A DNA stretch of 64,000 bases from an uncultured Candidatus Saccharibacteria bacterium. Its GTDB lineage: Bacteria > Patescibacteriota > Saccharimonadia > CAILAD01 > GCA-016700035. Positions within the stretch are counted from its first letter, which is position 1. Each line of letters begins with the position of its first letter. The notes beneath the pieces were generated by a model. It was not told the DNA's origin and searched no databases. It saw only the letters and a program-made list of their open reading frames with translations. This document shows positions 1 through 64,000 of the stretch, one piece after another. The stretch is from contig CAZHSY010000001.1 in the NCBI GenBank assembly GCA_964535385.1, positions 29,007 through 93,006 on the forward strand. Direction: 5' to 3'. A program made the position numbers and the translations under genes.

Positions 1-538
1 GCTCAGGAAAGCTGTCCATGCCGCGACTACCAAGAAAATGACCTTGACCTGGCAAGCAAATCAAACGAGCTTCGAGCTGATGAGCTAAACGCCGCGTCCG
101 GTCAGGCGTTACGATCCGGTCATCATCGCTATACACACAGATACGCTCATGTACGACCTGCTTAATATGACTCCAGTCTGGGGCTGGCGTAAAGTAAGAT
201 TGAGCTCGATCATTTGGAGCATCAGAGAATCCACTCACACAAATCAAGCGCCGTAGTCTCCGATCTGCCGGATAGGCCTCCAAGAGCCGTAGCGATAGCC
301 AGCAACCAAGTGAGTGAGCCACAATAATCCCATCATCTGGCAGGAGAGCCGCCGCCCGCTGAAGCTGCTTCATCCAGTGCACAAGGTCAGGCTTAGGTTT
401 GGTTTGAAAGTGCGGCGCAATCGTTAAATACCCCTGTGCCGTTAACTCTTGTTGTAACCAATCAAGCCAGCCACTCGTAGGATCGTCGTCCCAGCCATGC
501 ACAAGTAAGACCTTCTTAGGTGTTGAATCAGCGACCAT
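1..538 (-). CDS. alpha/beta hydrolase (YdeN/RBBP9-like serine hydrolase), 3' end outside window
   Basis: My reverse-strand translation starting at the ATG at 536-538 gives MVADSTPKKVLLVHGWDDDP...VAHSLGCWL, with a GxSxG-like nucleophile motif. The ORF runs off the window edge. This ORF is not in the supplied track. Confidence 0.45.
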   Translation of the reverse strand, partial: MVADSTPKKVLLVHGWDDDPTSGWLDWLQQELTAQGYLTIAPHFQTKPKPDLVHWMKQLQRAAALLPDDGIIVAHSLGCWLSLRLLEAYPADRRLRRLICVSGFSDAPNDRAQSYFTPAPDWSHIKQVVHERICVYSDDDRIVTPDRTRRLAHQLEARLICLPGQGHFLGSRGMDSFPE

Positions 539-539
539 A

Positions 540-1682
540 CTACTTCCAATACCACCACTTAAGCACATTGTTATAGCCCTGCTGACTTGCAGTATCACCG
601 TAGGCGCCGGTCACAATAAAGGCAATAAATTTCTTCTCATTAAATTGTTGGTCAGACTCGGGCAACACAATATAAGTATAAGCTACTTGGCTGGTTGGCT
701 TATCAGCCTCACCAATAATCAGCTTCTCGGCTGGTAGATTCCCCACCGAAATTGACTCTCGCTTAATAACCGTCCTACCAGTCGTCGTATTCGTAATGAG
801 CTCTTCTAAAAACTTCTTTTGATCAAAGGCCTGGCCGTCGGCTGGCGATGACCCTGTAGGTGATACGAGATCAACATCACGATAAGTAGAAATGATGATT
901 GAAGAAATTTTTTGTTCACCATATGTGAGGTCAAGCTTGCAGGCAGCATTATTGTTCACCGTTGGATTGACTGGCACTTGAATGACATAGCATGGAGTCT
1001 CAACTTTAGTATTTCCTCCCTGAAGAGGCTGAGCCTCACGACTGCGTACCGAAGCTACTACTGTAGCTTGGGGAGTAGTGCTAACCTGAGGCGTAGATCG
1101 CTTGGCCATAAATTGCCAGCCAGCTAAGATAGCAATAAGTAGTCCGATGCCACCAATAATAACCGGTAGCCTCCACTTGGCTTTATGCGTTCCAGAGGTG
1201 TGAGCTGCTGGGGCAGAGGTTGGTAATGCAGCCGGTGCTACTGGTGGCTGGGAAGCGGCCTGTCCACTAAAAGGAGTCTGGCTAGCAGTCTGCTGATGAG
1301 CCAAGGCATGATGATCATCGGCTCGCGGAGCTGGTGCCAAACGTACTGGCGCCGGGACCGGGCCCGTATAGACAATTGGCTCCTCAGGTGGTAACTCAAT
1401 ATTTAAGCGAGTTGTGGGAGGGGTGATTGAGGCTTCATCAGATATGGATGAAGTGGTCTCTGAAACCGACCCTGCCCCAGGGGCGACCGCTGGCTGCTGC
1501 GCGTAATCATACTGATGGTCAGCTAGTGGGTTATGAAAAGCTGGCGGATCAAAGTGTGGCTCCGTCGAATGACCCTCAGGTGATTGAGTTAGCCCAGCGG
1601 CTGGTACCGGCAAAGGAAAGGCATCTGAATCATTTGGTTTCGGCTCTGATGGCGGTGTTGGTTTTGGATTGACAGGATCCAT
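540..1682 (-). CDS. proline-rich membrane-anchored hypothetical protein
   Basis: 380 aa ORF. Pro-rich N-terminus, a single TM helix (LPVIIGGIGLLIAILAGW), and a C-terminal extracytoplasmic domain. Confidence 0.5.
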   Translation of the reverse strand: MDPVNPKPTPPSEPKPNDSDAFPLPVPAAGLTQSPEGHSTEPHFDPPAFHNPLADHQYDYAQQPAVAPGAGSVSETTSSISDEASITPPTTRLNIELPPEEPIVYTGPVPAPVRLAPAPRADDHHALAHQQTASQTPFSGQAASQPPVAPAALPTSAPAAHTSGTHKAKWRLPVIIGGIGLLIAILAGWQFMAKRSTPQVSTTPQATVVASVRSREAQPLQGGNTKVETPCYVIQVPVNPTVNNNAACKLDLTYGEQKISSIIISTYRDVDLVSPTGSSPADGQAFDQKKFLEELITNTTTGRTVIKRESISVGNLPAEKLIIGEADKPTSQVAYTYIVLPESDQQFNEKKFIAFIVTGAYGDTASQQGYNNVLKWWYWK

Positions 1683-1712
1683 ATTGCTTGTATTATAGCA
1701 TGCACTTCTTGA

Positions 1713-2621
1713 TTAAGCTGCGCTGCGACCATCCACATGATCACCAAGATAGCGCTGATAACTATCAAAGCGCAGAGCAAACAAAGCGCAGACCAGCTCA
1801 GCTGCCAGTAAGGCCGTGCGTCTCTCAACATCCCGACTTGGATTTACTTCTACCATATCAACTACCCGAGGATGCAGACGACTCAGTTGGCGGGCGATGT
1901 AACTCGCCTCTCGATAGGTCAGGCCACCAGCGTTACGAATGCCAGTGCCAGGAGCGAATTGGGCATCAATGGCATCAATATCAAAACTGACATGCAGGGG
2001 GCGTTGGCCTACCCACTGACTAACCTGCTGCATGACCGACCCAATCCCCTCCTCAATGATTCGATCCATTGTAAAGTACGTCACGCGATTATCATCCAAC
2101 CAACGCTGTTCAGCTTCATCAATGTCCTTGATACCAAGAAAACAAATATCTACCGGTGTCAGGTAAGGACCAGTAAAAACCTCAGATAAGGTTTCGCCGG
2201 TAGCAATTGTAATCGGCATGCCATGCAGGTTTCCCGTTCCCGAAGTCTCTAGTCGGTGACAATCGGGATGAGCATCGACATACACAATCGCCGGCCGAGT
2301 CAGCCGACTCGCTGAGGCTAAGAGCGACGGTGCAGCCAATGAATGATCACCGCCGAGTACCAACAACTGGTCGTCAATTGGTACAGTAGCTAAATCAGCA
2401 CCCAGCTGATTAAGCCAAGTCAGCAGCTGATCGTGCCGACTTCCTGCCGTAGCCACTGGACGCGCCTGATGTTGGCGTAGCTCAAAGCCTGATTCCAGCA
2501 CTTCTGTCAGGCCTGTCTCGAGAATCGCCTCTGGCCCTCGCTCAACGCCGTCACTAAAACTGCCCTCAGCTGTCCCAGCCGAAAAAAGATGTAAGGTAGT
2601 CATAGTTATATTGTCCCACAC
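1713..2621 (-). CDS. arginase/agmatinase/formiminoglutamase-family ureohydrolase
   Basis: 302 aa. Carries the arginase-family metal-binding motifs DAHPD and SFDIDAIDAQFAPGTG. Confidence 0.75.
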   Translation of the reverse strand: MWDNITMTTLHLFSAGTAEGSFSDGVERGPEAILETGLTEVLESGFELRQHQARPVATAGSRHDQLLTWLNQLGADLATVPIDDQLLVLGGDHSLAAPSLLASASRLTRPAIVYVDAHPDCHRLETSGTGNLHGMPITIATGETLSEVFTGPYLTPVDICFLGIKDIDEAEQRWLDDNRVTYFTMDRIIEEGIGSVMQQVSQWVGQRPLHVSFDIDAIDAQFAPGTGIRNAGGLTYREASYIARQLSRLHPRVVDMVEVNPSRDVERRTALLAAELVCALFALRFDSYQRYLGDHVDGRSAA

Positions 2622-2683
2622 TTCTGCCTTTCCTGAAGATCAACAAGCGCGAAGATCTGGTCTAATTCCGGTACAATAGAAAT

Positions 2684-4039
2684 ATGTTGCGACACGTCAA
2701 AAAGCTCGTCCCCCAATCAGCCATCAATAGCTTTCATTACGTGGAAGCCCTAGCAGCTGACTTCGCCTACCGGCACCCGACCGGCAAGATGATCACAATC
2801 GGTATCGTTGGCAGCAAAGGCAAAACCACTCTAGCCAATCTTCTCTGGGCCAGCCTCTCCGGCGACGGCTCTAAAGTTGGGTTGGTTGGAACCGCCAATA
2901 TTCGGCTCGGTGACGACGAAGAAACCAACCCCTATCACATGACTATGCCTGGTCGGCACCGACTACAAAAAACCCTAGCGCGCATGGAAGCAGCCGGCTG
3001 TAGCTTTGCAATTCTAGAAGTGCCATCAGAAGGTCAGGCTCAATGGCGTCACGTTGGCGTACATTTTGATGTCTTAGTCTTCACCAACGTCACCCGTGAA
3101 CTCATGGCCAGCCACAATTACTCTCTCGAGATCCTCCATCAGCACAACCAACGAGTTTTTCATCAGTTTGCCAACTCTAAGACCAAAACACTTGAAGGTC
3201 GGGTTCAGCCAAAAATCCTGATCGCCAACGCCGATGCTGAACACTTCCCTACCTACTTCTCGCACCTTGCGGATATTAAGCGCAGCTATAGCGTGAAAGC
3301 CAAAAGTGACTATCAGGCTAAGTTCAAAACTGCCGACCATGCCGGCTCAAGCTTTGCGATTAATCAACAGACATACCATATCAATCTACCCGGCACCATC
3401 AATATCTCCAATGCCGCTGGCGCTATTGCAGCCGCCTTGGAGCTCGGCAAAACACCAGCCGCAATCGCCAAGGGTCTCAAGAATCTCGCCCAAGTAGCTG
3501 GTCGCATGGAGCGCATCGAAGCTGGTCAAGGCTTTACTGTTATCGTCGACTACGCTCACGAAGAAACTGGTATGGCCGCCCTCATGGAAAGCGCTCGACT
3601 CCTCGCTCAGTCATCAGCTCGAGTGATTACTCTACTGGGCGCCGAAGGTGGTGGTCGCGACGAGGCCAAGCGTCCAATCATGGGGCGGATCGCCATGAAA
3701 GGCAGTGACGTAGTAATCCTCACAAATGTTGATCCCTACTCTGACGACCCCGAAGCTATCCTGGACGACATTGCAGCCGGTGTCGAAAAAGCTGGTGGGA
3801 GACTCAATAAGACTTACTTCCGTATCGCCGATCGACGCCAAGGTATTCATCAAGCGTTAGCCCTCGCCAAAGCTGGTGATGTGGTTTTCATTACCGGCAA
3901 AGGCTCCGAGCAATCAATTATTATTGATGGCAAAAAATCAGCCTGGGATGATCGGCTCGTTGTCGCCGAAGAACTGACCACCCTAACCAGTCCCAGCACA
4001 AAAGCTAGTGGTGGCTCGAGGAATTCAAAAAACCGATAA
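2684..4039 (+). CDS. Mur ligase family protein (MurE/MurT-like, lacks N-terminal domain)
   Basis: 451 aa. P-loop IGIVGSKGKTT, typical of the Mur ligase central domain. A C-terminal Mur ligase domain is also present. Confidence 0.6.
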   Translation: MLRHVKKLVPQSAINSFHYVEALAADFAYRHPTGKMITIGIVGSKGKTTLANLLWASLSGDGSKVGLVGTANIRLGDDEETNPYHMTMPGRHRLQKTLARMEAAGCSFAILEVPSEGQAQWRHVGVHFDVLVFTNVTRELMASHNYSLEILHQHNQRVFHQFANSKTKTLEGRVQPKILIANADAEHFPTYFSHLADIKRSYSVKAKSDYQAKFKTADHAGSSFAINQQTYHINLPGTINISNAAGAIAAALELGKTPAAIAKGLKNLAQVAGRMERIEAGQGFTVIVDYAHEETGMAALMESARLLAQSSARVITLLGAEGGGRDEAKRPIMGRIAMKGSDVVILTNVDPYSDDPEAILDDIAAGVEKAGGRLNKTYFRIADRRQGIHQALALAKAGDVVFITGKGSEQSIIIDGKKSAWDDRLVVAEELTTLTSPSTKASGGSRNSKNR

Positions 4040-4436
4040 TAATCGCCGTCCACCACGCTAACTGTGAAAGCGATATAGAGATAACACTGGCAAGCTGAAA
4101 TTTGCGAGGAAGCTTCCAGAAATTATCCTGATTATAGGCAATCAGTCGCCGGCGGATTTGATCAAGTACAAACCCATTTACTACCAATATCACTACTGCA
4201 CTCAGTTTCAACACGGTTCGAGCCGAGATGTGATCTGGCAAGAGGAATATACCGCTCACTATCAACAAAACTACTGCCACCCAAATAATCTTCTGGGCAA
4301 TACCAGTGAGCCAGATCAATCGACGAGCCGGCACACAACCAAGCACCCAGAGGGCGCCCACAATATCCACACACATTACCGTGCCAAAACCAAGCCCGAA
4401 GCCAATCAGATGAGCGAATAAGAAAATGAGTCTCAC
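4005..4436 (-). CDS. small integral membrane protein
   Basis: 143 aa ORF with several hydrophobic helices. Confidence 0.4.
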   Translation of the reverse strand: MRLIFLFAHLIGFGLGFGTVMCVDIVGALWVLGCVPARRLIWLTGIAQKIIWVAVVLLIVSGIFLLPDHISARTVLKLSAVVILVVNGFVLDQIRRRLIAYNQDNFWKLPRKFQLASVISISLSQLAWWTAIIIGFLNSSSHH

Positions 4437-4744
4437 GGTTTAGGCTTCCCCCACCGCCAGCTCGGCTTCTCGCCAGTCTTAAGTGAAATCATAAAGAGCA
4501 CACCTGACCAGACAAAGCCAAACAACACGGCTAGTACTGGTGCCCAGAAACTAAAGTTAAGCCATAGATTCAAAATAGCGACAACAGCTGCAAAAACAGC
4601 AACCCACACCAGGAGAACGAGCCAGCCCTGCCAACGAGCTGGTGCCCAGCCCCAGCCATAATCTTTAGCTTTAAACCAATAGTCTGGTTTTGGTGTACGT
4701 TTCATCGTAGTTCTTTTCTCCATACTAATTTTAACCCAGACCAA
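4433..4744 (-). CDS. small membrane protein
   Basis: 103 aa with two hydrophobic helices. Its stop overlaps the start of the downstream ORF. Confidence 0.4.
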   Translation of the reverse strand: MVWVKISMEKRTTMKRTPKPDYWFKAKDYGWGWAPARWQGWLVLLVWVAVFAAVVAILNLWLNFSFWAPVLAVLFGFVWSGVLFMISLKTGEKPSWRWGKPKP

Positions 4745-5115
4745 TTATCATCGATAGCGCAAACCTTGACGTCAACGAGACCTACTGCCAATGCTTGGCC
4801 TCGAATAAAATCCTCCGTCAATTCCGAATCTCTAGACAAGGTGGAACTTCGTTTGGGCCACGATACCCAAAGCTGCCCATCCATCTTGATAGCCCCAATC
4901 AACTCCTCAAACTGGTCGCTCAATTCGATACAGCTATGGACAAAAACCTGTAGAAAGTCTAGGCTCAACGGCTCTAGTTGATTGCAAAACTCAAGATCAA
5001 GCGGAAGCTCACCAAGCAATCGATCATAATTATCCGGCGGATTCTCAAACATCACGCTCGTCTGCGGCTTGATACCAAGCTTCTTCACTAATGGAGTTTG
5101 CGAGTAACCACTCAT
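4702..5115 (-). CDS. hypothetical protein
   Basis: 137 aa ORF. Its stop overlaps the start of the next gene at 5112, suggesting the two are coupled. Confidence 0.4.
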   Translation of the reverse strand: MSGYSQTPLVKKLGIKPQTSVMFENPPDNYDRLLGELPLDLEFCNQLEPLSLDFLQVFVHSCIELSDQFEELIGAIKMDGQLWVSWPKRSSTLSRDSELTEDFIRGQALAVGLVDVKVCAIDDNWSGLKLVWRKELR

Positions 5116-5813
5116 GTCTTCATTCTAAACTGTTGTCCCTGACGCACCAAGAAGCCTTCGTCTACAAGTTCCGTTAACGCTTGATTCTGAACTGTCGCAG
5201 TAAATCCTGGTAGAGCTTTGCTGGCTTCATCAGATGTAAAACCACCAGCCAGAGCCAGGTCCAAAAGCAAACCGCGTAGCTGACGATGAGAGCCCTCAAA
5301 ACGACTCTGACGAACATGATGTACACTCTGACGATTGGGGTTCTGAATGGTTTGCGCCAAATATGAACCATAGTCCATTAGCGCCCAATACCACTCGCGT
5401 GGCGACTGCCCCTCAAGACTCTTGGCTACCAGCGGTCGGATATCATTATCATGAACTTTTGTCTTCACGTTATGAAAACAATGATGAATAAAGACTCGCC
5501 GGATATTGGTCTCAATGAACACAGCCGGTTCGTTATAAGCGTAAGCCAAAATCGCTCCGGCGGTGTTGTCACCGATGCCTTTAAGGGCGACCAATTCCGC
5601 ATGAGTTCGCGGAAAAATACTATTTTTTTCGGTGACTATTTGCTCAGCAGCTTGCTGTAACCACAAAGCACGACGGTTGTATCCCAAGCCTTTCCAGAGA
5701 GCAATTACATCTGTAAAATTTGCATTCATCAGTATCTGTATGGTCGGGAACGTATACATAAATTGTTCATACTTAGGAATCACACGGCTGACTTGTGTTT
5801 GCTGCAACATCAC
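5112..5813 (-). CDS. HhH-GPD base-excision DNA glycosylase (endonuclease III-like)
   Basis: 233 aa. Helix-hairpin-helix motif LVALKGIGDNTAGAILAYA and an Nth/MutY-like fold signature. Confidence 0.7.
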   Translation of the reverse strand: MMLQQTQVSRVIPKYEQFMYTFPTIQILMNANFTDVIALWKGLGYNRRALWLQQAAEQIVTEKNSIFPRTHAELVALKGIGDNTAGAILAYAYNEPAVFIETNIRRVFIHHCFHNVKTKVHDNDIRPLVAKSLEGQSPREWYWALMDYGSYLAQTIQNPNRQSVHHVRQSRFEGSHRQLRGLLLDLALAGGFTSDEASKALPGFTATVQNQALTELVDEGFLVRQGQQFRMKT

Positions 5814-6071
5814 CTCGCTGACGAGTATGCTGTACGGCGAAATATCATGCCGCCACGGTAAGTCCCGCGCATGCTGACGTTAATAATCCCAAACCTCAGT
5901 CTGTAGTGCTTGGAGTTGTGGTGAGTTTGGCATGATAAGAAATTATACGCCAAACCACTAGCTCAGCAGCCTGTCGGGTGTGCTTCTCAGCAAAAATCCA
6001 GCTCTGTTCTCTAGGATAAACCTACCCGATTTAGCCTCCGAATTGGCCTGAAAATAGGTATAATAACTCTA

Positions 6072-7505
6072 ATGCGCGATCGAAATCGTGTTTCTAACAC
6101 TCCACACACACCATCAGCTAGCAAGGCCGGCACGCGTCCGACGAGTACTGCCCGGCCTGATTTCCTGTATGATCCACTAAAAGACCGGGGCTCACGCCGA
6201 GGTCTAAGCAGTATAGCTGGTAAACCAAAACGAACATGGTGGAAACGCATCATTGTAGTACTAGTCATCCTTCTCGCTCTCGGTGGCCTCAGCTTCTTAG
6301 CCTACACACTACGCAACGTCGTAAAAGTCGCCCCTAATTTCTTTAAGTTTGATCAGAAGCTCAAGGGCGAAGACGAGGGCCGGGTAAATATTCTTTTGCT
6401 CGGAGTTGGTGACCCTGGGCACGACGGTGCTCCCCTCTCGGATACGAACATCCTCGTAAGTATTAACACACGTGATCACCAGGTCGCTATGACCTCTATC
6501 CCGCGCGATACGCGCGTCAAGATCCCCGGCTATGGCAGTACAAAGATCAACAATGCCAATGCCTACGGTGGTGTCGACCTCGCTAAATCAACCGTTGAGG
6601 ACTTCTTGGGTGTACCGATCCAATACTATGTCAAAACCGACTTCACCGGCCTCAAGCAAGCAGTCGATGCTGTTGGTGGGGTCGACGTCGACAACAAAAC
6701 TCTGCTCTACGATTCCGAGTATCCTTGTGATAATAATCAGTGGCGGAGTTGTGGATTCAAGATGCAGCCTGGCAAACAACATCTCGACGGCACGACTGCC
6801 CTCAAATACGCTCGCTGTCGTAAGGGCACTTGCGGGGATGATTTCGGTCGAGCGGCTCGCCAACAAGAAGTCTTGACCCAGATCCGAACTCGAGCTGTCT
6901 CGGCTGGGACGATCCTAAATCCAGCTAAGCTAGCCGGCCTAATCCAAGCTGCCGGTGATAACATCAACACGGATTTGTCAGTTGGCGAAATGCTGCGGGT
7001 TAATGAATTAACAAAAGATATTCCAGCCGACCAATTCACGAACTTCGTACTGTCCATGGAGGATAATGGTTTTCTGAAAGCTGCGCCAGATGGCAGCTCC
7101 GATTTAGTACCAGTCGACGCCACCCTAAACGACCTTCATGCATTCGTAAAAGACATTTTTCGACTTGGTCCGATATGGAAAGAAGACCCGACCATCGTGA
7201 TTCAAAACGGTACCGCCACAGTCGGTCTCGGTGCCAAGCTGGAGAAAAAAATCACTAATACAGGACTACCCATTACCATCGCCGAGGTGACAAATGCCCT
7301 TTCCAGAGACCATGCTACGACTCAAATCCTGGACTACACCAATGGCAGCAAACCAAAGACCAAGGCTACACTTGAAAGCGCGCTAAAGGTCACCGCCATC
7401 GTGCCAGAAAATATACCCAAAGCTCCAGCTCAGGACTTCATTATCATCATCGGAACTGACTATGATAACTACCTTCCAACTCCTACCCCAACAAAAGTGC
7501 AGTAG
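6072..7505 (+). CDS. LytR-CpsA-Psr (LCP) family cell-wall polymer transferase
   Basis: 477 aa. N-terminal TM helix, then an LCP domain (NILLLGVGDPGHDGAPLSDTNILVSINTRD...IPRDTRVKIPGYG). Confidence 0.8.
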   Translation: MRDRNRVSNTPHTPSASKAGTRPTSTARPDFLYDPLKDRGSRRGLSSIAGKPKRTWWKRIIVVLVILLALGGLSFLAYTLRNVVKVAPNFFKFDQKLKGEDEGRVNILLLGVGDPGHDGAPLSDTNILVSINTRDHQVAMTSIPRDTRVKIPGYGSTKINNANAYGGVDLAKSTVEDFLGVPIQYYVKTDFTGLKQAVDAVGGVDVDNKTLLYDSEYPCDNNQWRSCGFKMQPGKQHLDGTTALKYARCRKGTCGDDFGRAARQQEVLTQIRTRAVSAGTILNPAKLAGLIQAAGDNINTDLSVGEMLRVNELTKDIPADQFTNFVLSMEDNGFLKAAPDGSSDLVPVDATLNDLHAFVKDIFRLGPIWKEDPTIVIQNGTATVGLGAKLEKKITNTGLPITIAEVTNALSRDHATTQILDYTNGSKPKTKATLESALKVTAIVPENIPKAPAQDFIIIIGTDYDNYLPTPTPTKVQ

Positions 7506-7546
7506 AGTTTTCGATGTTTGTTCGTCCTATTTGATATACTAAAACC

Positions 7547-8773
7547 ATGTCAAAGTCACCCCCTGACCACCGACTGCCAGAATTTCGCCCCTTAGCCGAC
7601 CGTTTACGTCCTCAAAAAGTTAGTGACATGGTTGGTCAAAGCCAAGTCATTGGTTCTGGCGGCTTTATTCGTCAGCTCATCGATAAGGGCGAGGCCACGT
7701 CACTTATATTCTGGGGCCCTCCTGGATGCGGCAAGACGACGCTAGCCCGCATCATTGCCCAATCTGGTGATTATCACTTCGTCGAGATCTCTGCCGTCAC
7801 AGCCAGCAAGGCTGACGTTGTCCGGGTGATCACCGAAGCCCGTGACATGCAAGCTTTGCGACAACGCACCCTGCTCTTCGTTGATGAAATCCATCGCTTT
7901 AATAAAGCCCAACAAGACGCCTTCCTGCCCGTCATCGAAGATGGAACCATCATTCTCATCGGTGCCACGACTGAGAACCCAAGCTTCGAGGTCATTAGCC
8001 CCCTTCTGTCTCGCAGTCGAGTAGTCGTCCTGGAGGCTATTCCTAAGTCGGCCCTACTTCGGCTCCTGCAACGGGCCGCCAAGACTTACCCAGAGTCTCA
8101 ATTTGAACCCACTGCCCTCAAGGCCCTGGCCGAGCTAGCCCAGGGTGACGCTCGCACTGCGCTTAATGGCCTCGAGACGGCCGTGCAAATCAGTCCTATG
8201 CATATCACACTCGAATCCATTAAGCAGGCCATGCAGCACTCGCTAGCTCACTACGATAAATCTGGCGAGTATCACTACAACACCATCTCGGCGTTCATCA
8301 AATCAATTCGCGGCAGCCACGTTGATGCCGCCCTCTTCTATCTCTTCCGCATGATCAAAGGCGGTGAAGATCCGAAGTTCATTGCTCGCCGCCTTATTAT
8401 CTTGGCTTCCGAAGATATCGGCATGGCGGCCCCTGCCGCACTCAACCTCGCCACGAGCTGCTTCATGGCCGTCGAGCGAGTTGGCTTGCCCGAATGTGAG
8501 TACACCCTAGCCCACACTACTATCGCGCTGGCTAAGGCGCCCAAAAGTCGAGCTGTTGCCGACGCCATGAGCCAGGCTAAGCAGTCGGTTAAGAGCCATC
8601 CGACCGCCGAGGTTCCGTTAGAACTACGCAACGCGCCAACACAGCTTATGAAGGACCTCGGCTATGGCAAGCATTACAAATGGCAGGCCAATTTTCAGGC
8701 TCCGAGTGGCTTCCTGCCAGAGGAAATAGGAAATAGCCGGTTCTATTTTGAGCCTAAAGAAGACAACGCTTAA
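7547..8773 (+). CDS. rarA: replication-associated recombination protein A (AAA+ ATPase RarA/MgsA)
   Basis: 408 aa. Walker A GPPGCGKTT, a Walker B motif, and the conserved C-terminal MgsA domain. Confidence 0.9.
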   Translation: MSKSPPDHRLPEFRPLADRLRPQKVSDMVGQSQVIGSGGFIRQLIDKGEATSLIFWGPPGCGKTTLARIIAQSGDYHFVEISAVTASKADVVRVITEARDMQALRQRTLLFVDEIHRFNKAQQDAFLPVIEDGTIILIGATTENPSFEVISPLLSRSRVVVLEAIPKSALLRLLQRAAKTYPESQFEPTALKALAELAQGDARTALNGLETAVQISPMHITLESIKQAMQHSLAHYDKSGEYHYNTISAFIKSIRGSHVDAALFYLFRMIKGGEDPKFIARRLIILASEDIGMAAPAALNLATSCFMAVERVGLPECEYTLAHTTIALAKAPKSRAVADAMSQAKQSVKSHPTAEVPLELRNAPTQLMKDLGYGKHYKWQANFQAPSGFLPEEIGNSRFYFEPKEDNA

Positions 8774-8837
8774 GCTTTAAAAATATGTCTCTGCCTGATA
8801 AGGTAGTACATATCCGAGACAAGGGCATCGACTTTAA

Positions 8838-8870
8838 GCCAGCTGCAAACCAGCTGGCTTTTTTGTTTGT
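8838..8870 (+). terminator. rho-independent terminator, bidirectional between rarA and the alkylation-repair gene
   Basis: Hairpin GCCAGCTG-caaac-CAGCTGGC followed by a T-run (TTTTTTGTTTGTT). Confidence 0.6.
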
Positions 8871-8884
8871 TCTGCAATGAGAGC

Positions 8885-9601
8885 CTACAGTTCGCCTTTA
8901 AGATAGGCTTGGCGGCGGTCGGGTCTAAAACGCTCAATCGCGTAACGCAATGTCGTCCGTGGTAGCGTCTTATAGCGATCGCCCTCGAGTAGCCAAGCCT
9001 CTTCGACTGCTTGATCAACTCGTTTGCCAACCTCGCGTAGCATCCAACCAACGGCTTTTTGAATTAAATCATGCGAGTCATGCGCCAACAGCGTAGCAAT
9101 ATGTAGAGCCGGTTCGGGATCACCGTTTTTTGTAAAATAAAAACACGCTAGCATCGCGATCCGACGATCCCATAGCCAGTCCGACCTAGCTAGTTCATCG
9201 AGTACCAGCAAATCAGTTTCAACCAGATGCCGGCCAACGATGTACTCAGCCGAGCAATCAACCAGGTCCCAATTATTAATATATTGGGTGTTACTGAGAT
9301 AGAAATCATAGACTCCCTGCCTCTCAAGCACACTCCCCTGCCGATAGAATTTCACTAGTATCAAGCAGGCCGCGAGGCGGCCTTCATGCCACTGACTGCG
9401 TAGGAGCTTCTGAAGTTCACCAAAAGTCATGCTCGAGACTGGTTTTACAATCGCTCGCACCACCGGAACTCGTACACCATAAAATTTGTCACCCTCGCCA
9501 TACTGGCCCGGACCAGTCTTAAAAAACCACGCCGAGGTCTCAGCCCGCTCCGGAGTGCCTTGGTCCTTCAGAGCCTGAGAGATATCCTGAGCCGTTGTCA
9601 T
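8885..9601 (-). CDS. DNA alkylation repair protein (AlkD-like HEAT-repeat glycosylase family)
   Basis: 238 aa with overall similarity to the DNA alkylation repair family. N-terminal MTTAQDISQALKDQGTPERAE... Confidence 0.65.
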   Translation of the reverse strand: MTTAQDISQALKDQGTPERAETSAWFFKTGPGQYGEGDKFYGVRVPVVRAIVKPVSSMTFGELQKLLRSQWHEGRLAACLILVKFYRQGSVLERQGVYDFYLSNTQYINNWDLVDCSAEYIVGRHLVETDLLVLDELARSDWLWDRRIAMLACFYFTKNGDPEPALHIATLLAHDSHDLIQKAVGWMLREVGKRVDQAVEEAWLLEGDRYKTLPRTTLRYAIERFRPDRRQAYLKGEL

Positions 9602-9688
9602 ACATGTAGCTTATCAGAAAAAAGTCGCCGCCTGAGAAAATCCCAGGCGGCGATATGCGGAGCAATAGCTAGTCAGCCATCGCTACCA

Positions 9689-10123
9689 TTACAAAGCCCC
9701 AATTGCCCCCTTCAGCTGATCGATGAAATAGCTGATCCCTGGTTCTTCGAGACGAGCCACCCAGCGCTTATCGATCTCAAGATCGACGTGATAGACCGGC
9801 TCGAGGCTGCCCGTGCACAGCAGCACTTGACCCCGCAGACCCCAGATCGAACCAACTCGGCCAATCAATCGTTCTCGCGCGGCACCCTCCAGGACACCGA
9901 TCACATTCAGTGTCTGAGCTCGAGTTAGCAGCATAGTAGCAGCTGGCCGTTCACTAGAGCCGAGCTCTACGCATCGATTCGGCCAATCACGAGGGAGGTA
10001 CTGGGTCGACAGCACAATTGAGCCCCGCCCAACTCGAGTGCTGAGGCACGGATGAGCCAGCGAAAATCCCTTTGGCTTGTCTTCGGATACAGGTAATACG
10101 ACTGTCTGTCCGGTCATCTCCAA
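9689..10123 (-). CDS. hypothetical protein
   Basis: 144 aa ORF. No motif recognised. Confidence 0.35.
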   Translation of the reverse strand: MEMTGQTVVLPVSEDKPKGFSLAHPCLSTRVGRGSIVLSTQYLPRDWPNRCVELGSSERPAATMLLTRAQTLNVIGVLEGAARERLIGRVGSIWGLRGQVLLCTGSLEPVYHVDLEIDKRWVARLEEPGISYFIDQLKGAIGAL

Positions 10124-10183
10124 CCTTTCATCAGAAAATGAGATGAAAGGTTATGCTAACACAAGCTGGCCTACCTTTCAAGA

Positions 10184-10657
10184 CTAGGCTTCGCCGCGCC
10201 GTTTAGCAAAATACTGTTGATGATAGCCCTCAGCTGGCCAAAATGTAGTCGCCAACACCACCTGCGTCACGATTGGCGCATCGTATTTTCCCGATTGATT
10301 CAGCTCATCTAAGATCTGCTTAGCCTGCACGTGTTGGTCTTCATTATGATAAAAAATCGCACTCCGATAGTTCTCACCGACGTCCGGCCCCTGTCGATTG
10401 AGTTGGGTCGGATCATGCTCGGCCATATAGCGACGTAGGAGATCCTCGTAACTCACAATTCCTGGATTAAACGTCACGCGAACTGTTTCGGCATGTCCGG
10501 TGATATGACTACAGACCTGAGCATAGGTTGGCTTGGGCTGTTCGCCACCCTCGTAGCCAACTTCTGTTTTGACTACTCCCGGCAGCTTAAGGAAGACGTC
10601 TTCGATCCCCCAGAAACAGCCGCCGGCGAAATCTGCTTGTGATAATTTCTTCGACAT
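10184..10657 (-). CDS. msrA: peptide-methionine (S)-S-oxide reductase
   Basis: 157 aa. Contains the GCFWG active-site motif. Confidence 0.9.
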   Translation of the reverse strand: MSKKLSQADFAGGCFWGIEDVFLKLPGVVKTEVGYEGGEQPKPTYAQVCSHITGHAETVRVTFNPGIVSYEDLLRRYMAEHDPTQLNRQGPDVGENYRSAIFYHNEDQHVQAKQILDELNQSGKYDAPIVTQVVLATTFWPAEGYHQQYFAKRRGEA

Positions 10658-10660
10658 AAT

Positions 10661-11617
10661 CTATATCCCTGATAAATAATACTGCTCGATAGGTGCAAAA
10701 TCGTCAGTTAAAACCAAGCTACGCTGTGGCCGATAATCTTGCAACCACTTAGCCTCCGGAAAGGCCTTTAAGGCGGCAGGCAGGCGAGCTACTAAATCAG
10801 TATCACTCGCTAAGACAAGTACATTTTGAGCTTGTTCGTCTGGCAGAGGCCCATACACTTTGACTAAAGCTACTGAGTTAAATTGCTCACGGTAGACCGA
10901 GTAAATCGGCTCCACCACCGCCCGCTGAAAAATCGTGTCACGATCTGCTAAATTACCAGACTGCAAACCGCTTTGCGCCAGTAACCAGTACTAGACAAAT
11001 CCACAGCGCCAGGTCTAACAGGCACCAAAATAGTTGACGAGCACAGCGGTAGCTCAGGCCCACCAACACCACTCCGCCTAATTAAGTCCCGAGCAAGCTG
11101 CCAATTGTCGAAACAGCCGTAAGTCACCCAAGCATCCGACCGGTCTGATTCGCTGGAACAGGCTGCAGAGCCAGACGGAAGGCGTAGGGCGTCACCATGC
11201 CAATAATAATTGCGGCTGGTGCAAACAACATAATGACCGCCAAGAGACTACCAAACACCACGGCATGCATGAAAACCTGAATAATATGGCTGCAATGTTC
11301 TGACCCAAGAGACCAGTCAGCAACACCAAAACCGTCGCCGCAAATAAGATTCAAGCCAATACTTCACGGTTACTTACGCAATCAGCCAGACGACCACCTA
11401 GCCAATAGCCGATACTCAAGGACGCTAAAATATTAGACCAAACCAAGACCGAGCCACCAAAATATGGCGCCATCAGCCGTGAAGCCAATAGCTCAAGCTG
11501 CATCACAACCGTACCGCTACCAAATATTACTACTACCAGTACCGGTCTGCCAGAGGGCGCGCGTCCCTGCTTCCCCATCCGAACCCCCCCTTTTTTCATT
11601 CGACTATTGTACCGCAC
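10661..11617 (-). pseudogene. decayed spermidine-synthase-like membrane protein gene (three fragments in different frames, catalytic core missing)
   Basis: ORFs 11351..11617 and 11124..11354 encode the N-terminal TM region typical of fused polyamine aminopropyltransferases (LELLASRLMAPYFGGSVLVWSNILASLSIGYWLGG, ...GMVTPYAFRLAL). ORF 10661..10966 encodes a C-terminal piece (...LVLTDDFAPIE). The reading frames shift between fragments and the methyltransferase-fold middle is absent. Confidence 0.5.
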
Positions 11618-11661
11618 GAGAGGAGCTGTTGAGTTTTACAATAATGATAGGATGGTAGGTA

Positions 11662-12444
11662 ATGGGTCACGCAAACTTCTTTCTCAAAGCTCACGCTCGC
11701 CCGCTGCTGATCGCGCACCGGGGCGCCAACGACCAGGCTCCAGAAAACACGCTCTCGGCTTTTCGCGTGGCTGCCGAAAGCAAAGCCGACGCCTGTGAGC
11801 TCGACGTCCATCTCACCAAGGACGGACAAGTGGTAGTGTTTCACGATGCTACCCTCAGTCGTATGACCAATGGAGCTGGTCGTATCAGCGACTACCCCTG
11901 GCAACAGCTTAAGCATCTCAAAATCACCAACGGCAGTCATTGGGAACATTACGACGAGCACATACCGCTACTCTACGATGTATTAACTGACTTGGGTCAC
12001 AAATTGGCTTTTCAGATTGAATTAAAATCGTTCTACAGTCTACGAGGCAAGCACAAGCGCCAGCAGCTTGTCGAGGCCGTATTAAAGATACTGCACACCC
12101 TCAATCTCGAATCGCGAGTTGTAATCAAAAGCTTTGATCCGCTGGCTTTAAACGCCGTTAAGACCTACGCACCGCACGTCACGTGCAGCTACCTTCTTTT
12201 GCCGTACGCTCACGGTCTCGGTCAGATCGGACCTGGACGAAAAGCTTTTGCTGACTGCGAAATCATTGAGCCATCACCAATCCGACAGCAAGCTACAATC
12301 CAACGACTTCACGCTCAAAACAAACGCGTCATCACCTGGACAGTTGATAACCCTAACCAAGCCCATAGGCTACAAGACTGGAGGGTTGATGGTATCGTAA
12401 CCAATAAGATTGAAACACTCCGCTCCGCGCTCCAAAAAAAATAG
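11662..12444 (+). CDS. glycerophosphodiester phosphodiesterase
   Basis: 260 aa. GDPD motifs HRGANDQAPENTLSAF, ELDVHLTKDGQVVVFHD. Confidence 0.85.
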   Translation: MGHANFFLKAHARPLLIAHRGANDQAPENTLSAFRVAAESKADACELDVHLTKDGQVVVFHDATLSRMTNGAGRISDYPWQQLKHLKITNGSHWEHYDEHIPLLYDVLTDLGHKLAFQIELKSFYSLRGKHKRQQLVEAVLKILHTLNLESRVVIKSFDPLALNAVKTYAPHVTCSYLLLPYAHGLGQIGPGRKAFADCEIIEPSPIRQQATIQRLHAQNKRVITWTVDNPNQAHRLQDWRVDGIVTNKIETLRSALQKK

Positions 12445-12446
12445 CT

Positions 12447-12478
12447 CTGAAAACGGTGACGTTTTCAGAGCCTAGCAA
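12447..12478. terminator. bidirectional hairpin terminator
   Basis: GCTCTGAAAACG-gtga-CGTTTTCAGAGC with an A-run upstream, placed between two convergent genes. Confidence 0.55.
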
Positions 12479-12496
12479 TCGATACCTCGATTGTTG

Positions 12497-12829
12497 TCAG
12501 ACGAAAGAGCTACCAGCCGGTACGAGGCCTCGCTGGAGGGCGATGCCATGCAGTAGTTCACGATTCGTTCCCGAGGACAACTCGCTATACTGTTCGGGCT
12601 GCATATAGACTTCGCCATCGAAGGCATCTCGAAGACAGATCTGGTCGCCCAGGCTAATGGGTCGACGGTACAGCACATCGACGGGATCAAAGGCAGCTGT
12701 GTTACCGTAGTCATCCCTGATGATGACACAGCAGTCATTGCCGGCCGACTCATCATGATAGACCTCTGGGCAGCAGTCTGCCTCGTGGCACAGTGTCATC
12801 AGGTGACGGAGATGGGATTCCTGGGGCAT
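12497..12829 (-). CDS. Cys-rich hypothetical protein
   Basis: 110 aa with several Cys and His residues (possible metal-binding). Confidence 0.4.
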   Translation of the reverse strand: MPQESHLRHLMTLCHEADCCPEVYHDESAGNDCCVIIRDDYGNTAAFDPVDVLYRRPISLGDQICLRDAFDGEVYMQPEQYSELSSGTNRELLHGIALQRGLVPAGSSFV

Positions 12830-12919
12830 ATCAACTCAACTTTCTCTGGTACAGGTGCGGATTGGAAGATTTTACCTGATGCTGCTAGGACGGTCAAGGC
12901 AGTGGGCAGCTTCTAGTAC

Positions 12920-12948
12920 TTGAAAAAAGGCTATGTTTATGCTAGAAT
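12920..12948 (+). promoter_or_regulatory. sigma70-like promoter for the 12980 gene
   Basis: TTGAAA, a 17 nt spacer, then TAGAAT. Confidence 0.5.
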
Positions 12949-12979
12949 AGATAGCGTCGTAATCTGAAAAACGACAGTT

Positions 12980-13561
12980 ATGAACCACACAACTCGCCTA
13001 AAACAAAATCTTTCTACTGCACTGTTCGCAGTCGCCACGGCTTCTTTTGTCTCGGCGTTTGCGATCAGTGCACTTTTATTCCCAGCCAGCAGTGTTCGTA
13101 CAGCTGAAGCCCAGAGCGAGCTCGATCTCGCTAGCGCACAAATGATTTGCGCCCAAGCTACTCCAAGTACACCCGCCTACGGTACCTGCAAGGACATGAC
13201 TGATGCCATCGCCACCGCCCGAGCCCCTCGTGACTTGCGCAGTGACCTCAATCCGCCTTACAAGCAACTTAATGACTGTCGCGAGGCGGTTGATTATATA
13301 TTCAACGACCGCGTCGACTATACCCGAGCCATCCGAGTCGTCTACAGAGAGTCAACCTACAACCCCAATGCCCGCCGACCGGGTAGCCAGTATGCTGGCT
13401 GTGCTCAGCTCTCCAGCACACTTCAACGCCTCTTCTTAAAAGGTCCTTGGAATGACCCATATTATAACGTCCTCGCTCTACGTGATGCCGTTGATAACCC
13501 AGCCTGGGGCTGGTGCCACTGGGACATCGTAAACTACTGTAAACCAGGTGGTGAGTTCTAA
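12980..13561 (+). CDS. secreted hypothetical protein
   Basis: 193 aa. N-terminal signal peptide (LFAVATASFVSAFAISALL); the rest is Cys-containing. Confidence 0.5.
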   Translation: MNHTTRLKQNLSTALFAVATASFVSAFAISALLFPASSVRTAEAQSELDLASAQMICAQATPSTPAYGTCKDMTDAIATARAPRDLRSDLNPPYKQLNDCREAVDYIFNDRVDYTRAIRVVYRESTYNPNARRPGSQYAGCAQLSSTLQRLFLKGPWNDPYYNVLALRDAVDNPAWGWCHWDIVNYCKPGGEF

Positions 13562-13861
13562 AAATGCCCTCCCCTCCCCCACACTGACCCATAACCCGAG
13601 CCTTTGTTGTATCTTGTTTCCACTTAAGTACCGAGTTCTTTCCAGTGATATTGCCGCTGCGGCGGAATCCCGTCACAGCGGTGACTGGTCGAGGAATACC
13701 CCACGTAAAATTTCTCCGTTCGCCAGTATGCCGACCAGAAATAAACCGCGTTAGTAGCTTGACCAGTTTGTAGGTTTGTGGTACTCTAAATAGGTTCACT
13801 AACCCAGTCTGAAAGTCTCAGGGAGTACAGATATTTAAAGTACGCCAACCTGAGAAGTTGA

Positions 13862-13877
13862 GACCTTAGGCTTAGTC
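13862..13877. repeat. recurring motif GACCTTAGGCTTAGTC (15/18 match to GGACCTAAGGCTTAGTCC at 37565 and 39796)
   Basis: Lies about 100 nt upstream of the Rpf-like lipoprotein ATG. The two other copies lie inside the duplicated leaders of the membrane-protein genes. Confidence 0.4.
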
Positions 13878-13975
13878 ACGCTGCAGAAGACCATCGAAGC
13901 GTGGTAAGGATAGCCTACAACGTAGTGAACCCCATTCCGGGCCCCCTGCCCCGTACCTTGGAGTTGATCCAAATC

Positions 13976-14386
13976 ATGAAGAAAGTCCTGCCCAACAAGC
14001 GACGAGGTGTTGTCGCGGGTGTTGTCGTGCTCCTGGCCACTGGCCTCTTGAGCGCCTGCCAACCTCACGAGATCGCCGCCTGGAAAGCTATGGCCTCTCA
14101 TCGTCAGAGCATTCAGAACCACTCCTTCTTGGCGTGCGTTCGACACCACGAGTCAGATCGCGATGGACCCTCTCCCTACATCGGTGGCTACCAAGCCCAG
14201 AACCCGCGAAGCTCAGCTTCTGGTGCCTACCAGTTCCTGGATTCCACCTGGCGCAACGTGTCGCGTGATGCTGGCCATCCTGGCTACACCCGCGCCAAGC
14301 ACGCACCCGACTGGGTGCAGGACGCCGTAGCGCTCTGGACTCTCCAGAATGTCGGCAAGTCCCCCTGGGCTGGTACCGGCTGCTAG
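13976..14386 (+). CDS. Rpf-like transglycosylase-domain lipoprotein
   Basis: Start at MKKVLPNKRRGVVAGVVVLLATGLLSAC (lipobox). The C-terminus (C..HHESDRDG..YIGGYQAQ..GAYQFLDSTW..WVQDAVALWTLQNVGKSPWAGTGC) matches the transglycosylase-like/Rpf domain pattern. About 60% GC, against a roughly 48% background. Confidence 0.55.
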   Translation: MKKVLPNKRRGVVAGVVVLLATGLLSACQPHEIAAWKAMASHRQSIQNHSFLACVRHHESDRDGPSPYIGGYQAQNPRSSASGAYQFLDSTWRNVSRDAGHPGYTRAKHAPDWVQDAVALWTLQNVGKSPWAGTGC

Positions 14387-14419
14387 GACAATCAAGATCT
14401 CCTGGAGGGAGATACACTA

Positions 14420-14470
14420 GACCCCGAGGTGCGAAAGCATCTCGGGGTCTAAACTTTTTACTAAGATAAC
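14420..14470 (+). terminator. rho-independent terminator
   Basis: GACCCCGAG-gtgcgaaagcat-CTCGGGGTC followed by AAACTTTTTAC. Confidence 0.65.
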
Positions 14471-14508
14471 CGCAAACATCATTAAAAACCTTTTGTTATA
14501 GTTAGTGT

Positions 14509-15858
14509 ATGTCTTCAAATCGCCCATGGTCAGAATATCTATCCTCCGAGGCTCGTGATGACCAGAGTGACACTCTTGAACCCGAACTCGATGGTGAGCG
14601 CTATACTCGCTTAGCCCGAACAGTTGATACTTTGCGTGAAAATCCGATGCTTGCAAATATGGATCGTCAGTTAGCCCTTAAACTAGCTCGCATCATGTCG
14701 ATCTATACTGACACTCAGGCGGCCTGGGAACGTTATCAGACTCTCCAACCGTCTGTCCAAGATCAAGTCTTACCACTTAAGGGCTTAGATTTTGCAACTT
14801 TTGCTCATCTTCATAATGATATCCAAAACCTGGACTTAAGCGATATTGACCCATCTGATCGGCAAACGACGATTGGTAATATCGACAATAATCAAATCAA
14901 TCACTTAGAGACGGAACGCAGCCTAGAAACTATTCGTGACGACGGCCTCCATATCGAACTCGAGCCTGCACTCATTGATGATTTACGACAATTTGCCACC
15001 GAGACACCGCGCGAAGACTACCGGCGACGCCTCCCTTTAACTGAACTTTTCAAGAATGACAAGCGAGCTACCATCAATGGTTTAGCGAACTCTAAACTTT
15101 CACTCATAGCCCACGATGCCTTCGATCACATGTGGGGCTTCAATTTTGCGGAACAAACTGGCCTAAGTAACAAATATGCGGCTTTCTTCCAACAAATTGG
15201 CGATCCGGCCAAGACTGATATGTACAACCGACAATCAGAACTAGTGGCCACTACGCTCTTCGGCTATCGCCTCTTTAAAGATACGAATAATTCGTTCGAA
15301 CCAACCTTTGATATTGAAAAAGTTCACCGCGTCCTCAGCGCACAACAACTTCACCATCCCGAAGATTTTACTGTAAATCAAGCTGATGCTCTGGAGCTTA
15401 TCAACACCACCACTAACCCGCATGAGATTAGCTTGATTGGCTATAGTGTGAGTAATATCCATGATGAGATCGTCGAACAGCGGCGTAAACATGGCCGAAT
15501 TAAACTACTCGACGAACAAACCGGGGCTCCAGAGCGTGCAATGCGTACCCTCGAGCCTGAATACGTGGCTTTTGTTGTCGAAATGTTACATCAACTCTTC
15601 CAAAACGATCCACGCCTCCAACATGATCTGCTTGCTACTCAGGTTCTAACTGAACGCTATCTACACGAGATATCAGTCTCACCGCCTGGAAGCAGCGTCC
15701 CATCGCTAAAGCTTACACTCCAAGATATTCGTGATTGCGATCCATACGCTCCAGAACTACGCGAGGCTGGTCAAACCGATTGGTTTGTAGAGAACCCCGG
15801 TGCTCTCGCCAACAAGTATCGACCTCACGGCAGACCCGGTAACTTCTCCCCAGCTTAA
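14509..15858 (+). CDS. hypothetical protein
   Basis: 449 aa ORF. No motif recognised. Confidence 0.5.
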   Translation: MSSNRPWSEYLSSEARDDQSDTLEPELDGERYTRLARTVDTLRENPMLANMDRQLALKLARIMSIYTDTQAAWERYQTLQPSVQDQVLPLKGLDFATFAHLHNDIQNLDLSDIDPSDRQTTIGNIDNNQINHLETERSLETIRDDGLHIELEPALIDDLRQFATETPREDYRRRLPLTELFKNDKRATINGLANSKLSLIAHDAFDHMWGFNFAEQTGLSNKYAAFFQQIGDPAKTDMYNRQSELVATTLFGYRLFKDTNNSFEPTFDIEKVHRVLSAQQLHHPEDFTVNQADALELINTTTNPHEISLIGYSVSNIHDEIVEQRRKHGRIKLLDEQTGAPERAMRTLEPEYVAFVVEMLHQLFQNDPRLQHDLLATQVLTERYLHEISVSPPGSSVPSLKLTLQDIRDCDPYAPELREAGQTDWFVENPGALANKYRPHGRPGNFSPA

Positions 15859-16628
15859 TGCTTCTGCGCATCCTTCATGAGCGTATGAGCCGCAATCTTT
15901 GCTATGCCATGTAATTGCCGAAAAGCCGCCGCTATTTGAGGTGATTCTATAAGCACTCCAATCGTCTCTTCAGCATACGAAATGATTGCTGTCTTATCAC
16001 CATAAGTGTAAATATTGACTGGCTCGTTATAGGCCTCGCGTGGCAACCAAGCCATGTCCCGTCCTAAACGTTCGTCATTCTTTTTTGCATACCGCATCAC
16101 ATCTTCTTCAGCTGGTTCGATGCCATGGACTCCTAGGCCAAGCTCGTGACGTTTTTCAATGAATTTATAGAGCTGCTCACCAAGCAGGTTATTATCACCA
16201 TCTGACCGAATGAAATAGACATCCTTGGCAGTCCGGAGCTGATCGCGATACATGTCTAAAATCCCTTCTTTACCCTCAAAGTAGCGTACCCCTGGTCTGT
16301 TTTGATAGGTGTAGAAATAATTCAAGAGCGCCGGCATGCTGGCCTTCACCTGTTGCTCAGCCTGATGCACTTCCTTGCGGCGTTTCTCCATAAGCCTCTC
16401 GAGAGCGATTGGATTCTCCACCTCATAGGCTAATTTCTTGCCAATTTTATTGCGCTTCACCAGATTCAGCTCCTCGAGTCGCTCGAGGACGGTGTAAGCA
16501 TTGGTACGAGTTTCACCCGTGCGATCAGCTAGGGCTGGTGGGGTCATCTGTCCACCTTTAATCAGCTCCAAGTAAAGCCTCGCCTGTGATGATGTTAATC
16601 CAAGCTGTAATAACGTATTTTCATTCAT
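15855..16628 (-). CDS. TrmB-family HTH transcriptional regulator
   Basis: 257 aa. N-terminal winged helix (LGLTSSQARLYLELIKGGQMTPPALADRTGETRTNAYTVLERLEELNLV) typical of TrmB-like regulators. Confidence 0.6.
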   Translation of the reverse strand: MNENTLLQLGLTSSQARLYLELIKGGQMTPPALADRTGETRTNAYTVLERLEELNLVKRNKIGKKLAYEVENPIALERLMEKRRKEVHQAEQQVKASMPALLNYFYTYQNRPGVRYFEGKEGILDMYRDQLRTAKDVYFIRSDGDNNLLGEQLYKFIEKRHELGLGVHGIEPAEEDVMRYAKKNDERLGRDMAWLPREAYNEPVNIYTYGDKTAIISYAEETIGVLIESPQIAAAFRQLHGIAKIAAHTLMKDAQKH

Positions 16629-16699
16629 TTTGTCGGATTCATTACGACATTTATTATATAGAGTTTACAGATATGATACAACTTTTTAACTTTTCTATA

Positions 16700-16728
16700 T
16701 TGACATTTATATAATATTCTGCCATAAT
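16700..16728 (+). promoter_or_regulatory. sigma70-like promoter of the hammerhead-punctuated operon
   Basis: TTGACA, a 17 nt spacer, then CATAAT, in an AT-rich spacer. This is followed by a GC-rich leader ending in CGACAGAAGGAG and then the ATG at 16801. Confidence 0.55.
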
Positions 16729-16800
16729 GCACAAGGTCAAGGCATAGCGCCAAAACCCGGGCAGCGACGCCCGCCCGCACCCCGACAGAAGGAGAGCACC

Positions 16801-17064
16801 ATGCCCACCGCCACATCGCCCGAAGTCATCGAGGAATGGTACGAGGAGGAGAGTAACTCCGACTTCATCATCGTCAACTACCCTCTGGACGAGAGCTCAT
16901 CAGCAAGATGGACTCTCTACAGCGAGAGCGACGATGAAGAGTTCGGCACCTGCTACACCTACATCCACGACCGCACCTACGACAACTGTCCGGAAGGATG
17001 GGAGATGTGGGGAGCAGACCCGGATGAGGGTGGCTGGGACATGCCGGACTCTTGGTATGACTGA
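16801..17064 (+). CDS. highly acidic small protein (possible DNA-mimic/anti-restriction-like)
   Basis: 87 aa, extremely rich in D/E/W/Y (EEWYEEESNSDF, SESDDEEFG, DPDEGGWDMPDSWYD). About 60% GC. Confidence 0.5.
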   Translation: MPTATSPEVIEEWYEEESNSDFIIVNYPLDESSSARWTLYSESDDEEFGTCYTYIHDRTYDNCPEGWEMWGADPDEGGWDMPDSWYD

Positions 17065-17114
17065 GAGGAACTTCTCCGCTCCGGGAGGGCGGCGCACAAG
17101 CGCCCCTCCCCACC

Positions 17115-17170
17115 CCGACTCGGCCGAATGACGGCCCTGATGAGCTCACCGCAAGGTGGACGAAAGTCAG
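17115..17170 (+). ncRNA. candidate type III hammerhead ribozyme (copy 1)
   Basis: The element reads cCGAC-UC | GGCCG-aauga-CGGCC | CUGAUGA | GCUCACC-GCAA-GGUGGAC | GAAA | GUCAG. The cleavage triplet is CUC. Stem II carries a GNRA loop. It is preceded by a small hairpin at 17091-17104. Confidence 0.6.
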
Positions 17171-17190
17171 CCGCACCCCGAAAGGAAAAA

Positions 17191-17403
17191 ATGACGGACT
17201 ACGAGGCCCAGGCAAGAGCCGCAGAACTGCGCGGACAGGCAGAAGCCGCTAGGCTGCGGGCACGAGCCCTCGAAGAACAGGCTGCGCAACTTCTCCACAG
17301 CAGTAACGCGCCAATTCAGCCAGGGCAACACAAGTGCGAATGCTCAAGATGCGAAGTACCCTGGGGAACAATCGCCGACGCCTACGCGTCGCCTCGCATC
17401 TAG
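17191..17403 (+). CDS. small coiled-coil/Cys-motif protein
   Basis: About 70 aa. Start ATG is 8 nt after GAAAGGAAAAA. Sequence: MTDYEAQARAAELRGQAEAARLRARALEEQAAQLL...HKCECSRCEVPWG. The track ORF 17128.. starts inside the ribozyme and is probably too long. Confidence 0.45.
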   Translation: MTDYEAQARAAELRGQAEAARLRARALEEQAAQLLHSSNAPIQPGQHKCECSRCEVPWGTIADAYASPRI

Positions 17404-17423
17404 GCTCTGGCCGACAAGGTTCC

Positions 17424-17501
17424 GGGGCGTCCTTCCAAAACGCCCCCTGACTCGCGGGAACAGTCCCGCCTGATGAGCCCGGTCACCCCTGCGAAAGTCA
17501 G
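17424..17501 (+). ncRNA. candidate hammerhead ribozyme (copy 2) with upstream protective hairpin
   Basis: GGGGCG-uccuuccaaaa-CGCCCC hairpin, then CUGAC-UC | GCGGG-aacagu-CCCGC | CUGAUGA | gcccggucaccccugc | GAAA | GUCAG. The core boxes and stems I and III are conserved, but stem II pairs poorly in this copy. Confidence 0.5.
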
Positions 17502-17529
17502 CCCGCACCTCGACAGAAGGAGCAAGTAC

Positions 17530-18126
17530 ATGAGCAACGTTGTGATCCCCGACGGTCGCGAGATCTACATCTCGGTCGACATCGAAGCCGACGGGCCGAT
17601 TCCCGGCGACTACTCGATGGTCTCGCTCGGCGCCAAAGTCATCGGCTACGGCGAGGAGGAGTTCTACGCCGAACTGGCTCCGGTCAGTGACAACTGGGTC
17701 CCAGAGGCTCTGGCTGTCAGCGGCTTTAGCCGCGAAAAGACGCTCACCTTCCCCGACGCAGCCACTGAAACCACCCGATTTGAGGGCTGGCTCGATGGAC
17801 TCTACGCCCAGCACACCACCCTCTACGGTGGCAAGTGGGTACTCTTCCCCAAGCTGGTCATGGTCGGCTTCAATGCCCCCTTCGACTGGAGCTTCGTGAA
17901 CTGGTACCTGCACCACTTCGCTGGCCGCAACCCGCTCGGTATCAGTGCCCTGGACATCAAAGCGATATACCTCGGCCTGACCGGTTGCAACTGGGGTGAG
18001 ACCAGCATGCGGCGACTGCCTGCCGAGCTCCGACCGAGTGATGGCTTGAGCCACAACGCCCTCGAGGATGCTCGCGATCAAGGTCGCATGTTCGAGCAGC
18101 TCATGGCGCGGCTCCAAGCTAACTAG
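17530..18126 (+). CDS. DEDDh-family 3'-5' exonuclease (DnaQ/RNase T/oligoribonuclease-like)
   Basis: Start at AAGGAGcaaguacATG. Exo I motif SVDIEADGP, Exo II-like FNAPFDWSFV, Exo III HNALEDARD (H-x4-D). About 199 aa. Confidence 0.65.
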   Translation: MSNVVIPDGREIYISVDIEADGPIPGDYSMVSLGAKVIGYGEEEFYAELAPVSDNWVPEALAVSGFSREKTLTFPDAATETTRFEGWLDGLYAQHTTLYGGKWVLFPKLVMVGFNAPFDWSFVNWYLHHFAGRNPLGISALDIKAIYLGLTGCNWGETSMRRLPAELRPSDGLSHNALEDARDQGRMFEQLMARLQAN

Positions 18127-18140
18127 GCAAACAAGGTTCC

Positions 18141-18221
18141 GGGGCGTCCTTCCAAAACGCCCCCTGACTCGGCGAGTAATGCGCTCGCCCTGATGATGAC
18201 CACCGCTAGGTCGAAAGTCAG
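18141..18221 (+). ncRNA. candidate hammerhead ribozyme (copy 3) with upstream hairpin
   Basis: GGGGCG...CGCCCC hairpin, then CUGAC-UC | GGCGAG-uaaugcg-CUCGCC | CUGAUGA | u-GACC-accgcua-GGUC | GAAA | GUCAG. Confidence 0.6.
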
Positions 18222-18249
18222 CCGCACCTCGAAAAAAAGGAGCAAACAG

Positions 18250-18849
18250 ATGAAGAAAATCGTCCTAACTGGTGGCCCTTGTGCCGGTAAGACCAGCGTC
18301 GTACAGGCAGTCCAGCAGCACTTCGGCGAGGTCGTCAGCTTCGTACCCGAGGTTGCAACTATGCTCCTCTCAAGTGGCTGGCCCTTGCCCGGTCGCGATA
18401 TCGACTGGACTCCCAACTGGCGCGACACCTTCCAGCGAGCCATTGTCACGACCCAGCGAGAGCTTGAGGATGCCTACGAGCTAACTGCCCGGCAACACGA
18501 CCAGCAACTCTTGTTGACTGATCGCGGCATCATGGACGGCGCCGCCTACCACCCGAGCAATCGGGCTTTTCTTGAAGCCACTAACACCGATCACGAGGCA
18601 GCATTGAGCCGCTACACAGCCGTTGTTCATCTCGAATCAATCGCCGTGGCCAATCCCAGTCTCTATTCGCGGGGTAACAATCCCTACCGGTATGAGGACT
18701 TGGACGAAGCCATTTCCCTGGAGGCGGCCACCCGCCGAGCCTGGCTGGATCATCCACAACACGTCGTCATTGAAGGTGATGATCTGACCCACAAGACTCA
18801 GACTGTATTACAGCTCATCCAGGAGGTACTCGACAACGATTCACTCTAA
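18250..18849 (+). CDS. P-loop NTPase, AAA_28/NadR-type nucleoside-kinase-like
   Basis: Start at AAGGAGcaaacagATG. Walker A LTGGPCAGKTS. About 199 aa with a compact kinase-like architecture. Confidence 0.6.
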   Translation: MKKIVLTGGPCAGKTSVVQAVQQHFGEVVSFVPEVATMLLSSGWPLPGRDIDWTPNWRDTFQRAIVTTQRELEDAYELTARQHDQQLLLTDRGIMDGAAYHPSNRAFLEATNTDHEAALSRYTAVVHLESIAVANPSLYSRGNNPYRYEDLDEAISLEAATRRAWLDHPQHVVIEGDDLTHKTQTVLQLIQEVLDNDSL

Positions 18850-18857
18850 AAGGTTCC

Positions 18858-18936
18858 GGGAGGTCCTTGCAAAACCTCCCCTGACTCGGCCGAATGACGG
18901 CCCTGATGAGCTCACCGCAAGGTGGACGAAAGTCAG
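18858..18936 (+). ncRNA. candidate hammerhead ribozyme (copy 4) with upstream hairpin
   Basis: GGGAGGU-ccuugcaaa-ACCUCCC hairpin, with compensatory changes relative to copies 2 and 3. Then CUGAC-UC | GGCCG-aauga-CGGCC | CUGAUGA | GCUCACC-GCAA-GGUGGAC | GAAA | GUCAG. The core is identical to copy 1. Confidence 0.65.
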
Positions 18937-18963
18937 CCGTACCTCAAAAAAAGGAGCAAGTAG

Positions 18964-19437
18964 ATGTCCGAGATCGAACGCAAGTGGCGCCTGGATGATG
19001 TACCGGGACGGCTTCTCCGCAACGTCACCCCACAATTACTCCAGCAAAGCTACCTCATCGTAGCTCCTGACGAACTCCGATTGCGTAGTGATGGTGAGCG
19101 CAACTGGCTGACAGTCAAATCTGACGGTAAGCTCACTCGAGAAGAATGGGAGGTCGAACTACCAGACTGGGCCTACCGACAGCTCGCAATATCGGCTCCA
19201 TACAGCCTCGAAAAGCGCCGCTACCCAGTGATGGTCGAGGGACGCGTCTGGGAAGTCGATATCTACTCAGGGGCTCTAGCTGACTTGATCACTGTCGAGG
19301 TCGAGGTGGCCAGTGAAGCCGAGGCCCAAACTCTAGGCCTACCAACATGCTTCGGACACAGCCAAGAGGTCACCGACGATAGTCGCTACAAGAACAAACG
19401 ATTGGCCGTCGACGGACTACCTGGCACTGACGAGTAA
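18964..19437 (+). CDS. CYTH-domain protein (triphosphate tunnel metalloenzyme; class IV adenylate cyclase/triphosphatase family)
   Basis: 157 aa. The N-terminal MSEIERKW carries the ExExK signature of CYTH domains. Later acidic motifs (EVDIY, VEVEVASE) are consistent with the tunnel fold. Confidence 0.65.
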   Translation: MSEIERKWRLDDVPGRLLRNVTPQLLQQSYLIVAPDELRLRSDGERNWLTVKSDGKLTREEWEVELPDWAYRQLAISAPYSLEKRRYPVMVEGRVWEVDIYSGALADLITVEVEVASEAEAQTLGLPTCFGHSQEVTDDSRYKNKRLAVDGLPGTDE

Positions 19438-19443
19438 GGCCAC

Positions 19444-19497
19444 GATCCCGAAGCGTTAACATTAATGCGCTTCGGGATCTCAACTTTTTACTTTTTC
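19444..19497. terminator. bidirectional rho-independent terminator (end of ribozyme operon; convergent msrB)
   Basis: GATCCCGAAGCG-uuaacauuaau-GCGCUUCGGGAUC followed by TCAACTTTTTACTTTTTC. Confidence 0.7.
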
Positions 19498-19880
19498 TTC
19501 AGATCCAAGCTAGCCGAATTAATACAAAACCGCTGCCCTGTAGTCTCCTTCGGTCCGTCCTCAAACATATGTCCAAGGTGGGCTCCACACCGACTACAAA
19601 CTACCTCTGTGCGATGCATACCATCCGAGTCATCTGTGCGCATCACAATACTACCTGGCACGGCCTGGTCGAAGCTTGGCCAGCCACTCACCGACTCAAA
19701 CTTATGCTCACTACCAAAGAGCACTTGTCCGCAAACCTTACAGGTATAGGTGCCGTCGGTGTGCTCATCCCAGTACTTACCTGTAAACGGCGCCTCTGTC
19801 CCCGCCTTCTGGGTAATGTCATACTCTTCGGGTGTTAGGCGCTCTTTGAGCTTTTCACGGTCAACCTTATACTGAGTCAT
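19488..19880 (-). CDS. msrB: peptide-methionine (R)-S-oxide reductase
   Basis: 130 aa. CxxC...CxxC zinc motif and RCGAHLGHMFEDGP active-site region. Confidence 0.9.
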   Translation of the reverse strand: MTQYKVDREKLKERLTPEEYDITQKAGTEAPFTGKYWDEHTDGTYTCKVCGQVLFGSEHKFESVSGWPSFDQAVPGSIVMRTDDSDGMHRTEVVCSRCGAHLGHMFEDGPKETTGQRFCINSASLDLKKK

Positions 19881-19994
19881 TACCTTCTCCTTTTGTACTA
19901 CAATACCCCTTCTGCAACAGATACGAAATCATTGACTTTATCAATATTTGATGCTATTATACAAAAAGCACCTACCACCCCCTCAGGAGGGAAA

Positions 19995-20537
19995 ATGAGC
20001 ACAAGCACGGGTACCGAACTCGAGGTGGTCCGAAGGACCGTCCTCGAACACACCACCTACTACGACCACACCACCGGGCGCCCCATCACCGACCGCATCA
20101 ATCTTGCTGGACGCATCTCCTCCGAGATCGTCAAGCGCGACATGAGCATCGAGGACGCCCTGACCTGCCTGGAGACTCTGGGCACCGTCAAAAGTGCCAA
20201 CCTCACCGCGGTGATGCGGCTGGCTGATACCGGTTTGCCACTTCTCAACGTCCATCATCTCTTCGCCTTCTGCGATGAGCTGGCCGTGCCAGTCGACTTC
20301 GGTCGTGACTGGCTGCGTTTCTTCGCAGTCGAACTGGCAGACGAGGATGAGATAACCAACGCCATCATCATGGCAGAGGGTCTCATTCAGAAGCTCCGTG
20401 ACACCGAGCGAGATCCCATCCAGCAGAAGATCAATCATGACCGCGACAACACGAGCTTCCTCTCGGAAGTCCGTTTGCTCGCCGAGCAGCGACAGATCCT
20501 GGTCCTCGAGACCCTCTGCGACGAATTGATGATCTGA
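19995..20537 (+). CDS. hypothetical protein (high-GC)
   Basis: Likely start MSTSTGTELEVV, 7 nt after GGAGGG. The track ORF starts earlier, at 19893, in AT-rich sequence. The stop overlaps the next gene's start (TGATGA). Confidence 0.45.
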   Translation: MSTSTGTELEVVRRTVLEHTTYYDHTTGRPITDRINLAGRISSEIVKRDMSIEDALTCLETLGTVKSANLTAVMRLADTGLPLLNVHHLFAFCDELAVPVDFGRDWLRFFAVELADEDEITNAIIMAEGLIQKLRDTERDPIQQKINHDRDNTSFLSEVRLLAEQRQILVLETLCDELMI

Positions 20538-21442
20538 TGACCATCAAGAACCCGTTCAACGAACTGGGGCTCGCCCCGGCGGCCGTCAAGGCCGCTGGGT
20601 ACGAGCGCTGCATGGACTTGGCGCAAGCCATGTACCGGCAGATGTCGAAGTATCGACACCCTGACGTTGGTGGATCTGCCAAGAGCTTTGCAGCCCTCGA
20701 GGAGGCCATGCGCTTCCTCGAGGATCCGAGTTTGCGGAAGGAGTTCTACGACGAATATGTTGGCAAGTTGGGTGAAGCCCGACTACAGCAGGTTCGTGAG
20801 CAGAATGACTCCCTCAAGCTGGAGCTCAACATGGTTCGAGAGCGACTTAGTCAAGCTATCGGCGCGCCTTTCTCACCAGGTTCCATCCAAAACCTGACGC
20901 CGGGCACACTGCTGCTCATCTCGGATCACCCTGACTGGATCCTCTTGCGAGCCGATGAGGCTGGCGTGACGATGCAGTACCTCGAGGAAGGTGAGGCCAA
21001 GCGCCAAACCGCCCTCTGGGATAATCAGGGTACCGGCAGGTCATTCATCGTGACTCACACCCAACGAGCTTTCCACTGGGATCAAAGCAAGATCACCAAG
21101 GCTGAGGCTGGCTTCTGGCTGGCTGCACCAGCCGGTGAGACCAAGACCCAGTACCTGGCTCGGCTCGAACCCATTGGCAAAGCCGTAGCGGTTCCGTTCG
21201 ACCTGATCGCTTGTCTAGGATACAGTGTCGTAAACCGCAATACCGCTGATACGCAGAGGGCGCTGAATGCCAGCGTTATGCCACGTAGCGGAGTCGGCGC
21301 AGCCGCACTTTCGGACAGCAGTGCCCAGGCACTGAGTTTCCGTCCGGAGCTCGGCGCGACGCTGATCATCTCTCGGTATGCCGACGCGCGAACTTTCCAG
21401 CCCCTGGGCACCATCCAGGGCGGGCTGATCCCACAGCCATGA
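20537..21442 (+). CDS. J-domain (DnaJ-like) protein
   Basis: N-terminal NPFNELGL...AYRQMSKYRHPDVGG includes the HPD tripeptide of J domains. 301 aa, high-GC. Confidence 0.55.
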   Translation: MTIKNPFNELGLAPAAVKAAGYERCMDLAQAMYRQMSKYRHPDVGGSAKSFAALEEAMRFLEDPSLRKEFYDEYVGKLGEARLQQVREQNDSLKLELNMVRERLSQAIGAPFSPGSIQNLTPGTLLLISDHPDWILLRADEAGVTMQYLEEGEAKRQTALWDNQGTGRSFIVTHTQRAFHWDQSKITKAEAGFWLAAPAGETKTQYLARLEPIGKAVAVPFDLIACLGYSVVNRNTADTQRALNASVMPRSGVGAAALSDSSAQALSFRPELGATLIISRYADARTFQPLGTIQGGLIPQP

Positions 21443-21462
21443 GGCCAACTCGTGCCTCACCA

Positions 21463-21502
21463 CACCTCCTCACGGATAACGTGAGGAGGTGTTCTTTTTT
21501 TA
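21463..21502 (+). terminator. rho-independent terminator
   Basis: CACCTCCTCACG-gataa-CGTGAGGAGGTG followed by TTCTTTTTTTAA. Confidence 0.7.
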
Positions 21503-21506
21503 ATCT

Positions 21507-23285
21507 TTAATCAAGCTGCGCGATCCAGCCTTTTACAATCTCAAAGCCACCCCGCCAGAAATCTGGGCTCTCAATATCAACTCCGACCTCAGCCAAAACT
21601 GCCTTCGGCTCACGCGATCCACCAGCCGCTAAAATGGCCTCGATCTTCGGCACAAAGCTCTCGCCTTCTTGCTGATAACGAGCGTAGAACGACATACTCA
21701 AGAGATCACCGAAGCTGTAGGCGTAACAATAAAACGGTGTATGTACGATGTGTGGAATGTATGACCACTCGTACTGGAAGATCTCATCCAACTCCACCGC
21801 ATCGCCAAACTGCTGCTTGAGCCCCCTCATCCATTCCTTCTGCAAGTCCTCGACCCCAGCTCCCTCAGGAATCGACGCGTGGACTGCATTCTCAAACCTC
21901 ACAAAGTACGTCTGGCGCAGAATCGTCGCATAGCTATCAGCAATTTTTTCAGCTAAGAGTGCCTGGCGCTCGGTCTTGTCCTTAGTATTCGCAAGGATTT
22001 TATCGAAGAGCACCATCTCACCAAAGGTCGAGGCAGTTTCGGCCAGTGGTAAATTCGGATGCTGCGAACCAATCGGCAAATGCGCCGCATAGAGCGAGTG
22101 CACACCGTGACCAAGTTCATGAGCCAGCGTCGAAATATCTCGACTCCGGCCGGCAAAATTCAGTAAGACATAGGGTGCTAAATCAGGAGTAACCGTGGCA
22201 CAAAAGGCCCCACTCCGCTTATTTTTACGAGGATGCGAATCGACGTGACGTTCATCCAAAATCCGCTGAGCATGACCGGCAAAGGTTGGTGAAAACTCGC
22301 GATAGGTTTCCATCACCATGTCGACTGCTTCAGGGTACGTGTATGTGCTCTTGCTCTCTTCCAAAGGTGCGTAGAGGTCAAAGCGACGGAGCTTCTCGAG
22401 CCCCAAGCGCTGAGCCTTCCAGCGGAAAAAATCCTGGAAGATACCAGCTTCTGACTCACAGACGCTCATCAGAGCTTCGATGGCTTTGTCAGAGATTTGA
22501 TTAGCCGCATTGCGCATCGCAATCGGACTCTTGTAGCCACGCAATTTTGCCTCGTAAGCCCAATCTTTTACGACTGCTTGGTAGATCTTGAAGAACTTAT
22601 CTTGATTATCAGCGTATGGCTTGAAGAGCGCTTTATAGACTGCTTCACGGACAATTGGATCCGGCGAGTAAATGTTAGCCTTGAGCTCCTCATTGGTTTC
22701 GTAATGAGTGATCTTACCATTCACGTCCATGTCGTAGGTGAAATCCGTCTCCAAGCTTTCTCGCAAGTCAGTTAGTACACTCACTCCAGTGGCATCTTTG
22801 TGGCTAATGATGTCTTCTTCGCTCAGGCTCAGCGTATGCGCCGCCATTTCACGACTATAGGTTAAGTTGTACTCCATGCCTTCGACCGACTTAAATAACC
22901 TCTGGGCGTTCTTGTCATCCAGGAGCTCCATACCCTCCACCGGCTTACCCTTCAGCCACATACTAATTGGCCGACCAGCCTCTCGTAGCTTCAGTGATAG
23001 GTCCTGAGCTCGTGTCTTCAGGAGAGCTGGCTCACCAGCCTTGCCGTCAGTCGATTCCCAGAGGGCCGGCATGTCATACAAACGTGCAAGTTTTTCGGTC
23101 AATTCATTCTGCCACGCAAAGTACTCATTAAACTCTTCCGTAGTTATAGCCGGCTGCATGCGCTTCTGCCAAGATGTGAGCTCCGGCAGAGCTGCTTCGA
23201 TATCGGCGTAGGCTGATTCAAAATCTTTGAGGGGTAGCACTTGGTCGAGGTCCCAACGGACTTCTGCGGGAGTAGGTTTTGTCAT
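21507..23285 (-). CDS. pepF: oligoendopeptidase F (M3B family)
   Basis: 592 aa. Zinc motif HELGHGVH; overall M3 peptidase architecture. Confidence 0.85.
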   Translation of the reverse strand: MTKPTPAEVRWDLDQVLPLKDFESAYADIEAALPELTSWQKRMQPAITTEEFNEYFAWQNELTEKLARLYDMPALWESTDGKAGEPALLKTRAQDLSLKLREAGRPISMWLKGKPVEGMELLDDKNAQRLFKSVEGMEYNLTYSREMAAHTLSLSEEDIISHKDATGVSVLTDLRESLETDFTYDMDVNGKITHYETNEELKANIYSPDPIVREAVYKALFKPYADNQDKFFKIYQAVVKDWAYEAKLRGYKSPIAMRNAANQISDKAIEALMSVCESEAGIFQDFFRWKAQRLGLEKLRRFDLYAPLEESKSTYTYPEAVDMVMETYREFSPTFAGHAQRILDERHVDSHPRKNKRSGAFCATVTPDLAPYVLLNFAGRSRDISTLAHELGHGVHSLYAAHLPIGSQHPNLPLAETASTFGEMVLFDKILANTKDKTERQALLAEKIADSYATILRQTYFVRFENAVHASIPEGAGVEDLQKEWMRGLKQQFGDAVELDEIFQYEWSYIPHIVHTPFYCYAYSFGDLLSMSFYARYQQEGESFVPKIEAILAAGGSREPKAVLAEVGVDIESPDFWRGGFEIVKGWIAQLD

Positions 23286-23412
23286 ATCCCTATTGTCTCG
23301 CGATCAGCCCAAAATCGCTAGCGTAAGCAGGTCATTTCATTGACTTATAATAGATAAAGTTGTAATATATCAAACCGAATCATCTGTACCTTCGAGATTT
23401 TGGAGTAACTCC

Positions 23413-23760
23413 ATGCCTCACGTCCTTCCGTTCTACACCAAGGCCGGTAAGACCGCCATCATCGACACCTACGGCACACTGAAGAAGTTCGACAAGCACC
23501 TGGTGAAAGCCGTGCTCAACACCTTCAATTCCACCTGCGATGAGATAATGGACAAGGACAACGTCCCCCTCCACCCCTTCACCATCACCACCTCTATGCC
23601 GATCGATATCGAGCCAGTGATCGTGGCCTGGGACACCCCGGCACGCCATCCTCATCGACGCACGCTGGAGCACAAGCTCCGCCTGGCAGTACTCCCTGGC
23701 AACTTCCCTGTCCCCTGGCAGCTGAACCTTGTCTTCGCCGGTGATCGACGACTAGGCTAG
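23413..23760 (+). CDS. hypothetical protein
   Basis: 115 aa. Upstream TTGACT-17-TAATAT promoter and a GGAG ribosome-binding site. Confidence 0.4.
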   Translation: MPHVLPFYTKAGKTAIIDTYGTLKKFDKHLVKAVLNTFNSTCDEIMDKDNVPLHPFTITTSMPIDIEPVIVAWDTPARHPHRRTLEHKLRLAVLPGNFPVPWQLNLVFAGDRRLG

Positions 23761-23823
23761 AGGCCTGAAATACATTAAAAGCCCCGAGACGACACAAGTG
23801 TTTCGGGGCTTGTTTTAATAAAA

Positions 23824-23913
23824 TGGCGGAGAGAGAGGGATTCGAACCCTCGATACGGTTACCCGCATACACGCTTTCCAAGCGTGCTCCTTCAGCCACT
23901 CGGACACCTCTCC
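23824..23913 (-). tRNA. tRNA-Ser (anticodon GGA)
   Basis: Reverse complement reads GGAGAGGTGTCCGAGTGG...CTTGGAAAG...GGTTCGAATCCCTCTCTCTCCGCCA. It has a long variable arm and an encoded CCA. Confidence 0.8.
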
Positions 23914-24009
23914 AAATTTTTTAGCGTAACGCAGCTGATTATATCTGAAAACACTGACTCAAACCAAATAAAAAACTGGCCTAATCCTCATGCAAGAATT
24001 AGACCAGTA

Positions 24010-25107
24010 TCATCCGGCTATCAGTGTCTCGCCGGTAAGGGCACAAAACTCGTCGAGCCAGATGAGCGGATAGCGCTGGAGAGACTTCTGTGTTCCCCGC
24101 TGCGCTCGTTGAAAGTGATAATCCGAGACTACCAGTACCGCCGGCACTCGATAGCGCTCGAGCCGCTCAGCCACCACGAGATGGTTGGTGTAATCATCTC
24201 CCACCAGATAAGCAACACCCTGGTAATCCTCTGGCTCGCGCCACAGGAAGTGCTCGTGCACCCAGGTGGTCAGATCCATATCGATGTCACGCAAGTGGTG
24301 ATCGCGACGAACAATGCCGCGGGCACAAGCGTAGACTCGATACATGAAGTCCGCCAAGTCCCGGTCGGGCACCTGCAAGGGGTCAGCCCCATTCACGCAA
24401 GGCCCCAGCATCGGCGAGGCACGTAGCGCTTCGACGAGCTGAGCAAACTCCTGTCGCTGCTCTTGACGCCGCTCGTTCAGGAAACGATTGCAGAGCTCGA
24501 GACAGACACGCATCAAGATGTCCCAGTACTCTGGGTTACGCTGCAACAGCTGCTTCGGTCGGGTTCGCAGAGTTCGGAGCTGACTCTTCGTAGCACTGTC
24601 GCCATGACGCGCCAACAACTCCTCAGCCAAATCGCGGAACAAATCCCAATCCTCATAGGTGTGAAGATGCAAGAATTCACCGCGTTGTGTCATCTCGGGA
24701 ATGCGTACCAGCTCATCAAGCCGTTGGAAGAGCTCCATATCCCCCTCGGGAGCCCTGGAGCTCACCCGAGTAATGACACTCCAGCCAGTCTCTTCGAGTG
24801 CGAGGCGCTCTCGAACGTAGTTAGATGTCAGCGATGGGCTGTCCGGCGACTGCAGGAAGGCCGTCGCCTCGAAAGTGAACTGCTGCGGAGCTGCCTTCAG
24901 GCGTTCGGCAGCATCCAGCTGCAACGCCTTACGCAGGTATCCGAGGTTCAAACTCTGACTAATGTCCTGCATCGTGTGCCAGACATTCGGCCAATCCATC
25001 GCTACCACGGCCAGTCGTTCTGGCCCGTGAGCAGCCGAGGAATTGCACTGATTACCAAGTGACACGCTCATCTTCACCCCCTTTCGGTGAGAGCGCATAC
25101 CATTCAA
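24010..25107 (-). CDS. hypothetical protein (high-GC)
   Basis: 365 aa ORF. No confident motif. Confidence 0.45.
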   Translation of the reverse strand: MNGMRSHRKGVKMSVSLGNQCNSSAAHGPERLAVVAMDWPNVWHTMQDISQSLNLGYLRKALQLDAAERLKAAPQQFTFEATAFLQSPDSPSLTSNYVRERLALEETGWSVITRVSSRAPEGDMELFQRLDELVRIPEMTQRGEFLHLHTYEDWDLFRDLAEELLARHGDSATKSQLRTLRTRPKQLLQRNPEYWDILMRVCLELCNRFLNERRQEQRQEFAQLVEALRASPMLGPCVNGADPLQVPDRDLADFMYRVYACARGIVRRDHHLRDIDMDLTTWVHEHFLWREPEDYQGVAYLVGDDYTNHLVVAERLERYRVPAVLVVSDYHFQRAQRGTQKSLQRYPLIWLDEFCALTGETLIAG

Positions 25108-25192
25108 GGTACTATGGAAACAAATTGTAATATATTTTTACTAAAAGCGCAAGCCTTTCGTCCAGATTGCTGGGGTGTCAAATATAACCTTA

Positions 25193-25432
25193 CTACCCCT
25201 GCCCGCGCCGCCGCTCCGAGTACCGCCAGACACCATAGGCCACGCCCAGCGCCCCACATGTCACCAGCCAGGTCTTCAAGGCAAGCACCCAGCAGACTGA
25301 AGTCACGTCGTAACCCACGGCAATACAATCACCAGAGCAAGTTCCCCGTACGTAGCACTGGAGGAAGGCTACAGCGGCAGCGGCAATCGGTCCAATAACC
25401 AGAATGAGTGAGGCAAACCGCCACTGCTTCAC
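25193..25432 (-). CDS. small membrane protein
   Basis: 79 aa with two hydrophobic segments. Confidence 0.3.
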   Translation of the reverse strand: MKQWRFASLILVIGPIAAAAVAFLQCYVRGTCSGDCIAVGYDVTSVCWVLALKTWLVTCGALGVAYGVWRYSERRRGQG

Positions 25433-25443
25433 AACAAGAAACC

Positions 25444-26496
25444 TCAGGCTAGTTCCTTCTTAAAATCCTGCACCATATCAACCGGCGTCGGATCGATACC
25501 ATTCAAGATACCGAGATATGATGAGACGTAATCACCTAGCATAATCATCCAGAGCATTTGCCGAAGTGGGGTATCACCTTCTGCCACAATCACTTCTGGC
25601 CTGTAGCCGTGTTCTCGCAAGAGTTTATGAGTAATCTCCAAGCGCTTCTTAATGCGCGGGTTCTCAAAGCTCGATTCCAGTTGTACGGTGGCCAGAGCCT
25701 TTTCTTTCGGGAAAATCCACCCTTGAAATTCATTGTGATTGAGCTCCGGGAAGACATTGCACCAGGCGAGTTGCTTAGCGTTTTCGTTAATATCGATCTT
25801 CCACTTATATATAGCTGCCCGCAGCGCCTGGCCGCCATAAATCACCACTGGTTTATCCTGTAGAGCGAGGGCTAGCTTCTTAGCCGGGTTATCCTCTCCA
25901 GCAATGTTATCCAGACCAAGTGGAAACTTAGCTGTATCAAGCCAATCAGCGGCGTCCTGAAGCTCTCGGCGCAAATCACGCTCCCCCGCCAAGCCAGCAT
26001 CACCCAAGAGGCAGGCCAGCGCCCGCATGCCGGCCATGACAGCAAAACGCGGCTGCGACACCTGAGGTAATTTCAATGTCAGATAGCCTTTGGCCTGAGC
26101 TCGCTCCAGAAGCTGTCCACCAGCTGTCATGATTACAATTCGAGCACTACGCTTCTCGGCAGCCTCCAGAGCGGCCAATGTCTCTTCAGTATCTCCAGAG
26201 TAGCTCGAGAGGATCGTCAGTGTTGCCGGACCAACGTACCCAGGGAGTGTGTAGCTGCGGACGATCTCAAACGGCACGGTCAGATCGCTACCCAGCCAGT
26301 TCTTAATCCCATCAGCTGCCAGAGCCGAGCCGCCCATGCCAGCCAGTACTATACTTGAGAGACCCTGACCCCATTCCGGTGTCACATCATCACCCATACT
26401 GTCGGCGAATTGCAGTCGCAGCTGATCGGGCTGGGCATCAATGGCATCGAAGATGTGACTTTTGTCGAGTTTGGGGAGGTCGGCGAATTGTTTCAT
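25444..26496 (-). CDS. SIS-domain bifunctional phosphoglucose/phosphomannose isomerase
   Basis: 350 aa. SIS motif LAGMGGSALAADG. Size and architecture match the archaeal-type PGI/PMI family. Confidence 0.65.
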   Translation of the reverse strand: MKQFADLPKLDKSHIFDAIDAQPDQLRLQFADSMGDDVTPEWGQGLSSIVLAGMGGSALAADGIKNWLGSDLTVPFEIVRSYTLPGYVGPATLTILSSYSGDTEETLAALEAAEKRSARIVIMTAGGQLLERAQAKGYLTLKLPQVSQPRFAVMAGMRALACLLGDAGLAGERDLRRELQDAADWLDTAKFPLGLDNIAGEDNPAKKLALALQDKPVVIYGGQALRAAIYKWKIDINENAKQLAWCNVFPELNHNEFQGWIFPKEKALATVQLESSFENPRIKKRLEITHKLLREHGYRPEVIVAEGDTPLRQMLWMIMLGDYVSSYLGILNGIDPTPVDMVQDFKKELA

Positions 26497-26637
26497 ACTC
26501 GTATTATGGCGTAATCTCTTATCCCTGTCGAACCAGATGACATAAGGGGTTGATTTTTTTGCCAGAAAGCACTAACATAGCCCGCATCGGCAGCGTCGCC
26601 GAGAAAGCACCTATTCCTACAAGCAATTGGAGTTACC

Positions 26638-27048
26638 GTGCCCCAACGGAATCCTATGACCCTCAGTGAGTTCCAGTTGCAAGCCCGAGAACGCAGCAAC
26701 AAAGTGTTTGCAGGGCGAGCAGCGCAACCCTTGGCACTCCTGAACCGCGAGGTCACCGCCAATCCAGAGCCCTGGCAAGCCCTCTGCTCTGGAGCCATTC
26801 GCTTCGCCACCGCCTGCTGCATTCAGATCCAGCGTGGTAACGGCGAAATCTCGAGCGGCAACCGGCGCTTCCGGCAGATGATCCGCTGGATCGACGAGTC
26901 GATCGAGCGCTGGAACGGCGAGGTGAAAGAGCAGTACCGGGAACTGCGGCGCTTGCTCGCCGAGATCGATCCCGAGTGCTTGCCTGAGCGCGATGAGATG
27001 GACCGCGCCCGCAGCGCCCATCCCGATCCCGCTCTCAGCATCGCCTGA
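26638..27048 (+). CDS. hypothetical protein (high-GC)
   Basis: 136 aa ORF, followed by a terminator at 27062-27104. Confidence 0.4.
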   Translation: MPQRNPMTLSEFQLQARERSNKVFAGRAAQPLALLNREVTANPEPWQALCSGAIRFATACCIQIQRGNGEISSGNRRFRQMIRWIDESIERWNGEVKEQYRELRRLLAEIDPECLPERDEMDRARSAHPDPALSIA

Positions 27049-27061
27049 CGACCGGCCAACA

Positions 27062-27104
27062 ACACCCTGGTAGACAATGATGTCTACCAGGGTGTTTTCT
27101 TTAT
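27062..27104 (+). terminator. rho-independent terminator
   Basis: CACCCTGGTAGACA-atga-TGTCTACCAGGGTG followed by TTTTCTTTATT. Confidence 0.7.
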
Positions 27105-27243
27105 TAAAATCTAGGGATTAGAAGCTAAAGCTGGAAAGTAAGTCATGACCAGGAATATTATCCCCTAACTCCTAAATTCTCAATAAATAAAGAAGACCTC
27201 CAGCGGTTAGGACCGCTGGAGGTCTGATGTAGGTTTGGCGGTT

Positions 27244-27456
27244 CTACTTCCGGAGCTTCGTGGGCCTCGCCGGTCGACCGACGCAGTAGCGCATCGAGCT
27301 GTCGAACTCGTCGGCGAAGCGACTGGTGCGCTCCCGCTTGGGGATGCGCTGGCTGGGATCGAGGTCGTCACCGACCAGCGGCTCGGTCAGAGCACACTCG
27401 AGGTCCGACATGTAGTCGGCCTCGTAGGGGTCGGCTTCGATCATGGTCTTGGGCAT
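27244..27456 (-). CDS. small hypothetical protein (very high-GC)
   Basis: Probable start MPKTMIEADPYEADYMSD, preceded by GGAGGGAAGA. This is shorter than the track ORF. A terminator hairpin lies at 27197-27228. Confidence 0.4.
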   Translation of the reverse strand: MPKTMIEADPYEADYMSDLECALTEPLVGDDLDPSQRIPKRERTSRFADEFDSSMRYCVGRPARPTKLRK

Positions 27457-27472
27457 TCTTCCCTCCTGGGAG

Positions 27473-28003
27473 TCAGGCGTTGATGGACTCGAGGCTGGCC
27501 TCGCGACACCGGATGACAGTAACGAGGTCGACAAACTCACCGAGCTCATCGAAGCTCAGAGGCACCCGACAGTGACGCCGGTTGGTCAGCCACTGGCGAC
27601 TGGTCGAGTCGAGATGATCGAAGAAGCTCGACCAGTCACGGCGTCGGCTGGCGACCTCCACCACTTCGACACGGAACTGAGTCCAGATGGAGATGATGTA
27701 CTCCAGATCCGGATCGAGCTGCTCGAGGAGTCCGAAGAGCTGCTCGCGAGCGTGACGCTGGCGATCAGCCACCAGTTGCGGGGCAATCAACCCGGCGTGC
27801 AGGTTGGAACCGATGCTCCGCTGCGCGCTGAGCGAGATGTTCAGACGCGGATCCCTGAGGACCCGCTCGTAGTACCAGGCCGCTCGGGACTGGTCGACGT
27901 CGGTGATGGCTGGGGAGTCCATCATGGAACCTCCTGAATATATAGGTGCGCGGATAAAAAACGAGAACGCCTTTGCTCTGTTGAAGAGAAAACGCCCTCT
28001 CAC
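27473..28003 (-). CDS. hypothetical protein (very high-GC)
   Basis: 176 aa ORF in a 65% GC block. Confidence 0.45.
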   Translation of the reverse strand: MRGRFLFNRAKAFSFFIRAPIYSGGSMMDSPAITDVDQSRAAWYYERVLRDPRLNISLSAQRSIGSNLHAGLIAPQLVADRQRHAREQLFGLLEQLDPDLEYIISIWTQFRVEVVEVASRRRDWSSFFDHLDSTSRQWLTNRRHCRVPLSFDELGEFVDLVTVIRCREASLESINA

Positions 28004-28146
28004 AAAGTTCTATTGTATAAAACTTTCTGAGAGAGGACAAAACGTTTGGAAATGGCCCAGAGGGGCCGGGAGCAGATGCGGTAGGCATCTTCGTGGTAAA
28101 ACCACAGCTCCCAGCCCCTCAGCCGTGCCCCAGCCGAGCTTGCAGA

Positions 28147-28899
28147 TCAGCGGCCGAACTCGACCGCCTTCTTGTAACCTCGATGGCGATCGGGATCCTG
28201 GGCTCGCTTGGCTGCCTCCTCGCGACCGCGCTGCTGCGCCTTGCGCTTGGAGGCCGACTTGCCACCCTTCGACTTGCCGCCACCGTTGCCGGTGGGCAGC
28301 TCGCCGAAGTGACGCTTCGAGAGGAAGCTCAGCCGCTCGGCCGTCTTCTCGAGGGAGTTGGGGTGGATCTTCAGCCCCTTGCCCTCGAGGACGGCGTCGA
28401 GCGCCTGGACCTGCCAATCGAACATCTCGGCGCGAGCCGAGAAGACGAAGGCCTCCTCGTCAGCGATGTCGACGATGGCAGCGATGGCCCCCTTGGACCG
28501 CCGCGTGCGCTCCGCGTACTCCGCCTGGGTCTCGAGCACGGCCTGCTTGGCCGCGTCGTAGCCCTCGGCGTCGAGGTCCTCGTCACGCAGACGCGTGACC
28601 AGCTTCTTGAGCTTCTCGAAGCCCCCGCAGGGGACGATCAGCTCGAAGAGCTGGATCCAAGCCGCCTGGGCTCGGATCTGCCGCTCGAGGAGCTGCAGAC
28701 CGCGGTTGCGGCGCTCCTCGGAACTGGCCGAGAGCAGGTTGCGGATGACCTCCGCGTTCTGCGGGGTCAGTGCGGCGTCGCCGTACTGGTCGACCCAGGC
28801 GATGGCCTGGCCGAAGGTCTGGAAGACCTCCGGCTGCTCGAAGAGCTCGGTGATGTCGGTGTCGATGTGGGGGATGGTGGTGGTCTCGGTCATGATCAT
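28147..28899 (-). CDS. hypothetical protein (very high-GC)
   Basis: 250 aa, with a Lys/Gly/Arg-rich basic C-terminal tail (GNGGGKSKGGKSASKRKAQQRGREEAAKR). Confidence 0.5.
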   Translation of the reverse strand: MIMTETTTIPHIDTDITELFEQPEVFQTFGQAIAWVDQYGDAALTPQNAEVIRNLLSASSEERRNRGLQLLERQIRAQAAWIQLFELIVPCGGFEKLKKLVTRLRDEDLDAEGYDAAKQAVLETQAEYAERTRRSKGAIAAIVDIADEEAFVFSARAEMFDWQVQALDAVLEGKGLKIHPNSLEKTAERLSFLSKRHFGELPTGNGGGKSKGGKSASKRKAQQRGREEAAKRAQDPDRHRGYKKAVEFGR

Positions 28900-28940
28900 G
28901 GATCTGTCCTCCTAAGGGACGGTATTCCGAAAAACCAACC

Positions 28941-29012
28941 TGGTCTCCGGATATCTAATCCCTATCTGGTGCTAATCTGTACAATAGATAGGCTTCAGGT
29001 ATCCGGAGACGT
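28941..29012. promoter_or_regulatory. nested inverted repeats (operator-like) upstream of gene 28147..28899
   Basis: GGTCTCCGGATATC ... GGTATCCGGAGAC inverted repeat separated by about 40 nt, with an inner CTATCT...AGATAG repeat. Confidence 0.4.
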
Positions 29013-29156
29013 ATATTCCAAACGTTTTGTCAAAAAACAACTTAGTAATACTTGATTACCAAGTCGTCACAGTATAGCAAATAACGGTCTTTTTGTCAAT
29101 ACTCTATGACAGTTTATTTATTAGGGGCCCTACGGACCTACAATCTTTTGCGTAGC

Positions 29157-30656
29157 CTAGTTTGACTGTTTAATGCGCTGTTCGATCGTCGCCCGTAGAT
29201 TTCGTTCGGCCGTTGTCAACAGCCGACGATCTTCGTCTGTAGCTTGAGGCGGCCAGGTTTTTCCAGCGTAGTATGCAAGAGCATCTTTTTCTGAATCACA
29301 GATGGTAGAGATTAGCTGTCGGAGTTGTAAGCCGATTTGATAGTTTTCACTAGCCTGGCTACTCTCGGCTGATTGCTGAGCCTGAATGTCACTAAAGGGA
29401 TTATAAACAATGATGCCAGAATCATATTGCTGAGCACTTACCTCGGCACCTCCAAGGCCCTTGGCCTTGGCTTGAATGGGTATACGCCAGCTGGGTCGAT
29501 CTTCTGAAGGCAGAGTGTTAATGAGTTCAACATCAAAGGAGTGCTTACCTGACTCCCGACGGCCATCCATCGGTGCATCCTGTCGCCAGGTAGCAAACCG
29601 AACTTGATACTGACCCGGATCGGCGTTATCGATCGTGCAATATTGTCGTACTGCCAACAGATAGCTGACCAGCTCAAAGAGATCACCATTTGGAGCCTGA
29701 TTATGGTTGATGAGATCTTGGGCGGCCTCTGCCAAACTACCCAACTCCTGATGTATTAGCACGTCATAGCGCTCACTAAAAGTCCCTGCTTGTGAGTATC
29801 TTGCGAGGTGCGCTTCCATCGCAGGAGGGAACCGAGGCGAGACTGGCTCACTAGCAGTTTCTTCGGCTTGCTGTGATTGCTCCATACCAAACTGAGTTAG
29901 TAGCTGAATGTGCTCCAAGGCAGCACCATGGGTTATCTTAAGACACCGATAGCGCTGGGTGATCAAATCTTGCTGCTCTACTTCCGAGAGATTAGCTTCT
30001 TGAAGTCGCTCACCGATCAGAGCGTTCATACTTGAGGCCTTGCGACGAGCGTCGGAGATCAATTGATTGCGCTCACCAAAGGCGTGCTCGCGAGCTGGAT
30101 CACGCGAGCTGTCGAGTTTCATATCGAGACTGGTTAGAACGTCACTGATAGAACGTGAGGCCTTCTCTTGACCGACCAAAGCATCAAAGGAATCCACACC
30201 TCGAAACTTCAGGGTTGCGCTCAGGAGTAGGTCCGAAGCTTGCTCGAGGCGCTCCCCTTGATTATGTAGACTATTGAGAGTACCAAGCGAACGATACCAT
30301 TCGTCAGTGGTACGGGCGATCTCCCGAGCTTCATGACTACCAGGTTGGAGACTAGCCAGTAGACCTTCCTGATCAGCATACATATCGACCGTGGCCTGTA
30401 AACGATCATGACGGCGGGCATTACCTACAAAGGCTTCGACTGCGGCCGGATGGGCAGCGTGAGTCTCGGCCGCATTACGCCAGTAAGCGTCTTGAACCTG
30501 ACCCTCCTCGGTAGGAGTGTTAATATTAGATGCTAAAACATCGAGTGAGAGATGTCGCGGTGTCGCAGCCAGACTCTTCAGCTCTCCCGACAGATCTGAT
30601 GTGGTTTCATCTGGCAGTCTATCCGAACCAAGCGACTGAGATTCAATAATACTCAT
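29157..30656 (-). CDS. hypothetical protein
   Basis: 499 aa ORF at background GC. Confidence 0.5.
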   Translation of the reverse strand: MSIIESQSLGSDRLPDETTSDLSGELKSLAATPRHLSLDVLASNINTPTEEGQVQDAYWRNAAETHAAHPAAVEAFVGNARRHDRLQATVDMYADQEGLLASLQPGSHEAREIARTTDEWYRSLGTLNSLHNQGERLEQASDLLLSATLKFRGVDSFDALVGQEKASRSISDVLTSLDMKLDSSRDPAREHAFGERNQLISDARRKASSMNALIGERLQEANLSEVEQQDLITQRYRCLKITHGAALEHIQLLTQFGMEQSQQAEETASEPVSPRFPPAMEAHLARYSQAGTFSERYDVLIHQELGSLAEAAQDLINHNQAPNGDLFELVSYLLAVRQYCTIDNADPGQYQVRFATWRQDAPMDGRRESGKHSFDVELINTLPSEDRPSWRIPIQAKAKGLGGAEVSAQQYDSGIIVYNPFSDIQAQQSAESSQASENYQIGLQLRQLISTICDSEKDALAYYAGKTWPPQATDEDRRLLTTAERNLRATIEQRIKQSN

Positions 30657-30762
30657 GCTTCTAGATTAGCATACTGTCGAACATCAAGTATCACCTAAAT
30701 TAACTGACCAAAACAAAAAAACACCTCACTACCCGAAGGTAGTGAGGTAATGCTCCTGATGA

Positions 30763-31005
30763 TCAGGAGGCAGGAAGCGGCGCCGCTCGATACGGCGCGC
30801 CGGCCGGCCGAGCTGGCCGAGCCGTCTGCGTGGTGGTCTCGCCACTAGCCGCGACGGCCGGATTGGCCTCCAGCCACTTGTAGCCCCGCGACAGATCACC
30901 GTTGCCGTGCTTGGCCATGATCTGAGCGTCGGTCAGCCCCTCGTCACGCCACTGCGTGATCTGCTGTGCGATCTCTCGATCGCTCTTCTTCTTGCCAATG
31001 GCCAT
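30763..31005 (-). CDS. small hypothetical protein (high-GC)
   Basis: Probable start MAIGKKKSDREIAQQITQWRDEGLTDAQIMAKHG... A terminator hairpin lies at 30722-30748. Overlaps the 3' end of the next gene. Confidence 0.3.
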   Translation of the reverse strand: MAIGKKKSDREIAQQITQWRDEGLTDAQIMAKHGNGDLSRGYKWLEANPAVAASGETTTQTARPARPAGAPYRAAPLPAS

Positions 31006-32956
31006 GAGCCATCCCTTCATGTGTTGAGGTACTGTGGTGTATTGCCTCCACCTGCAATCGCTGAAGTAGCCGATTAACCAGTGGTGAACGAAACGGACTG
31101 GGCATCGCCGTGAGGTGCGCCCAGCTCTGACGAATACTTGACCAGTCAAGGTCAAGTTGGGAATAACCTGGCAATTCTACTAGATCAGGGTTATCCTGTC
31201 CACCAGAAGCGAGCCAGCTACCGAAGCTCCAGCTCGCTTGATCAGCTTCTGAAGTCACCTGCTGCACCCGGAAGTGAGCATCTGTCACCACCTCATGAGC
31301 CACGACTTGTGACGAGGTTAGGTCAGACAGCTCACTAAGAGCAAACTGCTGCCGAGTCCACCTATCCGTCGCATAGAGATGCATGAGCACCCCCAGCCCG
31401 ACTTGCATAGCCGGACGACCAAACTCCAGTACCGGATGAGGCCACTGAAATCTCTGCCGATCGCCTAAGAGGGTGTCCAGGTAGCGACCCGTACTACCAG
31501 CCACTTCGCAGAGCGGTTGCACGATCAGATCTTGCTGAACCTGTTCACGAAACTGAGGGTGTGCCTCATATCGCTCATCACACATATCCCAGAATAGCCC
31601 CGTATCTCTCTGACGGCTGCCACTCACCTGGTAGTACTGAGAGATCCAGCGAGACTGCAGCGATGCAGCTGTCGTGCGTTCCAGGCTCAAATCACGTCGT
31701 ACTCCACGACTGAGGTTCGTCTGGGCGTCTATTGTGGCGTCGTTAAAATCAAGCAGCACAGGATACCGAGCCATCGCTTGACCAAGCCAGCGTGCATACG
31801 CGCGGAGCGTGTCCTCGTCAGGCGCATATGAGGCCTGAGCTTCAAGTAGAAGCTCAGTATATTCAAGCACATCATTCACTTCGGCATCAAAGTCACTCCA
31901 TGCATCATCCCAGCACCAAGTCCGATGACTCAAGGTTAATCCTGGCTGGGTATCACCGAGCTCAGTAAGCAACTGATGGGCGCGACCCGGACTCACCACA
32001 TCATATGAGTGACGAGCTTGATAGCCAGATTTATCGAGAAAGTAAACCTTCTCTTGCCAGGGATCGCACACCAGCCACTCATCTGAGTTCAACTCCATCA
32101 CGACCATAGCATGCGGATCGGTGGTGGCACCTGCTGCCGTATCAGGGGTCATTTCCTCGTAGGTATCGAAGTCTGCTCGCATGAAAGTCAGCAGAGCTCC
32201 CGGCAACCCAATGCCACGAGCTTCACAGAAGCCCACGATGCGTCGACGCTGTTGGACGAAGCGGCGCCAGTGATATGAACTATCACTATCCACCAACCAA
32301 GCCAGCATGTAGGGTACTTCGGCCAATTCACACCAAGCAGCACACAGAATCGCTACCCCCAAGCAGGTCGGGAAAGTCGTCGTCTCCGGATACCGACCAA
32401 AGAGGTGTGGTAGAGCTGACCAGGGATCACGCTTTACGTCGTAGTGTTCAGCGTCTTCGCTAGCGCCTCGTTCCTCTCGATTGAGAAGCGCCTGAACCTG
32501 ATGCGATCTTGTCCATTGACTAGGAAACAGGAGATTAAAAGCCACGGAGACTTCAGCGGCTCGAGCATCCGGATCATTGATCCAGTGCATACGCTGTGCC
32601 GACATCTTCGCCTCTACTGGCAATGATTCCTGAGCTGCGGTAATGATTCGCGCACCAAAGCTCTCCACTTCCGCCACTTGGCGCAAGGATTCAAGACTCG
32701 GTGTCGCGGTTGGCATAAGGCCCCGCAAGTGTTTGTACGCTGTCTTATCCGGCTGACTTGAGAGCAACCGTGAAGACGTCTGCACTCCCACGCGCCCAAC
32801 GAGCTCCTGGTGGCGGCTCGGATTCCTAGCCGCACTCAAGAGCTCCAGTTCGCGTACATCACGCAAGCGATTGTGGCGCTCCTTGTCATGCTTCGGTGGC
32901 ACAGGGCCAAACCGCTTGATAACATCGGTGATTGCCATATACAGGCCTTTCTTCAA
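30944..32956 (-). CDS. hypothetical protein
   Basis: 670 aa ORF. No motif recognised. Confidence 0.5.
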   Translation of the reverse strand: MKKGLYMAITDVIKRFGPVPPKHDKERHNRLRDVRELELLSAARNPSRHQELVGRVGVQTSSRLLSSQPDKTAYKHLRGLMPTATPSLESLRQVAEVESFGARIITAAQESLPVEAKMSAQRMHWINDPDARAAEVSVAFNLLFPSQWTRSHQVQALLNREERGASEDAEHYDVKRDPWSALPHLFGRYPETTTFPTCLGVAILCAAWCELAEVPYMLAWLVDSDSSYHWRRFVQQRRRIVGFCEARGIGLPGALLTFMRADFDTYEEMTPDTAAGATTDPHAMVVMELNSDEWLVCDPWQEKVYFLDKSGYQARHSYDVVSPGRAHQLLTELGDTQPGLTLSHRTWCWDDAWSDFDAEVNDVLEYTELLLEAQASYAPDEDTLRAYARWLGQAMARYPVLLDFNDATIDAQTNLSRGVRRDLSLERTTAASLQSRWISQYYQVSGSRQRDTGLFWDMCDERYEAHPQFREQVQQDLIVQPLCEVAGSTGRYLDTLLGDRQRFQWPHPVLEFGRPAMQVGLGVLMHLYATDRWTRQQFALSELSDLTSSQVVAHEVVTDAHFRVQQVTSEADQASWSFGSWLASGGQDNPDLVELPGYSQLDLDWSSIRQSWAHLTAMPSPFRSPLVNRLLQRLQVEAIHHSTSTHEGMAHGHWQEEERSRDRTADHAVA

Positions 32957-33234
32957 GGTGCATCTGTCACGAAAAGTAACCGCGCTATTTTACAATCTCC
33001 ACCCCAGACACTCAAGGATAAGCAATATAAAAAGAGCCCCGAAAATGAGGCTCTTTTTATAGATCTGGTAAGAAAGTTTTCACTTAGTACCAGGTTACTT
33101 TCTAGTGCTCTGGCCAAGGCGCTAGCCCCGCATGAAATTGAGGCGTATATGTAATACGATGAGATTTCATAGGAGCGTACAACGCCGGCCAGGGTGCTAG
33201 AAAGAAGCCGTACAGTGAAAGCCGACTACCCGTC

Positions 33235-35138
<1,904 letters not shown>

Positions 35139-35212
35139 CGTTCCTCCTTTTTCATAACTCGTTATTCGTCATTACTCGAAATAAAAAATGTTAACGTCTT
35201 CCTCGGAAAACA

Positions 35213-35239
35213 TTAGCACTCTCAATAGTCGAGTGCTAA
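35213..35239. promoter_or_regulatory. CIRCE element (HrcA operator)
   Basis: TTAGCACTC-tcaatagtc-GAGTGCTAA, a perfect match to the CIRCE consensus, just downstream of the groES promoter. Confidence 0.9.
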
Positions 35240-35243
35240 ATCC

Positions 35244-35272
35244 AGTATAGAAATCTGATGGGCGACCGTCAA
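35244..35272 (-). promoter_or_regulatory. groESL sigma70 promoter
   Basis: On the minus strand: TTGACG, a 17 nt spacer, TATACT, then 4 nt before CIRCE. Confidence 0.7.
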
Positions 35273-35332
35273 GTAATAAAAAGAACCCCCGATCGAAATC
35301 GGGGGTATGAGACAAGATATTTGGACCTTGTC

Positions 35333-35758
35333 TCAGGATTCGGCCGCCGCCTCGGTCACTCTTGGAGGTAGCGGCTCGTCGAGGTTAAAGCTCCCTTCAT
35401 AGTCGGGGAACTGGATCTCGACAGAGCACGTTTTCTGCAACAGTGCAGGTGGCCCAGCCTCCACAACTGCAGCGAAGTGGAAGTGCTGGGCGTCAACACT
35501 GACTGCTCCATCGACAGAACGAAGCTCGCCCAGGCGAACTTCATCCTCCAAGGGAATGGCTTCGTTGTCATCGCTGAAGAAGTGAATGAAGATGCTGTAC
35601 GGTGCCGAGCCTGTGGCCAACGCCATCAACAACTTCTCTCGAGTTTGGGCGCTTCGAAGGCGCCAATGCTGTCGTTCCATGAAGGACCTTTCTGGTGTAG
35701 AGGGCCCAGCCGCAGACGCGGCCGGGCCCTGATGATCAGGACTTGGGTTGCTGACCAA
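35333..35758 (-). CDS. hypothetical protein (high-GC)
   Basis: 141 aa ORF. A terminator hairpin lies at 35283-35304. Confidence 0.4.
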   Translation of the reverse strand: MVSNPSPDHQGPAASAAGPSTPERSFMERQHWRLRSAQTREKLLMALATGSAPYSIFIHFFSDDNEAIPLEDEVRLGELRSVDGAVSVDAQHFHFAAVVEAGPPALLQKTCSVEIQFPDYEGSFNLDEPLPPRVTEAAAES

Positions 35759-36839
35759 CCTGCAACTGGAGTTGCTGATCGGTACCAGAGTCGCCTCCGA
35801 CGATCACCACACAGTTCGGGGTTGCGCCGCCCTGAGGTGGAGCATCCTTGCAGGCCTGAAGCAGTTCTTGCTGAGACTGGATCTGGCGCTCGGCGGAATA
35901 GCCAGGCTGACTGTAGAGCTCGCCGGCGTGAGCCGCCTTGGAGCGTTCCAGATCTACCCGTGCATCCTCCACACGCTGCTCATCAGCGATTCTGGCCAAC
36001 TCGGCAGAGGACTTCTCAGCGTTGTCACGTCGCTGCGTGAGCAAGGACTGTGCTTCGGGACTGGTCAAGGAGTTGAAGACAACCGTGAACGGTTCGCACT
36101 TGCCACCACTCGAGATGATCGCCGTAGAGCAGAAGATGTGCAGGTCCTCTGACATACCCATGATGGAGGGCAGCTCCTTGAAGGCCCGATCAGCGATCTG
36201 CTTGGCAATCTCCGGCCACTTGGACGGATCATTGATCACGAAAACATCGTAGAGTGGGACGACCTGAACGTAGGCGTGTTCCAGGGCTTTGTTGAGGCTC
36301 TCACGCAACATGTTCATCCAACCCGGATCGGACGACATGGCTTGTTCCTTGGGATCATCGGACTCGTTGTCCTCACCCGTGGTGCAGTTGTACTTCTGGC
36401 AATACTGATAGAAGGCGAAGAGCGCCCGGCAGGCGCCATTCTTGTCTTCTCTCAGACACTCATCAGTACCGCCATCGGGTCGGTTGATCGCGAAGTAGGT
36501 GATGAATGAACCATGCACCGTGTAACCAGGTGTCTTGCCATCATCAGACGGCTTCGACGGAGCCATCAGCTCCTTCTGACTATCTGCGCCATCGACGTCC
36601 TGGATGTTCCAGTTCCGAGCGTTGGCGTAGATGTATTCGACATCGTCGTCAGAATCCTTGCTGACCTCGTTGCCAGGCATGGCGATCTTCTTGACCTCGC
36701 GTGCGTCGCCAGTTCCCGCACCAAGCACGTAAGCCATGCGGTAGGGTGTCGGCTTAGCCGTGGAACATGCCACGAGCAGCACACCGAGCACTGCCAGGCA
36801 GAGCAAAGCTCCACCGATCCTGCGGGTTTTCATCTTCAC
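35736..36839 (-). CDS. secreted lipoprotein, hypothetical
   Basis: 367 aa. Signal peptide plus lipobox (LLVACSTAKP). High-GC. Confidence 0.5.
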   Translation of the reverse strand: MKMKTRRIGGALLCLAVLGVLLVACSTAKPTPYRMAYVLGAGTGDAREVKKIAMPGNEVSKDSDDDVEYIYANARNWNIQDVDGADSQKELMAPSKPSDDGKTPGYTVHGSFITYFAINRPDGGTDECLREDKNGACRALFAFYQYCQKYNCTTGEDNESDDPKEQAMSSDPGWMNMLRESLNKALEHAYVQVVPLYDVFVINDPSKWPEIAKQIADRAFKELPSIMGMSEDLHIFCSTAIISSGGKCEPFTVVFNSLTSPEAQSLLTQRRDNAEKSSAELARIADEQRVEDARVDLERSKAAHAGELYSQPGYSAERQIQSQQELLQACKDAPPQGGATPNCVVIVGGDSGTDQQLQLQVGQQPKS

Positions 36840-37246
36840 TGTCCTCTCTGTTGGGTTCGTGGGTACTGCTGAACTTCTTCATCATCCTCATCGACTGGTA
36901 GCCCGAGTTTGTCGTGCTCCAGCTTGTTGAGAAGCTGACGAATTTGCTTGTAATCGTTGCCCATGGAAATCTCAACCGTTGGTTCCTCATCAGCAAAGTC
37001 AACGACCCGCTTCAAAAGTTCCGTAGCCCGGTTGAACATCACTAGCAACTCTTCTTGCGAATAGCGGTGTCCGTAGGGCGCCATGTGCGCATCCCAATCG
37101 AGCTGCTTAAGGCGAAGCTCGTGAATGCGTTCCTGTTTACGCTCATGTGCGTCGTACCAGGTCTTGATCCCCCATCCTGCTAGGACGAGGAGAACGACGG
37201 CCAGCACGATCCAAATAGGAGCATACATAGCCAAATATTTAAGCAT
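36836..37246 (-). CDS. membrane-anchored hypothetical protein
   Basis: 136 aa. N-terminal TM helix (PIWIVLAVVLLVLAGWGI). Confidence 0.45.
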   Translation of the reverse strand: MLKYLAMYAPIWIVLAVVLLVLAGWGIKTWYDAHERKQERIHELRLKQLDWDAHMAPYGHRYSQEELLVMFNRATELLKRVVDFADEEPTVEISMGNDYKQIRQLLNKLEHDKLGLPVDEDDEEVQQYPRTQQRGQ

Positions 37247-37419
37247 ACCCCTCCTCCCAGAGAGTCATTGTGTAGGTGCGGATACAGCGGTAACGGTCAC
37301 TGAGCCGGAGCTATCGTATCGATTAAGCTCATCCCTGGCTCCCTCAACCAAAAACAGAGATCAGTTAATCTTAAAAACGTAAGGTAAAGTATAATATTTA
37401 CCTAATTATGTCAAGTAAT

Positions 37420-37655
37420 GACTGCAACAAGTAGGGCTTGTTGCCACCCTGAGCGGTCCCGTTATCCACTCATCACTCTGCTCGTGTTCTGTAAAAATCG
37501 TTTTCAGCGCTTGATGAATGGACAGAAAGATCAGGATTTTGGGTAAAAAAACACCGCTTGCCGCGGACCTAAGGCTTAGTCCTGGGCGAAACGGGAATTT
37601 CGATACCTATAGCGTATTTAACTGTAAGGGTAGTATAGCACGTTTCGTCAAGTTT
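37420..37655 (-). repeat. structured 5' leader element, copy A (duplicated upstream of two membrane-protein genes)
   Basis: About 85% identical to 39647..39895 in two conserved blocks around a diverged middle. A minus-strand promoter, TTGATA-17-TATACT, lies at about 37631-37665. Long-range complementarity UCCCGUU/AACGGGA suggests an RNA fold. Confidence 0.6.
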
Positions 37656-37764
37656 ATCAAGCTTTTCATCAAGAAATGGTGGTGAGTTAATCAAAAAGAA
37701 AACCCCTACGAAAAGTAGGGGTGGGTGGTGGGTGAAGCCCGAAGGCCCCACCCACCACAAGTGG

Positions 37765-39534
37765 TTAGCCAGTAGCAGACGATCGGCGATGACGTTCCTG
37801 GTTGAGGCGCGTCAGTTCGTCGAGCGTGGCGTCGAGCTTGCTCTGAAGATCTGCATCCGAGAGCGTAGCCAGATCGCCTGACGCCGGGGTAGTGGGATCT
37901 GCCACCTCCCCCGGATCCTGCTCGGACGGCGTGCCGCTGTACAGCACCCGCCCGATTTGGCCGCCGTTGAGCTCCATCGCCTGATCAAGCTGACCAGGAC
38001 GGATGCGAAGCAAGTAGCGCGGCTGCCCGGATCGAACCGCGAAGGCCGACCAGGTACCATCCTCTGCTGGGATGAACTCTTGCAACTCCCCTTCCTGCCC
38101 CTTGTTGAGGAAGGCCGGGTCGATACGCGAGAGGACATCGCGAGCGCGTCGCTCCAAGTCCTGCTCGGTGAGCAGTCCCTTGTCATCCTCGTTATGCACT
38201 TGGACACGCATGGGATTGAACTGACCGTAGGTCACTTGGTTCGAAGCCACCACCGACAGGGCGATGATGGTCTCGGCGCGACTAGCGCGCGGTGTCAACG
38301 GCGTGGCGTAGTAGACCTGTTGATCGAGGTTCGAGCGCAGCACATAGTCGGCTGCATTGCCCTTATTCGACGACAGGTCTACAGGGTCGAAACCAAACGA
38401 AGCATCGGCCCACTTGCGGCCAGCGCCCCAGTTGATCATCTCCCGTTGTTTCTGCGCCACACTGATAGGATAGACCGGGCCCTCGAGCTCGCCGGCCTTA
38501 ACCGAGTGCTTGTACTCGATGACCGGTTCACCCGACTCCGAGCCACGCACCACGATGACACCAGCTGGCACCTGGATACTCCGGGCACCATACCAGCGGT
38601 CTACCGTTGCCGGAAGCACGATGGTCGGCACGTCACCCTTGGCGCAATAGCCGTAGGCGTTGTACAGATCCCAGACTACGTCAGGAATCTCACGACGGAT
38701 CTGATCCGCAAGCGAGTTACCGAAATCGCCTGTCAGGGCGTAGTTCAGTTTGTGGTCACCTTCGAACCGGCACTGGTGCACCGTCTCCGGTGTCCCGTCC
38801 CACTCGACGATCGAGTCGATGTGAACCCGACGACCATTGCCGTCTCGGATGGCCGACCAACGTCCAGCGCCGCCCTCAGCGGGCAGATAGGCGTAGGTCT
38901 CGTCCAAGATGTCGGCTTTGGAGTCGCCGGTGGAGCGCTCGGCCATGACCTTCTGGGCACCTACCAGCGAGGCGGGACGCTCATCGAAACCTGCTTCCAG
39001 GAAGTCGATGGGACCCGTTTTCACATGGGCCTTGGGGTCATGATCACCGTCGAGATTAGCCAGGATACGCGGTTGCGCGTCCTTGTCGGCGTACTCGATG
39101 GTGATGGAGTTGACGAACGGCCGTGGCTCCAGCTTGAAGTCAGTCGTGAACGACATGACGACCAAGAGAGCGGCCAGACCAGCAGCGATACCAGACACCA
39201 CCACGTTGGTGAGTCCAGCCCGTGCATAGAACCGATCGACGGCTTTATCCTCTTCGGAAAGCTCTCGGGCGTAGAACCGGTTGCGCTCCGGCCTGGAACT
39301 GTAGGCCACGAAGGCCGCCAAGCCAAAGCACGCTGCCACAACGATCGACCAGAAGATCTGGCCAGAACGCGAGGTGAGCACGAAGCCCACCTCGTAGTAA
39401 CGCCGGGCGTTGAACCCAGCTTGCGGCCAGAGGGCGCCGATCAGAGCGCCGACTGCCAGCCACAGCACTGTGATGGCGAAAAACGCCGCCACAGTGCTGG
39501 CTATGCCGTACACGTACGGCCGGTATTTCTTCAT
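37765..39534 (-). CDS. large membrane protein, hypothetical (high-GC)
   Basis: 589 aa. Ribosome-binding site GGAGGGAAGATG. N-terminal TM helices (IASTVAAFFAITVLWLAVGALIGALW, and more). The 531 aa plus-strand ORF is judged to be antisense artefact. Confidence 0.55.
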   Translation of the reverse strand: MKKYRPYVYGIASTVAAFFAITVLWLAVGALIGALWPQAGFNARRYYEVGFVLTSRSGQIFWSIVVAACFGLAAFVAYSSRPERNRFYARELSEEDKAVDRFYARAGLTNVVVSGIAAGLAALLVVMSFTTDFKLEPRPFVNSITIEYADKDAQPRILANLDGDHDPKAHVKTGPIDFLEAGFDERPASLVGAQKVMAERSTGDSKADILDETYAYLPAEGGAGRWSAIRDGNGRRVHIDSIVEWDGTPETVHQCRFEGDHKLNYALTGDFGNSLADQIRREIPDVVWDLYNAYGYCAKGDVPTIVLPATVDRWYGARSIQVPAGVIVVRGSESGEPVIEYKHSVKAGELEGPVYPISVAQKQREMINWGAGRKWADASFGFDPVDLSSNKGNAADYVLRSNLDQQVYYATPLTPRASRAETIIALSVVASNQVTYGQFNPMRVQVHNEDDKGLLTEQDLERRARDVLSRIDPAFLNKGQEGELQEFIPAEDGTWSAFAVRSGQPRYLLRIRPGQLDQAMELNGGQIGRVLYSGTPSEQDPGEVADPTTPASGDLATLSDADLQSKLDATLDELTRLNQERHRRSSATG

Positions 39535-39646
39535 CTTCCCTCCAGGGGGTGATAGGTACAGGCATAACGATATCGGTCGTTATCACCGTGGCTTTCCTTG
39601 CGGTCAGCTCACATCTGATCTCATTACAAGAAATCACACGCGAGAT

Positions 39647-39895
39647 GACTGCGTGCAACAAGTAGGGCTTGTTGCCACCCTGAGTGGTCCCGTTATCCAC
39701 TCATTACTCTGCTCGTCCAGATGAGACTGTCGTCTTCAGCGCTTAATCAGTGGATAGTGTCTGAAAATTTTGGCAAAAAAAATACCGTCTGCCGAGGACC
39801 TAAGGCTTAGTCCAAGAGCGAAACGGGAATTTCGATACCTATAGCGTATTTAATTGTGAGAGTATCTTAGCGTACTTTGCGTATTTCGTCAAGTA
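39647..39895 (-). repeat. structured 5' leader element, copy B
   Basis: Direct repeat of 37420..37655. A minus-strand promoter, TTGACG-17-TAAGAT, lies near 39860-39890. The leader is about 280 nt long and ends at the ribosome-binding site of gene 37765..39534. Confidence 0.6.
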
Positions 39896-40839
39896 CTTTT
39901 GACAGACTTTTTTGGAGACCGTTTGCGAGTACGAATAACTGGCTTGACCGTAGCTGGCTGCGCAATTCCCCGCAGTACCTCCCACTGCTTACGGATATCT
40001 TGGCTATGATCATAGGCATGCAAGTTGATAATGTCTGGGCGCAGCCTTACGAAGGCTGCCTCTTGCAAATTATAACCCTGCTGGCTGACGTGCTTCAGAT
40101 GTATCCGATAGCCACGATCATCCCACTGGTCTAGCCAGCGCCAACCAGACCGATGAATCGTTTGACCACCGCGGGGCCATAGATGGTTTGGCGTACCCTC
40201 TCGCACCACTGGAGAGGTTTGTAAAACCTCCGACCAAGCTCGAGAACCATACACGGGTATAGCGGTGAGTAGCCAATAGATCAGATGCGGATGGGTTTCT
40301 CTCATGATGTCTCGATCCACATTCACCCCACGGGTTGTCAGGAACATCTCAAGGCTAAAACGCCCCGAGCGCACACCTGGTCGCTCTAATTGCCCGACCA
40401 TACGCAGCCACTGCCAAATAATAGCCTTAGCAACAAAGATTCGATTTGCAGTAGTCACCACCAGCAGGTCAATATCACTGGCATCAGATACATTACCGTA
40501 CGCAGCACTATTAATCACCACGATCGACTTCACGCACGGTATCAGACCGAGCCACCGCGCCCAAAACCGAGCCTTCTTCAGTAGCGTCTCCTGGAGTAAG
40601 TACTGTGAATCACTACGTGTGTAGCGGTGCCCATGTAATCCATACTCGTTCCCCTGGCGTTGGAGACGCTTTTCATTCATCAACTCTCGCACAGCCGATA
40701 CAATTGCCAGGTGATTGGCTCGGACAGGTAAGAATTCCACCAAGCGCTCCTGAGTAATCATGACATTGAAAACCGCGTAATAGGCCACCATATCCAGGAT
40801 GGCTTCGCGAACGGCTTGGTGTTTGGCCTCAGCTTGCAT
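39889..40839 (-). CDS. nucleotidyltransferase-domain protein (Pol-beta superfamily)
   Basis: 316 aa. Motif INSAAYGNVSDASDIDLLVV (G-S...D-x-D). Confidence 0.45.
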   Translation of the reverse strand: MQAEAKHQAVREAILDMVAYYAVFNVMITQERLVEFLPVRANHLAIVSAVRELMNEKRLQRQGNEYGLHGHRYTRSDSQYLLQETLLKKARFWARWLGLIPCVKSIVVINSAAYGNVSDASDIDLLVVTTANRIFVAKAIIWQWLRMVGQLERPGVRSGRFSLEMFLTTRGVNVDRDIMRETHPHLIYWLLTAIPVYGSRAWSEVLQTSPVVREGTPNHLWPRGGQTIHRSGWRWLDQWDDRGYRIHLKHVSQQGYNLQEAAFVRLRPDIINLHAYDHSQDIRKQWEVLRGIAQPATVKPVIRTRKRSPKKSVKST

Positions 40840-40875
40840 CTGATAATGATACTCGGCTTTTATAAAAGCAAAGAC

Positions 40876-42381
40876 CTAGGCCGTAAATTTCTTGATAGTA
40901 TTACGTAGTTCGGCTGCAGCTTTGGCTAGCTCGGTTTTAGTGTGGGCTTCGAGGTTAAATCGTACATATGGCTCCGTGTTACTGGGTCGTATACTAGCCC
41001 ACCAGCTGTGCTCAGTATCACGAACCGTCAGACCATCGAGCTCATCCAGCTGGTAATCACCGTATGTCTGCTTGAGGCCAGCTAGCAGTCGAGACCAATC
41101 TCTAACCGCAATATTCTCCTCTGGAATCGATACATACTTACGGTATGGCTTGATCAGTTCTGAGAGCTTTTTATCATTTTGGCTGATTATTCCTAAAACC
41201 ATCACGGCTGTAATCAAGCCTGAATCTGCCGAGAAATTATCCCGGTAAAAGAAGTGGCCAGCGTGCTCACAGCCGAAGATCGCACCATGCTTTATCATAG
41301 CTTCTTGTACGTAGGTATGTCCGACCGGACAGCGGATCGCCGTACCGCCATCGGCCTCGACAAGCTCTGGTACGATATCACCGATCACGGCGTTGTAGAT
41401 CACGGTGGCGTGCGGATTCTCTTGGAGAAAGGTATCAGCCAAAAGTGCGCCAAGCTGGCTGGCCGTAATTATTTCGCCCTTCTCATCAACGAAAAAACAC
41501 CGGTCGCCATCGCCATCGAAGGCAATACCACAATCTAGTTCGTTACGCGTGACATGCGTCTTAAGCTCTTCGACTGCTTCTGGCAACAAGGGGTTGGCTG
41601 GGTGATTCGGGAAGGTACCATCCAACTCCATGTAGAGGCCAGATATCTCTAAGGGGGTCAGCTCCTGCAGCTTAGGAGCCGCGATCGCCCCCATACCGTT
41701 CCCGGCGTCGATAGCGATCCGTAGGGGCTTGAGCTCCCCTCCTGCAAACGAGAGAGCATGCTCGACCCAATCGTTTAAGATATTCTTTTCAAGCTTCTTG
41801 CCTTCCTGCCCAGCTATCTTGTAGGCACCCCTTAGGACAATCTGCTTGATGTCCTGGAGGCCTGAATCCTGACCGACTGGAGTAACTCCAGCGACTGTAA
41901 GCTTAATGCCGTCATAGTCACCGGGATTATGACTAGCAGTAATCATTGCTGCACCCGCCAGATCGTACTGCCCAACTGCGAAGCTGGCCATATCAGTCGT
42001 CACCATGCCAATATCCAAAACTTCGCGACCCTGCTGCACGAGACCCGCCACAAAGGCTTCGGCCAGCGCCTCCGAATCGATCCGCATATCACGTCCAACG
42101 GCGATCGTTCCCTCGGGCGCAAAGTCAGCAAAAGCTCGGCCAATATCATGAACCAGTTCAGCATTTAATTCAGCTGGCACCAGACCGCGTATGTCATAGG
42201 CTCGAAAAACTGCATCCAGTCGCTTTGCCCGATCTGGATCAGATACCTGTGCTTGTGATGCCGTGTCGGCCTCTCCACCCTTCATGTCGAGTATTATAGC
42301 TGATTCCTGATTGGCCTGCTGAGGACATAAGGGAGTTTCATAAAAAAAATGAATCTCCCGATCTGCCGATCGAGGCATCAC
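40876..42381 (-). CDS. phosphoglucomutase/phosphomannomutase family protein
   Basis: 501 aa. Active-site region TASHNPGDYDGIK and the four-domain alpha-D-phosphohexomutase architecture. Confidence 0.8.
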   Translation of the reverse strand: MMPRSADREIHFFYETPLCPQQANQESAIILDMKGGEADTASQAQVSDPDRAKRLDAVFRAYDIRGLVPAELNAELVHDIGRAFADFAPEGTIAVGRDMRIDSEALAEAFVAGLVQQGREVLDIGMVTTDMASFAVGQYDLAGAAMITASHNPGDYDGIKLTVAGVTPVGQDSGLQDIKQIVLRGAYKIAGQEGKKLEKNILNDWVEHALSFAGGELKPLRIAIDAGNGMGAIAAPKLQELTPLEISGLYMELDGTFPNHPANPLLPEAVEELKTHVTRNELDCGIAFDGDGDRCFFVDEKGEIITASQLGALLADTFLQENPHATVIYNAVIGDIVPELVEADGGTAIRCPVGHTYVQEAMIKHGAIFGCEHAGHFFYRDNFSADSGLITAVMVLGIISQNDKKLSELIKPYRKYVSIPEENIAVRDWSRLLAGLKQTYGDYQLDELDGLTVRDTEHSWWASIRPSNTEPYVRFNLEAHTKTELAKAAAELRNTIKKFTA

Positions 42382-42467
42382 AGCGTTCCGAATAAGTTGA
42401 GGTTATTCTGCCCTACATCATCGTCACCTTGGGTTTTAATGTATGACGAATGATCTCTTCATTGACA

Positions 42468-42761
42468 TCAACCGTACCTACGAAGTAGCTGGCCGACCAA
42501 ATGCTGCGCGCCCCAATATACTTTGCGTAACCGGGGGAATTGTTTGTTCAGGGCTTGAGAAGTGGAAGACTTGAGGAGCCTCACCGCCATCCCGACCGAC
42601 TTCGTTGGATGGATAGAGGCTAGAATGTAGATATAATTCAGATCAGTATTAACTTCTTTAAAGATAATGCCTGGATGGTGCTCAGGCCACGATTTGAGGA
42701 ATTCTTTGAAGTAGCCCTGAACCCTGGGTTGAATATCCTGCATCGGTATTTGGTCGGCCAC
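42468..42761 (-). mobile_element. IS200/IS605-family TnpA (Y1 HuH transposase) remnant, N-terminally truncated and probably inactive
   Basis: The C-terminal half (VNTDLNYIYILASIHPTKSVGMAVRLLKSSTSQALNKQFPRLRKVYWGAQHLVGQ) aligns to the IS200 TnpA pattern, but the HuH histidines are replaced (YIYIL instead of HVHLL). The ORF is only 97 aa. Confidence 0.5.
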
Positions 42762-42818
42762 ACTAAATGATAATCACAAGTGAATACACAGTGGCTCATT
42801 CTTTATTAATTATTATTG

Positions 42819-43886
42819 CTACCAGAAAAGATTATGCTTTACTCGAGAATAGACCCTGTGAAAGACAGGCTCAAGCTTACACCAACGAGCATGAACGGCC
42901 GGCTTAAGCGGATACTCCCAGCAGCCAATAAACTGCGTAATGTCTTGATTAAACCCACTCTTAAACTGATACAGGCCGTACATATGATGCTCGGGTGTCA
43001 GCTGATCTTTCGGTGGCACGGCGATCAGATCATACTCCTTAGCGCCGCGCTCTCGTGCCCAACGCATGACTTCATACTGCAAGAGGTATGGTGCCATCAA
43101 ATTGCGCTTCGCCCCGGTTGAACCACCTTCTTTGTAATAGGACTTATCACCAAAGTGGAAGGCGTATTCGGCAGCCAGAATATCGCCCTCATGCACAGCC
43201 ACAAAGAACTGCCCGAGGCCTGCCTTAGCCATACTCTGCCAATAAGCTCCAAAGGCCTCCTTGGGGCGCAAGAAAAACCCAGCTCGACCTTGCGTATCTT
43301 GCATCAACTTATACATGGTGTCGACCATCTCGTCACTGGCCTGGCGCGGTTCAATCGTCACCCCTTTGCGCTCGGCCAAACGAATATTGTAGCGTGTCTT
43401 CTGCTTGAAACTTCCGAGCAGCTGCTCATCTGGCTTATCGATATCGACAATGATAGTGGCGCGGAATTGCAGATCATGCGGACTCTTCAGCCAGCCAGCT
43501 CTCTTGGGACTGAATTCACCATCGAAGACTTCTGGCTCGATCATCAGCATAAAGGCTGTTGGATCCGCTTCTTTCACGTACGTCTGGAGTTCTTTGGTGA
43601 AAGACATAAAGCGTCTTGTGTCTTCCTTGCGTGGCGCGTAACGAGGAAACATTCCTGGGCCCTTGGGGCAATACCAGATGCCGCCAAAACCCCTAGCCGG
43701 CTTGGTGAGTATCTGAAAAGCGACCCTCTCATTCTTGCTATCCCAGACTAGTTGCCGTGGCGTCCAGTCGTAGCCCTGCTTATACTCTCCCCACTCGACC
43801 GTCTGATAAATATGCCCTCGATCAGGATTCTCTTGGATGAGCTGGTCCCAGGCTTCGATTTCCTCTGGAGTGGCTGGACGAATCAT
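42819..43886 (-). CDS. FemAB-family peptidoglycan bridge aminoacyltransferase
   Basis: 355 aa with FemABX-like architecture (MIRPATPEEIEAWDQL...). Confidence 0.65.
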   Translation of the reverse strand: MIRPATPEEIEAWDQLIQENPDRGHIYQTVEWGEYKQGYDWTPRQLVWDSKNERVAFQILTKPARGFGGIWYCPKGPGMFPRYAPRKEDTRRFMSFTKELQTYVKEADPTAFMLMIEPEVFDGEFSPKRAGWLKSPHDLQFRATIIVDIDKPDEQLLGSFKQKTRYNIRLAERKGVTIEPRQASDEMVDTMYKLMQDTQGRAGFFLRPKEAFGAYWQSMAKAGLGQFFVAVHEGDILAAEYAFHFGDKSYYKEGGSTGAKRNLMAPYLLQYEVMRWARERGAKEYDLIAVPPKDQLTPEHHMYGLYQFKSGFNQDITQFIGCWEYPLKPAVHARWCKLEPVFHRVYSRVKHNLFW

Positions 43887-43946
43887 AGCTGTATTATACC
43901 TGGTTTTATATGTAATCTTTTATTGACTTAAGTATTATAAAGTTGT

Positions 43947-44726
43947 ATGGTAAACAAATCCGCACCTACCCCAGAAAAGGATGAGATGATGTCCCGACCC
44001 AAGCATACCGATGACTCGGTCATGGCCGCCGACGAGATCCGCGAGGCTCTCGTACAGGTCAACGAGACTCCGATGTCATTCGTCAACACCATCACCCAAG
44101 CCACCCTGATGGATGACTTCGACAGCCTCTGTAAGCTGATCGAAGACCTGGCCGCCCTGCGCGCCCATCACGCCCGCAACACGCAGAACCACAAGCTCTG
44201 GAAGAAGCCCTCACCAGTTGAGGTCAAGTACCAGCTTTCGCTTGAGAAGCTTGAGCAGGAGCGGGATGCCAAGCAGCGCAAGCGAGTCACCATCATGGGT
44301 CGCGTACTGATGGATAGCAAACAAGCTACGACGCTGCGCTTCAATGCTCTCATCAACCTACTCGCACTCGATGACCAGCAGGTTGCTTCACCCCTGAATG
44401 AGCGTTCTCGGGCCTTCACTCCCCTCCAGACATTCCGAGGCGGAGAGTTTGAGCCCACCATCTTCTCGATATGCTTGAACGCCATGCGCGAGGAATTTCT
44501 CTCAGCTGGAGATCAAAACCAAGCTCGGTCGATGGCACAACGCATGTTCCGTAGCTGTGATCCGACCGACTTCAATATCGATGTCGAAACTCACCGCAGT
44601 AGGTACGAAACCGAATCGGAAGAGGGGGTGTTCGAGCGCCTATTTGATCAGCTTCATGGCGACGGCACCTATGCCGAGCTGACTGGAGGCGGTGGCTGGG
44701 GTGCCTTGCCAGTAGGACACTTCTGA
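43947..44726 (+). CDS. hypothetical protein
   Basis: 259 aa ORF. Confidence 0.45.
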   Translation: MVNKSAPTPEKDEMMSRPKHTDDSVMAADEIREALVQVNETPMSFVNTITQATLMDDFDSLCKLIEDLAALRAHHARNTQNHKLWKKPSPVEVKYQLSLEKLEQERDAKQRKRVTIMGRVLMDSKQATTLRFNALINLLALDDQQVASPLNERSRAFTPLQTFRGGEFEPTIFSICLNAMREEFLSAGDQNQARSMAQRMFRSCDPTDFNIDVETHRSRYETESEEGVFERLFDQLHGDGTYAELTGGGGWGALPVGHF

Positions 44727-44781
44727 TCTAATTCAGGCCTCACCAAGAGGCACACCGGCTTTCTCTTGGAAGGCCGGTTTT

Positions 44782-45798
44782 TTATTTAAAACCACGCAGC
44801 TTTCGATACACCTCGTAAGCTCTATACTTCGTCTGCTTAATCGGAATATCCCACGTCCCCAGGGTCTGGACACGCTCCCCTCCAAAAGCTCGTTTGAAGC
44901 TGGTAATCCCTGCCCAAGCGTGATCGGCACTGTCATCTGGCGCCGCACCCCAGAAATCAAACCGTTTCAGTTCTGCAGCCTTAGCATCAAGAATCATCTG
45001 CCAACATGCCGAAACCGCTACCTTGTAATGACGATTCAGCTGCTGATCATTGCCGGTGTGAGCATAGTTACGAACCCCACCCCAGTCGTATATCAAAGAC
45101 ACACTGGCCACCTGACCCTCAACCCGTGAGACGTAGAAGCTAGCCACCCCTTTAGCGATTAGCACTTCGGCCAGAGACCGATAGTACCAATCTGGATAGT
45201 TGGTAATGCCGGCGTGCTGAGCTGTATCGGCCATCAGTCTCAGAAAATCATCGATTGGGCTCATATCACGTACCTGCTCGATCATAATCCCCCGCTTAGC
45301 CGTCCCGTTGACTCGATTACGATGCCCACTCTCGAGGCCAGCCTTCAAATCAGCTTCATCTGGCGTTAAATCCAGTACGAAGGTGTGCTGCGGTTGGACT
45401 TCTTTAATCTGGCGCCCTCCGAGAGTCTGTATATCGCCTGGTGTCACCATCCCTGTTGGTTCGAGGCGCACAAAGTCCGCACCCCGCTCACGAGCAGCTC
45501 TGAGAGCACTCTGGAGCGCCTCTGAAGCGCCTGAGTGCACGACGGGTCCATAAGGAACAATTACATAGTTAAGGCCGCGAGAATGCCGTATAAATCCCTG
45601 CCAGGCCCAATTGCCGCCACTGTCTCGTACGGCCGGCCGATCAATGGTCTGCTGGAAGTCAGCCCAGGCACTGCTCTGCAAAATCCCACCTCCGAGAATC
45701 TCAAGACGTTTATCCCAAGCAGTTTTGTCGTAGTTAGTAGCTGTCATGCCTATATTGTACTGGATGGTTGACTGTTTGCGGCGCCCCCCTGGTGACAA
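44782..45798 (-). CDS. FemAB-family peptidoglycan bridge aminoacyltransferase (paralog)
   Basis: 338 aa. Second FemABX-like protein. Confidence 0.65.
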   Translation of the reverse strand: MSPGGRRKQSTIQYNIGMTATNYDKTAWDKRLEILGGGILQSSAWADFQQTIDRPAVRDSGGNWAWQGFIRHSRGLNYVIVPYGPVVHSGASEALQSALRAARERGADFVRLEPTGMVTPGDIQTLGGRQIKEVQPQHTFVLDLTPDEADLKAGLESGHRNRVNGTAKRGIMIEQVRDMSPIDDFLRLMADTAQHAGITNYPDWYYRSLAEVLIAKGVASFYVSRVEGQVASVSLIYDWGGVRNYAHTGNDQQLNRHYKVAVSACWQMILDAKAAELKRFDFWGAAPDDSADHAWAGITSFKRAFGGERVQTLGTWDIPIKQTKYRAYEVYRKLRGFK

Positions 45799-45879
45799 AG
45801 CGCTGGCCTTCCGTTACAATCGCTCCATCCTAAAAGTTTCTCTGTCAACAAGACCACACTAAAGCAGAAAGGAGAAACT

Positions 45880-46062
45880 GTGCCGATATCAAGCACCTTT
45901 GGCGCGCGCGGCACCCTATACAAGATCCGTCAGCTCAAGGGCGGGCGGTCCGCTCGCATCATCGTGCGGCGACAATGGAACAACTGTCTCACCTTCGTCT
46001 TGCAACGAGTCGAGTGGGCTATCGAAGACTTCTACGACCGACTAGATAATCGGAAGCACTAA
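45880..46062 (+). CDS. small hypothetical protein
   Basis: 60 aa. GTG start after AGGAGA. A terminator hairpin lies at 46212-46250. Confidence 0.3.
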   Translation: MPISSTFGARGTLYKIRQLKGGRSARIIVRRQWNNCLTFVLQRVEWAIEDFYDRLDNRKH

Positions 46063-46864
46063 TGTCATCACGCTCCGTCTTGATCAAGCTGGTCATTTTC
46101 ACTGCCGTGGTACTGATTAGTCGACGAGCGATACGACAGCCAATCACCGCTCAACGTGAACGGTCGCACACCAAGAAGATCCGTGATAACCCCTATTATT
46201 CCTGGTGGTAATCAAGTAACCCCACCTCCTCAAGTCAGAGGAGGTGGGGTTTTAGCGCTGGTGACTATTTGGTGACTAAGCGAGCGGCAGCCGGCCTAAC
46301 AATGCTACTTCGACCTCGTCCATCAAAGCACACATCGTGCTGCGAGTCGGTAGTCTAGCAAAGCACTGGGGCGCAATTATGCACCGACGAGCATGCACCT
46401 GACTCAACCATACGGCTCTGGAGCCTTCGTAGTTAATTCGAGAGCGCCACAAAAGCGCGGCTCAATGTCAATGCTCAGCGTACAAAGCCCTACACGATTG
46501 AAATCTTCATCAAGAACAGTTGCTAAAGACAGCAGATCCGATGATCGATGCGCTATCGTACTCAATCGGAGTGGACTGATTGGCACGCCATGCAAACTAT
46601 GTAATGACATACCGGGTGCCGGAAAGCTACGAAGCTTGCTCGATTTCACAAAGTACGGCTAGCAGGGCAGCGTTGTATCCTTTGAGTGAATAGGTACAAT
46701 CGAACACCCTGGAGACCTAAAAAAGACCGCCTGAGCGGTCAATTTTGAAGATTATTGGCAGTCAGCACAACCCTGGCCGCTCAGTTCGGCCGGAGAGATA
46801 GCCATAAAATAACCAGTTAATAGCGTTGTGTTGCTTCATGATGAGCTGTATTATTCCATAGATT

Positions 46865-48052
46865 ATGAGTGGACACAAATCAATACAAACCATCCTGGCT
46901 ATCGAGTCGAGCTGTGACGAGACCGCTTGCGCTATCATTCGCGAGGGTCGTGAAGTGCTTGCTAATGTGATCGCCAGCTCAGCCGATATCCACGCTCTCT
47001 TCGGCGGCGTAGTGCCAGAAATAGCCGCCCGCAGTCATATTGAAGTAGTTTTGCCGGTCATCGAAGAGGCGCTCGAGACAGCTGACTGCACCTGGGGTGA
47101 CATTGACGCCATCGCCGTTACCCGCGGCCCCGGCCTAATTGGCTCGCTCCTGATAGGGGTACTCACAGCTGAGGTGCTGGCTGCTGAAAAAGAAAAGCCT
47201 CTAATCGGCGTCAATCACATTCTGGCACATGCCTACGCCAGTTTCTTAGTTCCACCTTTACCAAAGGATCGCGACCAGGAAAGGAGTGTTAGCTTGAATA
47301 CTCAGCCAGGTAACAGCGAGCAGCGGAGCGGAACTTACTCGAACATAAGTAAAACGAGCAGTGGAACTGGTAACGCCGCTCAGCGCCAAGATCACACCCC
47401 AGAATATCCCCTTCTTGCACTGATCGTCTCTGGCGGCGACTCTCGCCTCATGCTCTTCCACGAAGATCTGAGCTTCGAACTCCTCGGGCAAACCCGTGAC
47501 GATGCAGCTGGCGAAGCCTTCGACAAAGTCGCTAAGCTCCTCGGCCTCCCCTACCCTGGTGGTCCAAACGTTTCCAAGCTTGCTGTAAACGGTAATCCCA
47601 AAGCCTATCCTTTTCCAAAAGCCAAACTCGGCGACACGCTCGACTTTAGTTTTTCTGGACTGAAAACGGCCGTCTTGCGCCAAGTTCAACAGATCGTTGG
47701 TGATCAACCTGGCTTAGCCAATCTTAAGAAAACCTATAATCTGCCTGAGAATATCAAAGCCGACATTGCTGCCAGCTTCGAACAAACCGTGGTCGATACC
47801 CTGGTCGAGAAACTCCTTAAAGCCTACAACCAGCACTCCCCCGCTTCGGTGGTTATCGGTGGTGGCGTCTCGGCGAATAAGCGTCTACGTGAAAGTATTC
47901 TAGCCGCCATACCTGAAGCCCATGTGGTTCCTCCGGTATTCTGTACAGATAATGCAGCCATGATTGGCGCCCTCGCTCATCAAATGACACGGACACAGCA
48001 GCCCGTTTTCTCAGAGCTGTTAACCGCCGACTCAAGCCTAGACATCCTTTAG
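46865..48052 (+). CDS. tsaD: tRNA N6-adenosine threonylcarbamoyltransferase
   Basis: 395 aa. Kae1/TsaD motifs (LAIESSCDETACAII, HILAH). Contains a low-complexity insertion of about 50 aa (DRDQERSVSLNTQPGNSEQRSGTYSNISKTSSGTGNAAQRQDH). Confidence 0.9.
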   Translation: MSGHKSIQTILAIESSCDETACAIIREGREVLANVIASSADIHALFGGVVPEIAARSHIEVVLPVIEEALETADCTWGDIDAIAVTRGPGLIGSLLIGVLTAEVLAAEKEKPLIGVNHILAHAYASFLVPPLPKDRDQERSVSLNTQPGNSEQRSGTYSNISKTSSGTGNAAQRQDHTPEYPLLALIVSGGDSRLMLFHEDLSFELLGQTRDDAAGEAFDKVAKLLGLPYPGGPNVSKLAVNGNPKAYPFPKAKLGDTLDFSFSGLKTAVLRQVQQIVGDQPGLANLKKTYNLPENIKADIAASFEQTVVDTLVEKLLKAYNQHSPASVVIGGGVSANKRLRESILAAIPEAHVVPPVFCTDNAAMIGALAHQMTRTQQPVFSELLTADSSLDIL

Positions 48053-48094
48053 CAAAACTGGCATCCGCCCCAGATATAGGCTACTCTGTAAAAC

Positions 48095-50473
48095 ATGGAA
48101 AAAGCCTACCAGCCAGGTAAATATGAACCGCAGATTCGTGAACTGTGGCGAGAAGCCAATGCCTACAGCCTTGGTTCTAATTCCCCCACTCCAGAAGCTA
48201 AACCATTCACGGTAATCATGCCGCCGCCAAATGCCAATGGCTCCCTCCACGCCGGCCACCTTATGTACGTCGTCGAAGACATCATGACCCGCTACGCCCG
48301 CATGCAAGGTCGCCCAACGCTCTGGCAACCTGGTACCGACCACGCTGGGACTGAAACGCAATTCGTCTTCGAGAAGAAACTTGCCGAAGAAGGGCGTACC
48401 CGTCACGATCTCGGCCCAGATAAGTTTTACTCGGAAGTCTGGGACTTTGTTGAAGAACACAAAGGCGCCATTGTGCCCCAGATGCAATCGATGGGTTTCT
48501 CAGCTGACTGGAATAAACTCAAATACACGCTTGATGATGACATCGTCGAGATCATACTCGACACCTTTAAGAAGCTCCATGATGACGGCTATATTTATCG
48601 TGGTAATCGGATTGTTAATTGGGACCCAGTCACTCAATCGGCTTATGCAGATATTGAAGTTAAGCATGTCGAACGAGAAGATGAGATCTACACGCTGGAT
48701 TATGGCACTGTTCAGATAGCTACCACCCGGCCGGAGACTATTTTTGCCGATACTGCCATCGCCGTGAATCCCGAAGATACTCGGTTTACTCAAGTTACTG
48801 ACCAAACCGCTACCATTCCTTTGGTAGATCGCCAGATCCCCATTGTGCAAGATGACCACGTAGACCAAGAGTTTGGCACTGGAGCTCTAAAAGTTACTCC
48901 AGGGCACGATAAAAATGACTATGAAATCGGTCTACGTCATAATCTCCCCCAACTCACGGTGATCGACTTCGAGGGAAAGATGATTAATGTGCCCGAGAAA
49001 TATGCTGGGCTAACTGTTGAGGAGGCTCGCAAAGCAGTTGTAGCCGACCTCGAAACCGCTGGTAAACTGATCAAACGTGAGACTATTACCCACTCCGTCG
49101 CCATTCAAGATCGATCCGGGGCCGTGATTGAGCCACTCATTACCGAGCAATGGTTCATGCGTATGGCCGACCTCAATAAGCCCGTTATCGAAACGATTGA
49201 AAACGAGCAGGTCAAAATCTACCCTTCACGCTTCAAGAAGATTGCACTTGATTGGTTAAAGAATGAGCACGATTGGTGCATCTCCCGCCAAAACTGGTGG
49301 GGCATTCGCATACCGGTGTACTACAAAACCAGCCACGATCCTGAAAAAGCAGCCTATATTATCTCAAAATCTGAAGATGAAGTCCGCAAGTACTACGGCG
49401 AAGGCAACTACCGAGCCGAAACCGACACCTTCGACACCTGGTTCTCTTCTTGTCAATGGCCGTACGCCACCCTCATGACCAGCCTTGGTGAGAAATGGGA
49501 GGATAACTACCCTACTACCGTGATGGCTACGGCTCGAGATATTCTCCATAAGTGGGTCACTCGAATGATCCTCTTTTCTCTCTATAAGACTGGGAAGGTG
49601 CCATTTGAGAATGTCTATCTCTGGGGAATGGTTACCGACGAAAAAGGCCAGAAACTATCGAAGAGCAAGGGAAACTATGGCGACCCCATGGAGATCACCG
49701 CCGAATATGGCACAGACGCCTTGCGCCTAGCCCTTTCCATCGGTATTACACCTGGTAATGATGGCAAACTCTCCACTGAAAAAATCAAGGGATATCGGAA
49801 CTTCTGCAACAAGTTATGGAACGTGTCGCGCTTTATCACCGGGCGCCTTAGTAATTACTCACCAAAACCCCCTACTTTGGTCTCCCCTGCTGATCACTGG
49901 ATCCTCGAGAAAACAAATCAGACCATCGAGACTGTCAGCAGCAGCCTCGATACCTACCGTTTCTCTGAAGCCGGCGAAAGCGTCTATCACCTGCTCTGGA
50001 GCGAGTTTGCAGACTGCTATATCGAATACGCCAAACAGTCTCTCAATCCCGAAGTGCTGGCACATGTGCTCGAAGTTATCTTAAAGCTTGCTCATCCCTT
50101 CGCCCCGTTTGTCACCGAGGCCATCTGGCAAGAGCTTCCATGGACAAAAAGCCTTCTAATATCCGAACAGTGGCCGAATACTAGTATACAGACAAATAGC
50201 GAACAAGCCAAGCGTTTTGATATAGAAATTACTGAGATTCTAGCCGCCAAGGAGAAAGATGCCCGAGCTAGCCAGAAACAGAAGCTCGAAAAAGAGCTCG
50301 ACGCCAAGGCTCAACACATTAGGCTGATTGAGCAAAAACTAGCCAACCAAAGCTTCATTGACCACGCGCCAACAGAAGTAGTAGAGGCTGAGCGTGCTAG
50401 ACTAGAGACAGCTACTCATGCGCACAACGAAATTCAACAAGCCCTTACCTCACTGGCGTCCGAGGCGACGTAG
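48095..50473 (+). CDS. valS: valine--tRNA ligase
   Basis: 792 aa. HIGH motif (PNANGSLHAGH), KMSKS (KLSKSKGN), and the editing domain. Confidence 0.95.
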   Translation: MEKAYQPGKYEPQIRELWREANAYSLGSNSPTPEAKPFTVIMPPPNANGSLHAGHLMYVVEDIMTRYARMQGRPTLWQPGTDHAGTETQFVFEKKLAEEGRTRHDLGPDKFYSEVWDFVEEHKGAIVPQMQSMGFSADWNKLKYTLDDDIVEIILDTFKKLHDDGYIYRGNRIVNWDPVTQSAYADIEVKHVEREDEIYTLDYGTVQIATTRPETIFADTAIAVNPEDTRFTQVTDQTATIPLVDRQIPIVQDDHVDQEFGTGALKVTPGHDKNDYEIGLRHNLPQLTVIDFEGKMINVPEKYAGLTVEEARKAVVADLETAGKLIKRETITHSVAIQDRSGAVIEPLITEQWFMRMADLNKPVIETIENEQVKIYPSRFKKIALDWLKNEHDWCISRQNWWGIRIPVYYKTSHDPEKAAYIISKSEDEVRKYYGEGNYRAETDTFDTWFSSCQWPYATLMTSLGEKWEDNYPTTVMATARDILHKWVTRMILFSLYKTGKVPFENVYLWGMVTDEKGQKLSKSKGNYGDPMEITAEYGTDALRLALSIGITPGNDGKLSTEKIKGYRNFCNKLWNVSRFITGRLSNYSPKPPTLVSPADHWILEKTNQTIETVSSSLDTYRFSEAGESVYHLLWSEFADCYIEYAKQSLNPEVLAHVLEVILKLAHPFAPFVTEAIWQELPWTKSLLISEQWPNTSIQTNSEQAKRFDIEITEILAAKEKDARASQKQKLEKELDAKAQHIRLIEQKLANQSFIDHAPTEVVEAERARLETATHAHNEIQQALTSLASEAT

Positions 50474-51275
50474 CCTTTTTATTACCCTCTTTATTATTTG
50501 TATTATTGGATTCGTCGTGGCTCTGCCGTGGCTCATGCGCACAAACGGTGCTTTTATAGATCAACAAATCCAGGCTTCACGCTCTTTGCCTGATAGTAAA
50601 CGTGAAGAGACTCTTACTCAACTCCTGCGCGCCAGTGGCGGTGATGGACGAGTAGGAGAGGAGCTCGCTAGCTTCTATCGCGACCAGTACCGTTATAGTG
50701 CTGCCGCCAGCATTTATACCAAAACAAGACCACAGCAGTGGCTCAAGGCCGCTGAACTGTTTGCAAGGCAATATGACTATGCCGCTGTCGAACGAGCCGC
50801 TACCCAGGCCACGAGCACATCTCCCGAGGGCTACACTTGGCTTTCTCGAGCTCTCTTAAATCAAAATATGATAGACCAGGGCTGTAAGGGGATAGATAAA
50901 GTCCCATCCGGACAGCAAAACGATCTCACCACTGCCTGTACGCTAGCCCGTCAATCAAGCCTCTCACGATCAGATATATATCGACTGCGCGATCTAGGTG
51001 CTCCTGTGCTGGCAGCTGAGCGACTAGCAAGCCTAAAGCAAAAAACTACAGCTGACTGGCTCTTCTTAAGTGATGTCGCCTGGCGACAAGAAAACTATAA
51101 TCAATTTGCTAATGATATCGAACTAGCCTTCCAGCAAGACCCTTGGAATCGTGATGTTTTAATCAGTATTCAAAATGCGTGCAAAAGCCAATCAAATAAT
51201 GAAATAAACATTAAATCTGTCTGCGAAAAGCATGGTGAGGTTGCGACCAAAAATCTAACCCTCCTCCTTCAATAA
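50418..51275 (+). CDS. membrane-anchored hypothetical protein
   Basis: 285 aa. N-terminal TM helix. The track start overlaps the valS 3' end; an internal start, MRTNG at about 50535, is possible. Confidence 0.4.
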   Translation: MRTTKFNKPLPHWRPRRRSLFITLFIICIIGFVVALPWLMRTNGAFIDQQIQASRSLPDSKREETLTQLLRASGGDGRVGEELASFYRDQYRYSAAASIYTKTRPQQWLKAAELFARQYDYAAVERAATQATSTSPEGYTWLSRALLNQNMIDQGCKGIDKVPSGQQNDLTTACTLARQSSLSRSDIYRLRDLGAPVLAAERLASLKQKTTADWLFLSDVAWRQENYNQFANDIELAFQQDPWNRDVLISIQNACKSQSNNEINIKSVCEKHGEVATKNLTLLLQ

Positions 51276-51492
51276 TTAAATAAAGGTTAAATCTGCCACG
51301 TGGAAGGACGTTATGGTAGGGTTCTAAAAATGCACGCACTTTTTTTGTACACTATAAATGTTCTTCGTATGTTCGCACAAAATCCTTATAGTGTAGATAA
51401 CGAACTTGCGAGATAGTAGCTGTACCGTATAATTTGTATCTGCTACTATATATACCTAGCGCTTATTATATGGCGCATAGCAAGCAAAATGT

Positions 51493-51585
51493 GGAGAGGT
51501 ACCCAAGTGGCTGAAGGGGCTGGTTTGCTAAACCGGTAGGGGGGCGCAAGTTCCCGCGAGGGTTCGAATCCCTCCCTCTCCGCCA
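51493..51585 (+). tRNA. tRNA-Ser (anticodon GCT)
   Basis: GGAGAGGTACCCAAGTGG..CTGGT-TTGCTAA-ACCGG, a long variable arm, GGTTCGAATCCCTCC, and CCA encoded. Confidence 0.8.
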
Positions 51586-51842
51586 GATAAAATGGACATG
51601 GCCTTTAGGTCGTGTCCATTTTACTTTGCGATGAAAGGTGAATGAACCCTCGGGTTCGGTAATCAATTTGTGTAGAACTAGAGTAACTTTAGTTATCTTT
51701 GTCGAGCAGTGAAGATTATATCCTTCCGACTACGTCACAAGGAGCACTCCCCCCTCTCATATGTGCATGCTTGCACCTCAGGATAACTATGCTACAATAG
51801 GTGTAATTACGAACAAAAGCCATACAATACAGGAGGAGAAGA

Positions 51843-52133
51843 ATGAACAAACAATCGTTTCCCACCGGTACCCCGTTCCAGCAAAAAGTCTGGTCGGAGA
51901 TTGCCAAGATTCCTAGAGGCACTACTATTACATATACCGAATTAGCTATTAGGGTAGGGAAGCCAAGAGCCGTCCGAGCTGTGGCGTCGGCTTGTGGCAA
52001 AAATCCATTTATAGGTGAGATTCCCTGTCATCGCGTCATCGCCTCCGATGGCTCTCTCGGCGGCTACAGCGGGGAAGGGGGAGTGGCTCGCAAACGCCAG
52101 CTCCTCGTCGAAGAAGGCGCCATCTCGGCTTAG
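51843..52133 (+). CDS. methylated-DNA--protein-cysteine methyltransferase (Ogt/MGMT DNA-binding catalytic domain)
   Basis: 96 aa. Active site PCHRVI. An upstream promoter TTGCAC-16-TACAAT and an AGGAGGAG ribosome-binding site. Confidence 0.7.
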   Translation: MNKQSFPTGTPFQQKVWSEIAKIPRGTTITYTELAIRVGKPRAVRAVASACGKNPFIGEIPCHRVIASDGSLGGYSGEGGVARKRQLLVEEGAISA

Positions 52134-52194
52134 CCTCTCGAAAAATGCCTCGAAACCAGATATAATCAGCTGCGTTACTATCTCAATCAGACCT

Positions 52195-52287
<93 letters not shown>

Positions 52288-52393
52288 GAGAAGGCCCTGA
52301 TTTTATCAGGGTTTTGTCATCTGGCTAAGTTGTGAATTGAACCCATGGGGTTCGATAATCTCTTTACGATTATTTTGCTATCATAAAAACACC

Positions 52394-54349
52394 ATGCATC
52401 TCCCCCTCCAACCATATGGCTGGTTCGTAGCAGCACTCATGAGTACCGGTTTCATGGGCCTCTATACACTCGTTGTTTGGGCGGGTCTGAAGCACCTTAA
52501 AGTCGGCCTAAACCGAGGTGAAAACCTGGCTTTAAGCTTAGTAATTGGGATTTTAGCCTCTAGCTGGATTACCTTTGGTACCTGGTATGTTGCTGGCCAA
52601 GCTTGGGGGACAATGATCAGTTGGCTCATACCGCTCTGGATCATAGTCTGGCAGCGTGCCGCCATACTGAGGCTCACGGTCGACGCCTGGAAGGCGCTTA
52701 AACGCGTTTTGCGACACCCTCAACGCCTATGGTTATTGCGAGCTGGCTTTTGGGCTATCTTAACGCTTATAGCCGCCTGGATGTGCTACACGCACTTCTT
52801 ACAACCCTCCCCAGATGGCTGGCGCTCGGCTGGCAATACCTGGGCAGATCTAGCGCTTCATATGTCACTAGCCAGTCACTTTGTCGTTCAGGGCGTGCAC
52901 AACTTGATGCTTCCTGTCTTCCCGGCTGCAAAACTAACTTACCCCTTCCTGGTCGACCTTCAAGCGGCCCAGCTATACCAGACCGGCCATAGTTGGCAGG
53001 TTGCCTTTGGCTACACCTCTTGGCTACTGATCATGAGCAGCTGCTACCTCTTATACCGTATCGCCACCCGCATCACCGGCCGTAAGCTGGCCGGTATCAT
53101 TTGGGTTGTCCTAATCCTCTTGGCCGGTACAGCCGCTGGCGTAATACCGCTCTGGCGTGATCTTTTGAGTGGTAGCCTAGAAGCGACTAAAGATTACTCG
53201 CACCTAAGCGTTGGGGCAGCCGCCAGTCAAGAGCACTTTGCTAATCTCGTCACTTCGCATCTACTACCACAGCGCAGCTACCTGATGGGCTTGGCTGTTG
53301 CAAGTAGTTGTGTACTCCTCCTGCAAAGCTTTTTTGAGATCTTAAAGAATACAAAACTCCAACACTGGCTGGTGCTCGGTATCATTATCGGACTCCTCCC
53401 ACTGGCTCATGTCCATTCAGCTTTTGTCGCGGCCGGCCTGCTCGGTGGCGCCGCGATCTGGCTCAGTATTAAAAAACAGCCCCAAGCCCGCCTAGCATGG
53501 CTTGGGGTACTTATCGCTGGTGTAATTGCACTACCGCAGCTTATATGGCAGTTTGGTGGCAGTTTTCACGGCGGCTTCTCATATTGGCACCTTGGCTGGA
53601 TGACACCCGAGGGGGGGAGTACCTTGGTCTTCTGGTGGATTAATTGGGGACTCCTGCTTGTGTTTATTCCATTAGCCATCTGGCGGGCCAGTCGTCGGCA
53701 GTGGTCGCCTATTCTATGGTTACTCATTCTCGAAGCCGTCCTGATAATGATCGCCTGCAATCTCTACATCTTCCAGCCTAACCCCTGGGACAATATGAAG
53801 TTCATTACTTATGGCTATATTTGGTTGACGCTTCCAGTAGCTTGGCTCTTGGCAGACTTCACTCGACACGGATGGCCAGAGAAGATCCTCGTAGGAGTCA
53901 CCTTGCTCATCATCACAACGCCCGGCATGCAGTCCGTCTGGCTAGAGGGGACGCAAAACTACGTTTTTCTCAGTAATGGCGATCTGAAACTAGCTGACTA
54001 CGTGAGTCAAAACACCGCTCCGATCACCACGATACTGACCTCCGATCGACACAATCATCCAGTATCCACCCTGACTGGGCGGACGATTATTATGGGCTAC
54101 CGAGGCTGGCTGAGTAGTTATGGCATCAATTACGCATCAACCGAAAACGACTTAGATGCGATCTGGCTACAGGAAGAAACAACTGCTAATTTGATTAAAA
54201 AATACCAAGTTCAATACATCGTGCTCGACGACACCGAAGCCACCGAGAAGGGTGTCGATATTGAGAGACTCAACCAAACCTACTCTGAAATTTATTATCA
54301 AGACGGCTGGCATATCTGGGCGGTTGACCAAGTGGTCGGACAACGATAG
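52394..54349 (+). CDS. large polytopic membrane protein (possible GT-C-type glycosyltransferase)
   Basis: More than 12 hydrophobic helices. Likely start MHLPLQPYGW; the track start at 52337 lies inside a conserved intergenic palindrome. Confidence 0.45.
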   Translation: MHLPLQPYGWFVAALMSTGFMGLYTLVVWAGLKHLKVGLNRGENLALSLVIGILASSWITFGTWYVAGQAWGTMISWLIPLWIIVWQRAAILRLTVDAWKALKRVLRHPQRLWLLRAGFWAILTLIAAWMCYTHFLQPSPDGWRSAGNTWADLALHMSLASHFVVQGVHNLMLPVFPAAKLTYPFLVDLQAAQLYQTGHSWQVAFGYTSWLLIMSSCYLLYRIATRITGRKLAGIIWVVLILLAGTAAGVIPLWRDLLSGSLEATKDYSHLSVGAAASQEHFANLVTSHLLPQRSYLMGLAVASSCVLLLQSFFEILKNTKLQHWLVLGIIIGLLPLAHVHSAFVAAGLLGGAAIWLSIKKQPQARLAWLGVLIAGVIALPQLIWQFGGSFHGGFSYWHLGWMTPEGGSTLVFWWINWGLLLVFIPLAIWRASRRQWSPILWLLILEAVLIMIACNLYIFQPNPWDNMKFITYGYIWLTLPVAWLLADFTRHGWPEKILVGVTLLIITTPGMQSVWLEGTQNYVFLSNGDLKLADYVSQNTAPITTILTSDRHNHPVSTLTGRTIIMGYRGWLSSYGINYASTENDLDAIWLQEETTANLIKKYQVQYIVLDDTEATEKGVDIERLNQTYSEIYYQDGWHIWAVDQVVGQR

Positions 54350-54372
54350 CCTAAGATAAAGAGGGAGAAGAT

Positions 54373-54696
54373 ATGCGCAAACACGTTAATGGCTTTATAG
54401 AATTCATCCGCGAACAGGGCGTGGTTGGCTTGGCAATTGGTTTTATCCTTGGAGCAGCAGTAGCAAAGGTTGTCTCGTCTTTGGTCTCGGATATTATTAA
54501 TCCACTGATTGGACTCTTGCTTGGCAGTACTTCTGGCCTGAAAGAAGTCAGTGTGGCTGTGGGTGGAGCCAAACTAATGGTGGGTAATTTTCTAAGTGTC
54601 TTGCTTGATTTTGCCATTGTAGCTGGCGTCATCTATCTGATCGTTAAGGTCTTGCGGCTCGACCGTCTCGACCGGAAGAAAGATGACAAAAAATAA
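54373..54696 (+). CDS. mscL: large-conductance mechanosensitive channel
   Basis: 107 aa (MRKHVNGFIEFIREQGVVGLAIGFILGAA...), two TM helices, and a charged C-terminus. Confidence 0.85.
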   Translation: MRKHVNGFIEFIREQGVVGLAIGFILGAAVAKVVSSLVSDIINPLIGLLLGSTSGLKEVSVAVGGAKLMVGNFLSVLLDFAIVAGVIYLIVKVLRLDRLDRKKDDKK

Positions 54697-54758
54697 TCAC
54701 CAGATAAGAACGCGGGCGTAGATTTTTTCCGTAAGCTGAAGCATAATAGTGCTAGATT

Positions 54759-55490
54759 ATGCCTCCAGCCACACCCCAGCCAAATAGCGTGATGCCACCG
54801 ACACCGGAGGTGCCGGCTGGTGGAGTAGTTCAGCCGGATCTCGGTCAACCACCTGTAATTAATCCCGCACCAGCACCGGTTTTTGGAACCCCACTCGAGC
54901 AAATACCAATTACAAGTCCTAGTACTCCACCAACCTTTGGTGCTCAATCCAATGACCCAACGCTAGTCTCAGAAAACTCAGAACAGAGTGGTGAACCCGA
55001 ACAAACGGAAGCGGCACCCGATGATAGTACCGCACCACTCTTAGCTTGGGAAAATCAGCCAGCCAGCCAAGGCGCTCATCGGCCAACTATCTGGTACGTG
55101 ATTCTGGGGATTATTTTTGCCGGCAGTATTATCGCCGCCATTCTGACTCGCGCTTGGCTATTTATTCCTCTGGGGATACTCGTACCCTGGGCCTTAGCTA
55201 TGTATGCTGGGCGAGGCGAGGCCAGTCATCGTTATGCCCTGTATCCAGGCGGTATCGAGATCGATGACAAATTTACACCCTACGATACCTATAAAGCCTA
55301 TTTTTATGTACACGAAGATGGGCGATCGGTCTTCGAGCTCATTCCTACCCAGCGTCTGGGAGCTCTCGTAACCCTGCTGGCATCGCCGAACAATGTCGAT
55401 GATATCGATGATATCCTCAGTAGTGTTTTGCCAGAGACTGAACCACAGGGCAATGTTGGCGAATCAGTTTTCAAACGCTTGAAGTTCTAA
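54759..55490 (+). CDS. proline-rich membrane protein, hypothetical
   Basis: 243 aa. Pro-rich N-terminus followed by two TM helices. Confidence 0.45.
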   Translation: MPPATPQPNSVMPPTPEVPAGGVVQPDLGQPPVINPAPAPVFGTPLEQIPITSPSTPPTFGAQSNDPTLVSENSEQSGEPEQTEAAPDDSTAPLLAWENQPASQGAHRPTIWYVILGIIFAGSIIAAILTRAWLFIPLGILVPWALAMYAGRGEASHRYALYPGGIEIDDKFTPYDTYKAYFYVHEDGRSVFELIPTQRLGALVTLLASPNNVDDIDDILSSVLPETEPQGNVGESVFKRLKF

Positions 55491-55647
55491 CCTTTACGAC
55501 TCCACTGAAATACTGTAGAATAACCTCTGCTTTTGCACCTTCGATTCCAAAACAACCAATGGAGCGCTTGATTACTCAAACCATCTGTTTTTTTCAAAAT
55601 GGAGTAATGCAAAATGATTGGTTGTTTTGAAATTAAAAACTAGATGT

Positions 55648-55690
55648 GGGCTCGTAGCTCAGCTGGATGTTTCGCTTTAGCGAATTACAG
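55648..55690 (+). pseudogene. truncated tRNA 5' fragment (tandem partial duplicate of downstream tRNA-Arg with its upstream spacer)
   Basis: aaattaaaaactagatgtg-GGCTCGTAGCTCAGCTGGAT then diverges. The same leader plus 5' half recurs at 55747-55786 before the intact tRNA. Confidence 0.4.
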
Positions 55691-55765
55691 AAGGCAACGC
55701 ACTATCCTTACCGCGAGGAAGAGAAGAACTACGAAAGATGCCACAAAAATTAAAAAACTAGATGT

Positions 55766-55842
55766 GCGCTCGTAGCTCAGCTGGATAGAGCGCCAGTTTG
55801 CGGTACTGGAGGTCGCAGGTTCAAATCCTGCCGAGCGCACCA
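55766..55842 (+). tRNA. tRNA-Arg (anticodon read as GCG)
   Basis: GCGCTCG-TA-GCTCAGCTGGATAGAGC-G-CCAGT-TTGCGGT-ACTGG-AGGTC-GCAGGTTCAAATCCTGC-CGAGCGC-ACCA. Confidence 0.75.
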
Positions 55843-56370
55843 TTGACTAGAAGCTAGGGTTTAGAATTTAGGAGTTAGAAAATAGTTCTGATTTTGTCGT
55901 CACACTGGTTTCCAAGCCCTAGCCTCTAACTCAATTTGTCTTGTGTATTCGAGGAGAGGTACTGTCCTCGCTCGATCGCACCAGAGAAATCTGGTATAGT
56001 CAGGCAAGCATGCGTGTACCACCAGGGAAGTGGCCTCACAACCCACGAAAGTGTAAGCAGACAATAAAGATCGGTTACCGCCTTTATTGTCAGGTAGAGA
56101 AGCTTCACTGCACGCGTACTTCGTCGCTGCCACGTCCACCATACCTGCCGGGCTACAGACCCACGCGGACAGACGTGGCTAGTTCGCACCTTTAAAAGAT
56201 CTGGGTAACCAGATGTATGCTTGAGATACATATCCACTCTGCGGAGTAGTTGCCCGCCAGCAGTGGAGAGAGGCTTAAGTCTACCTTGATCAATCTCGCC
56301 CAAGGGTACAAGAGGTTGGTTAAAATGACTAGGGATAGGTGGCACTCAAGAACCATTTATCCTGTCCACG

Positions 56371-56428
56371 GACTGTAGCTTAAGGCAAAACGCCTACGGA
56401 GATAAAGGTTCGATTCCTTTCAGTCCGA
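56371..56428 (+). other. tRNA-like minihelix (acceptor stem plus T-arm, no anticodon/D arms)
   Basis: GGACTGT...AAAGG-TTCGATT-CCTTT-CAGTCC. A canonical T-loop with a 6-7 bp acceptor pairing and only a short internal hairpin (AGGC-aaaac-GCCT). Confidence 0.3.
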
Positions 56429-56482
56429 CGATCACGAGAGAGCTCGGTGTCGCCAACGCCACGTTAAGAGTAATCACGTGAC

Positions 56483-56557
56483 GAGGGGGTAAGCTCAAGT
56501 TGGTAGAGCACCCCGCCACGGCGGGGAGGTATGCTGGTTCGAATCCAGCCCCCTTCA
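56483..56557 (+). tRNA. tRNA-like gene with atypical 6-nt anticodon loop (possibly Arg-ACG)
   Basis: GAGGGGG-TA-AGCTCAAGTTGGTAGAGC-A-CCCCG-CCACGG-CGGGG-AGGTAT-GCTGGTTCGAATCCAGC-CCCCTTC-A. The D and T arms are good. The anticodon arm is 1 nt short, and no CCA is encoded. Confidence 0.4.
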
Positions 56558-56744
56558 CGATCGTTCCTTCTTCTGGTGAGCGCCAGAAGAGCTTTGTCGA
56601 CAAGACAAAAACCGGCCTGAGAGAGTACTCTCTCAGGCCGGTACTTCTTTCTTATTTAGAAAATCAGTTTTTATCATTGCGAAAAAAATATCGCTTGCGC
56701 TATAGTAGATTCAATACTTAGGATAATTAAAGGAAATTTTCAGC

Positions 56745-57491
56745 ATGCCGCCCAAGAAAGCACCGACAGAATCAGTAAAGGCTCAAGCAGCCAGTCCTGC
56801 AGGTGCGACTGCACTTATGCTTGACTACCCTGGAGCCTTTGGTCTATTCAAATCCAGTAAAGAAGCCATGGTACGCATTTTCGGTACCATAGTTTTGCTC
56901 TACCTCATCATACTAGCCATTGATATTGTCACCAGCATTATCACTGGTGTTATTGGGCTCGACAACTCAATACGCTCATTGATTTATAATATTATTAGCG
57001 GCGGCATTCAGATCGTTGCGATACCGATGTGGACCTACATTATGCTGCGCTCAGTCTACGGTTATAGGGAGACTGTTGGGACTGCCCTTGAGTATGCGAG
57101 GCCAAATATCCTTCGGTTCTTTCTAGCTAGTCTACTAGCGGGCCTAGCTATGGTTGGTGGGCTACTTCTCTTCATTATCCCGGGCATTATCTTCGCGATG
57201 CGCTTCTCAATGACTAATTATATTCTGGTTGATAACCCAGAGCTGGACGCCGTAGAAGCCATGCGCCGAAGCTGGCGCATGACCAAGGGTAATCTTAGTA
57301 AAATCTGGGGGATCGTCGGTGTAACTGTTCTCATGTTCATTCCTGTCATTACAATCATTGGGATTATCCCAGCTATCATTCTGCTCTACTTCTACGCCGC
57401 CGCCGGTACTATTCTCTACACCTATCTCAAGCAGCAGCCTGTCGAGCCTATAGCAGCCCCAACTCCTCAACCAGCCGTAGCCGCGAAATAG
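56745..57491 (+). CDS. polytopic membrane protein, hypothetical
   Basis: 248 aa with about six TM helices and a short Pro/Ala C-terminal tail. Confidence 0.5.
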   Translation: MPPKKAPTESVKAQAASPAGATALMLDYPGAFGLFKSSKEAMVRIFGTIVLLYLIILAIDIVTSIITGVIGLDNSIRSLIYNIISGGIQIVAIPMWTYIMLRSVYGYRETVGTALEYARPNILRFFLASLLAGLAMVGGLLLFIIPGIIFAMRFSMTNYILVDNPELDAVEAMRRSWRMTKGNLSKIWGIVGVTVLMFIPVITIIGIIPAIILLYFYAAAGTILYTYLKQQPVEPIAAPTPQPAVAAK

Positions 57492-57583
57492 CGACTAGTA
57501 ATTAGGGGCTAGAAGTTAGAAATTAGTAACTTTATCAGATATACTATCTCCTATCGTCTAGTTTCTAACTTCTAAGTTATTGC

Positions 57584-57660
57584 GCGCCCGTAGCTCAGCT
57601 GGATAGAGCGTTGGTTTCCGGTACCAAAGGTCGGGAGTTCGAATCTCTTCGGGCGCACCA
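57584..57660 (+). tRNA. tRNA-Arg (anticodon CCG)
   Basis: GCGCCCG-TA-GCTCAGCTGGATAGAGC-G-TTGGT-TTCCGGT-ACCAA-AGGTC-GGGAGTTCGAATCTCTT-CGGGCGC-ACCA. Confidence 0.85.
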
Positions 57661-57661
57661 C

Positions 57662-57753
<92 letters not shown>

Positions 57754-58064
57754 GAAAAGAGATTAGACTTTTAGGTCTGGTCTCTTTTCTTTTGTGAACG
57801 AAGGATTCGAGCTCGTCGTCCGAAGGACGGGGTTCGGTGGAGCGAAACTCGCGCACAGGTCCGCCAGCCGGCAGATCGAGCACGAGTGAGCGGAGAAGGC
57901 GCTTGTGCCGCTATACCACCCTCTCGTGAGAGGGTCATAGCATAATGAGGTTCGGGCCGTGTACGACAACGATCTGTAGTGGTCTGCAGTACTAATTACC
58001 GCCTAAACCCCTCTGTTTTACACGCACCCTCTGTCTACACTAGGATATGAGCTGGTTAATCCAT

Positions 58065-58724
58065 TTATTTCTTAGCCAGTGCGGCCGCATAGAGCGCGCC
58101 ACTACCGGCTGCCTTCAGAACCCTTGCGCACTCTGTGAAAGTCGCACCAGTTGTCACGACATCGTCAATTAATAAGATCCGCTGACCCTGCAATAAAGCT
58201 TCATTTTTGACTTGAAAATTACCTTGGATTTGCTTCCAGCGCTGCGTCCGACCGGCCCCGACTTGCGGAGTGTGAATATCACGCACCAGTAGCTGATGGC
58301 AGGGAATGGATAATAATTGAGCCAACTCACGAGCGACGAGCTGTGGCGCCACATAGCCCCGCTCACGCCGTCTGGTGGGCGTATCAGGCACAAACGTAAT
58401 CATATCGACCTTCGGCAGCTCAGCTTGAGCCAACTCATAGGAGACTGCCTTGGTGATATCCTCACGACCACTATATTTCACGCCATACACAACCTCCTCG
58501 CTAAACTCATCTAGTCGCCAGTGTGTAATAACCCGCCGCAGGGGAGTGCGCCACTGGCAGCGTGTACAGACTTTATCCTGAAGCGTCCGAGCATTACAGA
58601 GATAACAGCTACTTGTGCGTACGTGTAAATGGTCGACGCGACAACGGCGACACAAACCTGAGCCCTCCATATCGCAAAGTACGCAGCGATCGGGAGCGAG
58701 TAATCGAGCCAGTAATCTGAGCAA
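58065..58724 (-). CDS. comFC: ComF-family phosphoribosyltransferase (competence protein ComFC-like)
   Basis: 219 aa. N-terminal double Cys ribbon (CVLCDMEGSGLCRRC). PRTase motif ILLIDDVVTTGATF. Confidence 0.75.
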   Translation of the reverse strand: MLRLLARLLAPDRCVLCDMEGSGLCRRCRVDHLHVRTSSCYLCNARTLQDKVCTRCQWRTPLRRVITHWRLDEFSEEVVYGVKYSGREDITKAVSYELAQAELPKVDMITFVPDTPTRRRERGYVAPQLVARELAQLLSIPCHQLLVRDIHTPQVGAGRTQRWKQIQGNFQVKNEALLQGQRILLIDDVVTTGATFTECARVLKAAGSGALYAAALAKK

Positions 58725-58801
58725 AACTTGCGTATCTCCTAAAAACCTGGCTATAATACGGGCAAGCGAAGGCTTGAGTAAAGGTTAAGGAGTTTTGTTT
58801 T

Positions 58802-59239
58802 ATGACTCGACGGAATAATCCCGAAGAAGAGATCCTGCAAGACGAATTTCTCGATGAAGCCGCCAACACGTCAGATGACTGGATGGGGGGAGAGGAGTTT
58901 GAAGGGCAGCTTGCAGTAGATGTTTACCAGACCAAAGATTCGGTCGTGGTAAAGGCCCCTATCGCTGGTGTATTACCAGAAGATATTGATATCGCAATCA
59001 GCGAAGATGTGATGACCATCCGTGGTGATCGCAAAGAAGAAGAAGTGATCGAGAAGGAGCACTACTACGTACAGGAATGTTTCTGGGGGAGCTTTAGTCG
59101 CTCGATCATCCTGCCAACCTCAACTATTGCTGAGAAGGCTCAGGCTACCCTAAAGCATGGTGTGCTCATTGTCCGTGTGCCAAAGGTTGTCCAAGAAGAC
59201 AGAATCAAAAAGATCAAGGTTAAGCCAATCGCAAGTTAG
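58802..59239 (+). CDS. Hsp20/alpha-crystallin small heat-shock protein
   Basis: 145 aa. Alpha-crystallin domain (AVDVYQTKDSVVVKAPIAGV...GVLIVRVPK). Confidence 0.85.
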   Translation: MTRRNNPEEEILQDEFLDEAANTSDDWMGGEEFEGQLAVDVYQTKDSVVVKAPIAGVLPEDIDIAISEDVMTIRGDRKEEEVIEKEHYYVQECFWGSFSRSIILPTSTIAEKAQATLKHGVLIVRVPKVVQEDRIKKIKVKPIAS

Positions 59240-59250
59240 AAATTAGTACA

Positions 59251-59281
59251 AAAAAACCACTAAATCGGTGGTTTTTTTTTG
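59251..59281 (+). terminator. rho-independent terminator
   Basis: AACCAC-taaatc-GGTGGTT followed by TTTTTTTTT. Confidence 0.7.
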
Positions 59282-59346
59282 CTGTTGTATTGTCCAGATC
59301 AGGTTACATCAACTCATTTTATACACCATTTGATTTAGCATGTATG

Positions 59347-59367
59347 CATGTATACAATGTATACATG
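59347..59367. promoter_or_regulatory. perfect palindromic operator overlapping antitoxin start
   Basis: CATGTATACA-a-TGTATACATG, 10-bp arms. The ATG of the antitoxin lies in the right arm. Confidence 0.5.
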
Positions 59368-59628
59368 CAGAAGATTCAATATACAATCCGTAATATTCCA
59401 CCGGCAGTTGATCAGATTATTCGCAAGCGCTCGCAGCAGAGCGGTGAGTCTTTTAATCAGACTGTGGTAGATCTACTCACATTGCAAACCATTGGTACGA
59501 CAAAGCCTGTCGCCCAGGAAGGTTTTGAGTGGTTATTTGGCGCCAATACCCTAGATGAATCATTTGATAGAGCGATTAAGGATATATCAAGAATCGATGA
59601 GAAAATGTGGCGCGAAATTCAACCATGA
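59365..59628 (+). CDS. putative antitoxin (VapB-like DNA-binding protein)
   Basis: About 87 aa from MQKIQYTIRNIPPAVDQIIRKRSQQSGESFNQTVVDLL. The stop overlaps the PIN gene start (ATGA). Confidence 0.5.
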   Translation: MQKIQYTIRNIPPAVDQIIRKRSQQSGESFNQTVVDLLTLQTIGTTKPVAQEGFEWLFGANTLDESFDRAIKDISRIDEKMWREIQP

Positions 59629-60026
59629 AAATTACTCTTGATACCAGCGCCTATTCGGGTTTCAATCGCGGAGACAAGCGCTTACAACGCTTCTTTACTA
59701 TCAAAAATCAAATCCTTATCCCTATTATTACTATTGCTGAGTTAAGAGCTGGCTTCGCGCTCGGTGCAAGGGCTTCAGAGAATGAAGCCTTATTACAAAG
59801 ACTTTTAGATGCTCCAAATGTTTCTGTTTTCACAATCACCGATCAGACTACTAGGCTATTTGCGACTATTTTTTCTCAACTCAAGCAAGCTGGTACGCCA
59901 ATTAATACGAATGATATCTGGATAGCCGCCCTAACAATTGAGCATCAGGCTACACTTGTGACACTTGATTCTGATTTTCAACGTGTGCCAGGTCTAAAGC
60001 TTGCAAAGCTTTCACAAGCTTACTGA
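59625..60026 (+). CDS. vapC: PIN-domain toxin (VapC-like)
   Basis: MKITLDTSAY...IWIAALTIEHQATLVTLDSDFQRV. Conserved acidic residues of the PIN fold are present. Confidence 0.65.
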   Translation: MKITLDTSAYSGFNRGDKRLQRFFTIKNQILIPIITIAELRAGFALGARASENEALLQRLLDAPNVSVFTITDQTTRLFATIFSQLKQAGTPINTNDIWIAALTIEHQATLVTLDSDFQRVPGLKLAKLSQAY

Positions 60027-60047
60027 CTTATTGATCGAAGGAACGCA

Positions 60048-60115
60048 CCCCCGGTAAAGGGGGTGCGTTCCCGCTTCCAAGGCCTGGCCTGCGCGCAGGC
60101 CAGGCCTTGGAAGAT
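60048..60115. terminator. two adjacent GC-rich hairpins (bidirectional terminator region)
   Basis: GAACGCACCCCC-ggtaaa-GGGGGTGCGTTC and CTTCCAAGGCCTGGCCTGCGC/GCGCAGGCCAGGCCTTGGAAG. Confidence 0.55.
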
Positions 60116-60119
60116 GTGG

Positions 60120-61472
60120 CTACTTAACAGGGTATTGGGCGATAGTATTGCTAGCTCGAGTCTCGGCTTGGCGCACGGCTGGCTGTGGATCCAGCCCTGA
60201 GAGAACACTAATGGTGGCATCTGAGAAATAGTTATTCATCTCCTGATCATTGCCCTTATAGAAAATTTGCGAGGAGATGATTTGGCCTACAAACGGGCCG
60301 AAAATGGCGTTTGATTTCTGCGCCTCAACCAAGTCCTTGCGGCTGGTAGGGATGTGGTGAGCTTCATTAAAGCGCTGCTGCTGATCGCGAGTAGCGGCAA
60401 AGCGCAAGAAGTCCCAAGCATATTCGGAGTGGGCCGACTTACTACCCACACTCTCGACCCAGAACTGAGCTAGATTAATAGCCGCCTGACCATCAACCTG
60501 GGGCATGGTGGATGTTTTGTACTTGAGGCTGGGATTCAGGGTAGCAAGCGTTGAGGCTGTTTCTGGATAGTTAATCATAAAGGCTGCCTTACCGGCTGCA
60601 AACGCCTGAATATCGCTCCCTAGTGCGTCCTGATAGCTGTAGTTGGCCTTGGCTGGCTCGGCGAAGCTAGCATAGAAGTCCATAGCCTTCGCACCCACCG
60701 CCACACCAGCAACATCGTTCTGAGCAAACAGCGCCCGGGTTGGCGGATCGTCAGTCAGCTGAGCACCATTCTGAAGTATCAGCAGAGCTTCGATGTCAGT
60801 AGCGCGCGTAATATTTGTGGTACCGAGAGCAGCGCCAGACTGAGTAATGGTCGCGCCAGTTTTCTGAGTGAGTTTGCGACTCGCGGCTACGAACTGGGTC
60901 CAGTTCTTCGGCACCTCAACGCCAGCGGCTTGCAAGAGACTTGGATTATAAAAAAGTCCGAGGGTTGATGCGCCGTACGATACGCCTTTGATCTGACCAT
61001 TTGTAATGAGATTCTTGGCGACAACATCGGCGAACACCTCACGATAGGTCGCTTCTGAGTACACCGTACTCGGTGCTGCACCGAGGTAGCTTCGGTAGCG
61101 GGGGAGCCAGTCACTATTCACTGAGAACATATCCGGTAACGTACCGGCCTGAGCGGCTTGGGTTAACTGAGCTTGATACTGAGCTAGGTCGATCGTCTGG
61201 AGCTGAATGGTGACCATCGGATGAAGCTTTTTAAAATCAGCAATCGTAGCCTCGAGCGCACTATCGGCGCTACCCACACGCCAATACTGAAGCGTCACCG
61301 GCTTATCACCGTAGACTACTTGGCTCTTACTGTCAGCTGGCTCAATTAAGCCAGAGAGGGGATTATTCTGCCAGGGGCGGAATGAGAACCACAACAGCAA
61401 AGCTGCTACCAGTAATAGCCCAGCCGCCAAGCTAAGAATAAAATATTGTTTGAAATAAGCTCTAAACTTCAT
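60120..61472 (-). CDS. ABC transporter substrate-binding protein (sugar-type, family 1)
   Basis: 450 aa. N-terminal TM/signal anchor. Architecture of extracellular solute-binding protein family 1. Confidence 0.7.
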   Translation of the reverse strand: MKFRAYFKQYFILSLAAGLLLVAALLLWFSFRPWQNNPLSGLIEPADSKSQVVYGDKPVTLQYWRVGSADSALEATIADFKKLHPMVTIQLQTIDLAQYQAQLTQAAQAGTLPDMFSVNSDWLPRYRSYLGAAPSTVYSEATYREVFADVVAKNLITNGQIKGVSYGASTLGLFYNPSLLQAAGVEVPKNWTQFVAASRKLTQKTGATITQSGAALGTTNITRATDIEALLILQNGAQLTDDPPTRALFAQNDVAGVAVGAKAMDFYASFAEPAKANYSYQDALGSDIQAFAAGKAAFMINYPETASTLATLNPSLKYKTSTMPQVDGQAAINLAQFWVESVGSKSAHSEYAWDFLRFAATRDQQQRFNEAHHIPTSRKDLVEAQKSNAIFGPFVGQIISSQIFYKGNDQEMNNYFSDATISVLSGLDPQPAVRQAETRASNTIAQYPVK

Positions 61473-61578
61473 ATAGTCGTAAAAATAACTCCAGCGCTAA
61501 AAAGTAGCAAAAGCAAGTGTAAGCTACCAGACATAGCCACTATTGTAACAAACCCAGGTCATTACGCTTGCTGAAGTG

Positions 61579-61953
61579 TCAAAACTGTTTGAGGACGAAA
61601 TTAACAATCGCGTAGGCCAGGAGGGCTACAATGACACCGACGACGGCGTAGAGGATGGTGTCCTTAGCAGCCGTGGTATTCTTGGGGTCACCACCAGATA
61701 GAACGTAGCGTAAGCCACCGATCACGATCATAATCACTGCTACTGCACCAATTATGAAGAGCAGAAGATTAACGATCTTACCAATTGCAATCGGTACCGT
61801 AGTAGGGGAGCTACCACAGCTGACACCAGCGCCGACCGCATCACCACCGCTAGGATTGCCGCAAGCCGCCCGAGCTGTCGGCATAGTCAAACCAATGCCG
61901 AGAAAGATAGGGGTAAGCACAAAGGCTCGAGTCAGGAGGTAGCGTATTTTCAT
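61579..61953 (-). CDS. small secreted two-TM pilin-like protein (TrbC/VirB2-type T4SS pilin family, paralog 1)
   Basis: 124 aa. Signal peptide, and a conserved C-terminal block IGGLRYVLSGGDPKNTTAAKDTILYAVVGVIVALLAYAIVNF shared by all four tandem genes. Confidence 0.55.
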   Translation of the reverse strand: MKIRYLLTRAFVLTPIFLGIGLTMPTARAACGNPSGGDAVGAGVSCGSSPTTVPIAIGKIVNLLLFIIGAVAVIMIVIGGLRYVLSGGDPKNTTAAKDTILYAVVGVIVALLAYAIVNFVLKQF

Positions 61954-62039
61954 CTCTTGTATTGTAACAAGATTGGAGGCGGAACGAAAACAAAAACTCC
62001 TGTCTCTTCGACAGGAGTTTTTAGTCTCACAAAGGTTTC

Positions 62040-62435
62040 CTAGGTGCCTGACGATGCCCCGAATTGCCCGAGAATGAAGTTCACGATCGCGTAGGCCAGG
62101 AGAGCCACTACGATACCAACCACAGCGTAGAGGATGGTGTCCTTGGCGGCCGTGGTGTTGGTCGAGTTACCACCCGAGAAGACATAGCGGAAGCCACCAA
62201 CTACCAACATAATCACCGCCACAGTACCAATAGCGAAGAGCATGGTATTAGTAATGATTTTAATGTTAGCAACAAGGTCGCCGGACTGATTATTTCCCTG
62301 TGCAGCACCAGCACCACCACTAATACTCGTCGTATCCTGAGCAGCGTGTGCGGTACCAACCAAAGCGGTTGCTACCACTGCATTACCAGCCAAGGCGAGG
62401 CCACCTTTCTTAAGTAAGTCTTTGGCTTGACTCAT
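62040..62435 (-). CDS. pilin-like protein, paralog 2
   Basis: 131 aa. Same C-terminal block (VGGFRYVFSGGNSTNTTAAKDTILYAVVGIVVALLAYAIVNF). Confidence 0.55.
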   Translation of the reverse strand: MSQAKDLLKKGGLALAGNAVVATALVGTAHAAQDTTSISGGAGAAQGNNQSGDLVANIKIITNTMLFAIGTVAVIMLVVGGFRYVFSGGNSTNTTAAKDTILYAVVGIVVALLAYAIVNFILGQFGASSGT

Positions 62436-62607
62436 AATTACATTTTTCTCCTTATAATTGCTTATTATACCGCGCTAAAGCGCTTTTGCCATTACATTTT
62501 AGATGATTTTTTCAAAATGGTAGTGCTTATATGCAAAATAAGTCAGCCTCCACCTGGTCTAAGCCTGATCGGAGTGCCGAACAAACTAGTTATTTCCAAA
62601 CGACTTA

Positions 62608-63135
62608 TTAGCCCTTTAAGACACCAACCAGGAAGTTCACGATAGCCGAGCCCATGATCGCCACTCCGAGGCCAATTGCCGCATACATGATGGCATCCTT
62701 GGCCGTCTTAGCCTTGCCCGGATCACCAGCAGAAGTCGCATACATGATGCCACCAACGACGATCACTATGACAGCCGAGGCGCCAATCACCCACATAAAA
62801 AGGCCTAAGCCGGTATTAATCATACCTTGTAAGCTTGATTGGTTTTGCGCCACCGGCATGACGAAATCCACAATCGACCGAGCTAGGATAACGATACCAA
62901 ACCCAACCGCCGTATAGATGATGGAGTTCAGCGCCAGCTTCGTGCGGTCTGGCCGTCCAGCTGAGATGATGTAGAGGAAGCCCGAAGCCACCATCATAAT
63001 CACCGTTATAACCCCGGCTGCGTACATGGCGTAGTTAAAGATATTGTTGACTATTACCGCAGGATTATTAGATATGGTCGGTAGTACACCCGGGGCTGAG
63101 GGGAGACCGTCCGCAATATATGTAAGTCCTCTCAT
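62608..63135 (-). CDS. pilin-like protein, paralog 3 (internally duplicated, two pilin-like repeats)
   Basis: 175 aa. Two consecutive hydrophobic-pair modules (…SAGRPDRTKLALNSIIYTAVGFGIVILARSIVDF and …SAGDPGKAKTAKDAIMYAAIGLGVAIMGSAIVNF). Confidence 0.55.
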   Translation of the reverse strand: MRGLTYIADGLPSAPGVLPTISNNPAVIVNNIFNYAMYAAGVITVIMMVASGFLYIISAGRPDRTKLALNSIIYTAVGFGIVILARSIVDFVMPVAQNQSSLQGMINTGLGLFMWVIGASAVIVIVVGGIMYATSAGDPGKAKTAKDAIMYAAIGLGVAIMGSAIVNFLVGVLKG

Positions 63136-63977
63136 GATGCCCCCAGTATCTGCTTGACGATATTAAATATCAAACCAGCGGCCAGCACACCAAGGAAGCC
63201 AATCAGGCCGTAGGTGATCGTCTTGCGGGCACCCTGAATCTTTTGGGGGTTACCCGTAGCAGTGACCATCTGGATACCTCCAAAGATCACCATGAAGACG
63301 GCCAGGGCGCCGGCTGTAAATTGGATGTAATTAACAACAGCCATAATAATGTCGAATACGGTTTTCTTAGCGAAGCCACCCTGGATATCGACACCAAGAA
63401 AAGTACCACTCGTAACTCCAATTAAGCCCAAAATCAGTCGACCTGAAGCGAACAAGGCAATACTTGAAACCGCTAAAACAATTCGCCGTTTACCGGCCTT
63501 AAGGCCTTCCGGCGACCCGCCAGCTGTCATGACCTGCAGGAAGCCAACGGATATCATAATTGTCAAAATAATAGTCGCTAAGGAGAGAATATAGTTTGAT
63601 AGATTCTGGACTATCACTTGAATGGCATTGCCAGAACTGCCAGGCGGACAGAGTGTCTCGCGAACGAAGCCACCAGCACTAATATCTGAACTTAGCTCAT
63701 CGCAACTGCCTGCGTAGTGGCCTTGATTTTTAGGATTGCCAATTATAGGGCCGGAATTACCGGACTCACTACCACATCCGCCGTTAGTACCTGAATTTTG
63801 ACAGTATTGACCCAATGCATCCGCCTGAACTACTGGCGCCGACGGTAGTAATGCCCCAGTCATTAAAACCGCCAACGAAACGACTAGAATAATGTAACTG
63901 ACTATTTTTAGTACTTTCATTACCCTCATTATAAGCATGTTTGCTATACTTTGGATATCAAATGCGCAGTCAACCAA
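63132..63977 (-). CDS. pilin-like protein, paralog 4 (extended N-terminal domain)
   Basis: 281 aa. Signal peptide, a Gly/Ser/Cys-rich extracellular region, then two modules ending in ...TATGNPQKIQGARKTITYGLIGFLGVLAAGLIFNIV. Confidence 0.5.
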   Translation of the reverse strand: MVDCAFDIQSIANMLIMRVMKVLKIVSYIILVVSLAVLMTGALLPSAPVVQADALGQYCQNSGTNGGCGSESGNSGPIIGNPKNQGHYAGSCDELSSDISAGGFVRETLCPPGSSGNAIQVIVQNLSNYILSLATIILTIMISVGFLQVMTAGGSPEGLKAGKRRIVLAVSSIALFASGRLILGLIGVTSGTFLGVDIQGGFAKKTVFDIIMAVVNYIQFTAGALAVFMVIFGGIQMVTATGNPQKIQGARKTITYGLIGFLGVLAAGLIFNIVKQILGAS

Positions 63978-64000
63978 ATCATGTGGTATTAAAGCAGTTA

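Follow-up and report, generated by a model that had tools for sequence, protein, structure and literature searches.

GC-rich genes interleaved with core genes in an environmental Saccharimonadia genome

Actinomycetes are the usual hosts of Saccharibacteria. In sludge communities, recent transfer from Actinomycetota to Saccharimonadia has been documented (bioRxiv 10.64898/2026.09.16.751625). In prophages, hammerhead ribozymes are known to occur in clusters that flank single genes (PMC3088659). We analyzed a 64-kb stretch of DNA (hereafter the window) whose closest genome matches are ‘Candidatus Saccharibacteria/Saccharimonadia’ MAGs. Its source is a genome of ~51% GC from environmental Saccharimonadia (Saccharibacteria, CPR), and the guess of a first-pass annotation that the organism might be an epibiont was a good one, as it belongs to the epibiont-type Saccharibacteria. 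That annotation had also read ten GC-rich blocks in the window as insertions. We propose instead, with a probability of about 0.6, that the blocks are old, clade-wide, fast-evolving and mostly lineage-restricted genes that keep a high GC content, that their origins are mixed and ancient, and that they are not recent insertions.

Composition of the GC-rich blocks

The blocks described as markedly GC-rich are real. Compared gene by gene, their 19 genes have a mean GC of 0.599, a GC3 of 0.722 and a four-fold-site GC of 0.683, against a GC of 0.504 and a GC3 of 0.514 in the remaining 49 genes of the window (Mann-Whitney p = 1.5e-9), and all 13 of the 13 highest-GC3 genes in the window lie inside them. 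The shift in the block genes affects GC1 as well as four-fold sites. Across all window genes, GC3 runs continuously from 0.34 to 0.91, with a spread that greatly exceeds binomial noise (chi-square 774, 67 df). The block range given earlier, 57-66% GC, was accurate (measured 0.56-0.67), but the background of roughly 48% was too low; it is about 51-52% (window 51.8%, non-block genes 50.4%). Several listed reading frames also began at the wrong position: the start at 17128 falls inside a ribozyme, the true starts are 17191, 17530 and 18250, and 27244-27549 is really 27244-27456.

Other elements of that description hold in part. GGAGG or GGAGGG precedes most block genes, though not every one. The spacers are AT-rich as stated (intergenic GC 0.467), with promoter-like and long hairpin terminator-like sites, except inside 16801-19437, where GC-rich ribozymes take their place. 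Secreted, lipo- or membrane proteins, said to predominate, are encoded only by the genes beginning at 13976, 35736, 36836 and 37765; the other block genes look cytoplasmic.

A composition of this kind could by itself suggest a chimeric assembly or binning contamination, with actinobacterial reads built into a Saccharibacteria contig, and nothing further speaks for it. Because seven contigs from five independently assembled sequencing runs match the window at 100% identity over the GC junctions, the mosaic is no assembly chimera. The same mosaic recurs in relatives' assemblies from ENA, JGI and NCBI, and we consider an artefact refuted, with virtually no chance of being correct.

Conservation of the blocks and of their GC3

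The first-pass annotation envisaged repeated, fairly recent insertions from a high-GC donor, for example an actinobacterial host, still unameliorated in composition. GC3 values of up to 0.91 resemble those of actinomycete genes, and the documented transfer in sludge counts for this model. However, for eight of the ten blocks, diverged relatives hold orthologues (34-82% amino-acid identity), which mostly keep the syntenic slot and are equally rich in GC3. The refutation test set in advance, which asked whether the lineage of the flanking housekeeping genes also carries the blocks, came out against insertion for eight of the ten. We found no mobility genes, including no integrase in the window, and no att-like repeats bounding the blocks. 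The tRNA-Ser(GGA) placed at 23824-23913 is indeed there, on the minus strand; two relatives, L038 and L039, carry this tRNA at the same position, and it is native and conserved in place. Synteny thus largely refutes recent or strain-specific acquisition, which we regard as improbable. The two blocks not found in relatives, 30763-31005 and 35333-37246, suit the insertion model and could be more recent acquisitions.

GC3 itself is conserved. Orthologue GC3 is correlated between genomes (Pearson r = 0.94, n = 28, p = 2e-13) and is lower where amino-acid identity is higher (Spearman -0.69, p = 0.001); the compared relatives are all syntenic loci from a single clade, so statistical tests across them, here and below, are not independent. 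The housekeeping neighbours have dS values that exceed 1.2 or are incalculable, the closest relative included. The apparent dS of the GC-rich genes (0.4-1.2) is below that of their neighbours, so against the very closest relative their synonymous sites are only partly saturated. Since synonymous sites have turned over while GC3 has stayed high, we infer that GC-rich codon usage is actively maintained and is not the fading signature of a donor. In other words, the equally GC3-rich orthologues of eight blocks, retained despite saturation, make high GC a maintained, gene-specific property.

These observations could also reflect an expression-linked gradient in codon usage that requires no special origin for any gene. 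Well-expressed core genes would be selected towards balanced or AT-ending codons, for reasons of efficiency, cost or host ‘complementarity’, while weakly expressed or weakly constrained genes would drift to a GC-rich equilibrium under mutation or GC-biased gene conversion. The continuity of GC3, its lower values where protein conservation is higher, its conservation among orthologues and the joint shift of GC1 and four-fold sites are all in keeping with such a gradient, and it has been proposed that codon usage in Patescibacteria complements that of their hosts. However, the AT-richer intergenic DNA argues against a simple GC-rich neutral equilibrium, several orphan genes have a low GC3 (0.41-0.45 at 540-1682, 14509-15858 and 29157-30656), and groEL, presumably highly expressed, sits mid-range in the window at 0.58. 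We therefore hold a pure expression gradient to be possible but doubtful.

A ribozyme-punctuated operon

Block 16801-19437 is a five-gene operon with four type III hammerhead ribozymes between its genes, all on the plus strand. A promoter-like site (TTGACA-17-CATAAT, 16700-16728, plus strand) precedes it, divergent from a TrmB-like regulator gene (15855-16628, minus strand). Gene 1 (16801-17064, GC3 0.75) encodes a very acidic 87-aa orphan for which a search of 1.84e9 representatives returned no relative except one fragment. Gene 2 (17191-17403), with a ribosome-binding site ahead of the ATG at 17191, encodes a 70-aa protein with a homologue in L018 (8704-8994, minus strand). Gene 3 (17530-18126, GC3 0.79) is a DnaQ-like 3'-5' exonuclease (phrog_192, 2.7e-8) with 67% identity to its counterpart in L044, which lies inside the same gene block; its best annotated relatives are ‘3'-5' exonuclease’ genes on proteobacterial plasmids (41-45% identity), which speaks against recent insertion from an actinobacterial donor. 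Gene 4 (18250-18849) encodes an AAA_28 P-loop ATPase/kinase-like protein (PF13521, 2e-24) with homologues in L018 (40%) and L044 (33%), and gene 5 (18964-19437) a CYTH-domain protein (PF01928, 23.7 bits; phrog_6660, 1.5e-16) with homologues in the same two relatives. Judged from these predicted proteins, namely a plasmid/jumbo-phage-type exonuclease and CYTH and AAA_28 proteins with phage-family matches, the operon looks derived from a mobile element.

Each ribozyme is accompanied by a hairpin. Copy 1 (17077-17175; core CUGAUGA...GAAA...UC) scores 75.8 bits with model R1, copy 2 (17418-17506) 93 bits, copy 3 (18135-18226) 92.6 bits and copy 4 (18852-18941) 103.8 bits; copy 2 matches Rfam RF00008 at 29.8 bits (E 0.0012), under the gathering score. 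In an alignment of 12 copies from four genomes, 94.6% of cells are paired, compensatory changes are present at 16 of the 22 pairs and the core is invariant. The wider block 14509-19437 occurs as one unit in L044 and in part in L018; the ribozyme-punctuated operon is kept in relatives, with strong covariation in its ribozymes. We hypothesize that the four hammerheads are self-cleaving and would cut the polycistronic RNA into single-gene mRNAs.

Orphan genes and the actinomycete link

Most other GC-rich genes appear to be orphans confined to this clade. Seven orphan proteins compared with 1.84 billion representatives belong to tiny families only, whose members lie in Saccharimonadia-type loci wherever DNA context was examined; the lack of detectable actinomycete relatives in that search is a further argument against recent insertion. 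Across six relatives' loci, genes without a Pfam match have a GC3 of 0.650 against 0.516 in genes with one (p = 2.5e-6).

On the plus strand, the 115-aa orphan at 23413-23760 (GC3 0.78) has two distant representatives and a 68% identical orthologue in L038 (GC3 0.77), and the 130-aa orphan at 26656-27048 (GC3 0.76) has orthologues in L038 (79%), L011 (61%) and L016/L039 (57%, GC3 0.905). The others lie on the minus strand. The 353-aa orphan at 24010-25071 (GC3 0.66; gene call from L003) is 40% identical to its L038 orthologue, and the 70-aa orphan at 27244-27456 (GC3 0.89) has orthologues in L038 (55%) and L039/L016 (44%, GC3 0.857). A 150-aa orphan (27473-27925, GC3 0.79) occupies a slot filled by similar-sized genes in L038 (161 aa), L011 (166 aa) and L013 (157 aa), with which no homology was detected. 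The GC maximum of the window falls in 28147-28899 (GC 0.669, GC3 0.908), encoding a 250-aa protein with a K/R-rich tail and about 20 representative relatives of the same architecture. Its L038 counterpart is 66% identical over the whole gene (GC3 0.94; tblastn segment 71%, GC3 0.957), that of L011 is 48-49% identical (GC3 0.87-0.88), and L040 has a partial one (GC3 0.955). An 80-aa GC-rich reading frame (30763-31005) overlaps the start of a 664-aa gene; no relatives were found, nor was it detected in the corresponding slots of the compared loci. A 79-aa orphan at 25193-25432 (GC 0.61) is GC-rich too, though it was missing from the first list of blocks.

The actinomycete link is restricted to two genes. 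The first (13976-14386, plus strand; GC 0.62, GC3 0.69) encodes a 136-aa lipoprotein with a diverged Rpf-type transglycosylase domain, a type typical of Actinobacteria. PF06737 reaches only 21.6 bits here, under the curated cut-off, but is matched by four of five syntenic orthologues (best E 3.2e-14), which confirms at family level the Rpf-like domain claimed earlier and favours an actinobacterial source. L038 (72% identity, GC3 0.66) and L039 (69%, GC3 0.76) have orthologues in this slot. The second (37765-39534, minus strand; GC 0.61, GC3 0.73) encodes a 589-aa membrane protein with N-terminal TM helices, a beta-rich domain and a C-terminal helix (structure model poor, pLDDT 54). It occurs in 12 relatives, in the same slot in L008, L011, L013 and L016-L022, and its GC3 there is 0.63-0.83 against 0.44-0.61 for groEL. 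Outside the clade, its detected relatives are in Actinomycetes only, a distribution that is a lower bound from a genome scan with two peptide patterns. Thirteen actinomycete loci (GC 0.68-0.74) hold full-length homologues, and this shared family favours an actinobacterial donor; however, they are just 28-36% identical and have no neighbouring genes in common with the window, which argues against recency. In a midpoint-rooted NJ tree without support values, the Saccharimonadia orthologues are monophyletic and two paralogues group among the actinomycete sequences. The proposed actinobacterial donor may thus apply to these two genes, which fit an old inter-phylum transfer whose direction we infer, and not to the exonuclease.

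The 589-aa gene is preceded by a leader (39775-39846, minus strand; model R2, 96.1 bits) with the invariant 5' sequence GCUAUAGGUAUCGAAA and a long terminator-like hairpin with the invariant loop AAGCCUUA, followed by a U-run. In 10 relatives it likewise precedes the orthologue, and it shows covariation and matches no Rfam family; from its sequence, we take it to be a conserved, unclassified, attenuator-like RNA. A second copy (37544-37614, minus strand; 95.1 bits), part of a direct repeat (37423-37639 / 39654-39871), lies upstream of the three-gene unit 35333-37246 (minus strand), which encodes a 136-aa single-pass membrane protein (36836-37246), a 365-aa lipoprotein (35736-36833) and a 97-aa protein (35333-35626). 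The slot that this unit fills, flanked by the 589-aa gene and groES, is variable; the unit was not found in the slots of the compared relatives, and L008, L011 and L013 have other genes there. L030 resembles its layout, with a small TM protein, a paralogue of the 589-aa family and then a 26% identical lipoprotein.

Variable content is also seen in a GC-rich cassette of two genes (19932-21492, plus strand), which has a promoter-like site and a hairpin terminator of its own and runs on the strand opposite to msrB and pepF, between which it lies. Its genes encode proteins of 180 aa (19995-20537) and 301 aa, the latter with an N-terminal J domain (20537-21442). L041 has both in the same slot (34%/39% identity; GC3 0.82/0.73 versus 0.36 in msrB and 0.52 in pepF), and L038, L039 and L040 lack them. 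Such presence and absence at the same site points to gain and loss by within-clade recombination.

We propose that these old, clade-wide genes, interleaved with the core genes pepF, msrB, PGI, groESL and PGM, each hold a high GC3 set-point of their own (0.6-0.95) in all relatives that were compared, despite synonymous turnover. Candidate forces are GC-biased gene conversion at accessory loci prone to recombination and expression-linked selection on codon usage. GC changes stepwise and sharply at gene borders, and selection on coding sequence fits these steps better than regional gene conversion.

Composition and conservation of the GC-rich blocks

The GC mosaic of the window is real and not a chimera: across the GC junctions, seven contigs assembled from five independent sequencing runs match the window at 100% identity. 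Our gene set draws on ORFs, on genes called in identical public contigs and on the positions of ribosome-binding sites. On recalculation, the GC figures given in the first-pass annotation for the ten GC-rich gene blocks (13976-39534; 19 genes) were accurate, and the background of 48% given there was low by about 3 points. The whole window averages 51.8% GC. Block genes have a mean GC of 0.599, GC1 of 0.629, GC2 of 0.445, GC3 of 0.722 and four-fold-site GC of 0.683 (n = 19), versus 0.504, 0.583, 0.416, 0.514 and 0.516, respectively, for the remaining window genes (n = 49). The difference in GC3 is highly significant (Mann-Whitney, 19 vs 49 genes of the window, p = 1.5e-9), and all 13 of the genes with the highest GC3 in the 64-kb window lie within blocks, the compositional extreme being 28147-28899(-) with a GC of 0.669 and a GC3 of 0.908. 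Intergenic (uncalled) DNA has a GC of 0.467, and the steps in GC coincide with gene borders. The orphans 540-1682, 14509-15858 and 29157-30656 are not GC-rich (GC3 of 0.41-0.45). A low-GC counterpart of the high-GC blocks is the AT-rich two-gene unit 59290-60026(+), with a GC of 0.40-0.42, in which a small ORF lies upstream of a PIN-domain gene, an arrangement resembling a toxin-antitoxin pair. Antisense ORFs overlap GC-rich genes at 37957-39552(+) (531 aa) and 28093-29055(+) (320 aa), and since their GC1 exceeds their GC3 they are not genes, only by-products of scarce stop codons. Gene calling based on length would choose the wrong strand at 17344-18117 and 28093-29055.

Conservation was examined in syntenic loci fetched from other genomes (L-numbers). 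In a pattern scan restricted to one genome per species, the closest loci to the family of the 589-aa membrane protein encoded at 37765-39534(-) came from 'Candidatus Saccharibacteria/Saccharimonadia' and 'Patescibacteria' MAGs (52-61% identity), and the flanking housekeeping genes also match these relatives (GroEL at 79-97%, as well as PGM, FemAB, PGI, pepF and msrB). Both observations place the window in an environmental Saccharimonadia lineage, in agreement with the earlier guess of an epibiont. By GroEL identity, the syntenic relatives are L008 and L038 (97%), L013 (90%), L011, L016 and L039 (about 85%) and L017-L022 (about 80%); L040, L041 and L044 were also among the loci compared.

Eight of the ten blocks are present in relatives. 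In ten relatives the 589-aa gene is flanked by the PGM/316-aa genes on one side and by groES-groEL on the other, and its orthologues there have a GC3 of 0.63-0.83 versus 0.44-0.61 for the adjoining groEL. Orthologues of 28147-28899 are found in L038 (whole gene, 66% identity and GC3 of 0.94; tblastn segment, 71% and 0.957), in L011 (48-49% identity, GC3 of 0.87-0.88) and in L040 (GC3 of 0.955). The genes 26638-27048, 27244-27456, 23413-23760 and 24010-25107, and the Rpf-like lipoprotein gene 13976-14386(+), have orthologues in the same slots of L038, L039, L011 and L016, with GC3 reaching at most 0.905, and the tRNA-Ser(GGA) keeps its slot in L038 and L039. The stretch 14509-19437 is kept as a unit in L044 and partly in L018, the L044 proteins being 67% (449-aa protein), 75% (TrmB-like regulator), 67% (exonuclease, GC3 of 0.72), 43% (CYTH) and 33% (AAA_28) identical to those of the window. 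The only blocks with no match in the relatives' slots are 30763-31005 and the three-gene unit 35333-37246(-). An arrangement analogous to the latter occurs in L030, where a small TM protein and a 589-family paralogue are followed by a lipoprotein of 26% identity.

The two-gene cassette 19995-20537 and 20537-21442(+), the second gene of which encodes a J domain, splits the otherwise adjacent, co-oriented pepF-msrB pair. Its absence from L038 (7940-8000), L039 and L040 first suggested a new insertion, a possibility ruled out by a diverged copy in the same slot of L041. The cassette is present exactly between msrB and pepF in the window (19881-21506) and in L041-L043 (L041 9328-11001), and the two L041 genes, with GC3 of 0.82 and 0.73 (msrB 0.36, pepF 0.52), are only 34% and 39% identical to their window counterparts. 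The cassette is therefore old and polymorphic; L040 and L041 have very similar neighbouring gene content although only L041 carries it.

No GC-rich ORF had a Pfam or PHROG match to an integrase, transposase or recombinase, and the direct repeats detected are copies of a ribozyme and a duplicated leader, none of which bound the blocks. A prophage spanning the whole region was considered and dropped: the PHROGs search of the GC-rich ORFs gave no phage structural match, and the viral-contig scan found no relatives of the J-domain protein or of the 589-aa family. The repeated acquisition by insertion proposed in the first-pass annotation is thus not borne out, as most blocks are old and shared with diverged relatives, the tRNA is kept in place and there is no integrase. 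In other words, the blocks make up a gene set that is old, conserved and specific to the clade, with maintained GC-rich codon usage.

Several observations concern the window beyond the blocks. The sole transposase-like match is a 97-aa fragment of an IS200-like Y1 transposase (42468-42761(-); PF01797, E 6.5e-9) between the PGM and FemAB genes, outside the GC-rich region and not at the same spot in L008. A cluster of MscL, methyltransferase and tRNA genes (54373-57751) is located between PGI and pepF in L040 (4203-9979) and L041 (12806-16865) but about 30 kb from that position in the window, and the region has therefore been rearranged within the clade. Within this cluster, 56369-56428 and 56483-56558(+) are weak Rfam tRNA matches (42-43 bits). 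Of the two, ARAGORN recognizes just 56483-56558, as 'tRNA-???' with an abnormal anticodon loop; the clustered tRNA genes of L040 and L041 include similarly odd calls. Three adjacent small genes at 61579-63135(-) (124, 131 and 175 aa) are mutual paralogues that cross-match the same stretches of L044 (23-1193).

Ribozymes and a leader RNA

In a repeat search, all spacers of the five-gene operon 16801-19437(+) turned out to be copies of a single element, about 90-100 nt long, in which a hairpin precedes a full type III hammerhead (CUGACUC/G, stem I, CUGAUGA, stem II, GAAA, GUCAG). The window copies lie at 17077-17175, 17418-17506, 18135-18226 and 18852-18941(+). A model built from these four detected eight further copies in the homologous operons of L018 (7872-7957, 8597-8683 and 8965-9058, all (-)), L044 (6670-6765, 7386-7460, 7871-7964 and 8579-8667, all (+)) and L019 (6692-6784(-)). 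Downstream of a promoter-like site (16700-16728), the order is an acidic 87-aa protein, hammerhead, a 70-aa protein, hammerhead, exonuclease, hammerhead, AAA_28, hammerhead and CYTH, and the operon is divergent from the gene for the TrmB-like regulator. The copies themselves have a GC of 0.61-0.71, which is why this block lacks AT-rich spacers.

The hammerhead core is kept in 12 of 12 copies (CUGA(U/C)GA, GAAA, and UC at the cleavage site). RNAalifold paired CUGAU with GUCAG in these spacers, a competing fold to which we prefer the hammerhead, whose structure was drawn up manually and then tested by counting pairs. Across the alignment of 12 sequences, 94.6% of cells are paired and compensatory changes occur in 16 of 22 pairs, values attained by none of the shuffled alignments. 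Of the two stems closed by loops, stem I is 100% paired with all five pairs covarying and stem II is 82% paired with four pairs covarying, and the open stem III is 98.6% paired with two compensatory pairs. One window copy matches Rfam Hammerhead_3 (RF00008) at 29.8 bits (E 0.0012), below the gathering score of 48.5; at the gathering threshold Rfam returns no hammerhead, only tRNAs, in the window.

Clustered hammerheads also flank single genes in prophages, where they cleave polycistronic RNA in vitro (Perreault et al. 2011, PMC3088659). By analogy, we infer that the predicted hammerheads would cut the operon RNA into single-gene mRNAs. The resemblance extends to having several hammerheads per transcription unit, located between genes, and to a mobile-element-like gene content. 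Unlike the prophage clusters, all four in the window belong to type III, have a conserved additional hairpin on their upstream side and score below Rfam gathering, and the operon is chromosomal, with no phage structural genes, beside a regulator conserved in the Saccharimonadia relatives. Because three of its five proteins have phage or plasmid affinities, an old mobile-element origin is suggested for the operon. The 87-aa protein (16801-17064(+)) is, by eye, extremely acidic, with many Asp and Glu and only three Lys or Arg; it is tempting to speculate that it may be akin to the DNA-mimic anti-restriction proteins found beside clustered hammerheads in prophages. This conserved four-hammerhead array, predicted to yield single-gene mRNAs, is a testable RNA element without Rfam annotation.

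A second such element is the attenuator-like leader specific to the 589-aa gene. One segment occurs twice (87-97% identical), at 39654-39871 within the 350 nt preceding the 589-aa gene and at 37423-37639 within the 520 nt preceding the 136-aa/lipoprotein unit, which is part of 35333-37246(-). A 5' region of about 330 nt is conserved at the nucleotide level upstream of 589-aa orthologues. Its first 72 nt (39775-39846 and 37544-37614, both (-)) contain the invariant 5' sequence GCUAUAGGUAUCGAAA, a long terminator-like hairpin with the invariant loop AAGCCUUA, and a U-run. The model, built from six well-aligned copies, matches only 5' of the 589-aa gene in ten relatives and at the second window copy; carriers are L008, L011, L013, L016-L018 and L020-L022, and in L019 the element is cut by the end of the locus. 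Of the cells in that alignment, 94.7% are paired, and compensatory changes occur in nine pairs. Rfam returned no family at gathering and none credible at E up to 5. A T-box, considered from a GGGUGG-like motif, was dropped, there being no Rfam T-box match and a downstream gene unrelated to amino-acid metabolism. Judging from its sequence, the leader behaves like a candidate transcription attenuator and would join the 589-aa gene and the lipoprotein unit in one regulon.

Origin of the block genes

The 589-aa family comprises only 16 clusters among 5.8 billion proteins, and the pattern-based genome scan found it in Saccharimonadia and Actinomycetes only. Thirteen actinomycete genomes (Actinomadura, Spirillospora, Actinocorallia, Planobispora, Frankia, Kineosporia and one Actinomycetes MAG) encode full-length homologues, in loci with a GC of 0.68-0.74 and genes with a GC3 of 0.88-0.98. 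Identity is 53-82% within Saccharimonadia versus 28-36% to Actinomycetes. In a midpoint-rooted NJ tree without support values, the syntenic Saccharimonadia genes form one clade and the Saccharibacteria paralogues L024 and L030 are placed among the actinomycete sequences. The actinomycete homologues have no conserved neighbours and unrelated gene contexts, and therefore no operon-level transfer can be claimed. Taken together, the sequences fit transfer long ago, on at least one occasion, between the epibiont and the phylum of its hosts, and composition alone suggests that the direction may have been from Actinomycetes to Saccharimonadia. An AlphaFold2 model of the family (13 sequences) was too poor for use (pLDDT 54, pTM 0.40).

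Published cases of recent transfer from Actinomycetota to Saccharimonadia in activated sludge have >99% nucleotide identity and lie beside recombinases (bioRxiv 10.64898/2026.09.16.751625). The 589-aa family involves the same phylum pair and the same proposed direction; it differs in the low protein identity of its actinomycete homologues (28-36%) and in its vertical inheritance within the clade. Homologues closer in Actinomycetota than in the genes' own lineage, the mark of a recent transfer, were not found.

An Rpf-type domain in the 136-aa lipoprotein is supported at the family level, as PF06737 is matched by four of five syntenic orthologues (best E 3.2e-14); the copy in the window, at 21.6 bits, falls short of the curated cut-off of 27. 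Like Rpf transglycosylases, it has the conserved Glu, the G-x-YQF...STW motif and a lipoprotein signal; unlike them, it is short, single-domain and diverged, and belongs to a CPR genome. PDB sequence searches with the single sequence and with a profile gave nothing credible. The exonuclease shares 41-45% identity with genes annotated '3'-5' exonuclease' on Proteobacteria plasmids, with Streptomyces in only 3 of 97 records, and its metagenomic relatives are on contigs with a GC of 0.44-0.66; it is not specifically actinobacterial. Seven orphans, searched as one concatenated query against 1.84 billion representatives, returned tiny families only, with no outside relatives. The largest of these is that of 28147-28899, whose approximately 20 representatives all have one architecture, a core conserved as ERRxRG...LERAI.AQAAW plus a tail rich in K/R.

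An actinomycete connection, as first put forward for the blocks, holds for two genes, the 589-aa family and the Rpf-type domain, and not for the orphans, which lack outside relatives, or for the exonuclease, nearest to proteobacterial plasmids. The first-pass interpretation as a whole is partly supported: this connection and the guess of an epibiont hold, and repeated insertion does not. Two candidate host-interaction genes are singled out: a membrane protein shared with Actinomycetes alone and an Rpf-type wall hydrolase.

Maintenance of gene-specific GC3

Lawrence and Ochman reportedly described an amelioration model for acquired islands of atypical base composition. The blocks resemble such islands in being atypical in GC and GC3 and enriched in orphans, with their own promoters and terminators and a tRNA gene nearby. 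Unlike acquired islands, they are non-contiguous and without integrase, transposase or att-like repeat, and deeply diverged relatives keep the tRNA and most blocks in the same positions. Among the features by which islands are recognized, atypical composition is present, and mobility genes, tRNA and direct-repeat boundaries, and sporadic presence are not.

The blocks also fail to ameliorate. Synonymous sites are saturated: housekeeping dS to the closest relative is >1.2 or too saturated to compute, and four-fold sites of conserved codon families carry the same base in 0.30-0.47 of cases between the window and that relative. From one genome to another, the GC3 of orthologues is nevertheless tightly correlated (Pearson r = 0.94, n = 28, p = 2e-13). 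Simple amelioration predicts that block third positions converged on the genome value long ago, and they have not; something therefore maintains GC3. GC3 is higher where protein identity is lower (Spearman -0.69, p = 0.001), and genes without a Pfam match have a GC3 of 0.650 versus 0.516 for those with one (p = 2.5e-6, in six relatives' loci that are syntenic and hence non-independent).

What maintains GC3 can be framed as two alternatives. GC-biased gene conversion has reportedly been put forward by Lassalle et al. 2015 to explain why GC3 varies among the genes of a bacterial genome. The stably elevated GC3 of particular window genes and their presence/absence variation are like this process, and the polymorphism together with fast protein evolution fits recombination-prone accessory loci, where such conversion could act. 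Unlike the regional effect that it predicts, the window has sharp steps at gene borders and AT-rich spacers. AT-richer intergenic DNA and steps at gene borders speak for selection, acting on transcripts or coding sequence, rather than for a neutral process at the regional scale. A further idea is that a conserved gene subset is actively held at host-like, actinomycete-like GC-rich codons and that codon usage elsewhere in the genome is balanced or 'complementary', a reading that we consider unlikely, at roughly one chance in eight. Two such codon dialects would set a host-interaction or accessory regulon apart from the core, possibly because translation of the GC-rich genes would be tied to host-derived resources, or because the GC-rich loci would be hotspots of recombination and biased gene conversion.

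What we describe varies the familiar theme of atypical composition as a sign of transfer, and what is unusual is long-term non-amelioration in a reduced CPR genome. Atypical GC is routinely taken for recent horizontal transfer, a reading that fails for these old, syntenic genes and that calls for caution in composition-based transfer detection in CPR and Saccharibacteria genomes. The concrete question raised is what keeps gene-specific GC3 in a reduced epibiont genome. If the two dialects are real, this CPR bacterium would have a stable, heritable two-dialect genome.

What the first reader, a model, noticed from the sequence alone, without database searches (positions are those of the whole stretch)
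16700..19497. Operon punctuated by four tandem hammerhead-ribozyme-like elements
Seen in sequence: a promoter (TTGACA-17-CATAAT) precedes five plus-strand genes. Four of the five intergenic spacers contain a conserved roughly 60-80 nt unit. Each unit has:
- a GC hairpin (GGGGCG..CGCCCC, or the co-varying GGGAGGT..ACCTCCC);
- CUGAC-UC;
- a variable hairpin (stem I);
- CUGAUGA;
- a variable hairpin (stem II, with a GNRA loop in two copies);
- GAAA, then GUCAG (pairing with CUGAC as stem III);
- ccgcacc(u/c)cga(a/c)a-AAGGAG, with an ATG 7-9 nt later.
The invariant boxes are exactly the hammerhead catalytic core (C3-A9, G12-A14, a C-U-C cleavage triplet). The stems vary with compensatory changes. 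Together this argues for a folded, functional RNA rather than a chance repeat. Self-cleavage would cut the polycistronic mRNA between every gene. Each upstream message would end in a protective 3' hairpin. Each downstream message would begin with the ribozyme fold plus a strong ribosome-binding site. Tandem hammerheads separating genes have been described in phage-like regions (established knowledge). Here they organise a compact high-GC cassette inside a lower-GC genome.
Basis: partly seen in the sequence, partly recalled or inferred. Interest (0 to 1): 0.85.

Follow-up and report, generated by a model that had tools for sequence, protein, structure and literature searches.

The report
Hammerhead ribozymes punctuating a Saccharibacteria operon
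Four self-cleaving hammerhead RNA motifs, each preceded by a small folded RNA element, sit between the five genes of one operon in a Saccharibacteria (candidate phyla radiation) genome; the same arrangement recurs in related bacteria, which suggests the cell cuts one long message into separately stabilised single-gene messages.

Summary
All four intergenic spacers of the operon at 16801-19437 (+) hold a type III hammerhead, with predicted cleavage after C17121, C17453, C18170 and C18887. Rfam's curated thresholds miss them: only copy 2 hits, at 29.8 bits against the 48.5 needed. A model built here finds exactly these four in the 64 kb window (45-98 bits; next best 11), plus about 80 more matches in related loci. 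Across 48 distinct sequences every catalytic nucleotide is invariant, only N7 varies, and the stems co-vary (95.7% paired; 0 of 500 shuffles). The cassette is not phage-like and not a one-off. A divergent TrmB-type regulator followed by hammerhead-separated genes (Cap18-like 3'-5' exonuclease, AAA_28 P-loop protein, CYTH triphosphatase) recurs in Saccharibacteria and in a Buchananbacteria genome. The most likely function is co-transcriptional cutting into single-gene mRNAs with protected ends; this is inferred, not shown. Copies 1 and 2 are the weakest. Clustered bacterial hammerheads were described in 2011, so this is a new variant of a known kind. Interest is moderate.

The parts
16700..16728 (+). 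Sigma-70-type promoter of the operon: TTGACA, 17-nt spacer, TG-extended CATAAT. It overlaps a divergent promoter-like site for the regulator gene (minus strand, 16740 to 16711).
   Evidence: 11 of 12 matches; 6 promoter-like sites in the region against 0.9 expected.
15855..16628 (-). Divergently transcribed TrmB-family regulator. It is the conserved neighbour of the hammerhead operon in all related loci.
   Evidence: Pfam TrmB E=4.9e-10. Same arrangement in L005, L010, L012, L014, L017, L037, L047, L051, L058, L060, L062 and L063.
16736..16800 (+). 5' leader of gene 1. It has no ribozyme but carries the same leader motif (CGCACCCCGACA, 16776-16787) and a Shine-Dalgarno sequence.
   Evidence: no model hit here.
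16801..17064 (+). Gene 1: 87-aa, very acidic protein of unknown function.
   Evidence: no Pfam, NCBIfam, PADLOC or PHROG match.
17083..17110 (+). Module 1, 5' element: long GC hairpin (GGGAGGG-cg-GCGC-acaa-GCGC-CCCUCCC). This is the 'first-in-operon' type.
   Evidence: Folding (-21.1 kcal/mol). The same type sits before the first hammerhead(s) in L010, L012, L037, L047, L051 and L056.
17115..17170 (+). Hammerhead 1 (type III). Stem III CCGACU/AGUCAG with a C.A mismatch; C17 = 17121; stem I 17122-17136; core 17137-17143; stem II 17144-17161 with a GCAA loop; GAA 17162-17164.
   Evidence: Model hit of 45.5 bits, E about 1e-9. Active fold -14.7 against MFE -19.9 kcal/mol.
17191..17403 (+). Gene 2: 70-aa coiled-coil protein with a Cys motif. 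A homologue lies in the L005 operon.
   Evidence: L005 2618-2860: MRDYEAEARAAE....
17416..17446 (+). Module 2, 5' element: H-type pseudoknot. S1 AAGG 17416-17419 pairs with CCUU 17431-17434. P1 GGGGCGU 17424-17430 pairs with ACGCCCC 17440-17446. L3 is CCAAA.
17447..17501 (+). Hammerhead 2. Stem III CUGACU/AGUCAG; C17 = 17453; stem I 17454-17469; core 17470-17476; stem II 17477-17492, which is weak (2 bp, a 2x2 internal loop, then 2 bp).
   Evidence: 98 bits. The only Rfam RF00008 hit, 29.8 bits. Relatives in L037 and L056 have better-paired stem II. Energies.
17530..18126 (+). Gene 3: DEDD 3'-5' exonuclease (Rv2179c-like / CBASS Cap18-like).
   Evidence: PADLOC PDLC00753 E=8.3e-57; PDB 7t2s E=1.8e-37; homologues carry PF16473.
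18133..18163 (+). Module 3 pseudoknot. S1 AAGG 18133-18136 pairs with CCUU 18148-18151. P1 18141-18147 pairs with 18157-18163.
18164..18221 (+). Hammerhead 3. C17 = 18170; stem I 18171-18189 (7 bp); core 18190-18196; an extra U at 18197; stem II GACC/GGUC.
   Evidence: 78.5 bits. Active fold -21.2 against MFE -22.0 kcal/mol. The same U insertion occurs in L009 and L047.
18250..18849 (+). Gene 4: AAA_28-family P-loop protein (kinase-like).
   Evidence: Pfam AAA_28 E=1.4e-24; 578 homologues, many in CPR phyla.
18850..18880 (+). Module 4 pseudoknot. S1 AAGG 18850-18853, directly after the TAA stop codon, pairs with CCUU 18865-18868. P1 GGGAGGU 18858-18864 pairs with ACCUCCC 18874-18880.
18881..18936 (+). 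Hammerhead 4. C17 = 18887; stem I 18888-18902; core 18903-18909; stem II 18910-18927 with a GCAA loop.
   Evidence: 95.9 bits. Active fold -19.4 against MFE -19.9 kcal/mol.
18964..19437 (+). Gene 5: CYTH / triphosphate-tunnel metalloenzyme.
   Evidence: Pfam CYTH E=4.7e-5; PDB 2fbl (NE1496) E=5.8e-22.
17172..17183 (+). Leader motif CGYACCYNNANA, between the ribozyme and the Shine-Dalgarno sequence. It also occurs at 16776, 17504, 18223 and 18938.
   Evidence: 5 of 5 cassette genes, 3 other sites in 64 kb, 1.7 expected. Conserved in related loci.
19444..19499 (+). Terminator-like hairpin (GATCCCGAAGCG...CGCTTCGGGATC) followed by a T-rich tail, at the end of the operon.
   Evidence: Read from the sequence. 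The scan tool did not list it because the loop exceeds 8 nt.

Best explanation
The operon is transcribed from one promoter as a five-gene RNA. Each intergenic spacer is filled by a three-part module.

1. A stable structure begins within a few nucleotides of the upstream stop codon. It is a long GC hairpin at the first junction and an H-type pseudoknot (AAGG..P1..CCUU..CAAA..P1') at the others. Its 3' strand runs directly into hammerhead stem III.
2. A type III hammerhead follows, which cleaves itself after C17.
3. A 22-28 nt leader (CGCACCUCGAAA plus a Shine-Dalgarno sequence) precedes the next start codon.

Self-cleavage would turn the polycistronic RNA into single-gene mRNAs. Each upstream product would end in the hairpin or pseudoknot plus CUGACUC with a 2',3'-cyclic phosphate, a poor substrate for 3' exonucleases. 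Each downstream product would start with a 5'-OH at the base of stem I and carry the folded ribozyme body ahead of a standardised ribosome-binding region. That would uncouple the stability and translation of each gene from its neighbours. It is a natural counterpart of engineered ribozyme insulators.

Shown: the motifs, their covariation, their exact placement, and their conservation with this operon. Inferred: cleavage itself, end protection, and the effect on expression.
For: Ribozyme identity:
- The catalytic core is invariant and N7 alone varies in 48 distinct sequences.
- Stems I, II, III and P1 are 95.7% paired, against 35-47% when partners are slid. 21 of 23 pairs have double changes, and 0 of 500 shuffles reach this. 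The result repeats on a second alignment.
- The window holds exactly four hits.

Placement:
- The module starts -10 to +7 nt from the upstream stop codon in most cases.
- The hammerhead ends 22-28 nt before the next start codon.

Conservation:
- All protein-anchored operon loci examined carry 2-5 modules. These are L012, L013, L014, L056/57, L058/59, L060/61, L062 and L063.
- Exonuclease homologues in a CBASS-like context carry none.

3'-end role:
- Terminal modules with no downstream gene occur in L010, L051, L033, L007 and L036. This argues that forming the upstream 3' end is itself selected.

Precedent:
- Multi-hammerhead polycistronic RNAs cleave at all sites in vitro (PMC3088659).
- RiboJ-type hammerhead insulators cleave with 0.84-0.94 efficiency in vivo, and uncleaved mRNA decays faster (PMC7536230).
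Against: - No cleavage, RNA-end or half-life data exist for this organism.
- Rfam's curated hammerhead models do not reach threshold.
- Copy 1 has a stem III mismatch and copy 2 a degraded stem II. Their active folds lie about 5 kcal/mol above the MFE.
- In every copy a competing helix can form between the core CUGAU and the 3' strand GUCAG.
- No loop-loop tertiary contact could be identified.
- The conserved pseudoknot loops and the leader motif are more conserved than simple end protection requires, so part of the function may be missing from this account.
Confidence: 0.7

Rival explanations
1. Regulated (allosteric) ribozymes. The pseudoknot next to stem III would be a sensor for a small molecule (for example a nucleotide-related metabolite) or a protein such as an operon product. 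It would stack on stem III and gate hammerhead folding, so that cleavage, and hence expression of the nucleotide-enzyme genes, responds to a signal.
For: - The pseudoknot is conserved with covariation in both helices. Its single-stranded L1 (UUCC) and A-rich L3 (CAAA) are conserved beyond what pairing requires.
- P1 abuts stem III with a 0-1 nt linker.
- The operon encodes nucleotide-handling enzymes, a typical riboswitch-regulated class.
- A competing inactive helix exists.
Against: - The first junction uses a plain long hairpin instead of the pseudoknot, with the same hammerhead.
- Pseudoknot sequences differ completely between lineages (AAGG/CCUU, GAGGC/GCCUC, UUGAC/GUCAA). That fits a structural role better than a conserved ligand pocket.
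- No Rfam riboswitch family matches, even at E up to 10.
- An A-rich L3 is a generic stabiliser of H-type pseudoknots (established knowledge).
Confidence: 0.12
2. The modules exist mainly as boundaries of exchangeable gene units. Repeated units of about 90-130 nt in direct orientation would let genes be swapped, lost or gained by recombination, or by an RNA intermediate excised by two hammerheads. RNA cleavage would be secondary or a relic.
For: - Gene order differs among related operons. In the close relatives L058 and L060 the exonuclease and AAA_28 genes are swapped, with breakpoints at the modules (79-86% nt identity).
- Copies within one operon are often near-identical. Window copies 1 and 4 are 98% identical; within-locus identity is 0.80 against 0.74 between loci.
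- The operon is 5-17 points richer in GC than its flanks in every locus.
- The small genes vary from locus to locus.
Against: - Recombination needs only sequence identity. It does not explain an invariant catalytic core alongside freely co-varying stems, nor the exact stop-to-module and module-to-start spacing.
- No reverse transcriptase, integrase or recombinase lies in the loci.
- The operon sits at a fixed place next to the TrmB gene.
Confidence: 0.08
3. These are non-catalytic intergenic repeats (REP-like elements, terminator or attenuator hairpins, or decayed ribozyme relics) that merely resemble hammerheads.
For: - No hit at Rfam gathering thresholds.
- Copies 1 and 2 have defects.
- The MFE folds of isolated units are not the hammerhead fold.
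Against: - All catalytic positions are invariant in 48 distinct sequences from different phyla, while N7 and the stems vary.
- Compensatory changes occur in 21 of 23 pairs.
- The pattern is expected 0.00 times by chance.
- No T-tract follows the hairpins.
- Nearest-neighbour folding penalises the hammerhead junction in known active ribozymes as well (established knowledge).
Confidence: 0.04
4. The hairpin loop CCUU would act as an anti-Shine-Dalgarno sequence, masking the downstream AAGGAG until cleavage separates them. That would make cleavage a translational on-switch.
For: The loop CCUU(C) is complementary to the AAGGA of the downstream ribosome-binding sites in the window.
Against: - Loop variants co-vary with the upstream segment (own 4.37 against swapped 3.94; 0 of 2000) but not with the downstream 32 nt (3.97 against 3.85; 272 of 2000).
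- Terminal modules that have no downstream gene keep the same loop and the same upstream partner.
Confidence: 0.03

Closest known systems
Clustered hammerhead ribozymes flanking genes in bacterial prophage transcripts (Perreault et al. 2011, PLoS Comput Biol; PMC3088659)
   Same: Several hammerheads in one orientation separate single genes or short gene blocks of one transcript. Processing of a long RNA into gene-length mRNAs was proposed, and triple arrangements cleaved at all sites in vitro.
   Different: - This locus is not prophage-associated. No integrase or phage families were found.
[quoted passage not shown]
- Each ribozyme is part of a fixed three-part module with a conserved 5' hairpin or pseudoknot and a 3' leader motif.
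- All copies are type III.
Hammerhead ribozyme type III (Rfam RF00008; viroid, satellite and genomic hammerheads)
   Same: Identical catalytic core, NUH cleavage triplet (C-U-C), three-stem topology with stem III open, and a G10.1-C11.1 closing pair.
   Different: - Scores below the Rfam gathering threshold (29.8 against 48.5 bits for copy 2, none for the others).
- Stem II is longer than in the Rfam consensus.
- One subgroup, including window copy 3, carries an extra nucleotide after A9.
- The context is a messenger RNA rather than a replicating circular RNA.
RiboJ and related engineered ribozyme insulators (hammerhead plus hairpin placed before a ribosome-binding site)
   Same: A hammerhead placed just upstream of an RBS removes upstream RNA and gives every gene a standard 5' end. 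Cleaved mRNAs are more stable than uncleaved ones (PMC7536230).
   Different: - RiboJ is synthetic, derived from the sTRSV satellite ribozyme, and its extra hairpin lies 3' of the ribozyme.
- Here the extra structure lies 5' of the ribozyme and would stay on the upstream product.
- This is functional resemblance only, not common descent.
Compact H-type pseudoknots with an A-rich third loop (for example preQ1-I and SAM-II aptamers, or viral frameshift pseudoknots)
   Same: A 4-5 bp S1 and a 6-7 bp S2 (P1), no L2, and a 5-nt A-rich L3 that could lie in the S1 minor groove. Total size is about 31 nt.
   Different: - No sequence or Rfam similarity to any of these families.
- It sits directly after a stop codon and is fused to a ribozyme stem.
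- Helix sequences differ completely between lineages.

Membership tests
Hammerhead ribozyme (type III) | Conserved core C3-U4-G5-A6-N7-G8-A9 and G12-A13-A14 | tested here: met
   All four window copies read CUGAUGA ... GAA. These positions are invariant in 48 distinct relatives, with N7 = U 37, C 8, A 3.
Hammerhead ribozyme (type III) | A15.1-U16.1 pair and a non-G nucleotide (H17) 5' of the scissile bond | tested here: met
   GAAA / U-C in all copies. U16.1 and C17 are invariant. The cleavage triplet is C-U-C.
Hammerhead ribozyme (type III) | Three helices (I, II, III) around the core, supported by covariation | tested here: met
   - Stem I: 99.6-100% of cells paired, 5 of 5 pairs with double changes.
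- Stem II: about 90% paired, 4-5 of 5 pairs with double changes.
- Stem III: 95-96% paired.
- In the window, copy 2's stem II is weak and copy 1's stem III has a C.A mismatch.
Hammerhead ribozyme (type III) | Type III topology: stems I and II closed by loops, stem III open | tested here: met
   The order is stem III 5' strand, C17, stem I hairpin, core, stem II hairpin, GAA, stem III 3' strand.
Hammerhead ribozyme (type III) | Score at or above the curated Rfam threshold (RF00008, 48.5 bits) | tested here: not met
   No hit at gathering thresholds. Copy 2 scores 29.8 bits, E=0.0012, and the others do not appear even at E up to 10. None of about 40 relatives in 14 loci is detected. This is a limit of the model's sensitivity, not a defining biochemical feature.
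Hammerhead ribozyme (type III) | Site-specific self-cleavage giving 2',3'-cyclic phosphate and 5'-OH ends | not testable with these tools
   Needs in vitro transcription or RNA end mapping.
Hammerhead ribozyme (type III) | Tertiary contact between stems/loops I and II, which gives fast cleavage at physiological Mg2+ | tested here: inconclusive
   No conserved loop-loop complementarity was found. The only hint is that hairpin I and II lengths are anticorrelated (rho = -0.46, p = 0.005, uncorrected for phylogeny).
Prophage-associated clustered hammerheads (Perreault 2011) | Several same-strand hammerheads flanking individual genes of one transcript | tested here: met
   Four in the window; 2-5 in each related operon.
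Prophage-associated clustered hammerheads (Perreault 2011) | Location in a prophage or near an integrase | tested here: not met
   - No phage-specific families among the cassette proteins.
- The neighbours are housekeeping genes: MsrB, M3 peptidase, GroEL, ValRS.
- The pattern has no hits in 2.9 million viral contigs.
- The position next to the TrmB gene is conserved across lineages.
H-type RNA pseudoknot | Two helices with crossing strands, each supported by covariation | tested here: met
   - S1 is 94.7% paired, with 4 of 4 pairs showing double changes, on an alignment fitted to S1.
- On an alignment not fitted to S1, the swap test gives 0 of 2000.
- P1 is 96.9% paired on the alignment not fitted to P1.
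- Unrelated sequence pairs occur in L062 and L063.
- This applies to window copies 2-4, not to copy 1.
Known riboswitch or other cis-regulatory RNA families (Rfam 15) | Match to a curated covariance model over the 5' element or the leader | tested here: not met
   With E up to 10 over 16650-19550, the only hits are the weak hammerhead hit and three chance-level hits inside coding sequence.

The most novel reading that the evidence does not exclude
The pseudoknot-hammerhead fusion would be a natural allosteric ribozyme. The pseudoknot, which stacks on stem III and competes with the alternative core/3'-strand helix, would bind a metabolite or one of the operon's own proteins. It would then set the cleavage rate at each junction. 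A reduced-genome CPR bacterium would thereby tune each gene of a nucleotide-handling operon after transcription, using RNA catalysis in place of the RNase and sRNA machinery it lacks.
Probability: 0.1. Interest if true: 0.85.

Novelty: new variant of a known kind. Interest (0 to 1): 0.58.

Why it matters
Bacterial hammerheads have been catalogued for 15 years, but their biological role is still largely conjecture, and most known examples sit in variable prophage regions.

Here the same three-part module (3' stabiliser, ribozyme, leader) is fixed between the genes of one conserved, regulator-controlled chromosomal operon. It recurs across Saccharibacteria and in at least one other CPR phylum. 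That gives a defined and comparable system for asking what ribozyme punctuation of an operon does for expression.

The work also shows three further things:
- A whole lineage of canonical hammerheads is invisible to Rfam-based annotation.
- An accessory pseudoknot, not reported in the literature searched here, is fused to stem III.
- The repeated modules coincide with breakpoints of gene-order changes.

For synthetic biology, this is a natural version of the ribozyme-insulator design.

Tried and rejected
- **Rfam at gathering thresholds, window and 14 related loci:** no hammerhead hits. This was rejected as evidence of absence once a custom model and covariation were available.
- **Viral contig scan with the box pattern:** nothing.
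- **Exact look-up of the window's own exonuclease, to fetch its contig:** not on record. GroEL homologues were used instead.
- **MAFFT alignment of all modules (A2):** it misregistered the upstream hairpin in about half the sequences. It was replaced by a clean 7-sequence seed and Infernal realignment.
- **Fixed-column test of the pseudoknot on A4:** impossible because spacer lengths truly differ. It was replaced by per-sequence swap tests and a second model.
- **Loop as an anti-Shine-Dalgarno sequence:** no covariation with the downstream region.
- **Possible tRNA genes downstream of the L019 and L049 modules:** none found.
- **Pfam and PHROG searches on the small operon proteins:** no significant matches.
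- **The 18-nt direct repeat flanking the cassette as a general insertion signature:** present only in the window.
- **Four of the 11 genome hits (L002, L003, L004, L011) and many of the 39 metagenome pattern hits:** chance matches without stems.

Full report
**1. The observation**

- A strong promoter, TTGACA-17-CATAAT with an extended TG, lies at 16700-16728 (11 of 12 matches).
- It precedes five plus-strand genes at 16801-17064, 17191-17403, 17530-18126, 18250-18849 and 18964-19437.
- The operon ends in a 12-bp hairpin with a T-rich tail at 19444-19499, read from the sequence.
- Each of the four intergenic spacers holds one unit with the boxes (C)UGAC-U-C, hairpin, CUGAUGA, hairpin, GAAA-GUCAG.
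- The exact box pattern occurs three times in the window against 0.00 expected. Copy 1 escapes it because it reads CCGACUC.
- Copies 1 and 4 are near-identical (94% over 71 nt; 98% over the ribozyme). The window alone therefore offers only three independent versions.

**2. Standard annotation does not see them**

- Rfam at its curated thresholds reports only eight tRNAs in the window.
- With permissive filters, only copy 2 matches Hammerhead_3, at 29.8 bits against the 48.5 required (E = 0.0012).
It is a property of the Rfam model instead: none of about 40 related hammerheads in 14 other loci reaches threshold either.

**3. Relatives**

- The box pattern found 11 stretches in one-genome-per-species contigs. 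Seven are convincing hammerheads, and five of those are in Candidatus Saccharibacteria MAGs.
- It found none in viral contigs and 39 stretches in metagenome contigs.
- A descriptor-style scan that accepts any stem III sequence showed that the hits come in clusters of three or four per locus. These clusters include other stem III sequences (CCGAC/GUCGG, CUGA/UCAG, UAAC/GUUA) and N7 = U, C or A.
- A covariance model built from a clean seven-sequence seed then found 64 strong matches in the sequence held at that point.
- With all filters off, it found exactly four in the 64 kb window: 98, 95.9, 78.5 and 45.5 bits, with the next best at 11 bits.

**4. Are they hammerheads?**

On the structure-aware alignment of 50 distinct sequences:
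- 95.7% of cells in the 23 modelled pairs are standard pairs. The figure is 75% for shuffled partners and 35-47% when partners are slid by 1-3 columns.
- 21 of 23 pairs show changes on both sides, and 0 of 500 shuffles reach any of the measures.
- The unpaired core behaves exactly as a hammerhead core should. C3, U4, G5, A6, G8, A9, G12, A13, A14, the A15.1-U16.1 pair, C17 and the G10.1-C11.1 pair are invariant in 48 distinct sequences.
- N7, the one core position known to be free, is U 37, C 8, A 3.
- A subgroup, including window copy 3, has one extra nucleotide after A9.

The topology is type III. The sequence evidence for genuine hammerheads is as strong as comparative analysis can make it. 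Catalysis itself was not, and could not be, tested here.

**5. The four window copies individually**

| Copy | Active fold (kcal/mol) | MFE (kcal/mol) | Note |
|---|---|---|---|
| 3 | -21.2 | -22.0 | Within 0.8 of the MFE |
| 4 | -19.4 | -19.9 | Within 0.5 of the MFE |
| 1 | -14.7 | -19.9 | C.A mismatch in stem III |
| 2 | -14.0 (best fold containing the hammerhead pairs: -17.1) | -18.8 | Stem II reduced to 2 bp, a 2x2 internal loop, then 2 bp |

- The relatives of copy 2 in L037 and L056 pair better in stem II.
- In all copies the 3' strand GUCAG can pair with the core CUGAU instead of with stem III, giving an inactive competitor.

**6. The '3' hairpin' is more than a hairpin**

The element 5' of each ribozyme comes in two kinds.
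- **At the first junction(s) of an operon** it is a long GC hairpin, GGGAGGG..GCGC-loop-GCGC..CCCUCCC. Window copy 1 has it at 17083-17110.
- **At later junctions** it is a 7-bp hairpin P1 whose stem co-varies (GGGGCGU, GGGAGGU, GGGCGGU, GGGUGGU, GGGAGCU and others). Its loop begins CCUU and ends CAAA, and it is preceded by AAGG-UUCC.

The 5' AAGG co-varies with the loop CCUU. Observed pairs are AGGG/CCCU, CAGG/CCUG, CAAG/CUUG, AGGU/ACCU, GAGGC/GCCUC and CGGGGU/ACCUCG. In more distant lineages the pairs are UUGAC/GUCAA and CGAC/GUCG.

Three tests support this pairing:
- On an alignment not fitted to it, each module's own 5' segment pairs with its own loop better than segments swapped in from other modules (4.10 against 3.68 +/- 0.09, and 4.37 against 3.94 +/- 0.09; 0 of 2000 in both tests).
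- On an alignment built with this helix modelled, it is 94.7% paired with double changes at all four pairs. P1, which was not modelled there, is still 96.9% paired.
- The rival idea, that the loop masks the downstream Shine-Dalgarno sequence, shows no covariation (272 of 2000).

Copies 2-4 therefore carry an H-type pseudoknot (S1 4-5 bp, P1 7 bp, A-rich L3) whose 3' strand continues into stem III with a 0-1 nt linker.

**7. Geometry**

- In most cases the module begins -10 to +7 nt from the upstream stop codon. In window copy 4 the AAGG follows the TAA stop directly.
- Wherever a gene follows, the ribozyme ends 22-28 nt before its start codon.
- That interval holds a conserved leader, CGYACCYNNANA, followed by the Shine-Dalgarno sequence. 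The motif precedes all five cassette genes, including gene 1, which has no ribozyme. It occurs only three more times in the 64 kb, against 1.7 expected.
- Several operons end with a terminal module that has no gene after it (L010, L051, L033, L007, L036).

**8. What the cassette is**

- Gene 3 is a DEDD 3'-5' exonuclease of the Rv2179c/Cap18-like kind (PADLOC 'Effector exonuclease' E = 8e-57; PDB 7t2s E = 2e-37; PF16473 in homologues).
- Gene 4 is an AAA_28 P-loop protein.
- Gene 5 is a CYTH triphosphate-tunnel enzyme related to NE1496.
- Genes 1 and 2 are small proteins without family matches.
- GroEL in the window is 79-85% identical to proteins labelled Candidatus Saccharibacteria. The neighbours are ordinary chromosomal genes.

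The same layout recurs in every locus fetched through the proteins rather than through the RNA pattern. That layout is a divergently transcribed TrmB-family regulator followed by hammerhead-separated small genes, exonuclease, AAA_28 and CYTH.
- L012, L013, L014 and L056/57, fetched via gene 3.
- L058/59, L060/61 and L062, fetched via gene 4, and the Candidatus Buchananbacteria locus L063.
- These carry 2-5 modules each. Some operons add a cytidylate kinase or a HIT hydrolase.
- Exonuclease homologues in a CBASS-like island (L015, L016) have no hammerheads.

The ribozymes therefore belong to this operon and not to the exonuclease family, and the operon is not phage-related. Its enzyme content suggests nucleotide handling; this is an inference.

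**9. Evolutionary behaviour**

- In every locus the coding sequence between ribozymes is 5-17 points richer in GC than the flanks.
- Copies within a locus resemble each other more than copies between loci (0.80 against 0.74).
- In the close relatives L058 and L060 the exonuclease and AAA_28 genes have swapped places, with breakpoints at the modules.
- The repeated modules therefore also behave as recombination substrates. I treat this as a by-product.

**10. Mechanism**

The best-supported account is operon punctuation, with the following steps.
- Co-transcriptional self-cleavage separates the cistrons.
- Each upstream mRNA ends, a few nucleotides after its stop codon, in a hairpin or pseudoknot plus a 7-nt tail with a 2',3'-cyclic phosphate.
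- Each downstream mRNA begins with a 5'-OH at the base of stem I and carries the folded ribozyme in front of a standard leader and ribosome-binding site.

Shown: identity, covariation, placement, and conservation with the operon. Inferred: cleavage, end protection, and insulation of expression.

Supporting points:
- Terminal modules without a downstream gene argue that forming the upstream 3' end is selected in its own right.
- Triple hammerhead RNAs from three bacteria cleaved at all sites in vitro (PMC3088659).
- Engineered hammerhead insulators cleave efficiently in vivo and stabilise the downstream mRNA (PMC7536230).

The conservation of the pseudoknot loops and of the leader motif is not fully explained by this account. 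That leaves room for a regulated (allosteric) version, to which I give about 0.1.

**11. Novelty**

- Clustered bacterial hammerheads and the mRNA-processing idea are published.
- I found no paper in the held library that links hammerheads or self-cleaving ribozymes with Saccharibacteria, the candidate phyla radiation or Patescibacteria. The library is incomplete, so this is absence of evidence only.
- New here are four things: the fixed association with one conserved, non-phage operon across CPR lineages; the three-part module with a pseudoknot fused to stem III; the invisibility of the lineage to Rfam thresholds; and the module-bounded gene rearrangements.
- I rate it a new variant of a known kind, with interest 0.58.

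Noticed in passing
window 16679-16696 and 19481-19498: An 18-nt direct repeat (CAACTTTTTAACTTTTCT / CAACTTTTTACTTTTTCT, 16 of 18 identical) brackets the whole cassette, promoter included. The right-hand copy overlaps the terminator's T-tract. None of 100 shuffles reaches it, but six other complete operons show no such bracket. It may be an insertion or rearrangement scar specific to this genome, or a T-rich coincidence.
   Followed up: partly
L060 9615-9705 (-): A further hairpin-plus-hammerhead module (24.5 bits; canonical core CUGACGA...GAAA) lies outside the operon. It sits directly after the stop codon of an unrelated 578-aa gene and about 480 nt upstream of groES. The module is therefore not strictly confined to the TrmB-linked operon in every genome.
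   Followed up: partly
L015 6001-6552 and L016 1204-1755: More distant homologues of gene 3 (52% identity) sit in a CBASS-like defence island, next to Cap17-like, QueC-like and SMODS proteins and beside a type I restriction system. They have no hammerheads.
   Followed up: partly
L058 5878-8581 versus L060 2559-4843: The exonuclease and AAA_28 genes are in opposite order in two closely related operons (79-86% nt identity), with breakpoints at the ribozyme modules. L058 7420-7720 also holds an uncalled zinc-ribbon ORF (MRIVRQG...) between two hammerheads.
   Followed up: yes
window 17409-17454, 18126-18171, 18843-18888: The start-to-start spacing of modules 2, 3 and 4 is exactly 717 and 717 nt. 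The upstream halves of modules 2 and 3 are 96% identical, whereas the ribozyme halves of modules 1 and 4 are the near-identical pair. The units look chimeric, as expected from gene conversion between repeats.
   Followed up: partly
L006 3389-3420, L009 642-680, L056 1803-1850: After the hammerhead that follows the exonuclease gene, several operons share a GAATTGGTATATC-like motif instead of the usual leader, and then an 85-170 nt gap before the CYTH gene. It may be an internal promoter.
   Followed up: no
all modules (catalogue): Total lengths of the stem I and stem II hairpins are anticorrelated (Spearman -0.46, p = 0.005, not corrected for relatedness). Typical combinations are 5+7, 6+5 and 7+4 bp. 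This may reflect a geometric constraint from a tertiary contact.
   Followed up: partly
L019 2705-2800; L049 625-720 and 1446-1577: Groundwater metagenome contigs carry modules with a longer P1 loop and a different pseudoknot (GAGGC/GCCUC, CGGGGU/ACCUCG). None of the operon genes is recognisable nearby, and no tRNA genes are present despite a tRNA-like downstream sequence.
   Followed up: partly
window 51493-57748 and 23827-23913: Eight tRNA genes, seven of them in a loose cluster at 51.5-57.7 kb. The match at 56369-56428 is only 60 nt long (42.1 bits), which is short for a tRNA.
   Followed up: no
window 16711-16740 (-): A promoter-like site for the TrmB-family gene (TTGACC-18-TATTAT) overlaps the operon promoter back to back. 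This is the classic layout for a regulator that controls both itself and the divergent operon.
   Followed up: no

What the first reader, a model, noticed from the sequence alone, without database searches (positions are those of the whole stretch)
16801..19437. Gene content of the ribozyme operon: acidic DNA-mimic-like protein, DEDDh exonuclease, P-loop kinase, CYTH tunnel enzyme
The five genes are:
- an 87 aa protein extremely rich in Asp/Glu/Trp/Tyr, a composition typical of DNA-mimic anti-restriction proteins (inference);
- a roughly 70 aa coiled-coil/CxC protein;
- a DEDDh 3'-5' exonuclease (motifs DIEAD, HNALEDA), in the same superfamily as oligoribonuclease/RNase T, which degrades short (cyclic-) oligonucleotides;
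- a Walker-A ATPase resembling NadR/AAA_28 nucleoside kinases;
- a CYTH protein (ExExK signature EIERKW), a fold that includes class IV adenylate cyclases and triphosphatases.
Three of the five genes are nucleotide-metabolising, and the package is evidently horizontally acquired. That fits a role in making, modifying or destroying a nucleotide second messenger, or in anti-defence (for example degrading host immune signalling nucleotides). I do not recognise it as a named system.
Basis: inference. Interest (0 to 1): 0.75.

Follow-up and report, generated by a model that had tools for sequence, protein, structure and literature searches.

The report
Ribozyme-cut nucleotide-enzyme cassette operon, Saccharibacteria
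Five real genes, cut into single messages by four hammerhead ribozymes, form one copy of a variable gene-cassette array found at the same chromosomal spot in many Saccharibacteria; it carries a stray copy of a bacterial immune-signal regulator (Cap18 exonuclease) and a kinase plus triphosphatase pair that other genomes fuse into one protein.

Summary
Five ORFs lie on the + strand behind one strong promoter and are separated by four type III hammerhead ribozymes.

The family calls can be sharpened:
- The DEDDh protein belongs to the Cap18/"Exo" family of CBASS immune operons. It is about 45% identical to PDB 7T2S. Two relatives at 49-51% identity sit inside CD-NTase-HORMA-TRIP13-SAVED operons. 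Here it stands alone.
- The P-loop protein is AAA_28 with a thymidylate/deoxycytidine-kinase fold.
- The CYTH protein is about 40% identical to NeuTTM, an inorganic triphosphatase, and does not resemble a cyclase.
- AAA_28 and CYTH are fused into one protein in 20 of 26 viral-contig loci, so they work together.
- The acidic 87-aa protein is nearly an orphan, and its DNA-mimic status could not be tested.

This is not a one-off acquired package. At least 12 Saccharibacteria loci carry a GC-rich, ribozyme-punctuated array next to an orthologous TrmB regulator. Gene sets and orders vary, and cassette similarities disagree with TrmB similarity.

My best reading is an accessory module that clears or recycles small nucleotides and oligonucleotides, probably conflict-related. 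Nucleotide salvage is the main rival. Interest 0.66: a new variant of known kinds.

The parts
15855..16628 (-). TrmB-family transcription regulator (257 aa), divergent from the operon. An ortholog lies next to every related array.
   Evidence: Pfam TrmB E = 4.9e-10. It is 49-85% identical to the gene beside each related array.
16700..16728 (+). Sigma-70-like promoter TTGACA-17-(TG)CATAAT. It is the only good + strand promoter match in 16500-19600.
   Evidence: Matches 11 of 12 positions and has an extended -10 TG. The equivalent AT-rich region sits in front of the first cassette in L003 and L129. Function is inferred.
16770..16800 (+). Leader and ribosome-binding site of the first gene. It has the same sequence type as the leaders that follow each ribozyme (CCGCACCYCGA..AAGGAG..ATG).
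   Evidence: Alignment A1.
16801..17064 (+). g1: an 87-aa, very acidic, aromatic-rich protein (net charge about -22). It is array-specific and close to an orphan. Function unknown.
   Evidence: No hit in Pfam, NCBIfam, PHROGs or PADLOC. One partial relative, P0260, shares the C-terminal 33 aa at 70% identity. P0260 is also the first cassette after TrmB in L129.
17115..17170 (+). Hammerhead ribozyme 1 (type III), preceded by a GC-rich hairpin at about 17083-17109.
   Evidence: Core CUGAUGA...CGAAA with stems I, II and III.
17191..17403 (+). g2: a 70-aa protein with a coiled-coil N-terminus and a Cys-rich C-terminus (CECSRC). It recurs in other arrays.
   Evidence: It is 70% identical over 33 aa to an 80-aa protein in the L046 array, E = 7e-11 in that small database. 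No family hit.
17447..17501 (+). Hammerhead ribozyme 2 (type III), preceded by a hairpin.
   Evidence: Rfam Hammerhead_3 scores 29.8 bits, E = 0.0012, below the gathering score of 48.5. Pattern match. Compensatory stems.
17530..18126 (+). g3: a Cap18/CBASS-'Exo' family DEDDh exonuclease (198 aa). It stands alone here, with no CD-NTase partner in the operon.
   Evidence: PADLOC PDLC00753 E = 8.3e-57 over its full length. PDB 7T2S E = 1.8e-37, about 45% identity over 172 aa. Homologs P0164 (51% identical) and P0193 (49%) lie inside SMODS-HORMA-TRIP13-SAVED operons.
18164..18221 (+). Hammerhead ribozyme 3 (type III), preceded by a hairpin.
18250..18849 (+). g4: an AAA_28 P-loop protein (199 aa) with a nucleoside/nucleotide-kinase fold.
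   Evidence: Pfam AAA_28 E = 2e-24. AlphaFold model pLDDT 93.5. Best solved folds are thymidylate kinase and deoxycytidine kinase, TM about 0.7. Invariant GGPxxGK, PE and DRG motifs.
18881..18936 (+). Hammerhead ribozyme 4 (type III). It differs from ribozyme 1 by one base.
18964..19437 (+). g5: a CYTH / triphosphate-tunnel enzyme of the NeuTTM type (157 aa). Predicted to be a triphosphatase.
   Evidence: PDB 2FBL/3TYP E = 6e-22, about 40% identity. EIERK is conserved, as are the positions aligned to the Tyr and Lys that the literature names as the catalytic dyad. phrog_6660 E = 1.5e-16.
19444..19497 (+). Terminator-like element: a 12-bp hairpin (GATCCCGAAGCG / CGCTTCGGGATC) followed by T-rich runs, lying between the operon and the convergent msrB gene.
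   Evidence: Read directly from the sequence. The terminator scan did not report it because the loop is 12 nt. Function is inferred.

Best explanation
What it is (well supported). The five genes form one transcription unit driven by a single sigma-70-type promoter next to a divergent TrmB-family regulator. Four type III hammerhead ribozymes cut the transcript into single-gene mRNAs. Each upstream piece would end in a GC hairpin. Each downstream piece would start with the folded ribozyme and a common leader with a ribosome-binding site.

The locus is one instance of a variable, GC-rich cassette array that sits at the same TrmB-linked chromosomal site in many Saccharibacteria. Individual cassettes have been exchanged, lost or reordered between arrays.

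What it most likely does (inferred). The three enzymes act on small nucleotides.
- g3 is a stray copy of Cap18/Exo, the CBASS-operon exonuclease. A 2025-26 preprint reports that this family clips 2'-5'-linked linear di- and oligonucleotides into mononucleotides and so keeps cyclase signalling below threshold.
- g4 (a kinase of the thymidylate/deoxynucleoside-kinase fold) and g5 (a NeuTTM-type triphosphatase) are the split form of a two-domain enzyme that many viral-collection (IMG/VR) contigs encode as one polypeptide. They would reset the phosphorylation state of the same or related nucleotides, or remove tri(poly)phosphate.

Together they would remove or recycle short, possibly 5'-triphosphorylated or 2'-5'-linked oligonucleotides. 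That makes this an accessory, conflict-related 'nucleotide-clearing' module, not a signal-making system. g1 and g2 are array-specific small proteins of unknown role.
For: Anatomy:
- ORFs and starts.
- One strong promoter, found only in the TrmB-g1 gap.
- Four hammerheads, found only here in the 64 kb.
- 32 sequence variants from window and relatives (one a nested partial match) keep an invariant core and show compensatory changes in stems I, II and III.

Enzyme identities:
- g3 is Cap18 family. Homologs at 49-51% identity lie inside type III CBASS operons. Biochemistry of the family comes from bioRxiv 10.1101/2025.03.04.641389.
- g5 is of the NeuTTM type (PMC3440374 and PMC8233210).
- g4 has a kinase fold.

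Functional coupling of g4 and g5:
- AAA_28 and CYTH are fused in one 356-403 aa protein in 20 of 26 IMG/VR loci.
- They are adjacent in a 284-kb jumbo-phage contig.
- They are adjacent without a ribozyme between them in L003, L076 and L060.

Recurrence of the trio: Exo, AAA_28 and CYTH occur together in the window, L016/L076, L046, L060, L086 and L090. This holds even where single genes are distant versions. For example, the window AAA_28 is 60% identical to that of L086 (TrmB 59%) but only 34% to that of L060 (TrmB 84%).

Accessory, conflict-like character:
- Atypical GC in every genome.
- Variable content rich in small orphan proteins.
- The nearest CYTH relatives outside the arrays sit in orphan-rich, phage-like contigs and in phrog_6660.
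- Clustered hammerheads elsewhere flank prophage genes, including the anti-restriction gene ardA (PMC3088659).
Against: - No CD-NTase or other signal synthase was found in the operon or among the 10 large unassigned window ORFs scanned with PADLOC. The source of any 2'-5' oligonucleotide is therefore unknown.
- The aromatic residue reported to stack on the substrate (VcExo F120) may be Leu in g3.
- 2'-5' specificity rests on a single preprint.
- The three genes are separable. L078, L091 and L096 carry Exo only, L092 carries CYTH only, and L003 lacks Exo.
- The locus is chromosomal, flanked by housekeeping genes (msrB, PGI, GroEL) and kept under one conserved regulator. One relative adds a cytidylate kinase cassette. 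Both points fit plain nucleotide salvage.
- No experiment exists for any of these proteins.
Confidence: 0.45

Rival explanations
1. Nucleotide salvage for an auxotrophic epibiont. The exonuclease turns imported or leftover oligonucleotides into mononucleotides. The AAA_28 kinase (and the cytidylate kinase in some arrays) re-phosphorylates them. The CYTH enzyme removes toxic tripolyphosphate. There is no link to immunity.
For: - g4 has the fold of thymidylate and deoxycytidine kinases.
- L086 has a cytidylate kinase cassette in the same array.
- The locus is chromosomal and syntenic (449-aa ORF, TrmB, array, then PGI and GroEL) and has a conserved regulator.
- L003 has a phosphoribosyltransferase gene and a formyltransferase-domain (Formyl_trans_N) gene next door.
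- The CYTH literature sees these enzymes as sitting at the interface of nucleotide and phosphate metabolism and as 'metabolite proofreading'.
- Saccharibacteria lack de novo nucleotide synthesis (established knowledge, not tested here).
Against: - A salvage operon should be uniformly present and match the genome in composition. These arrays vary in content, have atypical GC everywhere, and their similarities disagree with TrmB.
- Only about a dozen database clusters fall in the 57-64% identity band around g3, six in the 58-64% band around g4, and 18 CYTH relatives were found in all. That suggests patchy distribution.
- The relatives of g3 whose contexts were examined are immune-operon Cap18 proteins, not Orn or Nrn-type nanoRNases.
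- Half of the cassettes are tiny orphan proteins.
Confidence: 0.27
2. No joint function. The TrmB-linked site is simply an insertion hot spot where unrelated ribozyme-bounded cassettes accumulate. Exo, the AAA_28-CYTH pair and the small proteins each act independently.
For: - Arrays exist with Exo only (L078, L091, L096), with CYTH only (L092), or with CYTH and AAA_28 but no Exo (L003).
- Gene order varies.
- Exo never accompanies the AAA_28-CYTH fusion in the 26 viral loci.
- Near-identical ribozyme copies within arrays would favour recombination.
Against: - Six independent arrays carry all three enzymes although single genes have been replaced by distant versions.
- AAA_28 and CYTH are demonstrably linked by fusion.
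Confidence: 0.15
3. A self-contained signalling or defence system. The CYTH protein makes a nucleotide signal as a class IV cyclase-like enzyme, the AAA_28 protein senses it or acts as effector, and Exo sets the threshold as it does in CBASS.
For: - The CYTH superfamily includes class IV adenylate cyclases.
- Exo is a threshold regulator in CBASS.
- In L003 and L087 the array lies near restriction-modification, bAvd and Csx3-like genes.
Against: - g5 is about 40% identical to NeuTTM, which has no cyclase activity, and it keeps the positions aligned to the NeuTTM Tyr/Lys dyad.
- No class IV cyclase structure was hit at E <= 1.
- True cyclases form a small separate cluster.
- No PADLOC model matches g4 or g5 convincingly.
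- No effector-type domain is present.
Confidence: 0.06
4. RNA-end processing tied to the ribozymes. The kinase phosphorylates the 5'-OH ends that hammerhead cleavage leaves. The CYTH enzyme acts as an RNA 5'-triphosphatase, and the exonuclease trims 3' ends.
For: - Hammerhead cleavage leaves 5'-OH and 2',3'-cyclic phosphate ends (established chemistry).
- The triphosphate-tunnel superfamily includes Cet1-type RNA triphosphatases.
- The enzymes co-occur with ribozymes in every array.
Against: - AAA_28-CYTH fusions in viral contigs have no hammerhead nearby.
- g4 resembles small-molecule kinases, not Clp1/PNK polynucleotide kinases.
- g5 is of the NeuTTM type, not the Cet1 type.
- The ribozymes flank every cassette, whatever it encodes.
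Confidence: 0.05

Closest known systems
Cap18 / CBASS-associated 'Exo' (E. coli upec-117 Cap18, PDB 7T2S; V. cholerae and S. marcescens Exo)
   Same: - g3 has the same DEDDh family, length and motifs.
- It is about 45% identical to 7T2S and matches the PADLOC CBASS exonuclease model over its full length.
- Homologs at 49-51% identity sit inside CD-NTase-HORMA-TRIP13-SAVED operons.
   Different: - Here it has no CD-NTase, HORMA/TRIP13 or effector partner.
- It is a ribozyme-bounded cassette in a Saccharibacteria array, next to a kinase and a triphosphatase.
- Specificity for 2'-5' linkages is untested.
NeuTTM (Nitrosomonas europaea NE1496, PDB 2FBL/3TYP), a specific inorganic triphosphatase of the CYTH/TTM superfamily
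   Same: g5 has the same size, is about 40% identical, keeps the ExExK motif, and keeps the positions aligned to the Tyr/Lys catalytic dyad.
   Different: NeuTTM is a stand-alone gene of unknown physiological role. g5 is genetically coupled to an AAA_28 kinase, and the two are fused in other genomes.
AAA_28 (NadR/Ttd14-type P-loop domain) and the thymidylate kinase / deoxynucleoside kinase fold
   Same: g4 passes the Pfam AAA_28 threshold and has Walker A, PE and DRG motifs. Its predicted fold matches TMPK and dCK at TM about 0.7.
   Different: g4 shows no detectable sequence similarity to NadR or any solved kinase. It belongs to a large stand-alone family of about 200 aa with no characterised member.
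P-loop kinase-CYTH fusion proteins (the 'nucleotidyl kinase' fusions noted for the CYTH superfamily; plant AtTTM1/2, recalled from memory)
   Same: A kinase-like P-loop domain is joined to a CYTH domain (for the general statement; for the AAA_28-CYTH fusions found here).
   Different: In the window the two domains are separate genes with a ribozyme between them. The kinase domain is AAA_28, not a uridine-kinase type.
Clustered hammerhead ribozymes flanking single genes in prophage operons (Perreault et al. 2011, PMC3088659; for example the A. tumefaciens ardA cluster)
   Same: Several hammerheads in one polycistronic unit flank single genes of varying identity. One known case carries an anti-restriction gene.
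   Different: The array sits at a fixed chromosomal site with a conserved TrmB regulator across a phylum-level lineage. It has a recurring enzyme repertoire and uniform hairpin-ribozyme-leader junctions. I found no paper linking hammerheads with Saccharibacteria or Patescibacteria.
Integron cassette arrays (analogy only)
   Same: A fixed platform with one promoter is followed by a variable string of mostly promoterless single-gene cassettes separated by structured repeats. Cassette order and content differ between relatives.
   Different: There is no integrase and there are no attC sites. The repeats are ribozymes that act at the RNA level. Mobility of cassettes is inferred only from incongruent similarities.

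Membership tests
Cap18 / CBASS Exo (DEDDh) | DEDDh catalytic motifs (DxE, a second and third Asp, His five residues before the last Asp) | tested here: met
   DIEAD, NAPFDW and HNALEDA are present and aligned to the same motifs in 7T2S.
Cap18 / CBASS Exo (DEDDh) | Full-length sequence membership in the CBASS exonuclease family | tested here: met
   PADLOC PDLC00753 E = 8.3e-57 over model positions 5-180 of 184. 7T2S E = 1.8e-37. Among PDB sequences only a marginal DnaQ hit (8H18, E = 0.023) follows.
Cap18 / CBASS Exo (DEDDh) | Encoded within a CBASS operon (CD-NTase plus effector) | tested here: not met
   No SMODS/CD-NTase, HORMA, TRIP13 or SAVED gene lies in the operon or among 10 large unassigned window ORFs. 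In contrast, homologs P0164 and P0193 lie in such operons. The rest of the genome could not be checked.
Cap18 / CBASS Exo (DEDDh) | Selective 2'-5' phosphodiesterase activity on linear dinucleotide intermediates | not testable with these tools
   Activity is reported for the V. cholerae, S. marcescens and E. coli enzymes. Pro and Val at the positions equivalent to SmExo P18 and V58 appear conserved in g3. The stacking aromatic may be Leu, but that mapping is uncertain.
CYTH / triphosphate tunnel metalloenzyme, NeuTTM-type triphosphatase | ExExK signature and CYTH domain | tested here: met
   EIERK at residues 3-7. Pfam CYTH 23.7 bits against a cutoff of 23.2. 2FBL E = 5.8e-22.
CYTH / triphosphate tunnel metalloenzyme, NeuTTM-type triphosphatase | Tyr-28 / Lys-52 catalytic dyad of NeuTTM | tested here: met
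   In the alignment, SYL lines up with GYL and VKSDG with LKSEG. The dyad is described in PMC3440374. Residue numbers are taken from the paper, not re-derived here.
Class IV (CyaB-like) adenylate cyclase | Sequence membership in the AC-IV cluster | tested here: not met
   No AC-IV structure was hit at E <= 1. Only NeuTTM entries matched. AC-IV forms a small separate cluster.
AAA_28 / nucleoside-nucleotide kinase fold | Pfam AAA_28 above threshold, with a Walker A motif | tested here: met
   87.1 bits against a cutoff of 27. GGPCAGKT is invariant in the family.
AAA_28 / nucleoside-nucleotide kinase fold | Kinase-type fold with a substrate-binding lid | tested here: met
   Model pLDDT 93.5. Foldseek top hits are TMPK (2PBR, 4DWJ) and dCK, with probability 1.00 and TM 0.6-0.72. 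Actual kinase activity was not tested.
NadR ribosylnicotinamide kinase | Detectable orthology to the NadR RNK domain | tested here: not met
   No NadR chain was found among PDB sequence hits at E <= 1. NCBIfam gave no NadR model.
DNA-mimic anti-restriction proteins (Ocr, ArdA and similar) | Strongly negative surface charge | tested here: met
   Net charge about -22, pI 4.05. This is composition only.
DNA-mimic anti-restriction proteins (Ocr, ArdA and similar) | Homology or fold similarity to a known mimic | tested here: inconclusive
   No Pfam, PHROGs, PADLOC or NCBIfam hit. The single-sequence model has pLDDT 55, too poor for a fold search. Only one partial relative exists.
Type III hammerhead ribozyme | Conserved core (CUGAnGA ... 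GAAA, with the cleavage site after UH) and three stems, with stems I and II closed by loops | tested here: met
   All four window copies and about 28 copies in relatives meet this, with compensatory stem changes. Rfam Hammerhead_3 reports only copy 2, at 29.8 bits, below the gathering score of 48.5.
Type III hammerhead ribozyme | Self-cleavage | not testable with these tools
   Requires in vitro transcription or mapping of 5'-OH RNA ends.

The most novel reading that the evidence does not exclude
Saccharibacteria maintain an integron-like but RNA-punctuated cassette array at a fixed, TrmB-controlled chromosomal site. Hairpin-hammerhead junctions serve both as mRNA processing signals and as recombination handles. 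Through them, phage-derived nucleotide-immunity genes are swapped between lineages. These genes include a captured CBASS negative regulator (Cap18) and a split kinase-triphosphatase. The module would let these epibionts, or elements living in them, quench oligonucleotide immune signals.
Probability: 0.2. Interest if true: 0.85.

Novelty: new variant of a known kind. Interest (0 to 1): 0.66.

Why it matters
- It places a CBASS regulator (Cap18/Exo) outside any CBASS operon, in a lineage of obligate epibionts. That is the kind of context in which a regulator could be repurposed as a counter-defence or clearing enzyme.
- It shows by gene fusion that AAA_28 P-loop proteins and NeuTTM-type CYTH enzymes work together. 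Both are large families with no known physiological role. The fusion gives a concrete handle for finding their shared substrate.
- It shows that clustered hammerhead ribozymes, so far described in prophage operons, organise a conserved yet shuffling gene-cassette array in Saccharibacteria. This makes it directly testable how ribozyme processing serves operon expression.

Tried and rejected
- Rfam at gathering thresholds found no ribozyme, only tRNAs. At permissive thresholds only one of the four hammerheads appeared, below its cutoff. I therefore relied on pattern searches and on stem covariation computed across relatives.
- Pfam RNase_T for g3 fell below threshold and NCBIfam gave nothing useful. 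PADLOC and the PDB sequences resolved the family.
- A PDB sequence search with g4 gave only spurious RuvB-like P-loop hits. A structure prediction and fold search were needed.
- The protein upstream of CYTH in L003 (188 aa) was tested as a possible diverged exonuclease and rejected. BLASTP gave E = 0.16.
- tblastn against GenBank phage records found Exo in 4 records, CYTH in 9 and AAA_28 in none. No phage record carries the trio.
- Ten other cassette proteins from related arrays gave no Pfam family, except the cytidylate kinase.
- The g1 structure model was too poor to use. Its exhaustive homology search found only low-complexity acidic matches plus one partial relative.
- Literature searches for hammerhead+operon+CYTH, AAA_28+CYTH, Saccharibacteria+hammerhead and Patescibacteria+hammerhead found nothing relevant.
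- I considered a class IV adenylate cyclase role for g5 and rejected it on sequence grounds.
- I considered a prophage origin for the whole locus and rejected it. Housekeeping synteny is conserved on both sides, and no phage structural genes were seen at the ORFs examined.

Full report
**Observation.** The region 16801-19437 holds five + strand ORFs. The sequence shows that the longest ORFs of genes 2-4 begin inside the upstream intergenic elements. The starts preceded by AAGGAG give these genes:
- g1: 16801-17064, 87 aa
- g2: 17191-17403, 70 aa
- g3: 17530-18126, 198 aa
- g4: 18250-18849, 199 aa
- g5: 18964-19437, 157 aa

Each of the four gaps holds a GC hairpin, then a type III hammerhead (CUGAUGA...CGAAA), then a conserved leader (alignment A1). 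The hammerhead pattern occurs only here in the 64 kb. One strong sigma-70-like promoter lies in the gap between g1 and a divergent TrmB-family regulator. A 12-bp hairpin with T-runs follows g5. GC is 0.58-0.62 against about 0.50 in the flanks. GC3 reaches 0.75-0.79 in g1 and g3, against 0.43-0.58 in most flanking genes sampled.

**The exonuclease.**
- Pfam RNase_T is only marginal.
- g3 matches the PADLOC CBASS 'Exonuclease' model over its full length, E = 8e-57.
- It is about 45% identical to the solved E. coli Cap18, PDB 7T2S, E = 1.8e-37.
- More than 5000 homologs exist. Two homologs, at 51% and 49% identity, were sampled for context. Both lie in type III CBASS operons of the form SMODS CD-NTase, bacterial HORMA, TRIP13-like AAA, Exo, PNP-SAVED effector.
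- A 2025-26 preprint reports that this clade does not degrade ordinary DNA, RNA or cGAMP. Instead it selectively cleaves 2'-5'-linked linear dinucleotide intermediates and 2'-5' oligoadenylate, and so sets a threshold for cyclase signalling.
- In the window there is no CD-NTase, HORMA, TRIP13 or effector in the operon or among the ten large unassigned ORFs scanned. g3 is an orphan Cap18.

**The CYTH protein.** g5 barely passes Pfam CYTH. It is about 40% identical to NeuTTM (PDB 2FBL/3TYP, E = 6e-22). This includes the ExExK motif and the positions aligned to the Tyr and Lys that the literature calls the catalytic dyad. NeuTTM is a specific inorganic triphosphatase without cyclase activity. True class IV cyclases form a small separate cluster. 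g5 also matches phrog_6660. Its nearest relatives outside the arrays lie in orphan-rich, phage-like contigs and jumbo phages. A cyclase role is unlikely.

**The P-loop protein.** g4 is a clear AAA_28 member. It belongs to a large family of stand-alone proteins of about 200 aa with no characterised representative. A confident model (pLDDT 93.5) resembles thymidylate kinases and human deoxycytidine kinase most closely. Invariant GGPxxGK, PE and DRG motifs fit a phosphotransferase.

**AAA_28 and CYTH belong together.** In related arrays CYTH and AAA_28 are adjacent or overlapping, with no ribozyme between them (L003, L076, L060). A scan of viral contigs with the AAA_28 alignment gave 26 loci:
- In 20 loci, AAA_28 and CYTH are two domains of one 356-403-aa protein.
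- In two loci, from viral contigs of 284 kb and 91 kb (L102, L103) with identical matches, they are neighbouring genes; in L102 a tail-sheath gene lies nearby.

None of the 26 loci has an Exo gene nearby. This fusion is strong evidence that g4 and g5 act on a common substrate. I found no paper that mentions the combination. The CYTH literature does note fusions to 'nucleotidyl kinase' domains in general.

**The two small proteins.**
- g1 is extremely acidic and aromatic and has no family hit. An exhaustive search of 1.84 billion representatives found one real partial relative. This is a 66-aa acidic protein sharing the C-terminal tail ...NCPEGWExWG...GGWDMPDSWYD. It is also the first cassette after TrmB, and a hairpin and hammerhead follow it. 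The g1 model is unusable. The DNA-mimic idea stays untested.
- g2 is a coiled-coil protein with a Cys-rich end. It has a clear relative in the L046 array and weaker coiled-coil matches in others.

**The wider picture.**
- A relative recovered through the CYTH protein (L003) has the TrmB ortholog (73% identical), a GC-rich unknown gene, one hammerhead, then CYTH and AAA_28.
- Scanning one genome per species with the hammerhead pattern returned 76 loci. Eight are from Saccharibacteria or Saccharimonadia.
- All seven Saccharibacteria contigs behind those eight loci have the TrmB ortholog beside the hammerhead(s), and all but the short L032 show an array of GC-rich, hammerhead-separated genes.
- Further arrays came from an AAA_28 homolog (L086) and from a metagenome scan (L090-L096).
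- Recurring cassettes are Exo, AAA_28, CYTH, 'MRIVxQG' zinc-ribbon proteins, coiled-coil proteins ending in ...DSMDPD...W, and a 188-194-aa Cys-rich protein. One array has a cytidylate kinase.
- All three enzymes co-occur in six arrays: the window, L016/L076, L046, L060, L086 and L090. Others carry only Exo (L078, L091, L096), only CYTH (L092), or CYTH and AAA_28 (L003).
- Gene order differs between arrays.
- Similarities are incongruent. By TrmB the window is closest to L092 and L060 (85% and 84%). Yet its AAA_28 is 34% identical to that of L060 and 60% to that of L086 (TrmB 59%). Its Exo is 59% identical to that of L060 but 36% to that of L086.
- Array GC exceeds genome GC in every case.
- The window shares flanking synteny with L086: a 449-aa ORF, TrmB, the array, then PGI and GroEL.

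So this is a conserved chromosomal site holding a shuffling, compositionally foreign cassette array. It is neither a one-off acquisition nor a uniform housekeeping operon.

**The ribozymes.** Thirty-two sequence variants from the window and its relatives (one of them a nested partial match) keep the catalytic core and the UC cleavage site. Stems I, II and III change by compensatory substitutions, for example CUGAC/GUCAG, CCGAC/GUCGG and CCUGA/UCAGA. Clustered hammerheads flanking single genes are known from prophage operons, including one around the anti-restriction gene ardA, and were shown to cleave in vitro (PMC3088659). I found no report of them in Saccharibacteria.

**Interpretation.**
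- Shown: gene identities, the kinase-triphosphatase coupling, the array architecture and its variability.
- Inferred: the transcript is cut into monocistronic mRNAs with uniform ends, and the enzymes jointly process small nucleotides.

I favour an accessory, conflict-related clearing or recycling role, for four reasons. The exonuclease derives from an immune regulator family. All three enzyme types also occur in phages. The array is variable, GC-atypical and full of tiny orphan proteins. Saccharibacteria do encounter phages, including host prophages (PMC13578794).

Plain nucleotide salvage is a serious rival. The evidence for it is the kinase fold, the cytidylate kinase cassette, the chromosomal setting and the conserved regulator. 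A further possibility is that the cassettes are functionally unrelated tenants of a hot spot. Only biochemistry and a genome census can separate these readings.

**Verdict.** The new elements are the orphan Cap18, the split AAA_28-CYTH pair and their placement in a ribozyme-punctuated, TrmB-linked cassette array.

Noticed in passing
window 17065-17190, 17404-17529, 18127-18249, 18850-18963: Every junction has the same three-part build: a GC-rich hairpin directly abutting stem III of the hammerhead, the ribozyme, then a conserved leader (CCGCACCYCGA...AAGGAG). After cleavage, each upstream mRNA would end in a hairpin and each downstream mRNA would begin with the folded ribozyme. The first gene has the leader without a ribozyme.
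   Followed up: partly
window 17000-17064 (g1 C-terminus); L060 160-aa, L046 98-aa and L016 213-aa cassette proteins; L129 562-762: Otherwise unrelated cassette proteins end in similar acidic and aromatic tails: ...R(R)EDSMDPD...W in the relatives and ...GGWDMPDSWYD in g1 and P0260. This could be a shared docking or targeting motif.
   Followed up: partly
window 17115-17170 vs 18881-18936; L086 5645-5697 vs 6342-6394; L078 4884-4939 vs 5291-5346; L001 and L002 starts: Identical or near-identical hammerhead copies occur within one array. Short-read contigs L001 and L002 break exactly at the repeat, 54 nt upstream of CYTH. The repeats are plausible substrates for recombination that reorders or deletes cassettes, and they cause assembly breaks.
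   Followed up: partly
window 14509-15858 (+): A 449-aa ORF with no Pfam or PADLOC hit sits next to TrmB. It is conserved at the same position in L086 (a 449-aa gene) and in L095 (67% identical).
   Followed up: partly
window 19893-21442 (+): Two overlapping-stop ORFs, one of 214 aa with no family and one of 301 aa with a weak DnaJ hit, have GC3 of 0.69. In L086 the array is followed directly by PGI, so this block may be absent there and may be a further insertion between the array and PGI.
   Followed up: no
L087 3002-3062 (+) and neighbours: A different-looking type III hammerhead (AU-rich stem III, CUCGAG stem I) lies upstream of a weak Csx3-like gene and an AAA_28 gene (45% identical to g4). 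A bAvd-like gene, a TrmB-like gene and a large DEAD-box helicase are nearby. This may be another flavour of the arrangement.
   Followed up: no
L010-L085 (68 non-Saccharibacteria loci): The same hammerhead subtype (GACUCG...CUGAUGA...CGAAAGUC) occurs once per locus in Paraburkholderia, Bradyrhizobium, Planctomycetes, Acidobacteria and other genomes. None of these loci encodes relatives of the five window proteins. Their gene contexts were not examined.
   Followed up: no
window 51493-57748: A cluster of seven tRNA genes, including an unusually short 60-nt tRNA match at 56369-56428 (42 bits).
   Followed up: no
L108 4923-10341: In one viral-collection contig the AAA_28-CYTH fusion gene is followed by a cytidylyltransferase, a PP-loop (TilS-like) gene and a GH25 lysozyme-domain protein. 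Some 'viral' contigs that carry the fusion may include bacterial chromosome.
   Followed up: no
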